The notes beneath the pieces were generated by a model. That model was not told where the DNA came from, did not search any database, and saw only the letters and a program-made list of their open reading frames with translations. DNA of 64,000 bases from Nitrospinales bacterium. Lineage in GTDB: Bacteria > Nitrospinota > Nitrospinia > Nitrospinales > VA-1. Position numbers and translations under genes: made by a program. Shown here piece by piece: positions 1 to 64,000 of the stretch; positions within the stretch are counted from its first letter, which is position 1; the number at the start of each line of letters is the position of its first letter. The stretch is from the NCBI GenBank assembly GCA_965262115.1, contig OZ253496.1:2304001-2368000 (forward strand), in the 5' to 3' direction.

Positions 1-51
1 TATTGAAAGCCAGCTTACAGGATATATTCCTTTGTGTCGATGGGCGTTTTC

Positions 52-80
52 TTGACATGAGGAGCTTTTTTGCCTATTAT
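52..80 (+). promoter_or_regulatory. sigma70-type promoter of rplU-rpmA
   Basis: TTGACA (52-57), 17-nt spacer, TATTAT (75-80), upstream of rplU. Confidence 0.7.
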
Positions 81-164
81 AGCCGTTTTATCCAATGTTG
101 GGACGGATGGGGGTTTTCCTGAGTGGAACCGCCCTTATTGTTTGAATTTAAGGAGTGACTGGAA

Positions 165-479
165 ATGATAGCAGTGGTTAAAACGGGTGGCAAGCAATAC
201 AAGATATCAGAAGGCGATGTCATCCAGGTTGAAAAGCTGGAAGCTAATGTTGGAGAAACCATTAACCTGGATAAGGTTCTTATCTGTGGGGAAGGTAGTT
301 CGATTAAAGTCGGCACTCCATACTTAAAGGGTTGCACTGTAGCCTGCGAGGTTACCGAACAATTGAGAGGCAAGAAAATTATTGTTTTTAAGAAACATCG
401 GAGAAAAGATTACCGGCGCAAGAATGGCCATCGCCAGTCCTTGACACGCTTGAAAATAACCGGAATTACTGCTCCATAA
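165..479 (+). CDS. rplU: 50S ribosomal protein L21
   Basis: MIAVVKTGGKQYK N-terminus, RRKNGHRQ motif; AAGGAG RBS. Confidence 0.98.
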   Translation: MIAVVKTGGKQYKISEGDVIQVEKLEANVGETINLDKVLICGEGSSIKVGTPYLKGCTVACEVTEQLRGKKIIVFKKHRRKDYRRKNGHRQSLTRLKITGITAP

Positions 480-491
480 CCAGAGGAAATC

Positions 492-755
492 ATGGCACAT
501 AAAAAAGGACAAGGCAGTACTTCAAACGGCCGTGACAGCCGAGGTCAAAGGTTGGGTGTGAAGCGGTTTGGAGGTCAGGCCGTCAAAGCAGGGGAAATAT
601 TGGTTCGCCAGCGTGGTACCCACTTCCACCCGGGAAGCAATGTGGGGTTGGGCAGTGATTATACGATTTTTTCTAAAATTGCGGGTGTGGTCAAATTTGA
701 ATATCGGAACCGCAAAACGCAAAAGATAAGCGTCTACCCACAAACACAACACTGA
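492..755 (+). CDS. rpmA: 50S ribosomal protein L27
   Basis: [16 protein letters not shown]...RLGVKRFGG; follows rplU. Confidence 0.98.
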
Positions 756-921
756 ACACGTCTCAATTCCCGCCCACTCGGCGTGGCCAGCGTGACGCCC
801 GGCGAGCCGCCGTTGGCAGATAGCGATTGCTTTCCCAGCTAACTAAAATCATCTCGGTTTGTGATACCCTCTTCCTTTCCCATTTTTCAAAACCGAACAA
901 TTAAAGAGCTCTTTTAAATGA

Positions 922-1977
<1,056 letters not shown>

Positions 1978-2002
1978 ACCTGAAACCCGCTTTATTACTG
2001 GA

Positions 2003-2251
2003 TCACAAAATCCTTAAATTTAATTTTTTTGACCCGGCCATCACTGTCAATTTTTTTGTTATGTGCGGTTTGAAGCCCCCTCCCCCAGAACTATTGGGAA
2101 GTGGAGAATCTGAGTGGCCCGCTAGGCTTCTCTCCGGTGTAACCAGAACACTATTCTGGCATTCGGTGCACTTGACCTCGGCCCTTTCTTCGATCAGGTC
2201 GGGGAGACCGGCATCAAAACTGGCTTGGCAATCCGGGCAAGATATTTTTAT
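2003..2251 (-). pseudogene. MJ0042-type zinc-ribbon ORF lacking a canonical start (ATA)
   Basis: Manual translation IKISCPDCQASFDAGLPDLIEERAEVKCTECQNSVLV... to TGA at 2003; in-frame TAA a few codons upstream, no ATG. Confidence 0.55.
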
Positions 2252-2362
2252 AATGCAATAAAAATCAAATATTTACGTAGATATTATATTTTTTATGCAA
2301 TAAAAAGTAAATGTCTAACCCCCCCCGTCCGAGCTTTCCTCTGACAGCCGGAAGAAGCTAAG

Positions 2363-2391
2363 TTGACAAGGTACCGCAGCTTCATTATAAT
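2363..2391 (+). promoter_or_regulatory. perfect consensus sigma70 promoter
   Basis: TTGACA (2363-2368), 17 nt, TATAAT (2386-2391). Confidence 0.85.
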
Positions 2392-2524
2392 TACCTATAG
2401 GGTTGGAGAAACCCGGATGTTAAAATCCATAGGCATAAAGCCTCCACGCCTTTTTCATTCGTGCCGCTTACGTCCCCAGGTTAAATTTATTTACTTTAAA
2501 AAGCTCTAAGCCGTTAAGAAAAAT

Positions 2525-3196
2525 ATGACCTTTTACAAAGCACAACAGATTGTAATTCCGCTTTTTCTGGTTCTGGCGTTTACAGGGTTCTTTACGGGCA
2601 AAACCCCTCAATACGTTAGTGGATTATCACCATTCTTTTCTGCGGTAAGCCGGGTGGAGGAGGGTGTGTTCCATAAGGCAAAAGAAGCACGTTTTCAAAA
2701 TGAGCTGGCCTACGACAACCGTATTCGGGAAAAGATACGCCGGATCATTTCTGATTATAACACAGGGCTGGATGAAACCAGTTCTATGCTGATTCCTGAA
2801 TGGATTTTGGCGGAAAGCAGGAAATACGGATACGATCCACTATTTCTCACTGCATTGATCATTACCGAGAGTTCTTTCTACAATTGGGCGAAGTCAAACC
2901 GGGGTGCGCATGGCTTGATGCAGTTGAAACCGGCTACGGCCATCGCGTTGGCGTCCGAAACCCGTTTGAAATGGAAGGGAACCCCCACCCTGTATGACCC
3001 CAGAAAGAATATAGCTTTAGGGGCTTATTACCTGAACAAGATGGTAGCCAGGTTTGGCGATCTAACCCTTGCCCTGGAGGCTTATAATCAGGGCCCGTCG
3101 CGGTTGAGTCGATTTCTCCGGAAAGGCTATCTTCCTCATCGTTATTCCAGGAAAGTTCTGAAAAACTACAGAAAAATCCGTTTCCAGCCCATTTAG
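2525..3196 (+). CDS. lytic transglycosylase (SLT domain)
   Basis: N-terminal hydrophobic anchor; motifs TESS, GAHGLMQL, AYNQG. Confidence 0.92.
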   Translation: MTFYKAQQIVIPLFLVLAFTGFFTGKTPQYVSGLSPFFSAVSRVEEGVFHKAKEARFQNELAYDNRIREKIRRIISDYNTGLDETSSMLIPEWILAESRKYGYDPLFLTALIITESSFYNWAKSNRGAHGLMQLKPATAIALASETRLKWKGTPTLYDPRKNIALGAYYLNKMVARFGDLTLALEAYNQGPSRLSRFLRKGYLPHRYSRKVLKNYRKIRFQPI

Positions 3197-3212
3197 GGCG
3201 GCCACGAATGGA

Positions 3213-3650
3213 ATGTTTTGGCAGGGTCGCTCTCAATTTGGTTTGACTTATATGGATTCATTCAGGCAATTTACATATCCGAAAGCCTTTTCGAAGAGAA
3301 CGGTGGGTTTTGCAAAGCAGGGCCTTATGGTTGCCTTGTTTCTTGTATCATTATCTGGATGTACCAATAAGGATGTTGAAAAAGCGTTTAAGGGGGATCT
3401 TCGTCCGGGAAAAGCTAATAAGATAATAGGCGAGTACTGCCAAAGTTGCCATGTCCACAAAGATTTTGATCCTCCCCTGCATGTTTCAAAAGTCAGAAAC
3501 CTTTATAATCGCCCGGTTTTTAAAAAAGCCCGGGAATGCGGATCCTGCCATTATATTGAAAAAAACTGGATGCATAACCAGCATGAACGTAAAACTCGAA
3601 TGCCGAAAGACGCGAACCGGGGAAAGTTCAAGAAGTTTGAGAAAAAATAA
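3213..3650 (+). CDS. putative di-heme c-type cytochrome lipoprotein (true start probably downstream)
   Basis: Lipobox LSGC; two CXXCH motifs (CQSCH, CGSCH). Confidence 0.7.
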   Translation: MFWQGRSQFGLTYMDSFRQFTYPKAFSKRTVGFAKQGLMVALFLVSLSGCTNKDVEKAFKGDLRPGKANKIIGEYCQSCHVHKDFDPPLHVSKVRNLYNRPVFKKARECGSCHYIEKNWMHNQHERKTRMPKDANRGKFKKFEKK

Positions 3651-3778
3651 CTGAGTCGAAAGCGCAGAGGTTGATCGCCCTCCTGAAAAAAAATTCAAAA
3701 TTCCTTTTTTGAAAATCAGAATAATCCGATTAGTATGTAATCAGTGGGCAATGCGAGAAAGCATAAATAAAGCCACGA

Positions 3779-5800
3779 ATGTTTATTTCCCAGCGTCGAG
3801 GTTGGCCTGGAAGAGAGAATGGGATATTTAGTGAAGCTTTTTTTAAATGTGGAGTTTTGCTGGTCGGAATTTTTTGGGTTATGGCGCCTGAAGTTTTTGC
3901 GTTTTCCATTGGAGAGTTCCAGGTTAAAAGCAAGTTTGGTGAAAAATTTAATGCTTCCTTAGAAATCGTTTTGGATTCCGAAGAGCCTGTGGAAGTGAGT
4001 CTGGGGGATGTGGATGACTACAACAAGCTGGGGATTGACAGGCAGGATATTGTCGATACTCTGGTTCTGGACTCCGTTCAATCTGATAGTGGACTGAAAA
4101 ATACCGTTCACATCCGTTCCAACAATCCTTTATTTTTTCCTTCGTTCAACCTTGTGATTCGGGTAACCCACAACGGGGGTACCTTGCTGGAAAATTTTCT
4201 GGTCATAGTGGATTTTCAGCAAAGCCTGGCCTTGAACGTCCAGGGAAAGAAAAAAAAGACCCCTCTCGAAAAACTTCCCAAACCTGAACCCCAACAAGAA
4301 CCTGCGGTAAGTCAGGAAAAGGCTCCACGACCTCCAGAGACACAACAGTTGGTAAAGGATGAGTCAGACGCCAAAAAAACGCAGGAGGTGAATCCAGAAA
4401 GTCGAACCCCTGAGACCCCTGAAGATAAGGTTCCCTCTGAGGAGTCCGAGGGCTTGCCGACGGAGTCCATTGTCCCGGTTCCTGCCAAGGCCCAAGTGGT
4501 ACACCGAAGGCGTCTTTCAGGCGTTATCTGGGCTAATTCCAGGCCCAAGCCCGAATTTATAACCGCAGAGACGAAAAAGACCCGTTCGGAAATTGTGCAA
4601 GGTTTGTCGGCCTCAGAGGATGCGTATGTTTTGCAAAAAGGGGAGGGGTTGTTTTCGATTGCCAGAAAACTCAAGGTTGGCAATTACCACCCGGCACAGA
4701 TTGCAGCCGCCATCTGGATGAAGAATATTGATAAATTTATATTTGGCAATATCCACGGCATTCGGGAAGGAGTTCAATTGGATCTGAAAAATCTGGAAGA
4801 ACATGTTTCCGGGATCGATCTTCAGACCGCAAGAAGTATTTTGAAAAACCAGGCTGTAGAATGGAAACTTACAAAGAGTGCTACTCCGGCTGAGGTGAAA
4901 ATCTCAACGATTCCTGAAATACCATTACCTTCGGAAAGATTAGAAGACCTTGCCGATCTGTTTGAACAGGTTAAGGGTTGGCAGGCCACTTGGGAAAACA
5001 TGGACATAGAAGGACATCTGGCTTATTACCAGGTTTTGGAAACTGAAAATCCGTTTCTGACCCATAAAAAGAAGTTGTTGGCCCGATACTCTAAACCGCG
5101 TCTTGAAACGTCCTCCAAATTGATGATGTTGAAAGAAGGAGTTCCAATGGTATTTTTTACACAGGCTTTTTCATCTGAAAACTTGAAAAGCTGGGGACTG
5201 AAAGAACTTGAATGGACTCGCTCCCAATCGGGTTGGAAAATACGCGGGGAAAATTTTTACGAATGGTTTTCTCGTTCAGGGGAGGAATCTTTTGAAAACC
5301 AGGCGGGTTGGGATGATCGTGTCAATGCAGAAAAGACCCTCTCTTTTGTCATTCATGTCTCCAGTCATTCCAACGAACCTTCGGCACTTTCTTTGACGAA
5401 CCGGTTGCGGGAAAACGGGTTCGATGCTTATTGGGCTCCAGTCAGAATGTCGAAGGACACCTTTATTTACCGAGTTTATGTGGGACGATTCTCAGATTGG
5501 AATCAAGCTCACAGAGTGGTTCGAATATTGAGAAAAAAACCTTTCGGGGGCCACGCGACAGCGATTACCTATCCCTATGCGTTGCAGGTCGGAGAAGCCA
5601 AGTCTTTGCAAGAGGCGAGAGTGTTATTGGAATCTTTGAGGAAATCCGGGTTGTCGGGTTTGTTGCTGGTTTCCTATAATGAGCCGACCGGGGTCCATTT
5701 TCGCGTGGTAGTAGGGGCTTTTAAAAAGGCAGATAATGCGACATGGATGCTTCAGCAACTGCAACAGTCTGGCTTTAACGGTGAGTTGATGTTCCCCTAG
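3779..5800 (+). CDS. FimV-like N-terminus, LysM-like segment and two C-terminal SPOR domains
   Basis: Signal peptide then FSIGEFQVKSKFGEKFNASLEI (FimV-like); YVLQKGEGLFSIA; YRVYVGRF and FRVVVGAF SPOR motifs. Confidence 0.75.
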   Translation: MFISQRRGWPGRENGIFSEAFFKCGVLLVGIFWVMAPEVFAFSIGEFQVKSKFGEKFNASLEIVLDSEEPVEVSLGDVDDYNKLGIDRQDIVDTLVLDSVQSDSGLKNTVHIRSNNPLFFPSFNLVIRVTHNGGTLLENFLVIVDFQQSLALNVQGKKKKTPLEKLPKPEPQQEPAVSQEKAPRPPETQQLVKDESDAKKTQEVNPESRTPETPEDKVPSEESEGLPTESIVPVPAKAQVVHRRRLSGVIWANSRPKPEFITAETKKTRSEIVQGLSASEDAYVLQKGEGLFSIARKLKVGNYHPAQIAAAIWMKNIDKFIFGNIHGIREGVQLDLKNLEEHVSGIDLQTARSILKNQAVEWKLTKSATPAEVKISTIPEIPLPSERLEDLADLFEQVKGWQATWENMDIEGHLAYYQVLETENPFLTHKKKLLARYSKPRLETSSKLMMLKEGVPMVFFTQAFSSENLKSWGLKELEWTRSQSGWKIRGENFYEWFSRSGEESFENQAGWDDRVNAEKTLSFVIHVSSHSNEPSALSLTNRLRENGFDAYWAPVRMSKDTFIYRVYVGRFSDWNQAHRVVRILRKKPFGGHATAITYPYALQVGEAKSLQEARVLLESLRKSGLSGLLLVSYNEPTGVHFRVVVGAFKKADNATWMLQQLQQSGFNGELMFP

Positions 5801-5829
5801 AAATGGAGAGCTTTGCATAACTCCGAGAT

Positions 5830-5867
5830 TACCCTTTCAGGGCACGAAAGTTTTGGTGAAATATCAC
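5830..5867 (-). repeat. 38-bp GNA-hairpin mini-element
   Basis: Reverse complement GTGATATTTCACCAAAACTTTCGTGCCCTGAAAGGGTA; absent at the homologous position of MITE 3. Confidence 0.8.
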
Positions 5868-5925
5868 GTCTTCGTCACCTTGTTCCTCAGAATGACAAAA
5901 TGGCCCAGTATTGTCATGCTGAGCA

Positions 5926-6004
5926 GTGATATTCGACCTTTGCCTTCATGCCCCGTAGGGGTATGTGATATCCTCTTCATTAAACTTCATGCCCCGTAGG
6001 GGTA
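5926..6004 (+). repeat. two tandem GNA-hairpin mini-elements (5926-5963, 5965-6004)
   Basis: GTGATAT...CTTCATGCCCCGTAGGGGTA twice. Confidence 0.85.
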
Positions 6005-6099
6005 TCTCGAAGCATCTCGATTCTTCGATTTTTTGACTTATGCAAAGGTCTCCTAGAAATGCGGGGGAAGGTTCAAATCAGACTGAAGGAGAAAACAAA

Positions 6100-6129
6100 A
6101 AAACCGCTCACTTTTCAGTGAGCGGTTTT
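6100..6129. terminator. bidirectional intrinsic terminator
   Basis: AAAACCGCTCACT-TTTC-AGTGAGCGGTTTT between convergent genes. Confidence 0.85.
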
Positions 6130-6146
6130 AATTTTGGACGAAAAAG

Positions 6147-6425
6147 CTATAGGGAGTTTTTCAATGTAGGAGCAGGTTTAAAACCAACCGTTTTACTGGC
6201 TTTAATTTTGATTTCCTCACCCGTTTGAGGATTCCGGCCTTTTCTTGCTTTTCGGTTTCGAACCGTAAAGGTTCCAAAGCTGGGGTAGGCGAACCGTTTT
6301 TCTTTTTTTACCCCTTTAGAAATAGCTTCGAAGGTGGCATCAATCACATCTCCGGCCAATCGCTTGGTCAGGCCATCGTTTTTACAACTTTTAATTACCG
6401 CATTGATTAATTCGTCTTTAGTCAA
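6147..6425 (-). CDS. hup: HU family DNA-binding protein
   Basis: MTKDELI..., FGTF, RKGRNPQTGE; TTG start with GAGGAGG RBS. Confidence 0.95.
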   Translation of the reverse strand: MTKDELINAVIKSCKNDGLTKRLAGDVIDATFEAISKGVKKEKRFAYPSFGTFTVRNRKARKGRNPQTGEEIKIKASKTVGFKPAPTLKNSL

Positions 6426-6534
6426 GGTTCATCCCCTCCTCTCAAATCATTATAAGGCTGGTGCATTATTATGAAACCCGCATCAAATGTCAAATAAAAA
6501 AACGGGATAGTATCCATTTTAGCCCTTTATTGAG

Positions 6535-6642
6535 GAGACCTTTGCATAACCCCGAGACCATCATTGATCCTCCCCTCTCATGAGGGGAGGATCAGATCAA
6601 TTCATGCCCCGCAGGGGTAATCTCGGGTTATGCAAAGGTCTC
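6535..6642. mobile_element. MITE copy 2 (108 bp)
   Basis: Perfect TIRs GAGACCTTTGCATAACCC; 9-bp direct repeat TTTATTGAG at 6526-6534 and 6643-6651; internal 13-bp hairpin 6565-6594; 3' half of the mini-element at 6601-6619. Confidence 0.9.
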
Positions 6643-6801
6643 TTTATTGAGGGGCGAATTCGACCCCCTACCTTGAGTGTGATAAAATAAGATTTGTGTT
6701 ATTAGGAGGCATGGACCCATATTTTATTCTGACCAGTAGTAAAAAAACTGGTATTTTAAATATGTATTGAGAGAAACCACACATGAACTCAGAGGTTGGA
6801 T

Positions 6802-7353
6802 ATGGCAGTGCTGAAAGTCGCTAAATTGGGCAACCCTGTTTTGAGGCAGGTCGCCAAGCAAGTGGATTTAAAAGAGTTGGCCGATCAGCAAGGCGAATTG
6901 CAGAACTTGGTAGACGATATGATCGACACCATGCGTGAGGAGGAGGGTGTCGGTCTGGCTGCTCCGCAGGTCAATCGTTCCCTGCAAATTGTGGTGCTGG
7001 AGTATGAGAGTAATGAGAGATATCCGGGAGAATCCCCCATCCCCGTGACCGCCCTGATCAATCCTGTATTGTCGGATTACAGTGAGGAAAATGCTTTGGG
7101 ATGGGAAAGTTGTTTGAGTCTCATTGATTTCAGGGTACTGGTTCGAAGATCCAAATCAGTGACGCTCAACGCTTATGATCGGGAAGGCAATAAGATAGAG
7201 AAACGGGCAACCGGTTTTGAGGCGGTGGTTTTACAACATGAAATTGACCACTTGAACGGTAAGGTATTCCTGGACCGAATGGAGGATCTCACTCAATTGG
7301 CTTATCAGGAAGAATTCGAAAAATTCTGGATTAAAAAAGATCCGGTTCTATAA
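6802..7353 (+). CDS. def: peptide deformylase
   Basis: GVGLAAPQ, ESCLS, QHEIDHLNG. Confidence 0.96.
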   Translation: MAVLKVAKLGNPVLRQVAKQVDLKELADQQGELQNLVDDMIDTMREEEGVGLAAPQVNRSLQIVVLEYESNERYPGESPIPVTALINPVLSDYSEENALGWESCLSLIDFRVLVRRSKSVTLNAYDREGNKIEKRATGFEAVVLQHEIDHLNGKVFLDRMEDLTQLAYQEEFEKFWIKKDPVL

Positions 7354-7361
7354 AAGGAGAG

Positions 7362-7712
7362 ATGGTATTGGACAACTCCTTGGAAGAAGAGATATTGCAT
7401 CTGTATCAGGAGCCGGGGATTGGTGCTTCCTACAGCAATACCTACGGTGAAGAGAATATCCAAAATCTGGTCGGCAAGTACCGCAGTCTCAAAGATGAGA
7501 GTATGCGGGAGATGCTGGAAATGCTGATCCGTTTTTCCCGGTCCAGCGATTTGGCGACCTGTTTCGTTTCGGTGGGGGTCCTGCACGCTTTGGGGAAAAA
7601 TGAAGATGTTCAAGAAGCCTACCGATGGGCCAAAACCCAGGACGACCCGGCACGGATCATCAGTCATTTCGATATTGGAAAGTCAGTTGCCGATTATTTC
7701 ACCTCGGCCTGA
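7362..7712 (+). CDS. hypothetical protein
   Basis: 116-aa ORF with AGGAG RBS directly after def; no recognised motif. Confidence 0.75.
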   Translation: MVLDNSLEEEILHLYQEPGIGASYSNTYGEENIQNLVGKYRSLKDESMREMLEMLIRFSRSSDLATCFVSVGVLHALGKNEDVQEAYRWAKTQDDPARIISHFDIGKSVADYFTSA

Positions 7713-9031
7713 ATTTTGCCATCTCCTGCTCCAGGAGTTGGGTTGAACCCGCTTGGGTCAACGGGGCATATCGAGCCGACGCATTCCCCCTGCTTTAACC
7801 TGTTACGGAGAAAGATCAGGAACCCGGACCATAAAATCCCCGGTAGGGTGACCAGCCCTGCCATCCACAAGGCAATCTGAGTGATATTCAAGCTCCATCC
7901 GTCCACGGCATAGCCCACGCCCCAATTGCTAAAGCCCATCACCAGAGTTAACAGGGCGAGTTCAAAACTGAAGACCCGGCCCAGGTAATGGTCTGGAGCG
8001 TATAGGTGGATCAAAGCCGAACTGAAAACCCAGACGATGGAGCCAAACAGGGTGGCAAGGGCCACACCGAGGGAAAGCGTCCAAAGGCTGTGGGAATAGG
8101 CGACGAATATCCATGCGCAAGCTTTCAGAAAAAATGCGCCGGCAATGGCCCATTGTAAAACCGAAGCACTTTCCCCGAAGATCCGCCTGACCAGAACGGG
8201 ACCTAAGGCGGCACCCAATCCGCGTGCGGAATAGAGAATACCGATTCCCAATGAGAGGGAACCGGACAACACCTGGCTGGCCATCAAGGGAATCAGAGTC
8301 ATGATGCCCCCTGCCACTGCCAGTCCGGCCTTTAATAATGACAACACCAGCACCATTGGTTCCGTCCATAAAAAGCGCAGAGAATCGATGAACTCCTGGT
8401 AGCCGGTTTGTTTGGGTGAATCCTTTTTCTCCGATTTTCCCTGGCTGGGAATTTTCGAAATGAACCAGGCCGAAAACAGGAAAGTGCTCGCGTCCAGGAT
8501 AAAGGCAGCTCTTATCCCGAACAAATGGACGACCACGCCACCCAAAGCGGCGCCAAAGGCCAGCATGACTGACCAGGTTGAACCGCTCAATGCGTTGGCG
8601 GTGACCAGATCTTTTTTCGGGACGAGCGAGGGAATGATTGCACTTCGGGCCGGTTCAAAAAACCCTGATAATGAAATCTCAACAATAACCAGGGCATAAA
8701 CCAGCCATAAGGCGTCCTGATCTTCCACCAGAAGAAATCCCAGCACTACCCCGCAACGCAACAGATCGCTGATAATCATCACCGTTTTTCGGTTGACACG
8801 GTCGACCACCACCCCAGCTATGGGACTGACCAGAACAATGGGCAGGAGCTTTGCCATCATCGCCACGGCCATGGCCATTCCAGAATCACTGAGTTTAAGG
8901 ATCAGTGCGTAAATGGCGATGCTGTTGAGCCAGTCTCCCAGTTCAGATACGACCTGGCCATACCACAGGTTGCGGAAGGCAGGGTTCTGGCGTAACAGGC
9001 GAAAATACCCGACTGTATTTTTGCTTTGCAT
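7694..9031 (-). CDS. MFS transporter
   Basis: About 12 hydrophobic segments, GVVVDRVNRK motif A; ATG at 9031 preferred. Confidence 0.9.
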   Translation of the reverse strand: MQSKNTVGYFRLLRQNPAFRNLWYGQVVSELGDWLNSIAIYALILKLSDSGMAMAVAMMAKLLPIVLVSPIAGVVVDRVNRKTVMIISDLLRCGVVLGFLLVEDQDALWLVYALVIVEISLSGFFEPARSAIIPSLVPKKDLVTANALSGSTWSVMLAFGAALGGVVVHLFGIRAAFILDASTFLFSAWFISKIPSQGKSEKKDSPKQTGYQEFIDSLRFLWTEPMVLVLSLLKAGLAVAGGIMTLIPLMASQVLSGSLSLGIGILYSARGLGAALGPVLVRRIFGESASVLQWAIAGAFFLKACAWIFVAYSHSLWTLSLGVALATLFGSIVWVFSSALIHLYAPDHYLGRVFSFELALLTLVMGFSNWGVGYAVDGWSLNITQIALWMAGLVTLPGILWSGFLIFLRNRLKQGECVGSICPVDPSGFNPTPGAGDGKIQAEVK

Positions 9032-9172
9032 TAAAAATTCCCGGGAAAAAACTGAAGGTGGGTGATGCGGAGCCCATACTAAAGACCCCCGCATGAATCT
9101 GCAACTGGAATTCGTTTTCGCGGTCTGGTATCTTTAAGTCACCAAAAACAGGTTTTAGCATAAAGGTGTCCC

Positions 9173-9694
9173 ATGGAAGAAGAACAACCGATATTGCAGG
9201 AAATAGATGATAAAACAGAGAAATGGACCAGAAGGGTTTCTCTGTGGGCCTCTCTATTTCTGACCACTGCTTTGGTGGTCTGGTATTACCAGGGAAATCC
9301 GCCGGATTCGCCGGAAGTGGTTAAGATGCGAATGTTTTTTAAGGAAAGAAATATAGAAGTGGGGGAGTTCATTAAAATGGACAGAAATGAGCAAATTGCA
9401 TTCGCTTATAAAAGCAAGCATCCTTTCTACAAGCGCTATATCAAGGTTTCTACTGTAGAGCAGGAAGGTATTCGTTCGCTCATCCATATATCCAGGGATT
9501 ATACGCCCAACCAGTACTGGCTCAACATCTTTTTCATGTGGGTGATGTGTTTCACCGCCTTCTGGTTTATCGGCCTGATGACCGAAGCTTGCATCGTGCT
9601 CATGCGGCGCAACTCACAAGCACGCATAAAAAACTACCAAAAGGAAAAAGAAAGAGAGCAAGGTTTAGCCCCGTCTGAAAGTGAACCCGAATAA
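9173..9694 (+). CDS. hypothetical membrane protein (2 TM)
   Basis: 173-aa ORF with two hydrophobic segments. Confidence 0.75.
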   Translation: MEEEQPILQEIDDKTEKWTRRVSLWASLFLTTALVVWYYQGNPPDSPEVVKMRMFFKERNIEVGEFIKMDRNEQIAFAYKSKHPFYKRYIKVSTVEQEGIRSLIHISRDYTPNQYWLNIFFMWVMCFTAFWFIGLMTEACIVLMRRNSQARIKNYQKEKEREQGLAPSESEPE

Positions 9695-9780
9695 ACGATT
9701 AGTAATTCGTGTGTCCTTGAAGATGTCAAATAAAAGCTGCGTTAAATCTCAAAATATCGAATTATTAGAGAGCCCAAACT

Positions 9781-10608
9781 ATGGATGCCAATCAGATTCG
9801 CTTTGCGATATTTATTTCGGTATTTTTATTGATGCTGGGGTTGGAGTCGGTCATTCAACGTCATCCTACCGTTGACTCTAAAAAACGTCGGCTAAAAATC
9901 AATTTGGCTTTAACGGGCATCGATATTCTTGTGGTGCGTATTTTTTTGGGAGCAGCGGCGATGGGGGCCGCCCAATTTGCCGGGGAAAAGGGATGGGGCC
10001 TGTTCAACTACTTGCAATGGCCGGAAGGACTGGAAACCTTGCTTGTCGTTGTAATTCTCGACCTGATGATTTATATCCAGCATGTGGTGGTGCATATGAT
10101 CCCTTTTTTCTGGCGCTTTCATGTTGTGCATCATTCTGACCTCGATTTGGACGTTTCATCCGGATTACGCTTCCACCCTATAGAGATATTGGTATCCATG
10201 TTTTATAAAATTGGTTTGGTCTTTGCTCTGGGTCCCTCGCCGATAGCGGTTTTGATTTTCGAGGCGGTTCTTAATGGAATGTCCCAGTTCTCCCATTCCA
10301 ATATCACTTTGCCGGAAAAGCTTGACCGGTTGTTAAGATATGTGATTGTCACGCCGGACATGCATCGCATTCATCATTCGGTGGAGAAAAGGGAAACCAA
10401 CTCTAATTTCGGTTTTAACCTGTCTGTCTGGGACCGAGCTTTGGGAACATATATTCATGATGCGTCAAAACCGCAACCGCGGATTATAATCGGGGTCAAT
10501 GCGTTTCGCACCGGTGAGGAAGTGTCTTTGAAAAATTTATTGATGATGCCATTTCGGGAGGTTCCCGAAAGCTACACGCTTTCCCCTGAAAAAAATAAGG
10601 ATAGGTAA
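9781..10608 (+). CDS. sterol desaturase / fatty acid hydroxylase family protein
   Basis: His boxes HVVVH, HVVHH, HSN, HRIHH; NFG motif. Confidence 0.92.
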   Translation: MDANQIRFAIFISVFLLMLGLESVIQRHPTVDSKKRRLKINLALTGIDILVVRIFLGAAAMGAAQFAGEKGWGLFNYLQWPEGLETLLVVVILDLMIYIQHVVVHMIPFFWRFHVVHHSDLDLDVSSGLRFHPIEILVSMFYKIGLVFALGPSPIAVLIFEAVLNGMSQFSHSNITLPEKLDRLLRYVIVTPDMHRIHHSVEKRETNSNFGFNLSVWDRALGTYIHDASKPQPRIIIGVNAFRTGEEVSLKNLLMMPFREVPESYTLSPEKNKDR

Positions 10609-10775
10609 TGGCTATCAGACTGACAAAAATCATTGCGACATTGGGCCCCGCCAGTGGCAATAAAACGGTTATCCGGAATCTGGTGAAAAAGGGGGACCGT
10701 GTGGTGATCACCACGGGAATTCCGGTCAACGTTCCCAACTGGACTAATGTGATCCGGGTGGAAGAGGTTCCCTGA
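10608..10775 (+). pseudogene. pyk: pyruvate kinase remnant with in-frame internal deletion (55 aa)
   Basis: MAIRLTKIIATLGPAS (PK N-terminus) joined to LVKKGDRVVITTGIP...TNVIRV (PK C-terminus); ATG overlaps the upstream TAA. Confidence 0.85.
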
Positions 10776-10827
10776 ATGGGGTAAGCAACCAACTTTCATT
10801 TTTAACTTTTTCCTGATAAGATTCGGT

Positions 10828-11037
10828 ATGTCTCCCCGATATTATATAGGCACTGCAATTCTGGTTGGGGTTCTCACGCTGGCGATCAGTTGGTGGAAGC
10901 AAAAACAGACCCGCCGTGAAATTTTTTGGGTTATGATTAAAGTTGTTTTTGCTTTGGCTGTAATTGTTGGGGGAGTTCTGGGTGTGGCTCAGCTCCTTGT
11001 TTTTTTTGGCGTGGCCCAATCCGGATTTTTTTTATGA
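10828..11037 (+). CDS. small membrane protein
   Basis: 69 aa, two hydrophobic helices; ATGA overlap with the next ORF. Confidence 0.7.
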   Translation: MSPRYYIGTAILVGVLTLAISWWKQKQTRREIFWVMIKVVFALAVIVGGVLGVAQLLVFFGVAQSGFFL

Positions 11038-11264
11038 GCCCTCAACCTTCAGACTTCTCAGGATTCATGGTCGTTTTCCTGAGCTTTTCCTTTTTGGCCA
11101 TCTCTTATTTTATGGGTATGTTGGTTCATTCTGCCCTGATGTATGAAGACAAAAGAAATATTGGAAAAGACAGCCGCAGTGGTTGGGTGTTGAGCATGGT
11201 CGCCGGAACCGGCATAACAGGGTGGATGTTCTATTATGGGTACTATGTGAATTTTTTAAGATAA
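11034..11264 (+). CDS. small membrane protein
   Basis: 76 aa, two hydrophobic helices, translationally coupled. Confidence 0.7.
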   Translation: MSPQPSDFSGFMVVFLSFSFLAISYFMGMLVHSALMYEDKRNIGKDSRSGWVLSMVAGTGITGWMFYYGYYVNFLR

Positions 11265-11273
11265 AGGCTATTT

Positions 11274-11624
11274 TTAAAGAGACAGCATGTCGACCAGTCT
11301 CCGGCAATCATTTTTATATCCCAGGATTTCCTCGTTTTCCTCATCGCTCAAATCGTCCGTCAGGTTCTCCTCAATCAACTCAATCGCATCATTCAGTCCG
11401 CCAGCAACGATGTCGAGTTCGTTTTCGTTCAGCGCATACATTGACCCGCTTTGCCTGAGCTTATCAAACACCCGCGAATATCTGGCTTTGTAATTTTCGA
11501 GTCCGTTCTTTTTTTCAGGAGATAACTCCTGCTTGAGTTCGGTATTAATGTCCGATATCGAATCATTCAATGCCATTTTAATGGTCTCAATATCTTTGTC
11601 TGTGACGGATGCGAGTGACTTCAT
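11274..11624 (-). CDS. hypothetical protein with internal duplication
   Basis: 116 aa; two similar halves (LNDSI...LS.E...YK / LNDAI...LS.E...YK). Confidence 0.8.
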   Translation of the reverse strand: MKSLASVTDKDIETIKMALNDSISDINTELKQELSPEKKNGLENYKARYSRVFDKLRQSGSMYALNENELDIVAGGLNDAIELIEENLTDDLSDEENEEILGYKNDCRRLVDMLSL

Positions 11625-11665
11625 GCTTTCCTGTATTCAAAATGAAGGTTGCTGATTGGGTCGAT

Positions 11666-11795
11666 ATTTTATTCGAATTTTGACCAACTCCATTTTATTC
11701 GAATTTTGACCAACTCCATTTTATTCGAATTTTGACCAACTCCATTTTATTCGAATTTTGACCAACTCCATTTTATTCGAATTTTGACCAACTCC
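11666..11795. repeat. tandem repeat, 5 x 26 bp
   Basis: ATTTTATTCGAATTTTGACCAACTCC five times, perfect, no spacers. Confidence 0.97.
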
Positions 11796-11953
11796 GGAGT
11801 TATTGATATTTTACCATAAGTTTACCCGGGTCGCATGAAAAATTAAAGAACAAGGCCGGTTTATCGATTCCCCGGCTCCAAAAATAATGGGCCGACTTAT
11901 AGCGGGGCTGTGCCCCGTACAAGTCGGCGAGTGATTTTCTTCTTTTTAAAGAC

Positions 11954-12382
11954 TCAAGATTCGACCTTGATCTCTATTTTTTTCGGTTTTGCCTGCTCCT
12001 TTTTGGGCAGAGTTACCTTCAGGACTCCCTGCTCCATTTGGGCGATGACTTTTTCCGGGTCAATCTGGTCGCTGAGCCTGAAGCTCCTGGCAAAACTTTG
12101 TTTGCTGAATTCGTGAATGCGATAATCGTCTTTATCGGTTTGCGAATTTTGCTCCCGATGGCCCTTGAGGGTCAAAACGCCGTCATGAAATTCAACGGAA
12201 ACGTCTTTTTCTGTCATGCCTGGGGTTTCCGCTTCCAGATGAAACGCTTCGTCTTTTTCAATCACATTGATCTTGGGCAGAACTGTCGGTTGATCCCATT
12301 TAGCTCTGGGGAACCCGAAAAACCGGTCGGTATCAAAAAATCGGTCTAAAGCCTGCTCTGGGTTAAAAGTTACGAGATTCAT
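11954..12382 (-). CDS. Hsp20 / alpha-crystallin small heat shock protein
   Basis: GVLTLKG, FARSFRL, GVLKVTLPK, C-terminal IEI motif. Confidence 0.95.
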   Translation of the reverse strand: MNLVTFNPEQALDRFFDTDRFFGFPRAKWDQPTVLPKINVIEKDEAFHLEAETPGMTEKDVSVEFHDGVLTLKGHREQNSQTDKDDYRIHEFSKQSFARSFRLSDQIDPEKVIAQMEQGVLKVTLPKKEQAKPKKIEIKVES

Positions 12383-12593
12383 GATGTTCTCCTTCTAAAT
12401 AAAGTTGATGATGTGATTATCATGTCTCTCGGCCGAGAAGGTATTGCCTGTTCTGTACTATGAATAAAATGGGAGATGGCGGTTGTCAAGCTGTCTAGGG
12501 AAAATAAACTCCGCTAAAAAGTGCTATAATTTGTTGGATAAATCCAAGGTGGTCCGCAGGTTCATTAAACTCTAAGGGGAGATGGAGGTTTAT

Positions 12594-12954
12594 ATGGATT
12601 ATACGGTTTGTGTGGTTGAGGATGAAAGGGCTTCCCGGACGATGATCATTGAAATGTTGAAAAAGACGGGAATCAGTAAAATAGTCGCGTCAACAAATGG
12701 TCAGATTGCCCTGGAAAAACTCAAGTCTCAAAAAGCCGATTTGATTATCTCAGACTGTGATGGATGGGCTGGAATTTTTTAAGGCTGTGAAGAAGGAAGA
12801 GGCATATGAAGACACGCCCTTCTTGATGGTGACTGTGGAAGATTCAAAAGAAAAAGTGGTTGAAGCATTGACGATAGGGATCCGCGATTACATTGTCAAA
12901 CCCTTGTCCAAGAATAGCTTTGAGAGTAAGGTAAAACCCCTGTTGAAATTCTAG
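12594..12954 (+). pseudogene. CheY-like response regulator, frameshifted
   Basis: VVEDE...LIISD in one frame; VMDGLEF...YIVKP in another; break at about 12756. Confidence 0.85.
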
Positions 12955-12995
12955 AACACCCTCCATTTGTACCGAAATCAGGCATAAAGCTAAAA

Positions 12996-13022
12996 CACCC
13001 TTCGATGGTCCATCGAAGGGTG
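12996..13022. terminator. perfect 13-bp inverted repeat, possible terminator
   Basis: CACCCTTCGATGG-T-CCATCGAAGGGTG between convergent ORFs. Confidence 0.55.
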
Positions 13023-13081
13023 AGTGTTTGTTTTCGATTCACTCTCTACTCGCGGTAAATTTGTCCTTCAGTACCAAACGC

Positions 13082-13183
13082 TCATTTCCCGAACAGGGAA
13101 AGTCCTAAGGAGAGGGCGGTATAAATCACGCAGAAGACGCAGGCGAAAAACGGTTTCTTATAAAGGTCGGAGAATTTTTTCAT
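13082..13183 (-). CDS. putative 33-aa single-TM small protein, probably leaderless
   Basis: MKKFSDLYKKPFFACVFCVIYTALSLGLSLFGK; TTGCAG-17-TATAAT ends 6 nt before the ATG. Confidence 0.5.
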   Translation of the reverse strand: MKKFSDLYKKPFFACVFCVIYTALSLGLSLFGK

Positions 13184-13321
13184 GCCCTTATTATAGGCCT
13201 TCGGGCCGATTCCTGCAATGTTCTATCCGTTAAAGCCGAAAGCCCGTGTTTAAACAGGGTGTTCTAAAGAGCCCCTTTGTGGAATGAATGCCTGTTCTGT
13301 TTTTCGGACCGTTGGGTTTTT

Positions 13322-13846
13322 TCAGTGGTTGGCGGTGCCGAAGGCTATCCGGTCCATCAGAGCGAAAAGCACACCGCTCAATACAAAGGCCATATGGATC
13401 ACGACTTTCCACAAGAACATTTCTGTGTTGGCCTCGGTCGGTTCGTCAGAGATCTCCATAAAAGTTTTCAGAAGGTGGATGGTAGAAATTGCGACAATGG
13501 CACCGATGACCTTTAACTTGAGTCCGCTAAAATCAACTTTCCCCATCCAGTCGGGCCGGTCAGAATGGTCTCCCACATCTATTTTGGAGACGAAAATTTC
13601 ATGGCCGGAGAAGATGATCATGAGCAATAAAGACCCGATCAGGGTGATGTCTATCAGGGCCAGAACGCCAATGATCACTTCGCTCTAGGGGGTGGTGAAA
13701 ACGTGAGAGGTCAGATGAATCAGTTCCTGTGAAAATTTTATAAAAAGCAGGGCTATGCTGATGACCAGTCCAGGAAAAAAAGGAGCCAGCAACCACCTGC
13801 TGTTGAAAATAAATTTTTCTAAAAATTGTTCGGTTTTATTGGACAT
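13322..13846 (-). pseudogene. UPF0114 (YqhA/TIGR00645-like) membrane protein with an in-frame TAG
   Basis: SRWLLAP N-terminus; TAG at 13685-13687; same frame continues SEVIIGVLALID...FVSKID...LKLKV...AISTIHLLK. Confidence 0.85.
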
Positions 13847-13969
13847 TGTTTTTCCGGATTTAAATGGAGGAATGCTAGTTCTCAGGGCTTGGGAAAAAGG
13901 ACTGTCCGGAAATCGGGCCGGTGACCTCTTGAGTTTTGAGAATATTAACTCCAATAGGTCTAGACGATC

Positions 13970-14555
13970 AACCTGTTTAAGTGAAGATATTCCAATCACT
14001 CGTTCCTTGATTTTTGAGTTTTTTAGCTTCTTTGGGAGAGAAAAAACGATATCTTTGTGAAGAACTTCGATGATGCTTTCTTTAAGGTAGGATCGGGTAT
14101 AAACAATGCTGACCTCCCGGGTTGGGACCGGTGCCTTGAAAAATCGGATCTTTTTCTTTTGCTCAAGGGTGGACATTCCCAAAGTCGCCAGCCAGGGGAG
14201 CAGGGTGTATCCAAATTTTTGGTCGACCAACCGCTTCAATGTTTCCAGGTTTCCGCTTTCAAAAATCAGGTTTTTCCGCCTGACATTTTTACCTCTTGTT
14301 TTTTTGCAGATTTCAATTGCTTGATCCCTGAAGCAATGCCCTTCATTCAATAACCAGATGTCATCGAGGCTTAAATCCTTTTCCGAAATGGCGCCAAGAA
14401 AGAGGAGGGGATGGTCAGGGGAAAGGCAGGTCAAAAAAGGTTCGTTGAAAACAGGCCACTCCACGATCCCTTTGATATTTAATGGGGTCACCAGAATTCC
14501 GGGTCTGAAAAACCGCCACGATATAGCTAAGCTGTGTTAGAGTGATAGATTTCAT
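13970..14555 (-). pseudogene. oxyR: OxyR-like LysR regulator with internal deletion and frameshift (3' end approximate)
   Basis: MKSITLTQLSYIVAV N-terminus from 14555, then in another frame LLNEGHCFRDQAIEIC (two OxyR cysteines) and FESGNLETL. Confidence 0.8.
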
Positions 14556-14580
14556 CTGTTAAAGTATAGTGACAATCAAT
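14545..14580. promoter_or_regulatory. OxyR-type binding site
   Basis: ATAG-N7-CTGT-N6-ATAG-N7-CAAT between the divergent oxyR remnant and the peroxidase. Confidence 0.55.
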
Positions 14581-14681
14581 TAGACTAATCAAGGCAAATA
14601 ACCAATACTTGAGAAAACAGAATGGGGATCAACCTGTTAGTAATTTTAATTGAATAAAATTTATACCTTGAGGTAATCGCA

Positions 14682-15746
14682 ATGACAGGAAAAAACTTTA
14701 GCAACAGGAAGGTTCAGTTACTGGGAGCGATTGGAGCAATTTTACTCTTGATTGGTGGGCCACTTGGGGCTGTGGCCGCACCCGGGGAGGAATATGGACT
14801 GGAGATCCCCCTGGGACTGGATGAAGATCAATTTGTTGTTCCTGGAGACAACCCTTTGACCAAAGAAAAGGTAGAGTTGGGTCGCTTTCTTTTCTTTGAT
14901 AAACGGTTGTCGCAAAACAATACCATTTCATGCTCCACCTGCCATATCCCGTCGCTGGCTTTCACGGATGGCCAGCCGGTTTCCGCAGGCATTCATCGGC
15001 AGCAGGGAGGTCGAAGCGCCCCTACGGCGATCAACCGGGGATTTAGTAAAGTTCAATTCTGGGACGGTCGGACGGCAACATTGGAAGAGCAGTCTGTGGG
15101 GCCATTGACTAACCCGATTGAACATGGTTTTCCTGAAAACGATGATGTGGTTGCCAGGATAAATAGTATCGAAGGTTATAAAAATCTTTTCAGCAAGGCT
15201 TTTGCAACCAACACGATTACCATTCAGCATGTAGGAAAAGCCATTGCTTCTTTCCAAAGGACACTCATTTCTGGAAACAGTCCCTTTGACCGGTTTGATT
15301 ATGACGGAGAAGAAAAGGCAATTTCTGAAGCGGCGAAAAGAGGAAAAATATTATTTTTTGGTAAGGCCCGATGCAACTTGTGCCATTTTGGGACAAACTT
15401 CTCAGATGAAAAGTTCCACAATGTCGGGATCGGTTGGGGGGGTGAAGCTGTGGATATTGGAAGGTACAATGTGAGTCATGATCAAAAAGATATCGCCGCA
15501 TTTAAAACGCCGACCTTAAGGGAGATTTCAAGGACTGCTCCCTATATGCACGATGGCAGGTTCGCAACGCTAAGACAAGTGGTCGATCACTACAACGGAG
15601 GCGGAGTAAAAAATCCGTTTCTGGATAACCAGATCATTCCGCTAAAGCTCACTGAGTCGGAAAAGCAGGACCTTATTGAGATGCTCCGCACCTTGAATGG
15701 TGAGGGTTGGCAACATGTAAAAGCTCCTCTTTCATTTCCGAAGTAA
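14682..15746 (+). CDS. di-heme cytochrome c peroxidase (CCP/MauG family)
   Basis: Signal peptide; CSTCH and CNLCH; LGRFLFFDKRLS, QFWDGR, FKTPTLR, TAPYMHDG. Confidence 0.93.
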   Translation: MTGKNFSNRKVQLLGAIGAILLLIGGPLGAVAAPGEEYGLEIPLGLDEDQFVVPGDNPLTKEKVELGRFLFFDKRLSQNNTISCSTCHIPSLAFTDGQPVSAGIHRQQGGRSAPTAINRGFSKVQFWDGRTATLEEQSVGPLTNPIEHGFPENDDVVARINSIEGYKNLFSKAFATNTITIQHVGKAIASFQRTLISGNSPFDRFDYDGEEKAISEAAKRGKILFFGKARCNLCHFGTNFSDEKFHNVGIGWGGEAVDIGRYNVSHDQKDIAAFKTPTLREISRTAPYMHDGRFATLRQVVDHYNGGGVKNPFLDNQIIPLKLTESEKQDLIEMLRTLNGEGWQHVKAPLSFPK

Positions 15747-15848
15747 AGGAGGCAGTTGAACGAATAACATTAGAGGCTGATACCCGAGGGGGTTACGGTT
15801 CAGGCCGTAACCTTTTTTGGGTAGAGCTTTAACCTCGCTACCCCAAAG

Positions 15849-15882
15849 AAAAAAGGACTGACGGGAAAACCCATCAGTCTTT
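15849..15882. terminator. intrinsic terminator
   Basis: AAAGGACTGACGGG-AAAA-CCCATCAGTCTTT with an A tract, between convergent ccp and tRNA/rpoD. Confidence 0.65.
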
Positions 15883-16025
15883 AATCACAAAACTCATAGA
15901 ATGATTTTACCAACTCCCCGTCCACGGGCCAGCGTGACGCTGGACTCAAAATGAAAGGTCTTCAATTGCCAGCAAATGTTTCTTTAGCTCAACAAGCTAT
16001 TGCAAGTTGCCGCTCCGGCTAGGAG

Positions 16026-16098
16026 TGGGCCCAGGAGGATTCGAACCTCCGACCTACCGGTTATGAGCCGGGGGCTCTACCAACTGAGCTATAGGCCC
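16026..16098 (-). tRNA. tRNA with CAT anticodon, most likely tRNA-Ile2 (lysidine); CCA not encoded
   Basis: GGGCCTATAGCTCAGTTGGTAGAGC...CTCATAA...GGTTCGAATCC...TGGGCCCA cloverleaf; paired 1:72 and no 3-GC anticodon stem, so not fMet; Ile2 inferred from sequence style and position after rpoD. Confidence 0.9.
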
Positions 16099-16104
16099 GC
16101 ACGA

Positions 16105-17862
16105 TCAGCTTTCGATAAAACTGCGTAATTTTTTGCTTCTGCTGGGGTGGCGCAGTTTGCGTAGAGCCTTGGCTTCGATCTGCCGGATACGCTCGCGGGT
16201 AACGGCAAAATCCTGCCCGACTTCTTCAAGCGTGTGTTCGGAATCCAATCCGATGCCGAACCGTTTCCGCAAAACACGTTCTTCCCGAGATGCCAAGGTT
16301 GAGAGAACTTTCAGGGTCTGTTCCTTCAGGTTCTTTTTAACCACAGAGTCGATCGGCGACATGACTTTCTTGTCTTCGATGAAATCTCCCAGATGGCTGT
16401 TTTCCTCTTCGCCGATGGGAGTCTCAAGAGAGATGGGTTCCTTGGCGATTTTCAAGACTTTTCGTACCTTGTCTACCGGCAGAAACATTTTGACAGCGAT
16501 TTCATCCGGCGTTGGTTCGCGCCCGAGTTCCTGCACGAGATGCCGGGATACCCGGATCAGTTTATTGATGGTTTCGATCATGTGTACAGGAATCCGGATC
16601 GTTCTGGCCTGATCGGCGATGGCGCGGGTGATGGCTTGCCGAATCCACCAGGTGGCGTAGGTCGAAAATTTATAGCCCCGCTGGTACTCAAATTTATCGA
16701 CCGCTTTCATGAGGCCGATATTGCCTTCCTGAATCAAGTCGAGAAACTGGAGTCCCCGGCTGGTGTATTTTTTAGCGATACTGACTACCAGCCTGAGGTT
16801 GGCTTCTGCCAGTTCCCGCTTGGCAGTTTTGTCTTTTACCCGACCCCGGGCAATGGACCGCACGGTGGCCAGCAGACTGTCCTTACTGGTTACCGTTTCT
16901 TTTTCTATCTTTTTTATTTTCTGGCGCCCGCTTTGCACCTGCTTCATGAAGTTGTCGTACTGGGTGCGGGTGATCACTTTCCCCTTCGGAACCTTGACGC
17001 TTTTCTGCTTGTTCCAGTTTTTAGCCAGTTTTTTAACCCCGGCCAAAGATATGCCCAATTGCCTTTCGATATCCCTTTCCTGTTTTCCAGCTTCCCGATA
17101 CTCTGCGGCGATCGCATAAATTTTTTCGATAAGGCCGTCCACTTCATTGAGGGAGAGCGCCAAGCCGGCAATGAGGCTTTCCACTTCCTTGTGCTGTTTT
17201 TGTACCTGATCGACTGTTTTGGCCTGCATTTTTTCAGATAACTTGCCGCTCTCGACTCTCACCAGAAGTTTTTCGAACTTGGCGAATTCCGATTTCAGGT
17301 GCCTGATTTTCTTAATAAATTTTTTAGTTTCATTTTTTTCAGACTGTTCCTTATCTTCTTCTGGTTCAGGGCTCTGGATCAGGCTGAAGATTCGGATTTC
17401 CCCTTTTTTAACCTGGTCTGCCATGGAGATGAGTTCGCGGGTTGTGACCGCGCAACTGGCCACTGCCGCGAGCACTTCATATTGCCCGGCTTCAATTCTC
17501 TTGGCAATTTCCACTTCTCCCTTGCGAGTGAGCAGGGAAATAGTTCCCATTTCACGCAGATAGAGCCGGACCGGATCATCGATGGAAATGGAATCGGATT
17601 TGGAGGCCGGGGCATCCTCAGCGCTACCCTTATCGCGATCTCCTTTGGCGGCGGCTATCTTTTCACCTTTAACGGTGGTGTCAACGATGTCTATTTCATT
17701 TTCACCAAAAAGGGCCATGAGGTCGTCGATTTGTTCCGGGGTCACAACATCAGAGGGTAGGACATCATTGACCTCTTCATAGGTCAAATAACCTTTTTCC
17801 TTGCCCAGTGATATCAGCTGATTGATTTCTGATACATGTGTCAGTTTTTCCACTGTTTCCAT
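16105..17862 (-). CDS. rpoD: RNA polymerase sigma factor RpoD
   Basis: Region 1.1, [39 protein letters not shown]. Confidence 0.98.
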
Positions 17863-17906
17863 CTGGATGATTTCTCCTAATTACACGTTTGTGTTTTTAA
17901 TATATA

Positions 17907-19679
17907 TTAATGGGTTAAGGCTAAATGCATTTCACGAAGCTGTGCCTGCAGTTCCCGCGACCGTTCTACCTGCCCGGCTTTGGCGGCATTGAGGCGTTGT
18001 AATTTAAGATCCTTGATTTTTGATTTAAGGTGAATGTTTTTAAATTTCCCGACACAGTCTTTAATAGTTCGTTCGGGGGTATCAAACTCTACTGCTTCCA
18101 GCCCTAACCGGGACAAGATATTTTTGATCTCTGGGTCTTCGGTCTGGTCGAGCAGCTGGTCAATTTTCAGATCCTCGCCGCTATTGATTTTTTGCCGGCA
18201 GGTTTGGGCAATGGCTTTTAAGGCCGGGTCTGAAAATTCCTCCGGATCTATTTCCAAGAGAATGATCTCGGCCGTTTCCTTATCGGAAAGAATCAGGTGA
18301 ACTAAATGTTTCTCCAGATTTAAAAGTGGGGCCAGTTCATTTTCCGTTTCGGCCAGTCGAGGCTGGTTTCGGGAAATGGCCTTGCTCAGTTCCTTCAAAA
18401 AAGTCCGGTCATCAATGTTTGTTTTCGAGGTAAATTTTTCCAGCCAGGCGGATCGTTCCACAGTGTTTTTAATTTTTACCAGCATCGGAAGAATCTGGTT
18501 GGCCATTTTGACCCTGCCTTCAGGGCTCTTGCCGGGCGAATCCTGAATCAGGGTATCAATATAAGATTCCATAAAAGACTTGGCGTTGCGGATTTTTTCC
18601 AGAAAAATTTCTGCACCATTATCGTGGATGAATGAGTCCGGATCCTGGCCCTCGGGCAGGACGACGATTTTCACATTCAATCCGTGCTCAAGCAGGATAT
18701 CAAATCCTTTTTCTGAAGCAGATCGGCCGGCGGGGTCGGAATCGAAAACCAGGATGGCAGTTTCCGCGTGGTTTCGCAATATCCCAGCCTGTTTGGAAGT
18801 CAGTGCTGTTCCGCAGGTGGCGACCACATGCTCAATGCCATGTTGCACTGTCCGCATCTGGTCGAAATAGCCTTCAACCAGAATGACCTGATTTTCCCTG
18901 CGAATTGCTTGTTTCGCCTGATCCATACCGAAAAGGGTTCCGCTTTTTTGATAGAGAAGGGTTTCGGGAGAATTGAGGTATTTGGGCTGATCTTCCTCGG
19001 CAATGCTACGCCCTCCAAACCCGATGATGTTGGAGTGCAGGTCCTTGATCGGGAAAATTACTCGACCGCGAAAACGGTCATAGACCGTAGAATTGTCTTC
19101 TTTCTGGATGATCAATCCGGACTGAACGAGCTGCTCCTGAGTGACGGAGCTTTTTTGCTGGACATGAGTCAGCAGGCCTCTCCATGTCGGCGCTGCCCAG
19201 CCTATGCGGTACCGCTCCAAAATTTCCGCATCAAAATGTCGGGACGTTAAATAATTTCTCGCGCTCAGCCCGCCTTCCGGGTTTTTCAATAAGGACTGGA
19301 AATATCGCGTCGCGGCCTCATTGAGTTTTCTTAAAGCGTCGCGCTCCTTTTGTTTGGGGTCAGCGGAAATGCTAGAAGTGTTGCGGGACAGGGGAATGCC
19401 CGCACGCTCGGCCAAATTCTTAATGGCTTCCGGAAAGGTAATGCTCTGGATTTCCATGAGGAATTTAAAAACATTGCCCCCGGTTCCACAACCGAAACAG
19501 TGGTAAATGCGTTTTTCAGGGCTGACTGAAAAGGACGGCGTTTTTTCCGAATGAAAGGGGCAAAGTCCTTTATAGTTCTTGCCGGATTTTTTAAGCACAA
19601 CATGATCCGAAATCACCGCAACGATATCGGTGCGGTCACGAATCTCATCAATGATATGGTCTGGGATTGAAATTTTCAA
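17907..19679 (-). CDS. dnaG: DNA primase
   Basis: CPFH...CFGC zinc finger, KYLNSPET, VEGYFD, TOPRIM DSD. Confidence 0.97.
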   Translation of the reverse strand: MKISIPDHIIDEIRDRTDIVAVISDHVVLKKSGKNYKGLCPFHSEKTPSFSVSPEKRIYHCFGCGTGGNVFKFLMEIQSITFPEAIKNLAERAGIPLSRNTSSISADPKQKERDALRKLNEAATRYFQSLLKNPEGGLSARNYLTSRHFDAEILERYRIGWAAPTWRGLLTHVQQKSSVTQEQLVQSGLIIQKEDNSTVYDRFRGRVIFPIKDLHSNIIGFGGRSIAEEDQPKYLNSPETLLYQKSGTLFGMDQAKQAIRRENQVILVEGYFDQMRTVQHGIEHVVATCGTALTSKQAGILRNHAETAILVFDSDPAGRSASEKGFDILLEHGLNVKIVVLPEGQDPDSFIHDNGAEIFLEKIRNAKSFMESYIDTLIQDSPGKSPEGRVKMANQILPMLVKIKNTVERSAWLEKFTSKTNIDDRTFLKELSKAISRNQPRLAETENELAPLLNLEKHLVHLILSDKETAEIILLEIDPEEFSDPALKAIAQTCRQKINSGEDLKIDQLLDQTEDPEIKNILSRLGLEAVEFDTPERTIKDCVGKFKNIHLKSKIKDLKLQRLNAAKAGQVERSRELQAQLREMHLALTH

Positions 19680-19770
19680 AGTATCAACAGATCGTTAGGA
19701 AAAACCCGGCCTGATAAGGCCCGGTTTGAAAATTTTTTGTCAGGGATGGCAGATTTTTAATCTACCAATG

Positions 19771-20214
19771 TTAATTTAAAAACTCACCCGCCAGGTCTTT
19801 GATCACGCTGTTATAGGCTTTGCCCTTGAACTCGGGAACCAGAACTTTCATAATTTTGCCAAAATCCTTCATCCCTTCAGCCCCGGTTTCTGCGATCACT
19901 TCCTGGATTCTTTTGCGCAAATCCTCTTCAGAGACTTGTTCCGGTAAATAGTCCTGCAAAATTACCAATTCTTGATCTTCCTTTTCCATCAAATCCGTGC
20001 GTCCTCCCTGCTTAAAAAGGGCAGACGCCTCTTTTCGTTTTTTTCCTTCACGGGTAACCACAGAGAGAATCTCTTCTTCCTGCAGTTCTCTGCGAAGGTC
20101 GATTTCCTGATTTTTGATGGCGGAAATTACGCTACGGATGGTATTGAGCCTGAGCGAGTCCTTAGATTTAAGGGCCTCCTTCATATTTGCAAGGAGTTTG
20201 TCCTTTAAAGTCAT
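19771..20214 (-). CDS. GatB/YqeY domain protein
   Basis: YqeY pattern (MKEALK..., YLPEQ, MKDFGKIM), upstream of dnaG. Confidence 0.92.
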   Translation of the reverse strand: MTLKDKLLANMKEALKSKDSLRLNTIRSVISAIKNQEIDLRRELQEEEILSVVTREGKKRKEASALFKQGGRTDLMEKEDQELVILQDYLPEQVSEEDLRKRIQEVIAETGAEGMKDFGKIMKVLVPEFKGKAYNSVIKDLAGEFLN

Positions 20215-20501
20215 GAATTTATTCCATTACCACAAGGTAGAAAATATAATGACCCACATGGGGTTTGTCAATAGCTGGGGGGAAACTAAGAAAATACTGA
20301 AAAATTAATAATCCCTTTAAAATCAAGTGCTTATATCTGAGCCCGGTGTTGTTTCCTTATTATATCCATTCTTTCCAGTCATAAAATCGCCGTATTGTCT
20401 CATTTTTCCCAAGTTTTGGGGACATTTTTTTTAATTTGGCTCATTTTGCCTGCTGGATAAAAATGGGTGGGAATTTGTGTGGTTTTGAAAAATGCTGCGG
20501 A

Positions 20502-21683
20502 CTAATAAATCAGATATTCCTGCCGGAGCGGTGAAAAGGATGCCAATTCTTCCTGCCAGGAATTTTCCAATTCCTCCAGAGAAAAGCCGGGCTTGAAAAG
20601 GGTTTTCCGTAAATTCTCGTTACCATATAGGAGATCGATGGCCAGCCGGTCGCTGACGAACTCATAGGGTTCGATTCTCCACTGCAATCGGTCGGAATAA
20701 ATTTCGGCAATGGCACGTAGCAATGCCAGGGTTGTGAGCAGGGGTTTGAATTTGTTCCTGTCGGTGATGTGGAACTGGAGTCCGGCACAAATTTCTCCGG
20801 CGTGTTTCTGAAACATGGGTTTAAAATATTGCGGACGGGAAAACACACCGGGCAAGAGATGTGAGTCCGTTTCAAGTCGCGCGGCCAGTTTATCTGGATC
20901 AATGAAAGGGGCGCCGATTTGCTCGAAGGGCAGGGTGGTGCCGCGTCCTTCTGAAAGCCGGGTTCCTTCAATCAGGCACATTCCTGGATAGACGATGGCG
21001 GTTTCCAGGGTCGGCATATTGGGCGATGGTGGTGTCCAGACCATGCCTGTCTGATTATACCACATCTCCCGGCTCCAGCCGGTCATTGGCACGACTTTCA
21101 GGTCGCAATGGATATCATCATTGAACATCTGGGCGAGTTCACCCACCGTCATTCCGTGGCGGTTGGGCAGGGCATATTGCCCGACAAAGGACCGCCAGGG
21201 TTCTCCTACCAGATTGCCTTCTACCGATGTCCCGTTTATGGGATTGGGCCGGTCACAAACCACCATCCGCATCCCGGCCTGCTTGCAGATGGTCATGCAG
21301 TTGGCCATTGTATAAATGAATGTGTAGTAGCGCGCGCCGACATCCTGAATATCGAAAACTAGATTATCAATACCCTCTAATAGCGCTGGATCAGGAACCA
21401 GAGACGCTACATTTTTCCCGTATAGGCTTTTTATGTTGAGTCCTGAAAGCGGGTCCACCTCGTCAGCGATATGGACCATGTCCTGTGCCGTTCCATACAG
21501 CCCATGTTCAGGAGCGAATAAAGCTTGCAGCTTGAAACCTGTATGGGATTTAAAATGAGAGATGGAGTGCCTGCCATCGCCAGCCAGACTGGTGTGGTTG
21601 ACGATCAACCCAACCGTCTTACCTTTTAAATATTTTTCGGGCTGGGACAGTAAATGGTCAATTCCTGAAACGGTTCGTGTCAT
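20502..21683 (-). CDS. DUF1343 / NamZ-like exo-beta-N-acetylmuramidase
   Basis: APEHG, DIQDVGARYYT, DRPNP, RHGMTVGELA, PSPNMP, SEGRGT. Confidence 0.9.
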   Translation of the reverse strand: MTRTVSGIDHLLSQPEKYLKGKTVGLIVNHTSLAGDGRHSISHFKSHTGFKLQALFAPEHGLYGTAQDMVHIADEVDPLSGLNIKSLYGKNVASLVPDPALLEGIDNLVFDIQDVGARYYTFIYTMANCMTICKQAGMRMVVCDRPNPINGTSVEGNLVGEPWRSFVGQYALPNRHGMTVGELAQMFNDDIHCDLKVVPMTGWSREMWYNQTGMVWTPPSPNMPTLETAIVYPGMCLIEGTRLSEGRGTTLPFEQIGAPFIDPDKLAARLETDSHLLPGVFSRPQYFKPMFQKHAGEICAGLQFHITDRNKFKPLLTTLALLRAIAEIYSDRLQWRIEPYEFVSDRLAIDLLYGNENLRKTLFKPGFSLEELENSWQEELASFSPLRQEYLIY

Positions 21684-21786
21684 CGGGCAGGTAATATGTT
21701 TTATGAAAGGGTGCGTTGAAAAATTATGGGTTGCTTGCCGTGCGAGAGAATAAAAAGGCAACCCCCCTCAATCCCCCCCTCTAACA

Positions 21787-21954
21787 GAGAGCTTTGCATA
21801 ACCCAAGATTCTTCGTTGCAATAGCTCCTCAGAATGACAAAATATCCTTTTATTGTCATGCTGAGCTAGTGATATTTAACCATTGCTTTCTTGCCCCGGA
21901 GGGGTATGTCGAAGCATCTCGCTTTTCTGCTTTATAGACTTACGCAAAGGTCTC
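21787..21954. mobile_element. MITE copy 3 (168 bp)
   Basis: TIRs GAGAGCTTTGCATAA / TTACGCAAAGGTCTC; 9-bp direct repeat CCTCTAACA at 21778-21786 and 21955-21963; contains a mini-element at 21869-21906. Confidence 0.9.
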
Positions 21955-21978
21955 CCTCTAACAAGGGGGAAGATCACA

Positions 21979-22014
21979 TTTAGCCGAGATAGCCCTTTTA
22001 GCCGAGATAGCCCT
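21979..22014. repeat. tandem duplication, 2 x 18 bp
   Basis: TTTAGCCGAGATAGCCCT twice. Confidence 0.85.
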
Positions 22015-22074
22015 TTGCAAGCCGTCAAAGTTTATCGCTCATTGTACCCCCTTCTACCCCTTGTATGTTGTTCA

Positions 22075-22285
22075 TAAGGGGAATTTGTAGTAGTTGTACC
22101 TGTGAGCCCTGTGGGAAGCCGGTTTTGTGTTTTCCACAAGCTCCCAGGATTTGATTCAGGGCACAATAGATCGTTTACCCCTTGGGCTTTTAAGCCCGTC
22201 CCGAAGCGCAGATCGTTGTGTCCTATTTTGATTAACCCGAACAGTTGCCTGGGCCACTGAGCCCGCATCGGCAAGGCTGGGAGAC
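22075..22285 (+). ncRNA. bridge RNA of the IS110 element (ends approximate)
   Basis: 5' stem-loop 22099-22148; target loop TTTACCCCT (22174-22182) and CCCGAAG (22200-22206); donor loop ACAGTTGC (22241-22248) and CAAG (22272-22275). Confidence 0.88.
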
Positions 22286-22291
22286 CAAATT

Positions 22292-23242
22292 ATGAATCAG
22301 AAACCCCATTTTATTGGCATCGATATTTCTAAACTCCATCTGGATGTTGCTGACAGCATGACTCAAGAAACCTGGCAAACCGCTAACAATGAGGAAGGGA
22401 TTGCTGGTTTGGTCGAGAGTTTATCCGCCTTAAATCCTCCATTGATCGTTTTGGAAGCCACAGGCGGCTTAGAGATCCCGTTGGCTTCGGCCCTGGTTGC
22501 GGGTCGACTGCCAGTAGCCGTGGTCAACCCACGGCAAGTTCGTGATTTTGCCAAAGCCACCGGGAAACTGGCAAAAACCGATGTCATTGATTCTCTTGTG
22601 CTGGCCCATTTTGCCAAGGCCATACGTCCTGAGGTCAGGAAAATCAAAGACGAAGAATCTCTGGAACTCTCAGCTCTAGTGACACGCCGTCGCCAGTTGA
22701 TCGAGATGCTGACCAAAGAAAAAACCCGTCTAAAACAAGCTCCAAAATGGATATGTAAAGACATTAAGGAGCATATCGAATCTCTTAAAAAACGCTTGCG
22801 AAAAATCGATGGCGACCTTTCCAGAACCATCAAAAACAGTTCTGCCTGGCGTGAGCACGACCAGATCATACAAAGTGTTCCCGGTGCCGGTCCCGTTCTG
22901 GCTGTCAACCTCTTGGCCGGGGTTCCGGAACTTGGAGTTCTTAATCAGAAGCAAATCGCCGCCCTCATCGGTCTCGCTCCCCTCAATCGGGACAGCGGAA
23001 AGTTCCGGGGCCGCCGGTGTATCTGGGGCGGCCGCGCCAATGTGCGTGCCGCTTTATACATGGCCGCCGTCACTGCCATGCAGCATAATCCCGTGATTCG
23101 TACCTTTTACACACGCCTCATCGAAAAGGGCAAACCCTTTAAAGTTGCCATTACCGCATGCATGAGAAAGTTATTAACGATCATCAATACCATGATCAAA
23201 ACAAAAACACTCTGGAATGAAAATCTCATTGCCAGCACTTGA
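22292..23242 (+). CDS. IS110 family transposase / bridge recombinase
   Basis: DEDD RuvC-like motifs IGIDISK, LEATG, KTDVID; C-terminal GLAP...DSGK catalytic Ser; intact 316 aa. Confidence 0.96.
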   Translation: MNQKPHFIGIDISKLHLDVADSMTQETWQTANNEEGIAGLVESLSALNPPLIVLEATGGLEIPLASALVAGRLPVAVVNPRQVRDFAKATGKLAKTDVIDSLVLAHFAKAIRPEVRKIKDEESLELSALVTRRRQLIEMLTKEKTRLKQAPKWICKDIKEHIESLKKRLRKIDGDLSRTIKNSSAWREHDQIIQSVPGAGPVLAVNLLAGVPELGVLNQKQIAALIGLAPLNRDSGKFRGRRCIWGGRANVRAALYMAAVTAMQHNPVIRTFYTRLIEKGKPFKVAITACMRKLLTIINTMIKTKTLWNENLIAST

Positions 23243-23259
23243 CATTTAACACAGTTGCT

Positions 23260-23335
23260 TCGGGGCATGAAGCCAATGAAGAGGGCATAACAGGGGCATG
23301 AAATTTACTGAGTAGATAAGCTCCACGCCTAGTGG
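23260..23335 (-). repeat. right part of the IS-interrupted inverted repeat (left part 22039-22061)
   Basis: Reverse complement of 24585-24664 with small indels; includes the glgC stop codon. Confidence 0.9.
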
Positions 23336-24573
23336 GGAAATTTAAAACCTTTGGGAAGAACAATGATGTTGGATTCCTCATCGACGAAGAAACGGCCTTT
23401 ATCCTGCTCCAGATCATACCCCATAGTGGTGTTGGGGGGAACCTCAACATCCTTGTCGATGATCGCCATATTAATTTTGCAGTTTTTGCCGATTTTTACC
23501 CGGTCCATCAACAAAGAGTTGATGACCGCCGCGCCACTGTCGATGCTGACCTCACGACCGATCACCGAGTCCTGCACAATTCCTCCGCTGATAATGCTTC
23601 CTTCGGCAACGATGCTGTTGACGGCCTGGCCCCGGCGCCCGTCCTCATTAAAGACGAACTTGGCCGGTGGCGTTCCGTAGCTTGCAGTTTTGATGGGCCA
23701 GTTTTTATTATAAAGGTTGAACTCGGGTTTGATATTTCTCAAATCCATATTGGCTTCCCAGAATGCTTTGATAGTGCCGACATCCCGCCAATAGCCGATT
23801 TCTTTTCGGGTGATACCAGGAATCCGGTTTCTGCGAAAATCGTAAGCGAATACTCTGGATTTTTTGAAAACCCGGGGCAGGATGTCTTTGCCGAAATCGT
23901 GCGAGGACTCCACATCCGCCGCGTCGTCATGGAGCATTTCAATTAAAGCATCTTTGTTGAACAGATAGTTACCCATGGACGCGAAGGCTTCATGAGGTCT
24001 TCCAGGGATGGGTTTCGCGCGTTTGGGTTTTTCTTTGAACCCTGTGACTCTTTGCTTTTCCTGCACCTGAATCACTCCAAACGAAGATGCGTCTTTAAGA
24101 GGTACGGGCAGGGCGGAGATGGTGACCTCGGCCCGCTTTCGCACATGAAAGTCGATCATTTGTTGCAAGTCCATACGGTAGATATGGTCAGCGCCGAAGA
24201 CGGCGATGAGGTCGAAGTCTCCATCCTCAATCAAATTGATGTTCTGATAAATGGCGTCTGCTGTGCCGCGGTACCAACTGTCTCCCGTGCGTTTTTGTGC
24301 CGGGACAGGGAGAATGAAGTGGTCACGCAAAATGGAACTGAAGCGCCAGCTTTCCTGTAAATGTTCGGCTAGTGACTGGGACTTGAACTGGGTCAGAACG
24401 TAAATAGAATAGATTCTGGAATTGATGAAATTGCTCAAGGGGAAATCAACCAGCCGATACTTTCCACCAAAGGGGACAGCGGGTTTAGCCCGTTGTTGGG
24501 TGAGAGGATAGAGTCGGCTGCCCTCGCCGCCGGCAAGAATCATTCCGAGGACTTTTTTTATCGAACCGGCCAT
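23329..24573 (-). CDS. glgC: glucose-1-phosphate adenylyltransferase
   Basis: LAGGEGSRLYPLT..RAKPAVPFGGKYR, WYRGTADA, DFGKD, YWRDVGT. Confidence 0.97.
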   Translation of the reverse strand: MAGSIKKVLGMILAGGEGSRLYPLTQQRAKPAVPFGGKYRLVDFPLSNFINSRIYSIYVLTQFKSQSLAEHLQESWRFSSILRDHFILPVPAQKRTGDSWYRGTADAIYQNINLIEDGDFDLIAVFGADHIYRMDLQQMIDFHVRKRAEVTISALPVPLKDASSFGVIQVQEKQRVTGFKEKPKRAKPIPGRPHEAFASMGNYLFNKDALIEMLHDDAADVESSHDFGKDILPRVFKKSRVFAYDFRRNRIPGITRKEIGYWRDVGTIKAFWEANMDLRNIKPEFNLYNKNWPIKTASYGTPPAKFVFNEDGRRGQAVNSIVAEGSIISGGIVQDSVIGREVSIDSGAAVINSLLMDRVKIGKNCKINMAIIDKDVEVPPNTTMGYDLEQDKGRFFVDEESNIIVLPKGFKFPH

Positions 24574-24584
24574 AAGGGTCTCTT

Positions 24585-24687
24585 CCACTCGGTGTGGAGC
24601 TGTGATATCTACTCAGTAAATTTCATGCCCCTGTTATGCCCTCTTCATTGGCTTTCATGCCCCGAAGGGGTAGAAGGGGTACAATGA
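24585..24687 (+). repeat. intact ~103-bp repeat with a self-nested mini-element and an empty IS110 target
   Basis: Outer unit 24602-24681 interrupted by inner unit 24633-24672; CCCGAAGGGGTAGA at 24661-24674 is the reverse complement of the 14-nt target. Confidence 0.9.
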
Positions 24688-24810
24688 ACAATCACTCTTG
24701 CTGGTGGGCAACGATGCTCTTGGTCCAACAAGCCATTGCCCCATTTTCCCGGGCGTGGCCTGGGCTGGTTTCGATGATATTGCTAAAATTCTGGACTGTC
24801 AACCGGGCAC

Positions 24811-24846
24811 AAAAAAACCGGCCCCCCTGTAAAAAGGAGCCGGTTT
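24811..24846 (-). terminator. groEL intrinsic terminator
   Basis: AAACCGGC...GCCGGTTT stem followed by a T tract on the minus strand. Confidence 0.75.
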
Positions 24847-24874
24847 AATTTTTGCGTACAATCGAAAGGGGGAA

Positions 24875-26548
<1,674 letters not shown>

Positions 26549-26604
26549 TTAAGAGATGTGAATAATTTTGTCGTTATTTGTCGATAAATGATTGAGATGG
26601 AAAC

Positions 26605-26892
26605 TTAACCTACGATCGCAAGAACATCGTCCTCACGCATCAACAGGAAATCTTCTCCGTCAAATTTTATTTCTGTGCCGCCGTATTTGCTGTAAAGGAC
26701 TTTGTCCCCGACTTTCACCTGCAATTTGACTGGCTTGCCATCATCACCTACTTTACCTTTACCTACAGCTTTGACGCGGCCTTCGATTGGCTTCTCCTTG
26801 GCCGAATCGGGAATGATGATCCCGCTTTTTCGGACTTCTTTTTCCAGAATAGGTTGAACCAGAATACGGTCGTGCAATGGTTGGATTTTCAT
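26605..26892 (-). CDS. groS: co-chaperonin GroES
   Basis: PLHDRILV, GIIIPDSAKEKP. Confidence 0.98.
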   Translation of the reverse strand: MKIQPLHDRILVQPILEKEVRKSGIIIPDSAKEKPIEGRVKAVGKGKVGDDGKPVKLQVKVGDKVLYSKYGGTEIKFDGEDFLLMREDDVLAIVG

Positions 26893-27039
26893 ATAGACTC
26901 CTTGAAAAAATGTTAAACTCTGATTAAATGTTGAAAAAAAGCCAGTGTTTCCTGAATCTGCCCGAAAAAATTATTAACATATTGAAATTAAGTGCCTTAT
27001 GCCCCAGAGCGGGAGAAGTTCGGCTCGGAATTTGAATTG

Positions 27040-27066
27040 TCAGCACTCTCTAGGTATTAGTGCTGA
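27040..27066 (-). promoter_or_regulatory. CIRCE-like (HrcA) operator
   Basis: TCAGCACTA-N9-GAGTGCTGA on the minus strand, directly after a TATAGT -10 box upstream of groES. Confidence 0.85.
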
Positions 27067-27135
27067 CACTATATAAAATCCTTATATTAAAAAGCAAGGT
27101 ATTCCCTAAGAAAAAGTGAAAAAACTGCCAATATT

Positions 27136-27540
27136 ATGAAAAATACCAATAAAAAAGAGGTTTTACAGATTGAAACGTTCCCGAATCCGTTTCCGGGAAG
27201 GGATTATGTCATTGAAATGGAATGTCCGGAGTTCACCTGTTTGTGTCCCAAAACCGGGCAGCCGGACTTTGCCACCCTGCATATCAGTTATGTTGCGGAT
27301 AAATTGTGTCTGGAGTTAAAATCGTTGAAGATCTATCTGGTGTCGTATCGCAATGAAGGCGGGTTTCACGAAAAGGTGACCAATATCATTTTGGATGATC
27401 TGGTGTCGGCGTGTCGGCCGCGAAAAATGAAAATTATCGCCGATTTTAATGTGCGCGGGGGAATCCACACCAGCGTTACGGTGGAACACCTGGCTAAAAA
27501 ATCAGCTGCTCGCCGTAGGGGCAGTGGTATTCTTCCTTAA
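27136..27540 (+). CDS. queF: NADPH-dependent preQ0 reductase QueF (short type)
   Basis: [28 protein letters not shown]. Confidence 0.96.
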
Positions 27541-27806
27541 AGATCGTGCCCCGAATGAGGAGTCATAACATGTTGCCGACTGGCAATAGCCCGTTAAGTG
27601 ACCTAACATTCTTGCGCGCAAGTCCTCATCGTTCCTCGATTACTGAATAGCAACTATTTATATTTTCAGAGAGGGATAACACCCTGTGTAGTAAAATACC
27701 CTAAAATGGACCCAGAATCTGATTTTCAGGAAAGCAATTGTAAAATGGTGTTTTATTTTTTGTTCTAGAGAGGCTGTTTTAAGGAGCTCGAACAATCTCT
27801 GCTATA

Positions 27807-28286
27807 ATGTCGCATTTGGATGGAATTATGGGACAACGATTTGTTGAAAATGGCAACAGGACGATAAAAGACGTTCGCACGGGCCTGGTTTGGCAGGAGG
27901 GCTATGCTTATATTGAAACGGGAAATAATATTAGCTGGTATGATGCCCAGGACTATATCAGTAAGCTAAATCGGGAAAAACTGGGGGGCTATGAAGATTG
28001 GCGCCTGCCGGATCGGCTTGAAATTCAAAGCCTTTATGAAATCGCCAAACCCTTCCAGTCACGTGGAAAAACATTCATTCTTCATATTGATCCGATTTTT
28101 GAATTCAGTTACGGCAGTTGTTTTTGGACCAGCAAGACCCGGCTTTCTGCGGCGCTTGGCTTCGAATTTGATATGGGAGACATTCACTGGTATCCCAAAG
28201 GGAGCCATAAGGGAACTGTTCGGGCTGTACGAAATGATTGGCAACCCCGATTAATGATTGACCCGGGCTGGGCTGAAAAATTCTAA
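27807..28286 (+). CDS. DUF1566 (Lcl C-terminal) domain protein
   Basis: D..TGLVWQ, GGYEDWRLP, FWTS, VRAVR. Confidence 0.85.
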   Translation: MSHLDGIMGQRFVENGNRTIKDVRTGLVWQEGYAYIETGNNISWYDAQDYISKLNREKLGGYEDWRLPDRLEIQSLYEIAKPFQSRGKTFILHIDPIFEFSYGSCFWTSKTRLSAALGFEFDMGDIHWYPKGSHKGTVRAVRNDWQPRLMIDPGWAEKF

Positions 28287-28303
28287 GGCTGTTAATAAAG
28301 CAT

Positions 28304-28585
28304 ATGGACGAGCAACAATTCAAAGTCGAAAAATCCAAGGCGCGAAAACTCCGCCAGTCACAGTGGTGGAAAGAAAAAATCCAGGCTGGCGTTTGCCATT
28401 ATTGCGGAGGCCGGTTCACGGCGGAAGAGTTAACGATGGATCATATTGTCCCCATTTCGCGCGGTGGAAAAAGTAAGCGTGGGAATCTGGTGCCCTCATG
28501 TAAAAAATGCAATGGGAATAAAAAGTACTACACCCCGGCAGAGATCATCCTTCGTGAAAAGCTAGGTCAGGACATTCAATTTTAA
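28304..28585 (+). CDS. small HNH endonuclease
   Basis: CHYC...DHIVPISRGG....NLVPSCKKCN. Confidence 0.92.
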   Translation: MDEQQFKVEKSKARKLRQSQWWKEKIQAGVCHYCGGRFTAEELTMDHIVPISRGGKSKRGNLVPSCKKCNGNKKYYTPAEIILREKLGQDIQF

Positions 28586-28658
28586 AGAATGGGTGGTGGA
28601 TACCTGAAACACCGCCTCAAAAACTTCTTCCCATAAATTTCAAGGTTTAAATTAATTC

Positions 28659-30161
28659 ATGCAGATTCTTTTGGATGTGGATTGCCTGATTCAGGCATCG
28701 AAAAATATTGCGAATTCGGCGGTGTTAAGCCTGTGCCGTCAGAAGCATTGCCAGGGCTGGGTAGCGTCCACTTCCATTCCTGCCATTTGGCAGGAGGCGG
28801 GAGCACGAAATGTTCAATCAATTTTGCGGGACTTGGCTGTTTTGACTCCCACGGCTCATGATATTGACCTGGCCCTCGGTTCTAAAAAACCCTTTATGCA
28901 AGCCTTGCTGACACGTCTGGTAGAGGCCAGCGGGTTGGACGCGGTGGTCACGCTTGCCCCTGAAAAATTTTCCGGCTTGACAGTAGAAGCCCTGACTCCC
29001 GGACAGTTGCAGGAAAAATTGGATGCTCCGCCAGAGCCGGTTGAGGAAGTTCGTTTACTGGATATCACCGCCTCGTATCACCAGATATTAAATGAAGTGG
29101 AAAAGGAGATGGCGGAAACGATTCGATCGGGACATTTCATCCTTGGCCCTAAAGTATCCCGGCTGGAAGAGAGGATGGCAGATTATTGCCAGACCAGATA
29201 TGCCGTTGGAGTTTCATCCGGGACCGATGCATTACTGATTGCGCTGATGGCTTTGGGGGTTGGCCCGGGTGATGAAGTGATCACCTCCCCCTACACATTT
29301 TTTGCAACGGCGGGTTCTATCATTCGCGCCGGGGCTAAACCAGTTTTTGTGGACATCAATGACATTACTTTCAATATCAAACCGGAACACATTGAGCGAT
29401 GCATCACCCCGAAAACTAAAGCCATTATCCCGGTGCACCTTTATGGGCAATGTACGGATATGGACCCTGTTCTTCAGCTGGCCGGGAAAAGGGGTCTAGC
29501 GGTGATTGAAGATGCTGCGCAGGCGATTGGTTCTGAGTACAAGGGCAGACCGGCCGGTTCGATAGGGGACATGGGGTGCTTCTCGTTTTTCCCCGCAAAA
29601 AATCTTGGGGGTTTTGGCGATGGTGGGCTGGTGACCACTAACTCGAAAGAACTTTACAAACAGTTAAAGATTATCAGAGTGCATGGTTCGGACCCGAAAT
29701 ATTATCATAAAGTGATGGGGGGAAACTTTCGTCTCGATGCTCTGCAGGCTGATGTTGTGAGTGCCAAGCTGAACTTCCTGCAGGACTGGACCGAGAAAAG
29801 GAGGGAAAACGCGCAAACTTATAATCAGCTATTTAAAGATTCTGCATTGACCCCGTTTGTCCAACTGCCTCCTGAAGTGTTTTCCCGTCATGTTTACAAC
29901 CAGTATGTCATTCGCGCGGGAAGCCGCAGGGATGAACTCAGAACTTTTTTGAATGAAAAGCGGATCGGGTGTGAAATTTATTACCCCATCCCGCTTCATC
30001 TTCAAGACTGTTTCAAATCTTTAGGCTATAAAAGTGGTGATTTCCCGGAATCCGAAAAAGCCGCAAGGGAGACCTTGGCGCTTCCCATATCTCATGAAGT
30101 CGATCGAGCTCAGCAGGAATATGTTGTTCAAATGATCCGCCGGTTTTTTCTGGGGGAGTGA
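28659..30161 (+). CDS. DegT/DnrJ/EryC1/StrS aminotransferase with an N-terminal PIN-like extension
   Basis: SSGTDAL, PVHLYGQ, EDAAQA, SFFPAKNLGGFGDGG; about 125 extra N-terminal aa starting ILLDVD. Confidence 0.88.
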   Translation: MQILLDVDCLIQASKNIANSAVLSLCRQKHCQGWVASTSIPAIWQEAGARNVQSILRDLAVLTPTAHDIDLALGSKKPFMQALLTRLVEASGLDAVVTLAPEKFSGLTVEALTPGQLQEKLDAPPEPVEEVRLLDITASYHQILNEVEKEMAETIRSGHFILGPKVSRLEERMADYCQTRYAVGVSSGTDALLIALMALGVGPGDEVITSPYTFFATAGSIIRAGAKPVFVDINDITFNIKPEHIERCITPKTKAIIPVHLYGQCTDMDPVLQLAGKRGLAVIEDAAQAIGSEYKGRPAGSIGDMGCFSFFPAKNLGGFGDGGLVTTNSKELYKQLKIIRVHGSDPKYYHKVMGGNFRLDALQADVVSAKLNFLQDWTEKRRENAQTYNQLFKDSALTPFVQLPPEVFSRHVYNQYVIRAGSRRDELRTFLNEKRIGCEIYYPIPLHLQDCFKSLGYKSGDFPESEKAARETLALPISHEVDRAQQEYVVQMIRRFFLGE

Positions 30162-30174
30162 GTCCGAACCTGGG

Positions 30175-30753
30175 TCAAAACAGGGGTGGTTTTTCTTCCA
30201 CAATAATTTTTTCGCGGGGTGTGTGAACCTGAATTTCGCAAACCATAGTGATATGAAAGCCTAATTTTGTTTTGAGGGGTTCTTCAAGCTTGAATTTCTC
30301 CGATTTCATGATGCAATCGATCAATTCCTGATTCATGGTATGTGGGGCTATTTCCATTCCCTGGTAAATCCAGCCTAACGACCCTCCCAACTTTTTACTC
30401 ATGCAAGCGCTGTATTTTTTGGCGAGACGGGTGAAAAATTTCTCCATTTTTTCCCAGTCATGAAAAGGCTTGTCGGGATCGTCCATTTCCTGTTGCGCCA
30501 GTTCATTCTGATAATCTACAAGTGTTTCCCAGATCATTTTTGCAGACTCGATGGAGGTCATGCGGATGGTTCTCACCCGGTGTTCCATGGGCTTGTCAGT
30601 GGTGAAAGTTTTCTTAGTCGGGACAAAAGTTTTTTTAATTTTTGGTTTGGGCTTGATAGGGGCTTTAGGGGTATCCGCGACAGGCTGGGGTTCCTTGGCG
30701 GTTTTATCCCGTTCGAATATGGTCTTTTCAGGTTCTTGGGGTTGCTCAGCCAT
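30175..30753 (-). CDS. PpiC/parvulin-like peptidyl-prolyl isomerase domain protein
   Basis: F..LAKKYSAC.SKKLGGSLGW, KTKLGFHI. Confidence 0.75.
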   Translation of the reverse strand: MAEQPQEPEKTIFERDKTAKEPQPVADTPKAPIKPKPKIKKTFVPTKKTFTTDKPMEHRVRTIRMTSIESAKMIWETLVDYQNELAQQEMDDPDKPFHDWEKMEKFFTRLAKKYSACMSKKLGGSLGWIYQGMEIAPHTMNQELIDCIMKSEKFKLEEPLKTKLGFHITMVCEIQVHTPREKIIVEEKPPLF

Positions 30754-30822
30754 AATAATTCTTTTGAAAGGTTATTTAATAGGGTGATGGTTATTTTTAA
30801 TAGCAGTGTAATTTGAATGGGC

Positions 30823-31665
30823 TCATTTTTCAAGCCATATAGACTCCAGATATTGCAGGACAGCTCCTTGGGCATTGCTTCCGATGATCTCGTTAGCGGA
30901 TTCCTTGACTTCCGGCAGGGCATTTTCCATAGCAATGGCCCGGCCGACGATGCGAAACATGTCAAGATCGTTCAAATAATCTCCGAATACAACGAGGCGT
31001 TCCAGCGGAACCCCCAGTTTTTGAGCAAGAACCTCTACCATATTTCCTTTACTGGCCTCCTGGTGAAAGGACTGCAGCCAGTAATAGCCTTTCATGGATA
31101 CGTCTTCGGCAAAATATAAATTGAGGAGGTCAAAATGTTTTTCTTTAAGTGATTGGTAAACGTGTTCGAGCCGATCATGCGTGTCGATCAACAAAAACCC
31201 GGAAACTTTTTCCTCCTCTTGAAAATCAAAACAGTTAACTCGGCAAAGTCTTGCGTCACTTTCAAGGCTTTTTACATAGGCTTGGGAGCCGGTATTGGTG
31301 GCATTCAGATAATAAAGTTGGTGTTTTTCTCCAAGTGTATAGATGAAGGGATCAATGCCCAGAGGCAAGGCCAGCTCAAGCATGCTTTGAACGACTTTTT
31401 TTTCAATGGAGCTGGAATGTTCCAAAATGCGGCCGGTATTGAAATCGGCCATGTAAACGCCATTGAATAAAATGACCGGCAGGATCAGGTTCAATCCCTT
31501 CAAAATCGGATGCACGGAATCGTAGTTTCGAGCGGTGGCGATGGTGAAACGCATTCCCATGTCGATCAGACGGTTGAGGCGCTTCTTGTAATCATCGGGG
31601 AATGAACTATCGGGCCGTAACAGGGTGCCGTCCAGATCGGAAATATATAAAAGCTCTTTATCCAT
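30823..31665 (-). CDS. Cof-type HAD hydrolase
   Basis: DLDGTLL, ATAR, SKG, FGDYLNDLDM. Confidence 0.92.
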   Translation of the reverse strand: MDKELLYISDLDGTLLRPDSSFPDDYKKRLNRLIDMGMRFTIATARNYDSVHPILKGLNLILPVILFNGVYMADFNTGRILEHSSSIEKKVVQSMLELALPLGIDPFIYTLGEKHQLYYLNATNTGSQAYVKSLESDARLCRVNCFDFQEEEKVSGFLLIDTHDRLEHVYQSLKEKHFDLLNLYFAEDVSMKGYYWLQSFHQEASKGNMVEVLAQKLGVPLERLVVFGDYLNDLDMFRIVGRAIAMENALPEVKESANEIIGSNAQGAVLQYLESIWLEK

Positions 31666-31873
31666 AATGGGGTTTGAATGAATGGAATTCTCGCAGGCCT
31701 GTTTGTAAGGAATCGCTTCAGGAGTATACTAAAATAAAATTATTAAATGAACAATCCTGCTGCCAACGGACAGGATATCCTGAATAAAGTGTTATTTTAA
31801 AAAATGTGGCAAGCCAAGGAGAATAAAACCCACTTGTGGGATTTAATTATTTTGCGAAAAAGGATTGGGGTTC

Positions 31874-32656
31874 ATGAGAGATAAAAATTTTGCCCGGCAC
31901 TTGCGGTCTTCAGTTTTGGGAATATTTCTTGTTTTTGGTTTTTGTTCCAATAGTGAAGCTTTTGATTTTTCTGACTGGGATGTGCTGATCAAAAAACATG
32001 TAACTCTTAAAACGTTGGAGGGTGTTCCGCTCAACGCGGTCGATTATGCCAACCTGAAAAAAGACCCTCTTTTTTCGGGTCTGATTTCCAGACTCGAGCC
32101 GTACTCTCTAAAGAGTTTGAAATCGGATAAATCCAAATTGACCTTCTGGATCAACGTTTATAATATTTTGGCGGCAAAAATGATCACCGACCACTATCCC
32201 ATAGAGAGTATCAAGGATGTGGGAGGTATATTTCAATCTGTCTGGAAGCGCCCGGCAGGCAAGGTGGGAGGCAAAGAGTGCACTCTCAACGACATTGAGC
32301 ACGAAATCCTCAGGAAGATGGATGACCCCCGTATTCATGTGGCTATCGTCTGTGCTTCTGTTAGTTGTCCGGACCTTCGCCTGGAAGCCTATACGGTGGA
32401 AAAGCTGAATGACCAGTTGGACGACCAGATGAAAATGTTTTTGCGATCCCGAGAAAAAGGAATGAAACTGGACGAAAAGAAAAACCGGGTTTATCTCTCA
32501 TCCATATTCAAATGGTTTGCGGAGGACTTTGAAAGCCGTGGAGGAGTTTTAAAGTATATCGGTCAGTATGTTCCGGCAGAAGAAAAAAAGTTTTTGAATG
32601 ATTCCCAAATAAAAATTTCTTACCTGGACTACAACTGGAAGATCAATGGTCGCTAG
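31874..32656 (+). CDS. DUF547 domain exported protein
   Basis: Signal peptide; FWINVYN, DPRIHVAIVCASVSCPDL, YNWKIN. Confidence 0.9.
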   Translation: MRDKNFARHLRSSVLGIFLVFGFCSNSEAFDFSDWDVLIKKHVTLKTLEGVPLNAVDYANLKKDPLFSGLISRLEPYSLKSLKSDKSKLTFWINVYNILAAKMITDHYPIESIKDVGGIFQSVWKRPAGKVGGKECTLNDIEHEILRKMDDPRIHVAIVCASVSCPDLRLEAYTVEKLNDQLDDQMKMFLRSREKGMKLDEKKNRVYLSSIFKWFAEDFESRGGVLKYIGQYVPAEEKKFLNDSQIKISYLDYNWKINGR

Positions 32657-32748
32657 GCGTAAGGCCAGTGGGCAATAGCGTTAGACGGGTGATAGGAGTT
32701 ATCTCGGCTTGATATACCGATTGCCCCCCTGCCAGGGGGCGTGAGGCT

Positions 32749-32786
32749 GTGAACTTCATCATCATCCTTCATGCCCTGGAGGGGTA
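32749..32786 (+). repeat. 38-bp GNA-hairpin mini-element
   Basis: GTGAACTTCATCATCATCCTTCATGCCCTGGAGGGGTA, in the same GCT|CAATG context as the copy at 24602. Confidence 0.75.
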
Positions 32787-32816
32787 CAATGCACACTGGG
32801 TCCCGCGTCACGCTGG

Positions 32817-33977
32817 TTAGTCTGCGTGTTTTCGGAGAAATGTTGGAATATCAAAGTTTGCGGTCAGGCTTCCCGGATCCGGATTTTCTTCCTTAATGGA
32901 AGAGGCCAGGGATTTTAAATGTTTATAAGAAGTTGGGCCTGAATCGTCATTGGGCATCGGGTCTCCCTCGACCACTTTTTTCAAGGCTGGTCTTTCTTCA
33001 GGTCTCATTGAGACCGTTTCCTCAAATCCTGTGGCGATGACGGTCACCCGCATCTCTCCTTCCATTTGTTTATCAATCACCGCTCCAAAAATGATGTGAG
33101 CGTCTTCATGGGCGTTTTCCTGAACCAGCATGGAAGCCTCATTGACTTCAACAAGGGTGAGGTCTTCACCGCCAGTGATGTTAATCAAAATGCCCTTTGC
33201 ACCATCGACCGTTGCTTCATCCAGCAAAGGACTGGAGATGGCTTTCTGTGCCGCTTCAACGGCCCGCATTTCTCCGGTGGCGGTCCCGCTGCCCATCAGA
33301 GCTTTGCCCATGCTGCCCATGATGCATTTAACATCGGCGAAGTCGAGGTTGATGAGACCGGGTATTACGATCAAGTCAGAGATGCTACAGACCGCTTGCT
33401 TCAAAACATCGTCGACCATGGAAAAGGCTCCGGTGAATGAAGTTTGTTTGCCGGCGTAACTGAGAAGCTTCTGGTTGGGGATGACAATCAAAGTGTCAAC
33501 CGCATCTTTCAGCTCCTGGATTCCTTCATCAGCCTGCCGCATTCGCCGTTTGCCCTCAAACGCAAAGGGTTTGGTGACTACGGCGACTGTCAAGGCTCCC
33601 ACTTCCTTGGCGATACGCGAAATGATGGGCGCGGCCCCGGTACCCGTTCCACCACCCATTCCAGCAGTGATGAAGACCATATCCGCTCCTTCCAGCATTT
33701 CGCGAATGCTGGCTTCACTCTCTTCGGCGGCATCCCTTCCGATTTCAGGATTGGAACCCGCACCAAGCCCGCGGGTCAATTCTCCGCCGATTTGAATTTT
33801 TCCAGAGCAGTCAGATTTCTCAAGCGTTTGCAGATCTGTGTTGGCGACAATAAACTCCACACCACGGATACTGTCCCGGACCATGGAGTTGACAGCATTA
33901 TTGCCCCCACCCCCTACACCCACGACCTTGATTGTTGCTGAATAATCGTTTTCGTTATCAAACTCTATTAAACTCAT
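32817..33977 (-). CDS. ftsZ: cell division protein FtsZ
   Basis: GGGTGTG tubulin signature, C-terminal DIPTFLRK. Confidence 0.99.
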
Positions 33978-33991
33978 TGTGTCCTCCGGTT

Positions 33992-35224
33992 TTAAAAAAA
34001 TTCATCTGCCCAATCTTTCATACGTGTAAAAATTTTGTCGAACAGGTTCCTCCCTTGAAGTTCCCGACTCGTTCCTGACTTAAACCTTCTGGATCCGTAC
34101 TGGATCAATCCTGTACAGGTGGCATACATGGGGTTGTTCACGACATCCATCAATCCTCCGAGACCAACGGGTGTTCCCACGCGCACAGTGGACTGGAAAA
34201 CATCTTCGGCCAATTCGGCCATGCCCTGCATGCTTGCTGCTCCGCCTGTCAGGACAACGCCCGAAGAAATGATTTCCCTGTAGCCGGATTCGCTGATTTC
34301 ATGATCCAGCAGTTCAAACATTTCCCGTGTTCTGGCTTCGATGATTTCGCTGAGAATCTGGCGTGGAACCGTTCGCGGCTCCCGTCCGCCGACACTTGGC
34401 GCTTCGATATTTTCTCCTTCCTGAACCAGGGGTGGGTAGGCGCATCCATAGGAGTGTTTGATTTTTTCCGCTTCCGCGTTTGGAGTGCGAAGTCCAATGG
34501 CGATATCATTTGTCATTTGAGCGCCGGCAATTGTCAAAACCGCTGTATGCTTGATGGCTCCCTGGTAAAAAATAGCCAGATCAGAGGTGCCACCACCTAT
34601 ATCAATCATCGCAACGCCGAGTTCTCTTTCATCCTGAGATAGAACAGATTCACTGGATGCCAGTTGCTCCAGCACAATGTCCTGAACTCCAAGACCTGCC
34701 TTGTTGACGCATTTGACAATATTTTGCGCGGAAGTTACGGCGGCGGTAACAATATGGACCTTGGCTTCAAGCCTTACTCCTGCCATTCCCAATGGAGTTT
34801 TGATCCCGTCTTGTCTATCGACAATATATTCCTGGGGAAGCACGTGGATGACTTCCCGGTCAAGAGGGATGGCAATGGCTTTGGCGGCTTCGATGACACG
34901 ATCAATATCCTTCTGTATGATTTCTTTTCCTTTGACCGCAATAATGCCATGACTGTTCATGCTGTTGATGTGACCTCCTGCAATACCTACAAAAACAGAA
35001 TCGATTTCGCATCCCGCCATCAACTCGGCTTCTTCAACAGCGCTTTTTATAGATTCCACGGTGCTGTCTATGTTTATAACCACGCCTTTACGCAAGCCCC
35101 GTGATGGATATTGACCCAGTCCGATGATATCTATTTTCTCATCATCAGCGACCTCGCCGATGATGCAACAGATTTTGGTCGTTCCAATATCCAGTCCGAC
35201 TATATAATTGCTTTTTTTGGCCAT
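33992..35224 (-). CDS. ftsA: cell division protein FtsA
   Basis: [20 protein letters not shown]. Confidence 0.98.
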
Positions 35225-35239
35225 GCGTCCCATCTCCTC

Positions 35240-36142
35240 CTAGTTGGTTTGCCGCTTCATGGATGTTGAGTTGATTGAAATTCGGTCCCGGACGACGACT
35301 TGATCTTTGAACGACAGGTCGATCATCTGGATCTTCATGTTGTCATCTTCCAGAGTGTCGAGAACAATCATGAATTTTTTTAACCCTTCCGTTAACGCTT
35401 CCATGGACATTTGAATTTGCAGATCGCGATTGTGAGTGAAAAATATGATTCTGGAGTTTCCCTTCAGCTCGGCCGTGTCCAACGGATTATTTTCAAAAAA
35501 AGAAAGTTTGTTAAAATAATGCATGGTCTTGAGGCTCTGTATGACCTTGTCTCCGGAAAAGTTTTCTGGTTTCGCCCCCTTGGAGGGTTGAACGATCAAC
35601 GGTAAATGCCGGTACTCTGGTTTTTCTTCAGAGAGGAGCACTCCAAAATTATCCATTAAAAATATTTTTTCAAATTTAACCCGGGCATAGGGCACACGCT
35701 CGGTCAATTCTATTTGAACCTCTTGGGGAAACTTTCTCTGGACAGATGCGGAAAGAATCCATGGGTGCTCCGCGAGTCTTTCTGAAGCTTTGGACAGATC
35801 GTAAGTAAACAGGTTTTCTCCATGAATAGGCCCCAGCCAGTCCAGAAGCTGGTTGTCCTGCAGGGAATGATGGCCACGGAACGAGACATCCGCGATTTTA
35901 AACCTGGGATCAGAAATCAAAAAACTATAGCTGACATAAATTAAATAAATGACCACCCCTGCCAGGAAAAGTTTTGAGGCCAGTTCAAATAATATTCTTG
36001 TCCATGAAAAATCACGGGCCGATGTTTTTGAGGGAGCTTTCTTGCTCAAGTCACCACCACGTCGATGCTTTTTCTTTCTTTCAGAGCGTAGGTCTGACCA
36101 CGCCATGGCGGGACTCTTTTGACCTGTGATTGCAAAATCCAT
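35240..36142 (-). CDS. ftsQ: cell division protein FtsQ/DivIB
   Basis: Single TM, POTRA PWI..ASVQRKFP, position between ddl and ftsA. Confidence 0.9.
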   Translation of the reverse strand: MDFAITGQKSPAMAWSDLRSERKKKHRRGGDLSKKAPSKTSARDFSWTRILFELASKLFLAGVVIYLIYVSYSFLISDPRFKIADVSFRGHHSLQDNQLLDWLGPIHGENLFTYDLSKASERLAEHPWILSASVQRKFPQEVQIELTERVPYARVKFEKIFLMDNFGVLLSEEKPEYRHLPLIVQPSKGAKPENFSGDKVIQSLKTMHYFNKLSFFENNPLDTAELKGNSRIIFFTHNRDLQIQMSMEALTEGLKKFMIVLDTLEDDNMKIQMIDLSFKDQVVVRDRISINSTSMKRQTN

Positions 36143-36144
36143 GA

Positions 36145-37062
36145 TTATTCCGTGTAATCCCTTTGAGCGGTTTTTAATATTTCAACGACTAAATCATCAA
36201 ACCCTAGTCCCATCTCCCGAGCCGCCATCGGTAGAAGGCTGGTGGGGGTCATTCCCGGGACGGTGTTCATCTCCAGGACCTGAGGGACTCCGTCGTTATC
36301 CAGAATGACATCCACGCGGGGGAAACCTCTTCCCCTTAACATCTGAAAAACCTGTTTTGCGGTTTGCCTGCACCGGCCTGTTTCGCTTTCCTCAAGGTTT
36401 GCCGGGCAGATGTATTCGGTTTTCCCCGAGGTGTATTTTGCCTCGTAGTCATAAAATCCGGACTTGGGACGGATGTGAACAATTGGCATGGGTGTCATTT
36501 CATTCATTCCAATTGCCAGAAGTTTTCCTTCAATAAACTTTTCTACAATCACTTCTTCAGAATAAGCGAAGGCGTCTTCCAATGCTGGTTTCCATTGGCT
36601 TTCGGTTTTAACGATGGTTACTCCCAAACTCGACCCTTGATTGGTTGGCTTGACGACAACGGGAAGATCCAAACCCCGGTCTGTTTTTTGGTTTTTATAG
36701 AACACTTCATAATCGGCTGTGGGTATTCTATGGAATTTTAAAATTTCCTTGGATTTTAATTTGTCATATGCCAAAGCACTGCCCATAACCCCTGACCCGG
36801 TGTAAGGAATTTTGAAATATTCAAGCAAACCTTGAACACATCCGTCTTCCCCAAAGGTCCCGTGCAGGGCAATAAAAGCCATGTCGATCGGATTCGACTT
36901 GAGGGTCTCCCCAATATTATGGTCAACGTGAATCGGCAAGGCGGTCAATCCTTTCCTGTTTATGGCCTCAAGGACCGAGTTTCCGGTGACGATTGAGACC
37001 TCTCGCTCGGGAGAAAGTCCTCCCATGAGCACTCCAATGGTTTTACCTTTTAAATTATCCAA
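36145..37062 (-). CDS. ddl: D-alanine--D-alanine ligase
   Basis: GGLSPEREVS, LHGTFGEDG, YDYEAKY, EMNTVPG. Confidence 0.97.
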   Translation of the reverse strand: MDNLKGKTIGVLMGGLSPEREVSIVTGNSVLEAINRKGLTALPIHVDHNIGETLKSNPIDMAFIALHGTFGEDGCVQGLLEYFKIPYTGSGVMGSALAYDKLKSKEILKFHRIPTADYEVFYKNQKTDRGLDLPVVVKPTNQGSSLGVTIVKTESQWKPALEDAFAYSEEVIVEKFIEGKLLAIGMNEMTPMPIVHIRPKSGFYDYEAKYTSGKTEYICPANLEESETGRCRQTAKQVFQMLRGRGFPRVDVILDNDGVPQVLEMNTVPGMTPTSLLPMAAREMGLGFDDLVVEILKTAQRDYTE

Positions 37063-37185
37063 AAGCCTTGTTACAAATCCCCTTTAAGCAGGTCCGCCCC
37101 GGCCCTTGGCCAAAAAGGCCGGAGAACAAAGGAAGGAGGGGTTACCTTTGTTTACGGACCAATTCCATGTTGTTATTTCTCCAGT

Positions 37186-38109
37186 TCACTCGCCTGCACT
37201 AACAATTTCGGTTTGCAGTTCAATGCCGGTTTTTTCTTTAACCTCTTTTTGGATGCTCTCAATCAAATGGGTCACATCTTTGGCGGTTGCGCTCCCTTTG
37301 TTGACAATGAAATTTGCATGCTTGATCGAAACCCCTGCATCGCCAACAGAAAGTCCTTTGAGTCCTATGGACTCGATCAACCTTCCCGCTGTGTCGCCTT
37401 CGGGATTTTTGAAGACAGAACCCGAGTTGGGCACCGTCAATGGCTGGGTCTGCGATCTTCTGGAGAGATGCCGATCCATCATGTTCTGGATTTCAGTGCG
37501 ATCTCCTTCTTCCAGTTCCAGCTCTGCTTCAATAATAATTCCGTCGTCATCAGGGAAAATGGTTTTTCTGTATTCGAAAGAAAGCTCTTCGCGTTTTAAA
37601 GTCTGAATTTTTCCATCCGAGATGATCCGGGTTACGCTACGAAGAACCTGGCTTGTTTCGGTTCCTTCCGCCCCGGCATTCATGACAATCGCACCTCCCA
37701 ATGATCCGGGAATACCTACCAAATGCTCGATTCCTGTCAAGGAATAGCGGGCCGCGTGTTTGGCTAGGTAAGACATTTTTACTCCGGCCCCCGATTTGAT
37801 GACTGCCCGACGGTTTCCGGTTTCCTTGCGGAAAAACAGAGGACGCTTAATTTCCTTGAAGCAATTTTTTAAAGAGATGACCACTCCCCGTATTCCCCGG
37901 TCTCCGACAAGCAAATTAGTGCCTTCGCCAAGAATGAAAAGAGGTTGGGAACCTTTATGCTTCAAAATCGTTTGAATGTCGCGAACATCCTCAGGGAAAA
38001 TCAATACATCCGCTGGGCCGCCAATTTGAATGGAAGTGTGGGGAGCCAGAATTTCGTTTTGCAGGACGGTGCCTTTTATTTTGTGTAACCAGGGAAAAGA
38101 ATAGCTCAT
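37186..38109 (-). CDS. murB: UDP-N-acetylmuramate dehydrogenase (start uncertain)
   Basis: GEGTNLL, GIPGSLGGA..MNAGA, SGSVFKNP, HANF. Confidence 0.95.
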   Translation of the reverse strand: MSYSFPWLHKIKGTVLQNEILAPHTSIQIGGPADVLIFPEDVRDIQTILKHKGSQPLFILGEGTNLLVGDRGIRGVVISLKNCFKEIKRPLFFRKETGNRRAVIKSGAGVKMSYLAKHAARYSLTGIEHLVGIPGSLGGAIVMNAGAEGTETSQVLRSVTRIISDGKIQTLKREELSFEYRKTIFPDDDGIIIEAELELEEGDRTEIQNMMDRHLSRRSQTQPLTVPNSGSVFKNPEGDTAGRLIESIGLKGLSVGDAGVSIKHANFIVNKGSATAKDVTHLIESIQKEVKEKTGIELQTEIVSAGE

Positions 38110-38269
38110 AGTTTTACTCTGATGAATTTTGTGACCCAGAACGGTTTTGGGGTACTCCATTTTGGTTTTGAGATTGAACTCCCTTCCCGTTCCAGAATGG
38201 GCAATGTGAATCAATCGGCGTTTCCAGGCTTCGTTGAGCATAGATGATGGTCCTTCCTATTGAAAGCGA

Positions 38270-39646
38270 TCAATCATTGAAGTGGGATGCGAGCTTGTGG
38301 CTCAACTCCCCGATATTCCCAGCGCCGAGAGCCATGACAATGTCTCCCGGTTTGAGAATCTTTTGCAAATGCGGGATCACGGACTCCGTGCCCCCGATGT
38401 ATTCCACGTGTTTATGTCCAAACTCTTTCACGCCTTCCGCGATCCTCTCGGAATGGACGCCTTCTATTGCATCTTCTCCAGCCGAATAAATATCAAGCAG
38501 AAGAAGTTGGTCGGCATCGTTGAAAGCGGAGAAAAAATTTTCCATGAGATATTTCGTGCGCGAGTAGCGATGCGGTTGAAATATGACGACAAGCCTTCGG
38601 TCTGGCCAGACATCTTTGGCGGTTGACAGGGTGGCCTGGATTTCTACCGGATGATGGCCATAATCATCAACGATTATCAATGACTCGGACTGTTTCAGAA
38701 TTTCAAACCTTCTCTGTACCCCGGTAAAGTTTTTCAGTGATTCGGCGATTGTCTGGAAATCCATATTCAATTCCATTCCGACAGCGATCGCCGCAAGGGT
38801 GTTACAAACATTGTGTCGTCCTAAAGCCCCGGACAATATTTTGCCCAACTTTTTATTTTGGTGGTAGACGGTGAAGTAGGTTTTCAATCCCTCCACCGAG
38901 ATATTTCGGGCGGTGTAATCGGCCTGGGATTTCAAACCGTAGGTAATGGTTCGTTTCTCAATCCCAGGAAGCAGGGATTGAAGATTGGCATCATCCAGGC
39001 ATAAGATCGCGGCACCATAGAATGGGATTTTGTTGAGAAACTGCAGGAATGTAGATTTCATATTCTGCATTGTCTGGTAAAAATCCATATGTTCTTCGTC
39101 CAGGGTCGTGACCACCGCCAGCGTAGGAGAAAGCTTGAGAAAAGAACCATCGCTCTCATCGGCTTCGGCAATGAGGTACTGGCTCTGGCCAAGTTTCGCG
39201 TGTCCGCCCATATTCTTGATTCTTCCGCCAATCACTACTGTTGGGTCAAGATTTCCAGCCGCCAGAACCGTGGCGACCAGTGAGGTTGTTGTGGTTTTCC
39301 CATGCGTACCCGCAATGGCGATACCGTGTTTCATCCGCATCAGTTCTGCCAGCATTTCGGCCCGGGGAATGACCGGTATGGATTGCTCTCGGGCGGCCTG
39401 CACCTCTACATTGTCGTCACTGATGGCGCTGGATACGACGACAATGTGTTTGCCCATGACATTTTCCGCGCTATGGTTGTGGCGGATGTCAGCTCCAAGA
39501 GTTTTCAAGTGGTCGGTCACCCGATTGGAAGAAGGATCGGAACCGCTCACCTCATAATCCTGATTGATTAAAACTTCAGCGATTCCGCTCATTCCCGACC
39601 CTCCGATCCCGATAAAATGGATCCGTTGTGTTTTTCCTAGAAACAT
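38270..39646 (-). CDS. murC: UDP-N-acetylmuramate--L-alanine ligase
   Basis: GIGGSGMSG, GTHGKTTT, EADESD, DDYGHHP. Confidence 0.98.
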   Translation of the reverse strand: MFLGKTQRIHFIGIGGSGMSGIAEVLINQDYEVSGSDPSSNRVTDHLKTLGADIRHNHSAENVMGKHIVVVSSAISDDNVEVQAAREQSIPVIPRAEMLAELMRMKHGIAIAGTHGKTTTTSLVATVLAAGNLDPTVVIGGRIKNMGGHAKLGQSQYLIAEADESDGSFLKLSPTLAVVTTLDEEHMDFYQTMQNMKSTFLQFLNKIPFYGAAILCLDDANLQSLLPGIEKRTITYGLKSQADYTARNISVEGLKTYFTVYHQNKKLGKILSGALGRHNVCNTLAAIAVGMELNMDFQTIAESLKNFTGVQRRFEILKQSESLIIVDDYGHHPVEIQATLSTAKDVWPDRRLVVIFQPHRYSRTKYLMENFFSAFNDADQLLLLDIYSAGEDAIEGVHSERIAEGVKEFGHKHVEYIGGTESVIPHLQKILKPGDIVMALGAGNIGELSHKLASHFND

Positions 39647-40785
39647 GACAGAACATAATTCCCTTCTTTTTTTCCGGCCTGACCGGATGTCCGATTTGCG
39701 TCATCCAGTAAGTCCATGCATATCTGGCGAACTTTTTCCGTAGCGTCCCGGTTTCCTAACTGATAGCTGTTCTCTTCCATTTCCAACAATCGTTCGGGGT
39801 CTTCCATGGCACGAAGGATGGATTGGGCAATACGTTCTCCTGACAATTCATTGTCCAGCACCAATTCACCGGCATTGGCGGCATCCAGTACCTGGGCATT
39901 TTTTTCCTGATGATTGTGGGCCGCATGGGGATAAGGAATTAAGACGGATACTTTTCCGCAAGCGGTCACTTCTGCCAGAGTGGTTGCGCCAGCTCGACAG
40001 ATCACTAATGAGGCTTTACGATATTGTTCTGCAACGTCATCGATAAAGGGTCTGACATCATGGGAGAAACCACTGCCCTCATATTTACTTTTCACCATTT
40101 CATGATCGCTTTCACCGGTTTGATGGGTGATATGAATATTTTCCCGTTTGGAAACAAGAGACTCCAACGCTTCCACCATGGCAACATTAATGGAGTGCGC
40201 ACCTTGACTGCCTCCCAGGACCAGCACACGAAAGGGTCCTTGAGGATCTTTGGGAAACTCTTCCCGAGGCTGACAGAATTCATCGCGAATCATGTTGCCC
40301 GTCACTTCGACTTTATCCCTGGGGAAGAACTTTGCAGAGTCCTTGAACGAAACTGCCACCTTGTCTGCGATTTTTCCCAACCATTTATTGGTGAGGCCGG
40401 GAAAGGAGTTTTGTTCGTGGATAAGAATGGGCACTCGTAATATCCATGCAGAGAGAACCAGAGGACCTGATACATATCCGCCCACACCTACAACCAGGTC
40501 CGGCCGTTTGCTGATCAGGAAACACATGGACTGGGCCGTGCCTACCGGCAATTTGACCCATGACATCCAGCGGCTGAGGCGTTTTTTACCGAGTAAACCT
40601 GCTGAAAGAATGGTTTTCAACTCGAATCCTTCGCGCGGAAGAACTTTTGCTTCGATACCTTGTTGAGTTCCCACAAATGAAATTTCAATATTCATATCGT
40701 GCCTCATGAGAGCTTTCGCTAAAGCGATTCCTGGATAAAGGTGGCCTCCAGTACCGCCACCGGCTATGACAACTCTTTTTTGCAT
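39637..40785 (-). CDS. murG: undecaprenyl-PP-MurNAc-pentapeptide GlcNAc transferase
   Basis: GGGTGGHLYPG, HEQN, GGSQGA, RAGATT. Confidence 0.98.
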   Translation of the reverse strand: MQKRVVIAGGGTGGHLYPGIALAKALMRHDMNIEISFVGTQQGIEAKVLPREGFELKTILSAGLLGKKRLSRWMSWVKLPVGTAQSMCFLISKRPDLVVGVGGYVSGPLVLSAWILRVPILIHEQNSFPGLTNKWLGKIADKVAVSFKDSAKFFPRDKVEVTGNMIRDEFCQPREEFPKDPQGPFRVLVLGGSQGAHSINVAMVEALESLVSKRENIHITHQTGESDHEMVKSKYEGSGFSHDVRPFIDDVAEQYRKASLVICRAGATTLAEVTACGKVSVLIPYPHAAHNHQEKNAQVLDAANAGELVLDNELSGERIAQSILRAMEDPERLLEMEENSYQLGNRDATEKVRQICMDLLDDANRTSGQAGKKEGNYVLSCF

Positions 40786-40789
40786 TGAA

Positions 40790-41896
40790 TCAATGTTTTA
40801 CCGTTTGTTCCGAAATATTCAGCAGAACACCCACTGAAAGCATGGTGATTAACATTGATGACCCGCCCATGCTAATGAGAGGAAGGGTCAATCCCTTGGT
40901 TGGAAGAAGCCCCACAGCCACTCCCAAATTAATAAATGCTTGAAACCCGATCAAAAGAGTCAGACCGGTTGCCAAATGAGTTCCAAACGGATCTTTGGCC
41001 CGACAAGCGATGGCAAAACCTCTCCAGATTAAAATTGAAAACAGAAGAATAATCGCTGTAGTCCCTATAAACCCCAGTTCTTCCCCGATGACGGAAAAAA
41101 TGAAATCCGTGTGAGCTTCGGGAAGATAAAAAAGTTTTTGATGGCTGGCTCCCAACCCGGTTCCCCAGTAACCTCCCCGACCAAAAGCGTAAAAAGACTG
41201 GATGGCCTGAAACCCTGCATTTAAGGGGTCCTGCCATGGGTCGAGAAAAGCGATGATCCGCCGGGTGCGGTATCCCGCGCTCATGATTGCCGATGCGATA
41301 AAAGGAATCAGCGCAAGCACGGAAAGAAATAGAAACTTTTTTCTTAGGCCAGCGATAAAAAGCATTGTGAAAGTAACCATGCAAATAATCATGGCGGTGC
41401 CAAAATCGGGCTGGAACAGAATCGGGATAAAAAAGAAACCCAGTACAATCAGATTGGGAAGATAGCCGTAAGCGAAGCTCCTCAGCTTGTCGGCTCTTTT
41501 GACCAGAGACTTGGCGATAAAAAGAACAAGGGCAAACTTTGCCAGCTCCGAAGGTTGAAAAGAAAATCCTCCAAGGCTCAGCCATCTTCGCGCTCCACCG
41601 ACCTCCTTGCTGATTCCCGGAAACATGACCGCAAGCAAAAGCAGAAAAGTTGCTATCATGACGAGGTACGTGTGCTGGTGCAATTTGTGGTAGTCCAGGT
41701 TTTTGGTGACGAGCAGAACCCCTGTTCCCAGAAGACACCAGACAGCCTGGCGTTTGAGGAAGTAATAGGAATCGTTGTATTTTTCCATGGCATACACCGC
41801 GCTGGAACTGAAAACCATAACAATACCTATTAGAACCAGAACGGCTACGGTGATGCTCAACAGAGAGTCTGATTGTTTTGCCTGAGACGTTGCCAA
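40790..41896 (-). CDS. ftsW: SEDS protein FtsW
   Basis: GARRW, QPSELAK, LPEAHTDF, GLTLPLISMGGSS. Confidence 0.97.
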   Translation of the reverse strand: MATSQAKQSDSLLSITVAVLVLIGIVMVFSSSAVYAMEKYNDSYYFLKRQAVWCLLGTGVLLVTKNLDYHKLHQHTYLVMIATFLLLLAVMFPGISKEVGGARRWLSLGGFSFQPSELAKFALVLFIAKSLVKRADKLRSFAYGYLPNLIVLGFFFIPILFQPDFGTAMIICMVTFTMLFIAGLRKKFLFLSVLALIPFIASAIMSAGYRTRRIIAFLDPWQDPLNAGFQAIQSFYAFGRGGYWGTGLGASHQKLFYLPEAHTDFIFSVIGEELGFIGTTAIILLFSILIWRGFAIACRAKDPFGTHLATGLTLLIGFQAFINLGVAVGLLPTKGLTLPLISMGGSSMLITMLSVGVLLNISEQTVKH

Positions 41897-41902
41897 TATC
41901 CA

Positions 41903-43243
41903 TTATCCTTCCAGATTTTTAACGATGGTTTTAAAACGGTTTCCCCGATCCGCATAATCCTTAAACATGTCAAAGCTGGCACAAGCCGGGGAAAGAAGAA
42001 CTACATCGCCATCCTCTGCTTTTGCGTTGGCCAGACTCACAGCCTCTTCCAGGCTATCGCTTTCTTCATAACCGAAGGAGCCGTTGAGAATTTCTTTGAA
42101 TTTATTGCGGGTCTCCCCGATCAGAACCAGATGCTTGACTTTTTCTTTCATCAATCTCTTTAAGGGAGAAAAATCCGTGTCTTTGTCTATTCCGCCAGCG
42201 ATGAGAATGATAGGGCGGTCAAAAGTGTTCAATGATTTGCAGACAGAGCCTACGTTGGTCCCCTTGGAATCGTTGACAAAATCAACGCCGTTCAGGTTGC
42301 GGACCCATTCCAGACGATGCTCCAGGCCGATGAAGTTTTTTAAAGCCTGTTGAATAGCTTCCGGCGATAGGTTGACCAGTAAAGCGGTAGCGATGGCGGG
42401 GAGGATGTTCTCGACCTGCCATCGCATTCCTCTGGACAGCGACTCAAGGGCTATGATTTCCAGATCGCTATTTTGTAGTCGGGCAATGATCTTGTTTCCA
42501 CGCAAAAAGATTCCTTTTCCCAACTCGGTTTGAGTGCTGAAAAAAATACGTTCTGCCGGGCAGTCTTTCCCCATGTCGCGAGTATTGGGATCATCCTGAT
42601 TCAGGATCAAAAAATCGCCCTGAGCTTGATGGGCGAAGATTTTTTCCTTCAGCGCAACATAGCTTTGGAAATCTTTATGCCGGTCCATGTGATCGGGACT
42701 TATATTAAGAATGACGGAAATGACAGGGTGAAGCCCTGATGGGGCTTCCATTTGAAAACTGGAAAGCTCAAGGATTCTGTAATCGGCATCACCCTGGTCT
42801 AATAAGGAAATAAAAGGAGTTCCAAGGTTGCCTCCCGCATGCACGGTTTTTCCAGACCGTCCAAAAATCTCAGCGATCAAGCTGGTGCAGGTGGATTTGC
42901 CATTGGTTCCGGTGATGGCAATAATCGGAATAGTATTGAACCGGTTTGCCAGCTCAATTTCGCTGATGATTTCTATTCTCGCTCGGCTTGCATTTTCAAG
43001 AAACGGTGAGTGAATATCCACTCCCGGACTCAACACCACCACTTCTGTGCCGGAAGGCGGTTCAGGATTTTGGAAACGGATTTTCACATCTGCGCGCAAT
43101 TGTTTCAAAGGCTCCAATAATTGATCACGGGACTTGCTGTCTGTCACTGTGACGCGGGCTCCGTGCCGGGAAAGGAAATTAGCGACAGCGATGCCTGTTT
43201 TGCCAAGTCCGATTACAGACAAGTTTTTATTTTTAAGTTCCAT
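41903..43243 (-). CDS. murD: UDP-MurNAc-L-Ala--D-glutamate ligase
   Basis: GTNGKST, ELSSFQ, NDSKGTN, SPACASFD. Confidence 0.97.
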   Translation of the reverse strand: MELKNKNLSVIGLGKTGIAVANFLSRHGARVTVTDSKSRDQLLEPLKQLRADVKIRFQNPEPPSGTEVVVLSPGVDIHSPFLENASRARIEIISEIELANRFNTIPIIAITGTNGKSTCTSLIAEIFGRSGKTVHAGGNLGTPFISLLDQGDADYRILELSSFQMEAPSGLHPVISVILNISPDHMDRHKDFQSYVALKEKIFAHQAQGDFLILNQDDPNTRDMGKDCPAERIFFSTQTELGKGIFLRGNKIIARLQNSDLEIIALESLSRGMRWQVENILPAIATALLVNLSPEAIQQALKNFIGLEHRLEWVRNLNGVDFVNDSKGTNVGSVCKSLNTFDRPIILIAGGIDKDTDFSPLKRLMKEKVKHLVLIGETRNKFKEILNGSFGYEESDSLEEAVSLANAKAEDGDVVLLSPACASFDMFKDYADRGNRFKTIVKNLEG

Positions 43244-43245
43244 CT

Positions 43246-44331
43246 TTACCTTAGCTTCAGGGTGCTGAGACTGATCATGGCCAAAACCACGGCGACAATC
43301 CAGAACCGCACAATGACTTTGGGCTCTGACCAGCCCATCTCCTCAAAATGGTGATGAAGCGGAGCCATTTTGAAAAAACGTTTTCCACCTGTGTATTTGA
43401 AATAACCAACCTGAATGATGACGGACAGCGCTTCAATCACGAAAATTCCACCAACAAGAATCAACAGAAGTTCATGCTTGACGATCACTGCGATGGTGCC
43501 CAACACACCTCCCAGAGACAAGGACCCGACATCGCCCATAAATATTTGTGCGGGATAGGAGTTGTACCAAAGGAAACCCAGACTGGCTCCAACAACGGCT
43601 GAGCTGGCGACCGCGATTTCTCCCGCCTCTTTGATGTGTTGAATGCGCAAGTATTCCGAAAAATTAAAATGACCAGAGATATAAACGATGCCGGTATAAG
43701 TGAATGTGGCGACGATAATGGGGCCGATGGCCAATCCATCGAGACCGTCCGTCAGATTGACGGCGTTGGAGGTACCCACCATTATGAAGACAATAAAAAT
43801 CAGATAGCCAAATCCCAAGTCGTGTTGGAAACTTTTAAAGAAGGGGACCGACAAACGTGTGGCATATTCGGCACGCGCAGGATCGAAATACAGCAGATAA
43901 ACTCCAATCGCCAGGCTCAACAATATCTGGAGAAAAATCTTTTCTTTTGCGGAAATACCATCCCCTTTTCTTAATTTGATGAAATCGTCTCGGAGCCCGA
44001 TAGCTCCAAAACCAATAGCGGAAAGAATAACGACCCAGATATAGTGATTGCTTAAATCAGCCCAAAGCAAAGTGGAGCCTATGAAGGTTGCTAGAATAAG
44101 CAGCCCACCCATCGTCGGAGTTCCAGACTTGGAACTGTGATGCTGCGGACCGTCACTGCGAATCTTTTCCTGTATCTGCAATCTCTGCAAAGCGCGAATC
44201 ATCAACTTGCCTAGAATCAGGCTCAATGCCAACGCCGTGATTCCGGCATATGCAGACCGGAAGGTGATGTACTTGAAGACATTGAGTACCGAATATTCCG
44301 AGCTGAGCGGATAAAACAAGTGATAGAACAT
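43246..44331 (-). CDS. mraY: phospho-MurNAc-pentapeptide transferase
   Basis: GTPTMGG, NAVNLTDGLDGL, MAPLHHHFE. Confidence 0.98.
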   Translation of the reverse strand: MFYHLFYPLSSEYSVLNVFKYITFRSAYAGITALALSLILGKLMIRALQRLQIQEKIRSDGPQHHSSKSGTPTMGGLLILATFIGSTLLWADLSNHYIWVVILSAIGFGAIGLRDDFIKLRKGDGISAKEKIFLQILLSLAIGVYLLYFDPARAEYATRLSVPFFKSFQHDLGFGYLIFIVFIMVGTSNAVNLTDGLDGLAIGPIIVATFTYTGIVYISGHFNFSEYLRIQHIKEAGEIAVASSAVVGASLGFLWYNSYPAQIFMGDVGSLSLGGVLGTIAVIVKHELLLILVGGIFVIEALSVIIQVGYFKYTGGKRFFKMAPLHHHFEEMGWSEPKVIVRFWIVAVVLAMISLSTLKLR

Positions 44332-44333
44332 TT

Positions 44334-45737
44334 TTAATTTTTATCTGCGATAAAGATTTGTAATACTTTTTCCATTGTGGCCCCTCGTGAGCCTTTGAAC
44401 ATCACGCAATCGCCACTTACTGCTTCCTGGGTTAAAAACTCTGCCGCCTCCTGATGGTCGGTGAATTCCAGGATATGAATTTTTTCTCCTGAAAGAGTTC
44501 GAGCACTTTTTGCTGCCAGGCCTGCCAGTTTCCCGACTGCGACCAGAATATTTGTTTTAGATTCGGCTATTTCCTCTCCCAGCTTTTGATGGACGGCGAT
44601 AGACCGATCTCCCAATTCGAGCATGTCTCCGATCACGAATATCCGTCGGCCCTGAGTTTTGAAGTCATCCAGTGTTTTCAGGGCTTCGGTCATAGACCGG
44701 GGATTGGCGTTGTAAGCGTCGTTAATCAGATCAATCCCTTTGTGCCGGATTTGTTCGTTGCGCTGGGACATGCGTTGGTGATTCTCCAGTCCGCGAGTCA
44801 TGGCTTCTTCCTGGATCCCCAGCGAATAACCGGTCGCCAGCGCGGCCAACGCGTTATAAATGTTGCAGTAGCCCAGATAAGGAAGACGAACGGAAAGAGT
44901 TTTGTCGAAAAGGCTGACTTTGAATTGAAACCCAAGATTGTCCTTGCTTTCTATTTCGCTGGCCCGCACATCCGCAGGCTGATCAATGCCAAAGGTAACG
45001 GTTCTCGCACGAAGTGACCGAGCCAGTTCCAGAACCAGCGGGTCATCGGCGTTAACAATAGCCGTGCCTTCTTTTGTCAATGCCTGAAACAGCTCTCCTT
45101 TTGCGGACTGAATGTCTTTCAGACTCTTCAATTGCACCAGATGCCCTTCGGAGATATTGGTGATCACACCAATATCGGGTTGCGCGATCTCTGCCAGCTT
45201 TTTAATCTCACCTGCCGCACTCATCCCCAACTCAAGAACTCCTATTTCATGAGAGGGTTCTCTTTTTAGAAGGGTCAGGGGCAGACCGATATGGTTGTTC
45301 AGGTTGCCCTGTGTCTTCAAAGTCTTGAATTTGGTTTCCAATATAGAAGCGATCATTTCTTTAGTGGTCGATTTTCCGTTTGTTCCAGTAACGGCAACAA
45401 CCTGAAGCGGAAACCGTTTTCTCTGAAAGCCTGCTAAATCCTGCAAGGCTTTAAGCGTGTCCTGAACATGAATCACAAAAGGTTCTTCCCCGGTCTGGGC
45501 AGGATTATCCGGAAGCTTTTCCGGATTGGACAGAATGATTCCCCCAACCTTTTTATCAATCATGTCAGCCAGAAAGTCATGTCCGTCAAACCGTTCCCCT
45601 TTAATACAAATGAACAATTCCCCTTTTGAGATCGTCCGGGAATTTATGGAGACCCCCTGAAAAGGACGAGCGAGGTCTCCTTGCAAGAGTCGGCCTTCAA
45701 ATGCATTGAGGCAATCTTGTGTTTGACCTTTCATCAA
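44334..45737 (-). CDS. murF: UDP-MurNAc-tripeptide--D-Ala-D-Ala ligase
   Basis: GTNGKSTTK, NNHIGLP, DAYNANP, GDMLELG, KGSRG. Confidence 0.97.
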   Translation of the reverse strand: MMKGQTQDCLNAFEGRLLQGDLARPFQGVSINSRTISKGELFICIKGERFDGHDFLADMIDKKVGGIILSNPEKLPDNPAQTGEEPFVIHVQDTLKALQDLAGFQRKRFPLQVVAVTGTNGKSTTKEMIASILETKFKTLKTQGNLNNHIGLPLTLLKREPSHEIGVLELGMSAAGEIKKLAEIAQPDIGVITNISEGHLVQLKSLKDIQSAKGELFQALTKEGTAIVNADDPLVLELARSLRARTVTFGIDQPADVRASEIESKDNLGFQFKVSLFDKTLSVRLPYLGYCNIYNALAALATGYSLGIQEEAMTRGLENHQRMSQRNEQIRHKGIDLINDAYNANPRSMTEALKTLDDFKTQGRRIFVIGDMLELGDRSIAVHQKLGEEIAESKTNILVAVGKLAGLAAKSARTLSGEKIHILEFTDHQEAAEFLTQEAVSGDCVMFKGSRGATMEKVLQIFIADKN

Positions 45738-47296
45738 TGGCTTCGTTTCCTTAAAGCTGAACGGGCAACTTCCCGATCATCAAAGTGAATAGTTTGCGTT
45801 GCCAAAATCTGATAGTCCTCATGACCTTTTCCGGCTATGAGAACTAAATCGTTTTTGTCAGCGAGGTGGATAGCATGTTCAATAGCCTCTTTCCGATTGA
45901 TGATGGCGGCATAATCATCCCCCTTGTGGGCAGAGGAAGGAACACCTTGAAGAATGTCCCCAATGATCTGTTCGGGATCTTCTGTTCTAGGATTGTCAGA
46001 GGTGATGATAGAAAAATCGGCTTCCTTCAAAACGGCTTGTCCCATGGCTTTTCTTTTGCCCTTGTCCCTGTCGCCGCCGCAACCGAATACAACAATCAGC
46101 TTTCCTTCGGTAAATGCTTTTGCCGCAGAGATTGCATTGCAAAGTGCGTCATCGGTATGTGCGTAATCCACCAGCACGGAAATCCCCTGGCTGTTATCAA
46201 TGCTTTCAAATCGGCCGGGAATAGGCTGGATGTGGCGAAACACTTCCTGAACCTTTTCCAGGGAAACACCCTGAACCATAGCTCCCGCTGCCGCGGAGAG
46301 GAGGTTGTGAATGTTGTGCCGACCGAGGAGGTTGGAGTGGATTTCTCCAGCCCCAAAGGGAGTTTTCAAGGTAAATTGGCAACCTGATTTTGTGAGTACA
46401 ATATTTTCAGCCTTAAAATCCGCGTTACTGTCGATGCCTGTGGTGAAGGAATCTGCTTTAAATTCTCCAGCGAATTCTCGCCCTACCGAATCGTCAATAT
46501 TGAAAATTCTCTGTTGCACCCGATTATCCAGAAAAAGTTTTTTCTTGGCGTTTTTGTAGCTCTCCATATCGCCATGGAAATCCAGATGATCACGGGTCAG
46601 ATTGGTGAAAATTCCCACCTTAAATTGCATGTCATGAACACGGCTCTGGTATAGGGCGTGGGAAGAGACCTCAAGAAAACAATATTCAATTTTTTCTTCG
46701 ATCATTGCGTCCAGCATCCGATTCAAATCCAGGGATTCAGGTGTGGTGACAGGGGCAGAAAGTTTTTTATCCCCGTAATGGTAATTGATGGTTCCAATAA
46801 CTCCCGTCCGCACTTCTTTTGCCCTGAACAAAGCCTCAAGGATATAGGACGTGGTGGTTTTCCCGTTGGTACCGGTGATTCCCGTTACGGCTAAGCGCTC
46901 TGATGGGCGGCGGTAAAAACTGGCACTGACGATAGAAAGTGCTTTTCGGGAATCTTCCACGCACAAGGCTGTTACGTCACGCGACCCCAGGTCGAGCCCG
47001 CCCAGGGAATCAAGAGGGGTTTGGGTGATAAACGCTGAGGCTCCTTTGGCGATTGCATCTTTTATGAACACGCCGCCATCCCAGTTTCTCCCGGGTATGG
47101 CTACAAACAAGCTGTCCAGCCCGGATTTTCTGGAGTCGAAGACGATTTCGCGAATAGCCCGGTCCATGGTTCCCAAAATATTGGTAACCGGTAAACCCAG
47201 GATTAAGCGCGAAAGTTTTTGTTCGTTATGATCAGTCACGTTAAGGTAACCACTTTCAGGGAATACCAGCCAGTTTGTTGGACTTGTTGATCCCAT
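45734..47296 (-). CDS. murE: UDP-MurNAc-dipeptide--meso-diaminopimelate ligase
   Basis: GTNGKTT, DYAHT, DNPR (mDAP specificity), GKGHE; start placed at the TGATG overlap with ftsI. Confidence 0.96.
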   Translation of the reverse strand: MGSTSPTNWLVFPESGYLNVTDHNEQKLSRLILGLPVTNILGTMDRAIREIVFDSRKSGLDSLFVAIPGRNWDGGVFIKDAIAKGASAFITQTPLDSLGGLDLGSRDVTALCVEDSRKALSIVSASFYRRPSERLAVTGITGTNGKTTTSYILEALFRAKEVRTGVIGTINYHYGDKKLSAPVTTPESLDLNRMLDAMIEEKIEYCFLEVSSHALYQSRVHDMQFKVGIFTNLTRDHLDFHGDMESYKNAKKKLFLDNRVQQRIFNIDDSVGREFAGEFKADSFTTGIDSNADFKAENIVLTKSGCQFTLKTPFGAGEIHSNLLGRHNIHNLLSAAAGAMVQGVSLEKVQEVFRHIQPIPGRFESIDNSQGISVLVDYAHTDDALCNAISAAKAFTEGKLIVVFGCGGDRDKGKRKAMGQAVLKEADFSIITSDNPRTEDPEQIIGDILQGVPSSAHKGDDYAAIINRKEAIEHAIHLADKNDLVLIAGKGHEDYQILATQTIHFDDREVARSALRKRSH

Positions 47297-49035
47297 CAGG
47301 CTCGATCGAGAATAAAAACACGTTCTTTGCTTGACGGAACGTTTAAATAACGCAGCGCCTTTTTTGCTATTTTCTGGAATACCGGTGCGGCCACAACACT
47401 TCCCCAATGCGACCCCTTGGGGTTGTCGATCATCACCAAGATCACAATCCGTGGAGAATCTGCCGGAGCAAAACCAATAAAAGAAGAAATGAATTCTGTT
47501 TTGGAGTAGGACTGAGTCTCCATATTATATTTCTGCGCCGTCCCGGTTTTGCCCGCCACGTCAAACCCTTCCAAGTCCGCTTTTTCCCCAGTTCCGTGTT
47601 TCACCGCCGACTTGAGGATCTCAACCATTTGAAGGCTGGCTTTTTCAGAAATGACCCGCCGCACTTTTTTCGGCTTAAATTGCTCCACGATCTTCCCGTC
47701 TTTAATCAACGCCTTGGTGATATGAGGCTCCATAAGATTTCCGCCATTGGCGATTGCCGCAAGAGCGCCGACCATTTGAATGGGGGTCACGGCGATCTCG
47801 TGCCCAAAAGAAATAGAGGCGAGAGACATCCCGGTCCAATTTTTCTGGTCCTTGAGCTGGCCTGCGGATTCGCCGGGGAGTGACAGGCCGGATTTTTCAC
47901 CGAACCCGAATTTGCGGATGTACTCATAAAAAGGTTTCCTGCCAACCTGCTGGGCAATTTTGATCGCTCCGATGTTGCTGGATTTGGCAATGATGTCGCG
48001 CATGGTCAGCCAGCCAAATTTATGCTCGGAAGCCTCTCCGATATAGGCTTTCCCGATTTTAAGTTTTCCGTTTTCACAAAAGTAAATATCTTGTGGCCTG
48101 GCCAACCCTATATCGAGGGCTGTGGCGGCAACGATGGGTTTGAAAATCGATCCGGGCTCGTAAGAACTGGCGACGATATTATTTTTCCAGACTTTCCGGG
48201 AAAATGCCCCGTAGTGGTTTGGGTTGAATTGAGGGACATTAGCCATCGCATAAATTTCCCCCGTGTAAGGATCCATAACAACAGCCATCCCTGAGTCTGC
48301 ATTAAAACGTTCAACTTGTTTTTTTAAATGATATTCGGTGGTGAATTGAATGGCCTCATCCAGAGTAAGAACCATGTCATAACTTCTGGATCTGTGCAAT
48401 CCATCAAGGGTTTGAATATTTCTTCCGCGGGCATCGTGTTCTGTAACCTGCCTGATGGTGGTGCCCTTGAGCCTGGATTGATGGGCATGCTCAATACCGG
48501 CAAGGCCTTGATTGTCTATGCCGACAAACCCCAAAACACTTGCTGCAAGTTCCCGCTTTGGATAAAATCTTTTTTGTTCGGAAACGAATCCTACACCTGA
48601 AATACCGGCTTGCTTTAGCGCCGCAACCTCACCAAGACCGCTTTTCCGTTTAATCCAGACAAAATGTTTTTTGGAAGAGATCTTTTTGTAGACCTGATCC
48701 CGGTCCAGTTTCAGTGTTGCCGAAAGAACGCGGGCGGTTTTCTTTCGGTCCAGTATTTCCGAAGGGGTTGCATAAACAGATTCCACTTCGACATTTCGTG
48801 CGAGCTCGTTCAGGTTCCGGTCATAGATCACTCCGCGCCCGAATTGAGTTTCGACAGTGCCCATGTACTGCTTTTCGGATTGTGCCAGGAGGGTTTCATG
48901 CTGAACGATCTGCAGAAAAGCCAGCCGAGCGATCAAGGCGGCTCCGAACAGGAAGAGCAATACCGAGACAACCCACAGCCGGGTTTTAATCCAATCTCTA
49001 AACGTTCCAGCGACCTGTTTGTTATTTTTTGCCAT
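47296..49035 (-). CDS. ftsI: penicillin-binding protein 3 (class B transpeptidase)
   Basis: RGVIYDRN, PGSIFK, SSN, KTGT. Confidence 0.95.
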   Translation of the reverse strand: MAKNNKQVAGTFRDWIKTRLWVVSVLLFLFGAALIARLAFLQIVQHETLLAQSEKQYMGTVETQFGRGVIYDRNLNELARNVEVESVYATPSEILDRKKTARVLSATLKLDRDQVYKKISSKKHFVWIKRKSGLGEVAALKQAGISGVGFVSEQKRFYPKRELAASVLGFVGIDNQGLAGIEHAHQSRLKGTTIRQVTEHDARGRNIQTLDGLHRSRSYDMVLTLDEAIQFTTEYHLKKQVERFNADSGMAVVMDPYTGEIYAMANVPQFNPNHYGAFSRKVWKNNIVASSYEPGSIFKPIVAATALDIGLARPQDIYFCENGKLKIGKAYIGEASEHKFGWLTMRDIIAKSSNIGAIKIAQQVGRKPFYEYIRKFGFGEKSGLSLPGESAGQLKDQKNWTGMSLASISFGHEIAVTPIQMVGALAAIANGGNLMEPHITKALIKDGKIVEQFKPKKVRRVISEKASLQMVEILKSAVKHGTGEKADLEGFDVAGKTGTAQKYNMETQSYSKTEFISSFIGFAPADSPRIVILVMIDNPKGSHWGSVVAAPVFQKIAKKALRYLNVPSSKERVFILDRA

Positions 49036-49039
49036 ATTT

Positions 49040-49357
49040 TTATTTCAGGAAAATGGTGATCACTTTACCTTCATCAGATTCTTTCATTCCCACCGCGGTT
49101 TTAGCCAAAAAATGAACGCGATCCAGGGATCTCAGGCTTTCGCGTTCAAGGCTGAGCAGGTGGTTCTCTTTCAACAGTTTCCTGCGTTCTTTGGCCAGAT
49201 CCTGATACTCATAGGCCAGATTGATTTTTTTTACATTGGGCCAAACCAGGGCCAATGCTCCGAGCATGAACAGGATGGAGATCGAAATGACCATCCAGAA
49301 ATCTTTAGATGAAACATGGAGTCGGCCCTTGATAAGCCCACGAACTCCGTCAAACAT
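49040..49357 (-). CDS. ftsL: cell division protein FtsL
   Basis: TM plus coiled coil, between rsmH and ftsI. Confidence 0.85.
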   Translation of the reverse strand: MFDGVRGLIKGRLHVSSKDFWMVISISILFMLGALALVWPNVKKINLAYEYQDLAKERRKLLKENHLLSLERESLRSLDRVHFLAKTAVGMKESDEGKVITIFLK

Positions 49358-50288
49358 AAACTCTTTCGGCGACCCTCAATTTCGCGCTTATTGATCGTGG
49401 ATTTTGCGCCACCTCTTCTTCTGAAGGCACAAGGGGTTTGCGAGTCAAAACTTTTAAGGTCTGCGTTCTTCCACAAATACACATAGGTATTTTGGGTGGA
49501 CATGAGCACCCTTTTTCCTCAGATCTAAAAAATGTTTTTACGATCCTGTCCTCCAGAGAGTGAAACGAGATCACTGCAACGCGGGCTGTTGAATTGAGCA
49601 GTCCCATCATGTCGGCCAATGCCGTTTTCAGTTGTTCCAGCTCATCATTGACGGCTATTCTCAGAGCCTGAAACGTCCTTGTTGCTGGATGGATCCGTGA
49701 ATGCCGGGGCGATGACACCCCCCGCGCTACAATTCGGGAAAACTGACCGGTGGTGGTGATGGGACGCTCAGCCTGTTCCTTGCGAATTGCGCGGACGATT
49801 CGTTTTGAATAACGCTCTTCGCCAAAATTTTTAATAATGGATGCCAGTTCCGCGTCAGAAAGTTTTGCCAGAAGATCGGCGGCTGAAGTTTTCTGGGAGG
49901 AGTCCATTCGCATATCGAGCGGACCATCATGCTGTATGCTGAAGCCGCGCTCGGCTGTGTCCAACTGGGGCGAAGAAACCCCCAGATCCATCAGTAGTCC
50001 AACTACACCTGTGATCCCGTTTTCGGCTACGAGGCTTTTAAGGTTTCCCAGATTGCCGTGGGCCAGAGTTACCCTGTCGCGGAAAGGAGACAGTCTTTCG
50101 CTGGCCCGCTCTATAGCGGAGCGGTCCCGGTCGATTGCGAAAACCCGGATTTCGGGAGCTGTGTTTTTAAGGATGAATTCCGTATGGCCTCCATCCCCGA
50201 GTGTGCCATCCACGATTACACCCTCCATGTGAACATTCAGGTAATGAAGCACTTCGTTTTTCATTACCGTTTCGTGGTACGTTGGCAT
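49350..50288 (-). CDS. rsmH: 16S rRNA m4C1402 methyltransferase
   Basis: DGTLGDGGH, DLGVSSPQ, FQALRIAVN, SFHSLED. Confidence 0.98.
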   Translation of the reverse strand: MPTYHETVMKNEVLHYLNVHMEGVIVDGTLGDGGHTEFILKNTAPEIRVFAIDRDRSAIERASERLSPFRDRVTLAHGNLGNLKSLVAENGITGVVGLLMDLGVSSPQLDTAERGFSIQHDGPLDMRMDSSQKTSAADLLAKLSDAELASIIKNFGEERYSKRIVRAIRKEQAERPITTTGQFSRIVARGVSSPRHSRIHPATRTFQALRIAVNDELEQLKTALADMMGLLNSTARVAVISFHSLEDRIVKTFFRSEEKGCSCPPKIPMCICGRTQTLKVLTRKPLVPSEEEVAQNPRSISAKLRVAERVYV

Positions 50289-50335
50289 GATATTTTTGGC
50301 GACTCCCTAGATGGCTAATGTCTACGGAATGCCCT

Positions 50336-50725
50336 TTATGCTTTCTCCTGCTTGGACCATTCTTCGGGGGACCAGACTTCAAAGGTTTTGGACATTCCCA
50401 CCAGAATGGCTTCTTTGCTCAACCCTGCAATGTCTCTCTGGTTGGCAGGGAGCAAAATCTTTCCTGATTTCATTTCGCACTCAGTTGCTTTAGAATAAAA
50501 TTCGCGCAATCGGTTACGGTCGGCCTTGTCAAATGCGTTCAGGTCGCTCAGCTTGGCCTCGTTTTCGGACCATTCTTTCTGGGGAAAGACGACCAGATAA
50601 TGGTCCATCACACACACCACCAACTGTGGGCCAAACTGTTCCAGCGCACTGCGAAACTTCGCGGGTACGTTGAAACGGCCCTTGTCGTCCAGGCTGATGT
50701 TGTAGGTGCCTAAAAAATTGTTCAT
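50336..50725 (-). CDS. mraZ: transcriptional regulator MraZ
   Basis: FLG.....LDDKGR..VP; first gene of the dcw cluster. Confidence 0.93.
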   Translation of the reverse strand: MNNFLGTYNISLDDKGRFNVPAKFRSALEQFGPQLVVCVMDHYLVVFPQKEWSENEAKLSDLNAFDKADRNRLREFYSKATECEMKSGKILLPANQRDIAGLSKEAILVGMSKTFEVWSPEEWSKQEKA

Positions 50726-50756
50726 TGACTGTGTTCACCGATTCCGTGTAACTCTG

Positions 50757-50819
50757 ACATAAAGTTACATTTTACGACACTTTAGTACACAATCCTATCA
50801 TAACGGGACAATCTGTCAA
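50757..50819 (-). promoter_or_regulatory. dcw promoter and candidate MraZ operator repeats
   Basis: TTGACA-16-(TG)TAGGAT on the minus strand, followed by four RTGT boxes at exact 10-bp period. Confidence 0.65.
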
Positions 50820-51126
50820 CTGAAAAGGAGACATAAATACTGATAAACTGTGCCGGGGGAAACGGGCTAACTTTTTATTTAAACAGGGGTTGGTCGCTTC
50901 CAAACGGGTCGCAAAAAGGTTTTTTCCTGGAGACAGGGTAAAATCGGGTTGTGACACCGCTATTATCGGAACCGGTCGAAAGTGCTATTTCCAGACCGAA
51001 TCGATGGAGGTAGGGCAACGGGGGAGTAGAACGACATATTTGAGTTAGTTCATTATATATAAATTTCCTTCTTCATGAATTTTTGGCCAGGGCTTATTTA
51101 TCCCTTTCCTTTTCAATGGATTTGCT

Positions 51127-51156
51127 TTGACAAGGCCAAATTCTGGATGTTACTAT
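51127..51156 (+). promoter_or_regulatory. sigma70-type promoter of the ccm operon
   Basis: TTGACA-18-TACTAT with an extended TG. Confidence 0.6.
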
Positions 51157-51211
51157 GAAAAAAGCCTCAATAAATTAATAAAATTCTTTCGCCAGAGGAT
51201 GTGGGCCGGTT

Positions 51212-51703
51212 ATGAAGCAGAAAAAAATAAGGTTTTTAGTGGGTAGCTTGCTGATTGTCGGTGCCATCGGTTATCTGATTACAATGGGCATCAGCAATAC
51301 CTCTCAATATTTCTTTACCGTGGATGAGTTGATGAACCAGCAGGTCTCTTATGCCGGTGCGGGATTAAAAGTAAAAGGCAATGTGGTGAATGGCTCTATC
51401 CAAAGGGATCCCAACGATTATTTAAATGTGAAATTTTCCATCGAGGAGAACGATGCCTCGTTAAAGGTGGCTTATCAAGGGGTAACGCCGGATATGTTTA
51501 TAGATGGTGGTGAGGTGGTGGTCGAAGGAACTTTGGGAAAAGACGGAGTTTTTCACGCCAACACTTTATTGACCAGTTGCCCGTCAAAATATGAAGCTGA
51601 AAAAGAGGCCGGAAAGATGCACCCGGGAACATTCCCTCAAGCCGATAAGTATCGGAAGCCGGGCCTCAATAAAGCGGAAGCCTTGCCGAAAACAACAATC
51701 TGA
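51212..51703 (+). CDS. ccmE: heme chaperone CcmE (CxxxY variant)
   Basis: TM anchor, PDMF, VVVEG, CPSKY. Confidence 0.93.
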   Translation: MKQKKIRFLVGSLLIVGAIGYLITMGISNTSQYFFTVDELMNQQVSYAGAGLKVKGNVVNGSIQRDPNDYLNVKFSIEENDASLKVAYQGVTPDMFIDGGEVVVEGTLGKDGVFHANTLLTSCPSKYEAEKEAGKMHPGTFPQADKYRKPGLNKAEALPKTTI

Positions 51704-51774
51704 CCTCCCCTATAAAATCGAGTAACCCAGCCATCCAGCATTAGTGCGGGATTAAAGGCGTTTGCATAGAAACC

Positions 51775-53790
51775 ATGAACGATATTGGTGAGTTTACATT
51801 ACTGGTAGCCTTGGCAACGGCTCTCTATGGTTGCGTTGCCTATGTAATGTCAGCCCGTGGAAACCGCATCGACCTTTATCTTAGCGCCGACAAGACCCCA
51901 TTTATTGTCTGGACATGCGTTATGATCTCTTCCATTTGTCTATGGAAGGCTTTTCTCACCGATGACTTCAGCCTTCAATACGTCTGGGCCTATTCCAACC
52001 GCGAGCTCGACACGTTTTATAAAGTGTCCTCATTCTGGGGCGGGCAAAAAGGTTCTCTGCTTTTCTGGACCCTGCTTCTCAGTACCTATATGCTCGTGGT
52101 TTATTTTCAGAACCGGAGTAAAAACCTCAGAGTGGTTCCCTATGCGATGGCAGTCATGCTTGCCGTCGTGGTGTTCTTTCTTTTCCTGATCAATTTTTCC
52201 ACTAATCCATTTGAGCGCATCCCTCTGCCTCCCGAAGATGGGCGCGGTCTGAATCCACTCCTGCAAAATTACTGGATGGTGATTCATCCGCCAACATTAT
52301 ATTTGGGATATGTTGGATTCACCGTCCCTTTCGCATTCGCAGTGGCGGCCCTTCTCAGCAAAAATCTGGATGACGGTTGGATTCGTATGACCCGGAAGTG
52401 GTCTTTGATCTCCTGGTTTTTTCTTTGCATGGGCAATTTGTTCGGAGCTTCCTGGGCTTATGTGGAACTGGGCTGGGGTGGTTACTGGGCCTGGGACCCT
52501 GTTGAGAACGCCGCATTCATGCCGTTGCTGATCGCAACCGCTTTTTTACATTCAGTGATGATTCAGGAAAAAAAGGACATGATGAAAGTCTGGAATATGT
52601 CCTTGATCCTTCTGACATTCGCGATGACGATTTTTGGAACGTTTATTACCCGTAGCGGTCTTATCCAGTCGGTGCATACCTTTGATGAAGCGACCTTGGG
52701 ATATTATTTTCTGGCATTTCTTTTTGTGATCATTGTCTCTTGCACAGCATTGATCATTGCGCGGCTTCCCCTGTTGAAGAGCGCGAACGAACTCGACTCT
52801 TTTTTGTCCCGAGAAAGTAGTTTTTTATTTAACAACCTGGTTTTACTGGGGATTGCTTTCGCGACGTTTTGGGGAACCATCTTCCCGATTATTTCAGAAG
52901 CCGTGCGGGGTGTGAAGATCACCGTAGGGCCGCCCTTCTATAATCAGGTTAACGTTCCCATAGGCCTTGCTCTGTTAGCGCTCATAGGCATTGGGCCTGT
53001 AATTGCATGGCGTCGGGCCACATTTTCCAACTTAAAAAAGAACTTTTTAAAACCTATCAGCGCTGGAATTGTTATGGCAGTGGCGTTGTTCCCGATCATT
53101 CCGTTAGGAAGTCGAGCCGAGATTTATACTTATGTGACATTTGTGCTTTGTGCTTTTGTGCTGACCAGTATCTTAACGGAGTTTTACAAAGGGACGGTTT
53201 CAAGAATAGGCTCGCATGATGAGTCTTTTGTTGGAGCTTTAACAACGATGACTTGGCGCAACAAGAGGCGGTATGGAGGTTACATCGTTCACATTGGCGT
53301 GGTGTTGATTTTTGCTGGCATTGCAGGTTCGAAGGCTTATGGAACCCATACGGAAAAACATCTGCAACTGGGTGACTCCTTTGAGATAAGAGGGTACACG
53401 ATCAAATATGAAAAACTGGTCGCGGTGCAGGCGACAAGCGTTAAGACCCGAATTATTGCCCAGCTTGCCGTAGAGCGTGATGGCAGGCGATATTGGACGG
53501 CCCACCCTGAAAAAGAATTTTATAAAGGACAGAACCAGCCGGTCTCGGAAGTGGATGTCCTGTCAACCTGGAAGGAAGATTTATATATGATCCTTGCGGA
53601 CTTTAGGGAAGATGAGTCGGCAACGATAAAAGTGTATGTGAACCCGATGGTCAGCTGGATTTGGACAGGCGGATGGATCATTGCTTTTGGAACGATGATC
53701 TCCATGTGGCCGGATCGATTAGAGCAACGTCGCCGTCTGGACAGAGTCCGCAGGCAGGAGCAGTTGTTCCCCTCTCCCGCACAGGAGTGA
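51775..53790 (+). CDS. ccmF: heme lyase CcmF
   Basis: GLNPLLQ, HPP, WGGYWAWDPVEN, RSG..SVH.F. Confidence 0.97.
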   Translation: MNDIGEFTLLVALATALYGCVAYVMSARGNRIDLYLSADKTPFIVWTCVMISSICLWKAFLTDDFSLQYVWAYSNRELDTFYKVSSFWGGQKGSLLFWTLLLSTYMLVVYFQNRSKNLRVVPYAMAVMLAVVVFFLFLINFSTNPFERIPLPPEDGRGLNPLLQNYWMVIHPPTLYLGYVGFTVPFAFAVAALLSKNLDDGWIRMTRKWSLISWFFLCMGNLFGASWAYVELGWGGYWAWDPVENAAFMPLLIATAFLHSVMIQEKKDMMKVWNMSLILLTFAMTIFGTFITRSGLIQSVHTFDEATLGYYFLAFLFVIIVSCTALIIARLPLLKSANELDSFLSRESSFLFNNLVLLGIAFATFWGTIFPIISEAVRGVKITVGPPFYNQVNVPIGLALLALIGIGPVIAWRRATFSNLKKNFLKPISAGIVMAVALFPIIPLGSRAEIYTYVTFVLCAFVLTSILTEFYKGTVSRIGSHDESFVGALTTMTWRNKRRYGGYIVHIGVVLIFAGIAGSKAYGTHTEKHLQLGDSFEIRGYTIKYEKLVAVQATSVKTRIIAQLAVERDGRRYWTAHPEKEFYKGQNQPVSEVDVLSTWKEDLYMILADFREDESATIKVYVNPMVSWIWTGGWIIAFGTMISMWPDRLEQRRRLDRVRRQEQLFPSPAQE

Positions 53791-53794
53791 CCGA

Positions 53795-54277
53795 ATGAGA
53801 ACTTTAAAAGTATTGACGGTATTGTTTGTGTTGGTAGGGGTTTCAATAGGCCCAGCGTCCAGCGCCGGGGCCGGGGCTGTTTTGCAGGATCTTGAAAATG
53901 CTTTGATGTGCAAATGTGATGACAAGTGTGGAAAAGTTCTTATTAATTGCACCTGCTCCACTGCTGATAAAACCCGTGCCAAGTTTTCGAAAATGCTGGA
54001 GTCAGGTCTTACCGTTGAGCAAATTATAAAAATGCAGGTGGATGAATATGGGGAAACCGTATTGTCCGCTCCTACCAAATTTGGATTCAATCTCACGGCC
54101 TGGATGACCCCGTTTGTAGCTTTAGTTGCCGGGGGATTTGGGCTTCGTAAAGTTTTTCAGTCATGGATCGGGAAAAAAGAGGGTGACGATTCCCCCGAGA
54201 TGCCTGTGGACGAACCTGAAATTTCAGAAAAATATTCCAAGCGTTTAAAAGATGAACTAGACGGGATTGAGCTATAG
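53795..54277 (+). CDS. ccmH: CcmH-like cytochrome c biogenesis protein
   Basis: LMCKCDDKCG, YGETVL.AP, W.TP followed by a TM segment. Confidence 0.8.
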   Translation: MRTLKVLTVLFVLVGVSIGPASSAGAGAVLQDLENALMCKCDDKCGKVLINCTCSTADKTRAKFSKMLESGLTVEQIIKMQVDEYGETVLSAPTKFGFNLTAWMTPFVALVAGGFGLRKVFQSWIGKKEGDDSPEMPVDEPEISEKYSKRLKDELDGIEL

Positions 54278-54279
54278 GA

Positions 54280-54618
54280 ATGGGATTTATCCACTTCTTA
54301 GAGTTGATTCTGGTTGTTGGAATCCTGCTTGCAGTGGGAATACCGCTTTTTGGGAAATTGAAACTCAAAAATCTGGTGGAAGCGGTGGACCCTGCTGTTG
54401 ACGAATATAAACATCTTTTAGTACGTAAAGAAGAAACTTTGATTTCCATCAAAGAACTGGAATTCGATTTCAGTACCGGAAAAATTTCAGAGCCCGATTA
54501 TAAAGAACTTCGCCATAAGCTGGAAACAGAAGCGACGAAGATTCTGGAGCATCTGGACCAGTTGGAAGAGGAAGGCAAAAAAATAAATCCTCCCATTAAA
54601 CCTAAGGCAATCGTTTAG
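54280..54618 (+). CDS. CcmI N-terminal-like membrane protein
   Basis: TM then ELEFD...GKISEPDY, within the ccm operon. Confidence 0.65.
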   Translation: MGFIHFLELILVVGILLAVGIPLFGKLKLKNLVEAVDPAVDEYKHLLVRKEETLISIKELEFDFSTGKISEPDYKELRHKLETEATKILEHLDQLEEEGKKINPPIKPKAIV

Positions 54619-54629
54619 CAGGGGCTCTA

Positions 54630-55394
54630 TTGAGAATGGTAGACAATCCCAAACCCTCCGATTTTGCTATTGAAGTCCGCCAGCTACGCAAAGAGTTTGG
54701 GGTCTTGAAGGCGGTGGATGGCATCAGCTTTGATTTGAAGCGTGGAGAATTTTTATCGGTGTTTGGTCCCAATGGAGCGGGTAAGACCACTCTGATCAAG
54801 ATTCTTACGGGATTGACCCGGCCTTCATCCGGAACAGCCCGGGTTGCAGGTTACGAGGTGGAAGAGGGGAGATCCGAAATGCGGCGCGAAATCGGTGTTA
54901 TTTCCCATTCACCCGCTTTATATGCAGATTTGACTCCCATGGAAAACCTGGTTTTTTTTGGCAAGATGTATGGGCTGGAGCATCCTCAGGAGTCAGCGCT
55001 GGCAGTTCTTGAAGATGTGGGGCTGGCAGCACGCAGGCATGACCGGGTGCGGATATTTTCCCGGGGCATGTTGCAGAGGCTATCCATCGCCCGGGCCATC
55101 CTGCACGATCCTTCCATATTATTTCTGGATGAACCTTTCACCGGCTTGGATATCCATGCTTCCAACGTGCTCAAAGAGCATCTTCAAACTTTACATAACA
55201 ATAAGAGAACCATATTGATGACCACGCACGATGTTTCATGTGGGCTGGAAATGTGTGACAAGGTGGCCCTACAGGTGATGGGCCGGTTCGCCTTTTTTAA
55301 AGATATTAAAGATGTCGATAAAGAAAATTTTGAGAAGATGTATTTTGATGCGGTTCTCAATAACCAGTTCACCATGGGCCTTCGCCCTCACTGA
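54630..55394 (+). CDS. ccmA: ABC ATPase CcmA
   Basis: GPNGAGKTT, FSRGMLQR, LDEP; upstream of ccmB. Confidence 0.9.
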   Translation: MRMVDNPKPSDFAIEVRQLRKEFGVLKAVDGISFDLKRGEFLSVFGPNGAGKTTLIKILTGLTRPSSGTARVAGYEVEEGRSEMRREIGVISHSPALYADLTPMENLVFFGKMYGLEHPQESALAVLEDVGLAARRHDRVRIFSRGMLQRLSIARAILHDPSILFLDEPFTGLDIHASNVLKEHLQTLHNNKRTILMTTHDVSCGLEMCDKVALQVMGRFAFFKDIKDVDKENFEKMYFDAVLNNQFTMGLRPH

Positions 55395-55400
55395 GGCAGC

Positions 55401-56081
55401 ATGAACCTTTTTTTGAGTCAAATCGCGGCGATTGTCTGGAAAGATTTCGTGACGGAACTCAAGACCCGGGAACTGTTCAGCGCGATGTTTGTTTTCGCAT
55501 TACTGGTGATGCTGATATTTATTTTTTCTGTGAACCTGAGTGTCGTCAAAGCCAGTGAGGTCGGGCCGGGGATTTTGTGGGTGGCATTTTTATTTTCTGG
55601 AACTCTGGGCCTTAACCGATCTTTCGTGCTCGAAAAAGAAAACGGTTGCCTCATGGGATTGATGCTGGTGCCGGCAGACCGAACGGTTATTTATTTTGGA
55701 AAACTGATCAGCAATTTTGTTTTCCTGACCATTATGGAATTATTCATCCTGCCGTTGTTCATGATATTTTTTAATATTGACCTTATTGAGCACCTGCTTC
55801 CGCTTTTACTTGTTATATTTCTGGGGACCCTGGGTTTCTGCGCTCTGGGAACCCTGTTGTCTTCGTTGGCTTCAAACCTTAAAACCCGGGAAATCATGTT
55901 GCCCATTTTGCTCTATCCCCTACTGGTGCCGATCGTTATCGGAGTGGTTCGGATGACCGGGCAGATTCTGGCTGGGGAGCCTTTGTCGGAAATGATGAAC
56001 TGGATTGGTTTGACGGCATCCTTCGATATCATTTATATTGGTGTCTCCATTATGACCATCGACCATATTCTGGAGGAGTGA
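55401..56081 (+). CDS. ccmB: heme exporter permease CcmB
   Basis: EKENG.L.GL, LPILLYPL..P. Confidence 0.92.
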   Translation: MNLFLSQIAAIVWKDFVTELKTRELFSAMFVFALLVMLIFIFSVNLSVVKASEVGPGILWVAFLFSGTLGLNRSFVLEKENGCLMGLMLVPADRTVIYFGKLISNFVFLTIMELFILPLFMIFFNIDLIEHLLPLLLVIFLGTLGFCALGTLLSSLASNLKTREIMLPILLYPLLVPIVIGVVRMTGQILAGEPLSEMMNWIGLTASFDIIYIGVSIMTIDHILEE

Positions 56082-56085
56082 CGGA

Positions 56086-56229
56086 ATGGATAACCTTGGA
56101 TTTTTATTTGCGGCCAATGCGTTTGTATGGGGCGGCATTATTTATTATGTGTACACCCTCAAGCAGCGCAACAGGGCTCTTGAAAAAGACCTGGACTTGT
56201 TGAAAGAAACTTTGAGCAAGGAAGGATGA
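56086..56229 (+). CDS. ccmD: CcmD-like small protein (47 aa)
   Basis: MDNLGFLFAANAFVWGGIIYYVYTLKQRNRALEKDLDLLKETLSKEG; TM plus charged helix; GGAGG RBS; stop overlaps the ccmC start. Confidence 0.75.
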   Translation: MDNLGFLFAANAFVWGGIIYYVYTLKQRNRALEKDLDLLKETLSKEG

Positions 56230-56942
56230 TGAGTCCCGATGTGGAAGAGGGAAAAGAGGAAGAAAGTAATGTCTTGGTCTGGTTGACGGGTTCTGCGCTT
56301 CTGGCCGCGATGATCGGGATCTTTATTTATGTTCCCACCGAACGGACGGAAGGCCTGATCCAAAGGATCATGTATTTTCATGTGCCTTGCGCCTGGCTGT
56401 CATTTTTTGCTTTCTTTGTGGTTTTCATATGCTCCATTTTGTTTCTTTGGAAGAAAGACCGGGAGTGGGACATTTATGCCCACGCCTCAGCAGAGATCGG
56501 AGTGGTTTTCTGCTCTCTGGTATTGATCACGGGTCCGATCTGGGCAAGACCTATTTGGGGAGCCTGGTGGGTGTGGGACGCGCGCCTCACCTCCACTCTG
56601 ATACTTTGGATCATATACGTGTCCTACCTCATGCTCCGTGCGCAAAGTGATGCCGGCTCCATGCGGGCTCGTTATGCCGCGGTGCTTGGCATTGTCGGGT
56701 TTCTAAATATTCCTTTCATCCATTTTTCTGTACTCTGGTGGCGGACATTTCACCCCCAGCCTAAGGTCATCACTACCGAAGGGATTGGCAAGGGAATGGA
56801 CCCCAGCATGCTGGCTACGCTGGGCATATCTCTGTGTGCCTTCACTCTGCTTTATTTCCTGTTGATGGGTGAGCGGGTGCGGCAGGAAAAACTGAGAGAT
56901 GAAGTTGACCGTCTTAAAAGAGAAAAAATTTACTCGTCTTAA
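56226..56942 (+). CDS. ccmC: heme exporter CcmC
   Basis: YFHVP, WARPIWGAWWVWDARLTS. Confidence 0.96.
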   Translation: MMSPDVEEGKEEESNVLVWLTGSALLAAMIGIFIYVPTERTEGLIQRIMYFHVPCAWLSFFAFFVVFICSILFLWKKDREWDIYAHASAEIGVVFCSLVLITGPIWARPIWGAWWVWDARLTSTLILWIIYVSYLMLRAQSDAGSMRARYAAVLGIVGFLNIPFIHFSVLWWRTFHPQPKVITTEGIGKGMDPSMLATLGISLCAFTLLYFLLMGERVRQEKLRDEVDRLKREKIYSS

Positions 56943-57480
56943 AGACGGATTGCTGGGCCTGTTGATCCTTGTGGCCCTGGCTTTACTCGTACTCCGTATT
57001 CAAAGTCCCGGCCCGGAAAACCCGCAACCGGAAGTCAATCAGTTCAAGTCGCAAGAAGGCTATCTGGCCCCCAAGTTTACTTTAAGGAATCTCAAGGGTA
57101 ACCTTGAGGGGCTTGACGATCATTCCGGTAAAGTGATTGTCGTCAATTTTTGGGCTACCTGGTGCGTTCCCTGTATTAAGGAAATGCCCAGTTTCGAAAA
57201 TCTTTACCGCCGCTTTCGCTCGAAGGGGCTGACTATTCTGGCGATCAGCTTGGACAAAGGTGATTCTTCCAAAGTTCAGGAATTTGTGGATAAGTATAAA
57301 TTGTCTTTCCCGGTTTTGCTGGATACCGAAGGGATCGCCGAAAAACTTTATCCATCTTTTACCATTCCATTCACCTATGTGATCGATAAGCGGGGCCGGG
57401 TGGTCGCCCGTGTAGATGGTGCTAAAAACTGGGAGTCATCTGAAACATTCGAAGCGGTTGAGCATCTTTTAAAACAATAA
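56899..57480 (+). CDS. TlpA/ResA/CcmG-like thiol-disulfide oxidoreductase
   Basis: TM anchor, NFWATWCVPC. Confidence 0.92.
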   Translation: MKLTVLKEKKFTRLKDGLLGLLILVALALLVLRIQSPGPENPQPEVNQFKSQEGYLAPKFTLRNLKGNLEGLDDHSGKVIVVNFWATWCVPCIKEMPSFENLYRRFRSKGLTILAISLDKGDSSKVQEFVDKYKLSFPVLLDTEGIAEKLYPSFTIPFTYVIDKRGRVVARVDGAKNWESSETFEAVEHLLKQ

Positions 57481-57500
57481 ACACGTGAGGAAAGCATTTA

Positions 57501-57917
57501 ATGATAAATGAAGATAAAGCCCAGTCTGCCAATGAAAGTTTTTATGAAGCTTTTAATAAAAGGGATATTGAGGCGATGAAAAGGGTGTGGGGGAATGATG
57601 AAAGCATAACCTGTGTTCATCCCGGCTGGCCTCCTCTTAATGGGTTCAAGCCGGTTTTAAATAGCTGGGCGGGTATTTTTGAAAACTCGGGAAATATGGA
57701 GATTCAGATTTCTGATGTGCGGGTTCTGGCTTCGAATGATCTAGCCTGGGTTTCCTGCATCGAGAAGCTTTATACCATCGCTGAGAGCGGAGTGCTGGCT
57801 TCTAAAGTTTTTGCCACTAACCTGTTTCGCCTTGAGGACGATGTTTGGAAGATGGTCATGCATCATGCTTCACCCGTCCCCGACATCCATAAAACGGAAG
57901 ATATCTCGAGGAATTGA
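57501..57917 (+). CDS. SnoaL/NTF2-like protein
   Basis: FYEAF, CVHPGW, ATNLF, WKMVMHHAS. Confidence 0.88.
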   Translation: MINEDKAQSANESFYEAFNKRDIEAMKRVWGNDESITCVHPGWPPLNGFKPVLNSWAGIFENSGNMEIQISDVRVLASNDLAWVSCIEKLYTIAESGVLASKVFATNLFRLEDDVWKMVMHHASPVPDIHKTEDISRN

Positions 57918-57947
57918 AAATGAGCCGGAGTCCGGCGAAAGAGGTTA

Positions 57948-58925
57948 TTATTTTAAAAAACACGCGACATGATGTCCGGGGGCGATTTCTTTAAGAGCAG
58001 GTATTTCTTCTTCACATTGCTTTTCCTTGATGGGGCAACGGTTGTGGAAGGCGCAACCTTTGGGGGGAGTGGCGGGATTTGGGACATCTCCCTTGATAGA
58101 TGCCTTTTGTTGGGTCCGTCCTGATTCGAGGTTGGGAATTGCGTTCAGCAGAGCCGTAGTGTAGGGGTGCTGGGGCGAATTATAAATTTGTTCGCTATTG
58201 GCAAGCTCAACAATTTTTCCGAGATACATCACCGCGACCCGGTCGCAGAAATATTCTACCACCCCCATATCGTGAGAGATAAACAGGTAGGAGATGTCCA
58301 GCTTTTCTTTCAAGTCGAGCAAAAGGTTGATGATCTGAGCCTGTATGGAAACGTCTAAAGCGGATACCGGCTCATCTGCAACCACCAGCTTTGGGTTCAA
58401 GGCGATGGTCCGGGCAATGCCCACGCGCTGGAGCTGGCCTCCGCTCAATTCGTGAGGATACCGGTTAAAATGATCGGAGGTCAGGCCCACGTGTTCTAAA
58501 AGCTGTGTTGCTTTTTCGGCATTTTCTCTCTTGTCTTGGAAGCCATGAATTTCAAAAGGTTCCTGAAGGATATGCCCAATACGTCTTGCCGGATTGACGG
58601 AAGAATAGGGGTCCTGAAAAATGATCTGCATTTTCCTTCTAAGACTTCTCATCTCAGTTTCTTTGAGATCAAACAGGTTAGTGCCGCAAAAGCTTACCTG
58701 TCCTGAAGTCGGCTCAATCAGGCGGAGCAAGGTTCGGGCCGCAGTGGATTTTCCGCATCCACTTTCTCCCACCAGCCCCAGTGTTTCTCCTGCTTTAAGG
58801 GTGAAGGAAATACCATCTACCGCGCGAACCGGCGGGGCTTGTTCTTCGAGAAATTTTTTTTCGGGCAGAAAATATTTTTTAAGATTCCGAACCTCCAGCA
58901 AGGGAATGTTTTTTTCTATAGTCAT
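57948..58925 (-). CDS. oligopeptide/dipeptide ABC ATPase (OppF/DppF type)
   Basis: GESGCGKS, LSGGQ, DEPVSALD, HPYT, Cys-rich C-terminus. Confidence 0.93.
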   Translation of the reverse strand: MTIEKNIPLLEVRNLKKYFLPEKKFLEEQAPPVRAVDGISFTLKAGETLGLVGESGCGKSTAARTLLRLIEPTSGQVSFCGTNLFDLKETEMRSLRRKMQIIFQDPYSSVNPARRIGHILQEPFEIHGFQDKRENAEKATQLLEHVGLTSDHFNRYPHELSGGQLQRVGIARTIALNPKLVVADEPVSALDVSIQAQIINLLLDLKEKLDISYLFISHDMGVVEYFCDRVAVMYLGKIVELANSEQIYNSPQHPYTTALLNAIPNLESGRTQQKASIKGDVPNPATPPKGCAFHNRCPIKEKQCEEEIPALKEIAPGHHVACFLK

Positions 58926-59908
58926 ATTGGTCCCGGTTCCAGGTGGCAACTCCATTGCCGCTGGGCATCCGCCTGACGCAATTCGGGTTTTTGGGTTTTA
59001 CATTTTTCAATAGCCCAGGCGCAACGAGGGTGAAACGCGCACCCTGAAGGTCGCTGATGGAGACTGGGAACGTTGCCCGAAATTTCCTCCAGTCGTGCGC
59101 CTGTTTTTTTTGCAGTTCCCAGTTTGGGAACAGAGGCGATGAGTCCCTTGGTGTAAGGATGAAGAGGATTTTTCAGAAGAGCGCGGGTAGGCCCGGACTC
59201 GACTATTTCTCCTGCATACATGACAAGAACCCTCTGAGCGATTTCTGCAACCACCCCCAGATCATGGGTGATAATGAGAATGGACATCCCTGTGTCTTTT
59301 TTTAAATTCTCCAGAAGCTCAAGAATCTGAGCTTGAATCAAAACATCGAGAGCGGTCGTGGGTTCATCGGCGATGAGGACTCTGGGAGCGCAAGCCAGGG
59401 CCATTGCAATCATGACGCGTTGCCGCATTCCCCCGCTGAGTTGATGGGGATAGTGTTTTAGTTTTTCTTCCGGTGAGGGGAGTTCCACCTGAGCCAACAG
59501 GTCTGCCGACTTTTGCAGGGCTTCTTGCCGATTCATAGTCGTATGGCGAAGGAGTGTTTCGGCCATTTGTTCTCCAATGGTCAAGACTGGGTTGAGAGAG
59601 GTCATAGGGTCCTGGAAGATCATGGAAATAGAGCGGCCGCGTATGTCCTGTAAGACTTTTGCATTTAGGGATAACAGGTTCTGGCCGGAAAACAGAATTT
59701 TTCCGCTCAGAATTTCCGCCGGAGGCTCTGGCAAAAGGCGGAGAATAGAAAGGGCGCTGACTGTCTTTCCGCAACCGGATTCTCCGACCAGAGCCAGGGT
59801 TTCTCCCCGGTTTAAATGAAAGCTGATTCCATTGACGGCGGTCAGCTTTCCTCTGGGAGCGGAAAAAGAAACCTTCAGGTTTTGAATATCCAACTCCGGT
59901 GATGACAT
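58922..59908 (-). CDS. oligopeptide/dipeptide ABC ATPase (OppD/DppD type)
   Basis: GESGCGKT, LSGGMRQR, DEPTTALD. Confidence 0.93.
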   Translation of the reverse strand: MSSPELDIQNLKVSFSAPRGKLTAVNGISFHLNRGETLALVGESGCGKTVSALSILRLLPEPPAEILSGKILFSGQNLLSLNAKVLQDIRGRSISMIFQDPMTSLNPVLTIGEQMAETLLRHTTMNRQEALQKSADLLAQVELPSPEEKLKHYPHQLSGGMRQRVMIAMALACAPRVLIADEPTTALDVLIQAQILELLENLKKDTGMSILIITHDLGVVAEIAQRVLVMYAGEIVESGPTRALLKNPLHPYTKGLIASVPKLGTAKKTGARLEEISGNVPSLHQRPSGCAFHPRCAWAIEKCKTQKPELRQADAQRQWSCHLEPGPI

Positions 59909-60046
59909 CGCTATTTTCGCAATAAATAGGTTGAAACGAATTTGATCCGGCATAATTCGGTTTTCGAATCTCTGATGTTATAATAAATCATTTATGCGCT
60001 TAATGGTCATCCTGCAGAATTTTAATTGTTGTTGAGTGGAAAATAG

Positions 60047-60451
60047 ATGAAACCCTTCGCAAAAATATTGGTGGTTGAAGATGACTCCACATCCTCAAAA
60101 TTGATGGCCTATCATCTTGGAATGATGGGATTCAAAAACGTCACGGAGGTCGAGGATGGAGACTCGGCGCTGGAGCAACTGAAAAAGGAAAAAGCGGACT
60201 TGGTGATTGCCGATTGGCATATGCCGAAGCTGAATGGACGGGACCTTTTTAAAGCCATCCGGGAAGAGGGATTGTGGCGGGATATTCCCTTCCTGATGGT
60301 CACGGTGGAAAAAGACGATCAAAAGGTGCAGGAAGCCATCCAAGCTGGGGTTCGGGATTATATTGTGAAACCCTTAATGTTGAGAAATTTAAACAAAAAA
60401 TCCGTGAAATGCCAGGGCTGGATCGGGGCTGAATCGAAATGGGGAAAATGA
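60047..60451 (+). CDS. CheY-like response regulator, probable 3' frameshift
   Basis: VVEDD, IADWHMP, YIVKP; a receiver-like helix 5 lies in another frame after about 60375. Confidence 0.8.
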   Translation: MKPFAKILVVEDDSTSSKLMAYHLGMMGFKNVTEVEDGDSALEQLKKEKADLVIADWHMPKLNGRDLFKAIREEGLWRDIPFLMVTVEKDDQKVQEAIQAGVRDYIVKPLMLRNLNKKSVKCQGWIGAESKWGK

Positions 60452-60474
60452 ATTTTTGTTTGTTAGAGGCAAAG

Positions 60475-60501
60475 AAAAAGGCGGCCTGACGACCGCCTTT
60501 T
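60475..60501. terminator. bidirectional intrinsic terminator
   Basis: AAAAGGCGG...CCGCCTTTT between convergent genes. Confidence 0.75.
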
Positions 60502-60526
60502 CAAGTATATGGTTTTCTTTAAAATT

Positions 60527-61000
60527 CTATTTGGATTTGACAAGGCATTCTTTTTCAAGTTCCTTGCTCACGATATTGTCGCATTTTTTGGGATCGCCTT
60601 GAACCACCCCATAGCAATAGGCCTGGCTATCCCGGTTTAGGATCAGGGTACAGTAATAAATGCTGTGGTCCTTATGTTTGTACCGACTTTCTGGGTTTGA
60701 AATTGGGGTCAGGGCGAGACAAAGGTTTCGCTCATCTTCCTTAGAAAGCTTCCCCGTTGGTTTTGCCGCAGACGAGAACAACCCTGTCTTCTTCATTTCT
60801 GTCATGGGTCCTTGTCCATCAATCACGGTTACCGGATCTACACCCGGGCGTCCCTTTCGAACATCCTGGGTTATTTCATCACAAGCTTTTGTATCCGCAA
60901 TATCAGCCGCCTCCGCAATATCAGCCGCCATGGAGGGTGGAGCTCCAATAAAAAAAGTTAACGATAATACCAACCAACCCATGGCCCTGTTCGTCCACAT
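60527..61000 (-). CDS. exported Cys-rich hypothetical protein
   Basis: Signal peptide, six Cys, GGGAGG RBS. Confidence 0.75.
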   Translation of the reverse strand: MWTNRAMGWLVLSLTFFIGAPPSMAADIAEAADIADTKACDEITQDVRKGRPGVDPVTVIDGQGPMTEMKKTGLFSSAAKPTGKLSKEDERNLCLALTPISNPESRYKHKDHSIYYCTLILNRDSQAYCYGVVQGDPKKCDNIVSKELEKECLVKSK

Positions 61001-61231
61001 ATCAGTCTTCCTCCCAAATGGCCTGTATTTTTATGACATCTGACAAAAAAAGAAATAACGCGATGGTTGTAAGGATACCCTATTTTGCCGGAAAAAACCA
61101 AAAATTGTATTCAAACTATTGAAAATAAATGAACTTATGAAAGCTGGGCGGGTGAGGGTAGAGAACTCGCTGATAAGCGAGCCTTCCCCCTCAAAGATAT
61201 GGGAATGGGTTGAACAATAAACTTAATTTGG

Positions 61232-61336
61232 TTACTTTGTTTCGGCTGGCTTTTTCTTGTGCATGGCTCCAAAAACCACCTTCGCCACAGTACCGACCAT
61301 CAATAGTAATAAAATGATTAAAAAGGTCTCGTTCAT
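61232..61336 (-). CDS. putative 34-aa single-TM small protein
   Basis: MNETFLIILLLLMVGTVAKVVFGAMHKKKPAETK; AAGGA RBS. Confidence 0.55.
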   Translation of the reverse strand: MNETFLIILLLLMVGTVAKVVFGAMHKKKPAETK

Positions 61337-61534
61337 AAGGGTTCCTTGAGTTGAATAATCAATGAGATTTTAAAATTTCCATATCGGAAAATGATCCGAA
61401 AAAATTAGCTTTCCGAAACTTAAATATGGTTTATTGTACCCATTATAATTGTTAAAAATGTTACGGTTATGTCAAAGATTGGTCAATTATTTGCGTTTCG
61501 GATATCCTGAATCCGATTTTGTTTAGGTGATTTC

Positions 61535-61822
61535 ATGAAATCATGGGAAAAGCCGGAAATAAGAAAATATCTTGGGCCGCTATTAGTAGCCGTTGGACTG
61601 GCCTATACCTATCATTCTCATATTACTGGTTGCTCCCGCTATGTCATTTTCGCGGGCTGGGCGCTTGGACCGCCCGTTTGGTTCCTCCTGGAATATGGCC
61701 TGCTGTTTGATGCTGAAAGTGAGGATTTAAACACCTTCAGGCACACCCAAAGCCTTTGCAGAAACCTTTGGTTGGGGTTCCTGGCCTATTTAGCGGCGTT
61801 TTATCTTGGCCAGTGGAATTGA
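61535..61822 (+). CDS. small membrane protein
   Basis: 95 aa, three hydrophobic segments, AGGTG RBS. Confidence 0.7.
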   Translation: MKSWEKPEIRKYLGPLLVAVGLAYTYHSHITGCSRYVIFAGWALGPPVWFLLEYGLLFDAESEDLNTFRHTQSLCRNLWLGFLAYLAAFYLGQWN

Positions 61823-61944
61823 ATCATGGCTCCTTTTTTCTAGATTATACCTCCTAAATTTGTTTATACTAGCCCACTTTATAAAGCCGGAGAATGAATG
61901 TGATAACACTTGGATAGCACCCGGCACAACCCCTGAACTGTTAT

Positions 61945-62712
61945 ATGCGAATTTTAAGCTGGAATGTCAATGGCGTGCGTGCCGCTGTTAAAAAAGGATT
62001 TTTTGACTGGCTGGAATCTGAATCGCCGGATGTGGTGTGTCTGCAGGAAATTAAAGCGCGAACCGAAGACCTTGATGAATCCATACAAAATCCTGTCGGC
62101 TTTCATGTGGTTTGGAACCCGGCCGAGCGCAAGGGATACAGTGGCGTGGCCATTTTTACCAAAAAGAAACCGAAAGCGATTCATAGAGGGATAGGCATTG
62201 AACGGTTCGATGTAGAAGGACGTGTAATTAGAATCGAGTTCAAGGATTTTGATCTGTTCAATGTTTATTTTCCCAATGGCACCAGCGGTTCAGAAAGGCT
62301 GGAATATAAAATGGAGTTTTATGATGCCTTTCTTAATCATTGCGAACAATTGTGGGCCGAGGGCAGAGAGTTGGTGATCACTGGAGATGTGAACACCGCC
62401 CACAAGGCCATTGACTTGAAAAACCCTAAAGCCAATGAAAAAAATTCAGGCTTTTTGCCGGAAGAGAGGGCTTGGGTTGATAAATTTATTTCACATGGGT
62501 ATGTGGACAGCTTCAGGGCGTTTCACCCGGAACCGGATCAATACACCTGGTGGAGCTACCGGTTTAATGTGCGGACTAAAAATATCGGTTGGCGCATTGA
62601 TTATTTTTTTGTCACGGAAAAACTTATGGCAAAGGTTCAAGACTCTTTCATTCAACCGGATGTCATGGGCTCGGACCATTGCCCTATAGGTCTGGATATT
62701 AAGGCCAGATAA
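61945..62712 (+). CDS. xth: exodeoxyribonuclease III
   Basis: SWNVNG, LQEIK, GYSGV, GDVN, GWRIDY, GSDHCP. Confidence 0.96.
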   Translation: MRILSWNVNGVRAAVKKGFFDWLESESPDVVCLQEIKARTEDLDESIQNPVGFHVVWNPAERKGYSGVAIFTKKKPKAIHRGIGIERFDVEGRVIRIEFKDFDLFNVYFPNGTSGSERLEYKMEFYDAFLNHCEQLWAEGRELVITGDVNTAHKAIDLKNPKANEKNSGFLPEERAWVDKFISHGYVDSFRAFHPEPDQYTWWSYRFNVRTKNIGWRIDYFFVTEKLMAKVQDSFIQPDVMGSDHCPIGLDIKAR

Positions 62713-62828
62713 TCGGGATATGCAACGTTTGCGGATTGTCCGCATCTAATTGTTTGCCATCCTGATAAATCGAGTTTCCCAAGCAAGCGTCACAACAAAG
62801 AATCATTTTGAATTGGAGTGGGGATTTT

Positions 62829-64000
62829 ATGGGATTTGAGCTCAACAAAAGTTATAGCGGATTCAAACTGACCCGGAAGAAGGAAATTGACGAGCTGAAA
62901 TCTCTCGGCCTTTTTTTTGAACATGAGGTCACCAAAGCTGAATTGATGGTTCTGGAAAATGATGATGATAACAAGGTGTTCAGCGCGACGTTCAGGACTC
63001 CGCCGGAAAACGATACCGGGATTGCCCATATCCTGGAACACAGTGTTTTATGCGGGTCTAAAAATTTTCCGGTCAAAGAACCCTTTGTCGAGCTTATGAA
63101 AGGAAGTTTGCAGACCTTTCTCAATGCAATGACCTTTCCTGACAAGACCATGTATCCCGTTGCCAGCAGAAACCGGAAAGATTTTTTCAACCTCATGAAT
63201 GTCTATCTGGATGCGGTTTTTTATCCCAATATTTCTGAAGAGACCTTCAAGCAGGAAGGCTGGCATTATGAGTTGAACAGCCCGGAAGATAAAATTGTTT
63301 ATAAAGGAGTGGTGTTCAATGAGATGAAAGGCGAATTCTCCAATCCGGAAAGCTGTATTGATCGCCAGTTGGCCCATTCCCTCTTTCCTTCCACCGCATA
63401 CGGATTTGAATCGGGGGGCGATCCCAAAAACATTCCCGACTTGACATATCGGGACTTCACGGAGTTTCACAGAAAGCATTATCATCCCTCCAACAGCAGA
63501 TTGTTTTTGTATGGAGATGGAGACACCCAAAGCTATCTTGAGTTTTTACAGGAAAAATATTTGAAGGATTTTGGGCTTATGGATATCAACACCTCCATTG
63601 CCCACCAGAGGTCTTTCAGGAAACCGAAAAGAAAATCCATGGCCTACCCGGTTTCCAGCGATGAATCGCTGGAGAAAAAGACCTATGTCCTGGTGGGCTA
63701 CAAGTTGGATAAGGCCATCAACCATGAACATTGCCTTGGGTTCAGCATACTGAGCCATCTCCTGCTGGGGTCTTCCGCGTCTCCTTTGAGAAAAGCCCTC
63801 ATCACTTCCGAGTTGGGCAGTGAAGTCATTGGCGGAGGGTTCGATGACAATCGCGCCGATACCATGTTTGCCGTGGGATTAAAAGGCACAGAGCCTGAGC
63901 ATGAAAACAAGATTCTTGCACTCATAGATTCGACCCTGCGCGAACTGGCGGAAGACGGAATAGAGGAAGATATGATCCTCTCGGCGGTCAATTCTATAGA
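62829..64000 (+). CDS. M16C (PreP/insulinase-like) metallopeptidase, runs off the window end
   Basis: Manual translation MGFELNKSYSGFK...FRTPP..DTGIAHILEHSVLCGS..FPVKEPF (inverted HXXEH); absent from the ORF track because there is no stop in the window. Confidence 0.92.
   Translation, partial: MGFELNKSYSGFKLTRKKEIDELKSLGLFFEHEVTKAELMVLENDDDNKVFSATFRTPPENDTGIAHILEHSVLCGSKNFPVKEPFVELMKGSLQTFLNAMTFPDKTMYPVASRNRKDFFNLMNVYLDAVFYPNISEETFKQEGWHYELNSPEDKIVYKGVVFNEMKGEFSNPESCIDRQLAHSLFPSTAYGFESGGDPKNIPDLTYRDFTEFHRKHYHPSNSRLFLYGDGDTQSYLEFLQEKYLKDFGLMDINTSIAHQRSFRKPKRKSMAYPVSSDESLEKKTYVLVGYKLDKAINHEHCLGFSILSHLLLGSSASPLRKALITSELGSEVIGGGFDDNRADTMFAVGLKGTEPEHENKILALIDSTLRELAEDGIEEDMILSAVNSI

Follow-up and report, generated by a model that had tools for sequence, protein, structure and literature searches.

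A hairpin mini-element of Nitrospinales that inserts without target duplication, with paired ends and an altered target

A non-coding repeat of 39-41 nt (hereafter the unit), with the consensus N-GTGATRT...TTC-N'-TG-CCCS-GNA-SGGG-TA, inserts whole, with exact ends and without duplicated target bases, and does so stepwise at orthologous sites. We regard it as a TSD-free hairpin mini-element, a variant set apart by the pairing of its ends and by an edit of its target, both of which the initial annotation had missed. The unit was studied in a window of 64,000 nucleotides from a Nitrospinales bacterium and in the genome of that window (G000), where about 280 full copies occur. The proposed scan of related genomes found it in 49 of 120 Nitrospinota genomes, the other 71 being negative, and its range is the Nitrospinales, marine nitrite oxidisers. 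The hairpin gave 343 matches in the 2.68-Mb genome versus 0 and 2 in two Markov-shuffled genomes and thus is not a product of chance. It is a multicopy hairpin and almost wholly intergenic, lacking the terminal inverted repeats and target duplication of classical DDE-derived MITEs. At gathering score Rfam returned no match to the unit and only tRNA in the window, and our search of the literature, mostly of openly readable texts without supplements, found no description of this repeat.

All previously annotated copies were found in place, including the nested pair and the inverted pair interrupted by an IS110 element, as were the compensatory stem change in the copy at 5830 and the T-G wobble in the copy at 32749. 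Empty sites, however, show that the unit includes the base that precedes GTGAT; each copy therefore starts one base earlier than reported and measures 39-41 nt instead of 38-40 bp. The copies and associated sites in the window are as follows (a slash marks the insertion point).

5806..6052, no strand: IS5-derived MITE with a 9-bp target duplication, carrying the 5830, 5925 and 5964 copies as passengers
5830..5868, minus: full 39-nt unit; first base C pairs with G at the hairpin foot; target GAAGA/ATCT of a CGTC/SRM-type repeat
5925..5963, plus: full 39-nt unit; first base A, foot A, of the unpaired minority
5964..6004, plus: full 41-nt unit (T:A), following the GGGTA end of the 5925..5963 copy in head-to-tail order
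6601..6619, plus: 3' half (hairpin) of a unit, its 5' part replaced by another repeat, within a second MITE
21809..21810, minus: empty target site of the GAAGA/ATCT type
21868..21906, plus: full 39-nt unit (A:T); target GAGCT/TGTCG
22045..23319, minus: nested unit pair split by IS110 (outer 5' part 23293-23319 with 4 bases missing, inner 5' part 23260-23292, 3' parts 22045-22061); orthologous site empty in G013
24601..24681, plus: outer unit (T:A); target GGAGC/CAATG; empty in G013, singly filled in G019
24632..24672, plus: inner 41-nt unit (T:A), inserted where the outer loop begins on its 5' side, 9 nt short of the outer unit's 3' end
32748..32786, plus: full 39-nt unit (T:A), at GAGGC/CAATG between a DUF547 gene and ftsZ

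Three of these copies lie inside one MITE, that at 5806-6052, which is missing at 5/5 orthologous loci. The empty AGAT/TCTTCG site reported earlier is present between 21809 and 21810. The two copies said to share the context GCT/CAATG in fact follow GGAGC and GAGGC. Likewise, the middle is not freely variable and AT-rich but pyrimidine-rich, G-poor and partly conserved, with C at position 13 in 92% of 228 39-mers. A GNA loop, described as constant, caps the majority of hairpins (347/376) but not every one, and a switch of the loop-closing pair from C-G to G-C preserves a triloop. GNA triloops are stable in DNA.

Between glgC and groEL, the orthologous site is empty in G013, singly filled in G019 and nested in G000. 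Alignment of filled and empty sites fixed the ends: G000 and the 2.09 of 2.86 Mb compared from G013 yielded 20 orthologous pairs, including one that matched poorly, and none carries extra bases, which upholds the earlier claim that no target duplication is made. The bases preceding the cut conform to the motif G-N-R-B-N in 88 of 161 target clusters, compared with 10% of flanking positions. The unit's own end, GGGTA, also fits this motif, which accounts for tandem and nested copies. Insertion into other repeats and into the unit itself was borne out: a rough classification by motif placed 226 of 249 full G000 copies within another repeat or next to one. As for the preference for hairpins suggested earlier, what the unit favours is the short motif within repeats, and no fixed position within target hairpins emerged.

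We rejected the idea that the middle acts as a guide. In a covariation test for a target guide of the IS200/IS605 kind, which can speak for variable positions only, neither N' nor the middle carried information on the target bases (best z 3.1 in 1040 tests versus 7.4 for the control), which makes these positions unlike a true guide. The idea of a leader carried along with the unit fared no better: one test was confounded by one abundant target, another collapsed into one cluster, and in a third the flank sharing of near-identical units that sit in unrelated targets was barely in excess (0.38 versus 0.30).

Might the unit be a mere passenger of IS5 MITEs, CGTC/SRM arrays and similar larger repeats, never or no longer mobile alone? 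G000 has 72 IS5-type MITEs, 42 of them with 9-bp duplications, one MITE holds three of the window copies, and the dense unit arrays of G007 and G013, flanked by housekeeping, IS5 and GIY-YIG genes, sit within SRM repeats. Yet the unit occupies 189 target clusters and has exact orthologous empty sites, as expected of the independently mobile unit originally proposed. It has also entered an IS3 element whose relatives are empty at that place, an insertion that looks recent, and copies occur in phage contigs (plasmid blastn gave no match). We therefore consider the passenger reading very improbable. As an account of the unit's origin it is already largely refuted; it survives as a partial account of copy number, since IS5 MITEs and CGTC/SRM arrays have multiplied some copies by carrying them passively.

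The first base of the unit, N, is complementary to the base N' at the foot of the hairpin in 384 of 448 distinct sequences, with all four Watson-Crick forms represented. The same holds for 162/184 G000 records and for 117/141 metagenome sequences. Among 171 distinct G000 sequences, 150 are complementary versus 80 expected and a maximum of 101 in 5000 permutations, values that overstate the significance because related sequences are not independent. Both sides of the pair have changed in 25 of 53 aligned rows; the single target GAGCT/TGTCG holds units of the G:C, A:T and T:A forms; and when two units have near-identical middles, N' is different in 64% of pairs with unlike N and in 22% of pairs with like N. 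The rule fails in 64 of the 448 sequences, chiefly through C with A (43). In tandems, N pairs with the unit's own N' in 113/124 cases and with that of the next unit in 37/66, which indicates that monomers move. Units occur singly, as head-to-tail tandems and as nests. When the sequences are folded as circles, the pair closes in 130 of 171, and it lengthens the hairpin over a junction of the two ends such as a circle would have. The maintained complementarity suggests that the unit travels as a tiny DNA circle.

On balance, we think it somewhat probable that the unit moves as a small single-stranded DNA circle, its ends aligned by N:N', through an HUH-(Y1-)like strand-transfer enzyme. On exposed single-stranded DNA the GNA-capped hairpin would fold, N would pair with N' and stack on the terminal A, and the enzyme would cut both ends and join A to N; it would then reopen the A-N bond and join it into a new site. 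Weighing on the other side, no circle was seen, no Y1, RAYT or HUH-motif candidate was found in G000, G013 or G007 although the IS3 insertion looks recent, cut-and-paste strand transfer leaves the target edit described below unexplained, and N:N', with its exceptions, is backed by one further pair, itself invariant. A bolder version, which we put forward tentatively and are inclined to doubt, is that a 40-nt single-stranded circle, its junction set by one programmable pair, is inserted by an enzyme outside all known transposase families in a step able to rewrite two neighbouring target bases; it would represent a separate, minimal class of mobile DNA.

The edit concerns the dinucleotide CC at target positions -4/-3, which reads AG after insertion in two unrelated target repeats. 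The change is found in 4/5 orthologous pairs and in 18 of 34 exact loop-filled doublets (18/23 in genus g1, 0/11 outside it), with single-base intermediates absent. In contrast, AG occurs in 0/556 unfilled copies and 0 times in 70 genomes. In the second target family, AG is present in 10/12 filled versus 0/104 empty sites. Such a pattern might reflect homing-like spread, in which a nuclease nicks an empty repeat and a filled copy repairs the gap by short homology, co-converting flanking bases; AG would then derive from native sites such as TCGTG-AG-CG/GA. Native GAGC-ending sites do exist, and GGAGC is common to the two doublets around glgC but not to the orthologues of these. On the other hand, position -1, between edit and insert, retains the target's base, distal flanks change by no more than about 8%, and no doublet outside g1 is edited. 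Nor does homing offer a reason for the N:N' pair, or sit well with near-identical units in unrelated targets, IS3 included. Moreover, the known nuclease SsnA cuts upstream of its repeat (PMC11893778), and not at the position needed here. We judge homing unlikely.

The initial annotation left the mobilising enzyme without a name, and this still holds, as no listed gene family tracks the unit; the recognisable HUH partner that it anticipated has so far not appeared. The searches covered selected gene families in G000 (93.9% complete) and in other genomes, all MAGs. No gene of the Y1, Y2, RT, TopIB, Rep_trans or relaxase families follows the unit across genomes. Y1 (PF01797) scored above the cut-off in 2/5 genomes, with 0 in G000, where our own Y1 profile, run on all six-frame ORFs, gave a best E of 0.55; NF047646 did so in 1/5. 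Y1 was present in 15/61 genomes, several with few or no unit copies, and 16 of 17 Y1 loci examined had no nearby unit, the remaining one having a pair 0.9 kb away. The high-copy genomes G000, G013 and G007 contained no Y1/RAYT gene and, in HUH motif scans, no candidate. Y2 (IS91/Helitron-type) was found in 1/5 genomes, and in none of G000, G013, G007 and G006; TopIB and Rep_trans in 0/5 each; and relaxase PF03432 above the cut-off in 1/23. Two tyrosine recombinases of G013 were read as XerC/XerD. Ssn-like GIY-YIG genes occurred in 40/120 genomes, though the query used detected none in G006, G077 or G031. The IS110 element, tried as a follower of the unit, was present in 9/120 genomes and not found in G007 or G019; we read it as a parasite of the unit and not as its mobiliser. 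Of 316 representative neighbour ORFs, 139 lack a homologue in G000; Pfam, run on 130 of these, showed no mobile enzyme, and PHROGs gave no candidate on 38/115 ORFs of two phage records. Nor did we see a long unit version with an ORF, or a TnpA parent with the same ends. Because the G000 proteome was covered for selected families only, a mobiliser of an unrecognised or unlisted family is possible.

Host enzymes would account for the lack of a dedicated gene: N:N' would make a nicked 5'-flap junction, which a flap nuclease and ligase, or Cas1, would circularise and reinsert. The chemistry of flap nucleases and of Cas1 disintegration is known, Cas1 genes occur in 3/5 genomes (G000, G013 and G007, near-complete genomes with most copies), and the unit's length is near that of a spacer. 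However, Cas1 is absent from the unit carriers G006 and G077, cas1 of G000 lies within ordinary-looking CRISPR-cas clusters, and Cas1 integration normally duplicates the target, whereas none is duplicated here. A duplex of 1-2 pairs is too short for a free flap substrate, and host enzymes would not restrict the unit to Nitrospinales. This route appears quite improbable. Still less credible is movement through an RNA copy, by reverse transcriptase or RNA recombination, a route said to have been proposed for cyanobacterial SDR repeats: RT matches exist in 3/5 genomes, but that of G000 is broken and G007 and G019 have none, the window has no Rfam match besides a tRNA, and the conserved triloop suits DNA.

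As described in PMC8266576 and PMC3733652, REP/REPIN-RAYT systems resemble the unit in forming hundreds of short, intergenic, strand-asymmetric hairpins, in pairing a foot base with a base at a cut and in being targeted by IS110, and group 3 REPs share the small perfect stem with a 3-nt loop. In IS608 and REP systems, guide pairing at the hairpin foot selects cleavage sites (PMC8266576). Unlike REPs, the unit lacks a GTAG or CGTC tag, its foot reading C-N'-T-G with N' variable and tracked by the unit's own first base; whereas the mobile form of REPINs is an inverted dimer, that of the unit is a monomer, 24 nt of which are unpaired; and no RAYT gene was found in its high-copy genomes. The name PATE is used for non-autonomous derivatives of IS200/IS605. 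With the peel-and-paste elements IS200/IS605 (PMC8266576) the unit shares exact ends, the absence of target duplication, a 5-nt motif 5' of both cuts and, under the circle model only, a single-stranded circular intermediate. It differs in having one hairpin instead of two, a length of 40 nt and no TnpA or long parent found, and in a degenerate target that the variable positions do not foretell and whose bases can be rewritten. The cyanobacterial small dispersed repeats SDR1-8 of Elhai et al. (2008) are reportedly very small mobile repeats that insert with precision, also into other repeats, and for which no enzyme is known. By this description the unit behaves similarly, being tiny, precise, duplication-free and nesting, but it belongs to a different phylum, is longer and is almost wholly intergenic. 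SDR1-8 are cited in PMC4390886. Finally, the repeats that most often host the unit look like the SRMs of the Ssn system (PMC11893778) and lie beside small GIY-YIG genes; that system concerns these hosts and not the unit, which the Ssn-like gene does not follow across genomes.

The unit itself serves as the landing pad of an IS110 element, as first proposed:

22062..23259, plus: IS110-family (IS621-type) insertion sequence with a CT core, in the hairpin of the inner unit
22140..22290, plus: predicted bridge RNA region, with target guides at 22174-22182 (left) and 22200-22206 (right) and the left donor guide at 22241-22248
22292..23242, plus: IS110 DEDD recombinase gene, 316 aa

The element carries DEDD and Tnp_20 domains, and 23/23 full-length copies lie in the unit's hairpin. 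With guides assigned by the bridge RNA architecture of PMC11208160, the predicted bridge RNA (candidate fold z -2.5) matches and covaries with the hairpin: in a second G000 subfamily, a one-base guide change matches a one-base target change. Like IS621/ISPpu10, bridge recombinases that target REP repeats (PMC11208160, bioRxiv 10.64898/2026.03.19.712850), the element has a CT core and predicted guide loops matching target and donor, and inserts exclusively in a multicopy hairpin repeat, but here the target is the mini-element. The IS110 is a hyperparasite of the unit, and its predicted bridge RNA would guide it to the hairpin. Elsewhere in the Nitrospinota, its close relatives have been redirected to other repeats, which makes for a natural set of bridge RNAs with differing aims.

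In conclusion, the unit provides a defined 40-nt substrate with exact ends, a target motif, a testable junction pair and a diagnostic two-base scar, which give pull-down or reporter assays a hold on its enzyme. An enzyme that inserts so tiny a substrate, without a scar or with an edit of the target, would be of interest as a tool. The window locus is a layered chain of parasites: MITE, SRM repeat, mini-element and IS110. The unit bears on how very small, gene-less repeats spread, with cyanobacterial SDRs and the CGTC-type repeats, which according to PMC3733652 have no transposase dedicated to them, as comparisons.

Every copy that the initial annotation listed for the unit, a 39-41-nt non-coding mini-element (N-GTGATRT...TTC-N'-TG-CCCS-GNA-SGGG-TA) with a GNA-triloop hairpin at its 3' end, was present in the window. 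The hairpin motif matched 343 times in the 2.68-Mb source genome (G000) versus 0 and 2 times in shuffled controls, and a stricter pattern recovered 282 full units. Head-to-tail unit junctions were found at 58 loci of the GTDB collection, with titles that all read Nitrospina, Nitrospinaceae, Nitrospinales, Nitrospinae or Nitrospinota. When related genomes were scanned with a covariance model, as had been proposed, 49 of the 120 Nitrospinota genomes proved to carry the unit, among them all 22 other genomes of the source's genus. It also occurs in phage contigs (six copies in 50 kb of G120; G121; G122), which might carry it from one host to another. Broken RT fragments and tandem repeats of low complexity occur in G000:C1:1-55000, a part of the contig that perhaps does not belong to a bacterial chromosome; at the strict threshold, hairpin matches were lacking from the first 106 kb of G000:C1. 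A literature search, supplements excluded, returned no description of the unit's family.

Alignment of filled and empty sites, likewise proposed at the outset, was informative in the glgC-groEL spacer, which is empty in G013, holds one unit in G019 and holds a second unit nested inside the first in G000. Insertion without target duplication held up, while the annotated ends had to be corrected, as empty sites within G000 itself place the base before GTGAT, N, within the unit. A comparison of G000 against 2.09 Mb of the 2.86-Mb G013 yielded 20 distinct filled/empty pairs, one of them poorly matched, and 57 unit copies common to both genomes; 515 of 593 sites had no anchor or a different repeat. 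Nested insertions used three fixed points, at distances of 9, 20 and 30 nt from the 3' end of the outer unit (31 cases). Some copies are passengers, because three window units sit inside one IS5-type MITE that is missing from 5/5 orthologues. This IS5-derived family has 72 copies, one at window 5806-6052 and 71 elsewhere in G000, and 42 of them show a 9-bp duplication; its members carry SRM-type repeats, and G013 holds an apparently intact IS5 that shares their ends (L345:1841-2806). Near-identical nested doublets, units within units, lie in inverted orientation on either side of glgC (window 22045-23319 and 24601-24681). Both have GGAGC upstream and both orthologues differ, probably reflecting local conversion or a doublet hop losing 4 bases.

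N, the unit's first base, can form a Watson-Crick pair with N', the base at the hairpin foot 23-25 nt away, in 162 of 184 units of G000, 55/64 of other genomes and 117/141 from metagenome contigs. Overall, 384 of 448 units conform (T:A 222, C:G 136, A:T 22, G:C 4), the main exception being C with A (43/448); permutation figures for this pairing overstate its significance because the unit sequences are related. Among 228 39-mers N:N' was the top covariation, exceeding the stem pair. One single target holds units with three N:N' types, two different Watson-Crick types were seen in 5 of 372 identical middles (the stretch between 5' motif and hairpin), and in mixed tandems each unit's N pairs with its own N' (113/124 versus 37/66). 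Joining the last A to N lengthens the hairpin by two pairs, N:N' and a G:C that does not vary. A divergent variant in another family (L243, L246, L253, L258, L260, L265 and L267; G055 and G067) differs in its 5' motif and has lost the second junction pair, yet has kept C:G, its first base C facing G.

The motif G-N-R-B-N describes the five target bases ahead of the cut in 88 of 161 target clusters, compared with 10% of flanking positions, and A stands at position -2 in 2%. The unit's own end fits this motif, which accounts for the tandems. No target bases predicted by variable positions of the unit were found, and near-identical units in unrelated targets had little flank in common.

Target bases CC at -4/-3 often read AG in the filled site. 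AG was present in 18 of 34 loop-filled doublets, all 18 in a single genus, g1, and 0/11 outside it; no single-base intermediates occurred among the 34. Unfilled copies had AG in 0 of 556 cases, with none in 70 genomes. A second, unrelated target repeat carried AG in 10/12 filled versus 0/104 empty copies, and among orthologous filled/empty pairs 4/5 with CC were edited, against 0/15 others. Edited sites kept the target's own base at -1, and a third target family bearing CC had no edit. The AG may have been written by the enzyme or brought by short-homology conversion from native GAGC sites; a literature search on such a target change yielded nothing relevant. Where units in G000 are nested 20 nt from the 3' end of the outer one, filled sites read CGTAGC and empty ones CTTAGC or CTTAAA, and CGTAGC was in none of 21-79 matching empty sites. 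This is possibly a second edit, or else selection of rare G variants.

The IS621-type IS110 element (window 22062..23259, + strand) lies inside a unit's hairpin, and its annotation as landing on the unit was borne out: a hairpin arm stands on the right of all 23 full-length IS110 copies and directly on the left of 22, the 23rd having it behind a partial duplicate. The left end is predicted to fold into two loops, and the predicted guides match target and donor, in line with the description of IS621 (PMC11208160). In a second subfamily, a single-base change in the guide accompanies a single-base change in the target, and in relatives from G052, G056, G050 and G047 the guides match other repeats. 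IS110 was rejected as mobiliser of the unit because G007 and G019 have many units, yet no IS110 was found in either. L307, L309-L313 and L316 (G052, G027, G056, G050, G047, G041) belong to a Nitrospinota clade of IS621-type elements with predicted target guides re-aimed at differing intergenic repeats and a nearly constant donor guide.

The unit has likely been active recently, because in a near-identical IS3 family it occupies all 15 orfA ends, searches of G013, G019 and G007 did not recover this IS3, and the insertion point is empty in six related IS3 copies. In every IS3 copy (G000:C1:411120-412410 and about 16 more) the unit lies between a slippery A-run and orfB. There it halts the -1 frame ahead of orfB; the copies are nonetheless 99.5-99.9% identical. 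About half of the unit-bearing copies also contain IS110 within the unit.

The unit's host repeats match the CGTC/SRM class as presented in two reports (PMC3733652; PMC11893778). Genes for 95-aa GIY-YIG proteins, like the described Ssn nucleases, lie within long CGTC/SRM-type arrays (L017, L018 and L021 in G019, G013 and G007). G000 has three cas1-containing clusters (G000:C1:765600-769600, 2120000-2128200 and 2643300-2647200), by eye of types I-F, I-C and II; in two of them, the cas3-like and cas9-like genes seem to be fragmented.

The initial annotation left the mobilising enzyme unnamed, and our searches for one, which covered Y1, Y2, RT, tyrosine recombinase, TopIB, Rep_trans, relaxase and Cas1 genes among others, likewise found none that follows the unit. 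Membership in REP-RAYT and derivation from IS200/IS605 each failed on the tested features, so that the unit would work like these systems without being classed among them. The closest behavioural match would be the cyanobacterial SDR repeats. Exact ends and lack of duplication, together with a triloop of DNA type, the base pair at the hairpin foot and a 5-nt motif on the 5' side of each cut, are consistent with single-strand transfer as in IS608 and REP systems (PMC8266576). A circular monomer would, on balance, be the probable intermediate, and a new class of insertion chemistry seems rather doubtful. In conclusion, the unit is real and mobile and apparently undescribed so far.

Follow-up and report, generated by a model that had tools for sequence, protein, structure and literature searches.

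The window analyzed here is a stretch of 64,000 nt from contig OZ253496.1 of a Nitrospinales bacterium. At positions 22060–23259 it contains an IS621-type IS110 element that runs from CT to CT, with a non-coding left end of 230 nt upstream of the recombinase gene and only 15 nt separating the stop codon from the right core (Table 1). A profile search of the recombinase identified the domains PF01548 and PF02371, and the NCBIfam model for IS110 (NF033542) scored 226 bits against a cut-off of 140. The protein matches those of ISCro4 (E = 9e-33) and IS621 (E = 6e-30), and D11, E55, D97, D100, and S235-G236 align to D11/E60/D102/D105/S241 of IS621; the 316-aa enzyme thus keeps the DEDD residues and the catalytic serine, as the original prediction had it. 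At least 7991 homologous proteins were found at E ≤ 1e-50. Membership in the IS1111 group was considered and rejected, since it would need a guide region downstream of the gene, and here the guides lie upstream and the right end closes shortly after the stop codon.

Target and donor share a single CT core, and copy junctions and empty sites revealed no target duplication beyond CT; sister copies that sit in G sites (described below) set the core length at 2 nt. Nested mini-repeats, one in the hairpin loop of the other, lie at 22046–23310 and, inverted, at 24610–24690, and flank glgC (23329–24588, minus strand). The target reconstructed in the original prediction agrees with an empty, near-identical twin of the pre-insertion site in this second region. 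A longer palindromic repeat with dozens of copies in the genome occupies 21787–21955, and a perfect tandem repeat with a 26-nt period lies at 11640–11816.

Table 1. Positions of the element, its predicted RNA parts, and its sites in the window
Feature	Position	Strand	Basis
Left target truly read, TACCC; opens the split ~40-nt mini-repeat	22055..22059	+	22/25 left junctions; t3-t7 covary in orthologs, t1-t2 do not
Left CT core	22060..22061	+	sequence; 2-nt length fixed by G-site sister copies
Right donor TGTAT, first bases of left end	22062..22066	+	identical to IS621 right donor
Predicted -10 box TATGTT of circle-junction promoter	22064..22069	+	TATCTT/TATGTT/TATATT in 62/74 orthologs
Predicted bridge RNA, both ends inferred	22076..22285	+	fold, ortholog covariation; start inferred from -10 box
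5' stem-loop	22099..22148	+	MFE and centroid fold
Target-binding loop: outer stem, GATC stem, cap 22184-22197	22158..22224	+	fold; ortholog pairing
CGU linker	22172..22174	+	comparison with published IS621 bridge RNA
Left target guide TTACCCCT, first base relaxed	22175..22182	+	ortholog alignment; IS621 RNA comparison
Right target guide CCCGAAG, preceded by GU linker	22200..22206	+	sequence; orthologs; base 22204 A->C in G-site sisters
Handshake guide CG of target loop	22207..22208	+	C opposite donor G7; in IS621 instead A opposite T7
Donor-binding loop, closing CCC/GGG, cap 22251-22264	22236..22281	+	ortholog pairing
Left donor guide ACAGTTGC	22241..22248	+	equals left donor in 69/74 orthologs (count partly circular, see text)
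Split right donor guide AT..GCAAG (22267-68, 22271-75) and handshake GC (22276-77)	22267..22277	+	layout as IS621 A157-U158/G161-G165, G166
IS110 recombinase, 316 aa, DEDD RuvC and Tnp domain with S235	22292..23242	+	ORF, domain profiles, alignment
-35 box TTGACA, overlaps stop codon	23239..23244	+	TTGACA/TTGACT at same offset in 57/74 orthologs
Left donor ACAGTTG, last bases of right end	23251..23257	+	sequence, copy junctions
Right CT core	23258..23259	+	sequence
Right target TCGGG and remainder of split mini-repeat, nested in loop of second mini-repeat	23260..23292	+	copy junctions, sequence
Empty near-identical twin of pre-insertion site	24632..24672	-	sequence comparison within window

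The predicted bridge RNA and its guides

The stems of the predicted RNA are visible in the fold, with a whole-region z of only −1.73, and are paired in 57–73 of 70–73 orthologs with several compensatory pair types; the outermost target-loop pair (30/72) and the fifth cap pair (16/58) found no such ortholog support. An Rfam search returned one match, to sX15 on the minus strand, which fell below the gathering score (36 versus 55 bits) and was taken as chance. To compare guides with targets and donors, we assembled a pool of 191 ortholog loci, from which 11 duplicates were dropped. The protein was covered in 169, of which 34 had no right-end pattern and 12 no left-end pattern; among the 123 orthologs kept, 113 were flanked by 7 nt, and from them 74 distinct guide pairs were obtained, that of the window among them. 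Guide columns were taken from the alignment and not from the best match.

The right-target match averaged 4.43 of 5 bases over the 74 guide pairs, versus 1.57 after shuffling (maximum 2.07 in 5000 shuffles), and 4.33 versus 1.41 on the 52 distinct right guides with the window excluded; because the orthologs are kin, the shuffles overstate the significance of these values, diverse as the targets nonetheless are. Per guide pair, all five bases matched in 52 of 74, at least four in 63, and three or fewer in 11. The left-target match averaged 4.54 of 7 versus 2.65 shuffled, with positions 3–7 covarying (0.68–0.95 versus 0.30–0.78 shuffled) and positions 1–2 at chance, with or without wobble (0.16 versus 0.22, 0.38 versus 0.34); the latter two also differ from copy to copy within the genome. 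In 69 of the 74 orthologs, 13 of them with a changed donor, the left donor guide is identical to the donor, a count that is partly circular because element ends were located with a donor-like pattern. The handshake base C22207 forms a C:G pair with donor G7 in 71/74 orthologs, and G22276 stands opposite target C7 in 64/74; the second handshake base of the donor loop pairs in just 12/74. TACCCCT, CCCGAAG, and ACAGTTGC never occurred all together when the left end (230 nt) was shuffled 3000 times with dinucleotides preserved, and two shuffles contained two of them. Taken together, the covariation indicates that the guides are real, the target guides changing with the target and the donor guides with the donor, and that the effective target is TACCC-CT-TCGGG, that is, 5+2+5 bases with the two outer left positions unread.

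The original prediction had placed four guide strings in an IS621-type RNA with a 5′ stem-loop and two internal loops. The fold, the covarying stems, and the guide covariation bear out that architecture, and the strings do stand at 22174–22182 (TTTACCCCT), 22200–22206, 22241–22248, and 22272–22275 (CAAG); their limits required revision. Position 22174 is the U of the linker, which leaves a left guide of 8 nt, and the match of eight of nine bases claimed for the left target overstated it, as agreement at the two outer left positions does not exceed that after shuffling. On the donor side, the left guide and CAAG held up, and the right guide proved incomplete, since it also includes the AT at 22267–22268 and G22271. 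A long right guide, which had been thought distinctive, is the norm of the clade at 7 nt, with all five bases matched in most guide pairs; Durrant 2024 already gives 4–7 nt for the right target guide. Two further extensions were tried and rejected. Base 22183 (T→G in the sister copies), taken as a continuation of the left guide beyond the core, agrees with target +1 in just 20/74 orthologs. The GU that precedes the right guide, taken as extra pairing, is a linker kept across the orthologs, while the bases at target +6/+7 are variable.

Individual orthologs showed departures from these rules and other features. The ortholog L138, whose guide is of the A variant, occupies a T site. Site choice is looser in a relative in the genome G016 (guide CCCGGAG), where the right junctions carry T, T, C, T, and G at +1, and three of the five lie outside the mini-repeat. 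In a Dehalococcoidia ortholog (L056–L063, OZ244723.1), one guide type occurs with two unrelated targets, CCCC-CT-TTTCG and TGAC-CT-GTGTC, where guides may also be supplied in trans from a second source. A member on an E. coli plasmid (L191, CP101802.1) belongs to the same donor clade at 46% identity, has the same 14-nt donor and a right match of 5/5, and is an easy source for bench tests. The named relatives are Nitrospinaceae.

Genomic copies and the mini-repeat target

The genome (G000; one contig, 2.68 Mb) yielded 24 DEDD-domain matches, every one from this IS110 family, and no second IS110 family was found among them. Fifteen of the 24 recombinase copies are intact at 99–100% identity, and seven of these encode an identical protein; seven copies share one 10-bp frameshift just 3′ of the catalytic serine codon, and two are broken sister copies at 88% identity. 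The original prediction of a probably active ortholog holds in that the element was likely active recently, given the 15 intact and nearly identical copies.

Almost all copies sit in the hairpin end of a 39–41-nt mini-repeat, a natural target different from that of IS621, as had been predicted. The proposed check that other copies share the site was borne out, with exact right junctions (n = 26) of 23 CT-TCGGGG, two GCGGGG, and one CGGGGC, and exact left junctions (n = 25) of 22 TACCC-CT, two ACCCC, and one GTGTC; one further copy with an extra T was excluded from the left count. Among the copies, 17 different left flanks and 10 different right flanks of the T type can be told apart, which diverge within 15 nt of the core. 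Both the IS110 copies and the IS3 copies described below are mosaics in their SNPs, in the variants of the mini-repeat, and in their outer flanks, a sign of heavy recombination or of a mosaic assembly. The number of independent IS110 insertions is thus not exact, and part of the copies may stem from recombination or assembly. One copy starts at a CT inside a duplicated left end, with a junction, TTGTGTC-CT, that fits neither guide. At G000:C1:2144612–2145991, the first ~165 nt of a left end run straight into a full copy, with the joint at the closing CT of the target-loop stem (window 22223–22224), possibly through self-insertion and then deletion. At G000:C1:2518280–2519443, two partial left ends meet head to head at the arms of the 5′ stem-loop, alongside an IS3 fragment in inverted orientation and a right end of 125 nt, which looks like an inversion inside a composite.

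The mini-repeat has 297 matches in the genome at ≤1 substitution, and its motif is present in 21 of 23 genomes of the genus. Matching empty sites were found for some mini-repeat copies, and all 28 empty exact 12-mers (TACCC-CT-TCGGG) fall within the mini-repeat. The base after the core in 137 empty sites is A in 41, G in 37, C in 31, and T in 28. Against these 28 T sites among 137, the main element occupies 10 distinct 15-nt T-flanks and one other (Fisher p = 4e-6, which is optimistic because the copies are related and not fully independent). Given recognition of about 5+2+5 bases, the element reads the variable loop base and takes only the T-variant. The two decayed sister copies carry the guide CCCGCAG (22204 A→C) and lie at CT-GCGGG, i.e., in G sites; both are broken, and they share the right flank, so the guide switch was probably one event. 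The palindromic repeat at 21787–21955 holds a C-loop mini-repeat (~21867–21905, minus strand) that the IS110 does not use. We considered the IS110 as the mover of the mini-repeat and found no support for this, as the consensus repeat ends do not match the donor guides; no Y1 transposase was found in the genome (94% complete).

An IS3-family element (G000:C1, e.g., 695240–696529) carries a 41-nt mini-repeat at the orfA/orfB junction in all 17 sites found, seven of which are empty and 10 of which hold an IS110 left end. An insert of 41 nt would be expected to disrupt the −1 frameshift fusion usual in IS3, and the IS3 element multiplied nonetheless. A clear, matching target duplication was seen in only one of the 11 IS3 copies that are paired, and several copies have outer flanks in common.

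It is an even call, in our estimate, whether the loop-base choice records natural reprogramming on one chromosome, in which a one-base change of the right guide would let two sister recombinases split ~40-nt mobile hairpins between them by loop base. The IS110 would also be a hyperparasite of the mini-element that rides it into IS3, a three-tier nesting, and its clade would read a symmetric 5+CT+5 with a strict right arm. If true, this clade could be a more specific editing scaffold than IS621.

Proposed mechanism and alternative explanations

We put at about 0.9 the probability that this is an intact, multi-copy IS621-type IS110 whose left end would encode a two-loop bridge RNA likely directing insertion at TACCC-CT-TCGGG in the mini-repeat hairpin. 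By analogy with IS621, the element would leave as a circle, and joining of its ends would build the donor ACAGTTG-CT-TGTAT along with a promoter that could raise the levels of bridge RNA and recombinase. The recombinase would then cut at CT through a phosphoserine, and the handshake bases would drive strand exchange; the steps from circle to insertion are presumed to follow those of IS621. The joined ends place TTGACA 17 nt before TATGTT, by sequence consensus only. A promoter scan of the linear sequence gave no plus-strand match, as expected if the promoter needs the junction. Neither a circle joint nor a junction-type loose end was found in the contigs of the public runs X1–X5 and X10, some of which may be the source of this DNA, and contigs drop rare forms (14 of 34 loose ends were listed for X1, X3, X5, and X10).

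The main reading has to be weighed against the view that a true bridge IS110 no longer transposes and that its copies come mostly from homologous recombination, gene conversion, IS3 hitchhiking, or scrambling of repeats in the assembly. SNP haplotypes and flanks are shuffled among the copies and most IS3 copies are without matching target duplications, so recombination or assembly scrambling has occurred; the left ends in 10 of 17 IS3 sites, the outer flanks shared by several IS3 copies, of which just one in 11 paired copies has a clear duplication, and the single frameshift common to seven copies point the same way. However, the 17 left and 10 T-type right flanks need many separate insertions, 15 ORFs are intact with seven identical proteins, and the same IS3 site exists both occupied and empty, which together make this view improbable. 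Less credible still is the idea that sites are chosen mainly by the DNA hairpin of the mini-repeat, a structural gate as for ISPpu10, or by the protein, with the guide matches secondary. Nearly all sites here do lie in the hairpin repeat, and a target stem-loop raises the efficiency of ISPpu10 (10.64898/2026.03.19.712850), but ISPpu10 still needs pairing. Here, the loop variants with A, C, or G, which account for 109 of the 137 empty sites, have the same fold, and still the main element shows no clear use of any of them; the sole CGGGGC junction belongs to a truncated copy and is ambiguous. Orthologs with unrelated targets match their own guides, and the insertions of the G016 relative outside the mini-repeat at three of five right junctions argue that the hairpin is not required. 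The hairpin may nonetheless make a modest contribution to site choice.

Under the same guide logic, the element might instead be copied out as a single-stranded circle that leaves the donor site intact, rather than excised as a double-stranded one. Such copy-out is reported for IS621 in a cell-free system (10.64898/2026.08.31.748434) and fits the build-up of 24 copies, whereas post-excision sites of IS621 were detected in E. coli (PMC13626964), so that published accounts disagree on the strandedness of the circle. We treat copy-out as possible and lean somewhat toward excision; the choice alters the intermediate, not the identity of the element.

Comparison with known systems

As a guide-directed IS110, the element most resembles IS621 of E. 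coli and ISCro4/IS622 (PMC11208160, PMC11208158, 10.1101/2025.05.14.653916; PDB 8wt6, 9t56). Their left-end RNA has a 5′ stem-loop and target and donor loops like the one predicted here, and the CT core, split right donor guide, handshake bases, junction promoter, DEDD plus Ser, and insertion into palindromic repeats are also shared. It differs from both in its distant protein, longer left end (230 nt), and target. The donor differs from that of IS621, which the original prediction had given correctly, in 2 of 14 bases, with ACAGTTG on the left instead of ACAGTAT. One base fewer lies between the conserved CG and the core than in IS621, which gives the 8-nt left guide that reads only five non-core bases; the natural right guide covers five non-core bases, whereas the native RTG of IS621 is 4 bp including the core.

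ISPpu10 of Pseudomonas putida (10.64898/2026.03.19.712850) also has a CT core, six left-guide and five right-guide positions (RTG positions 1–5 were tested), a relaxed distal left position, a strict right guide, and a REP hairpin target. Its stem-loop lies 5′ of the core, whereas the hairpin here spans the core. The ISEc21/ISMch6 seekRNA study (PMC11187229) likewise reports an upstream non-coding RNA, a circle promoter, and a target inside IS3-family elements, as well as natural retargeting between relatives. Those elements belong to a subgroup with longer transposases (345–385 aa), which excludes ISEc21 as the nearest tested relative of this 316-aa protein, and ISEc21 targets the IS3 DDE codons directly, whereas here IS3 is reached only through the mini-repeat that it carries.

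The donor ACAGTTG-CT-TGTAT defines a clade in the Durrant 2024 set, where the identical 14-nt string occurs 424 times in supplementary file 5, versus 200 for the IS621 donor. The target 12-mer and the word "Nitrospin" had no occurrences in the searched text of seven Durrant 2024 supplement files (two only in part, one PDF unread), and the donor string occurred in none of the main texts in our literature search. A search for IS110 and Nitrospina returned one off-topic paper and no description of this element, with subscription papers and bioRxiv supplements outside its scope. The donor type is already abundant in published orthologs, thousands of orthologs and natural retargeting are in print, and the mechanism is unchanged; the element appears to be a likely active but ordinary relative of the genome-editing bridge recombinases. 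In a screen of 72 orthologs in human cells, only 18 gave any product, so its value as a tool is unproven.

Judged from its sequence, the element is one more ortholog for the pool of bridge recombinases, cleanly decoded and probably active until recently, and it lends support to a 5+2+5 reading rule in a clade that is large and has been little tested. Its repeat provides an inherent test of specificity, in that it has four loop variants, one taken by the main element and another by a guide-changed sister, and together these variants and the sister guide form a ready single-base retargeting experiment.
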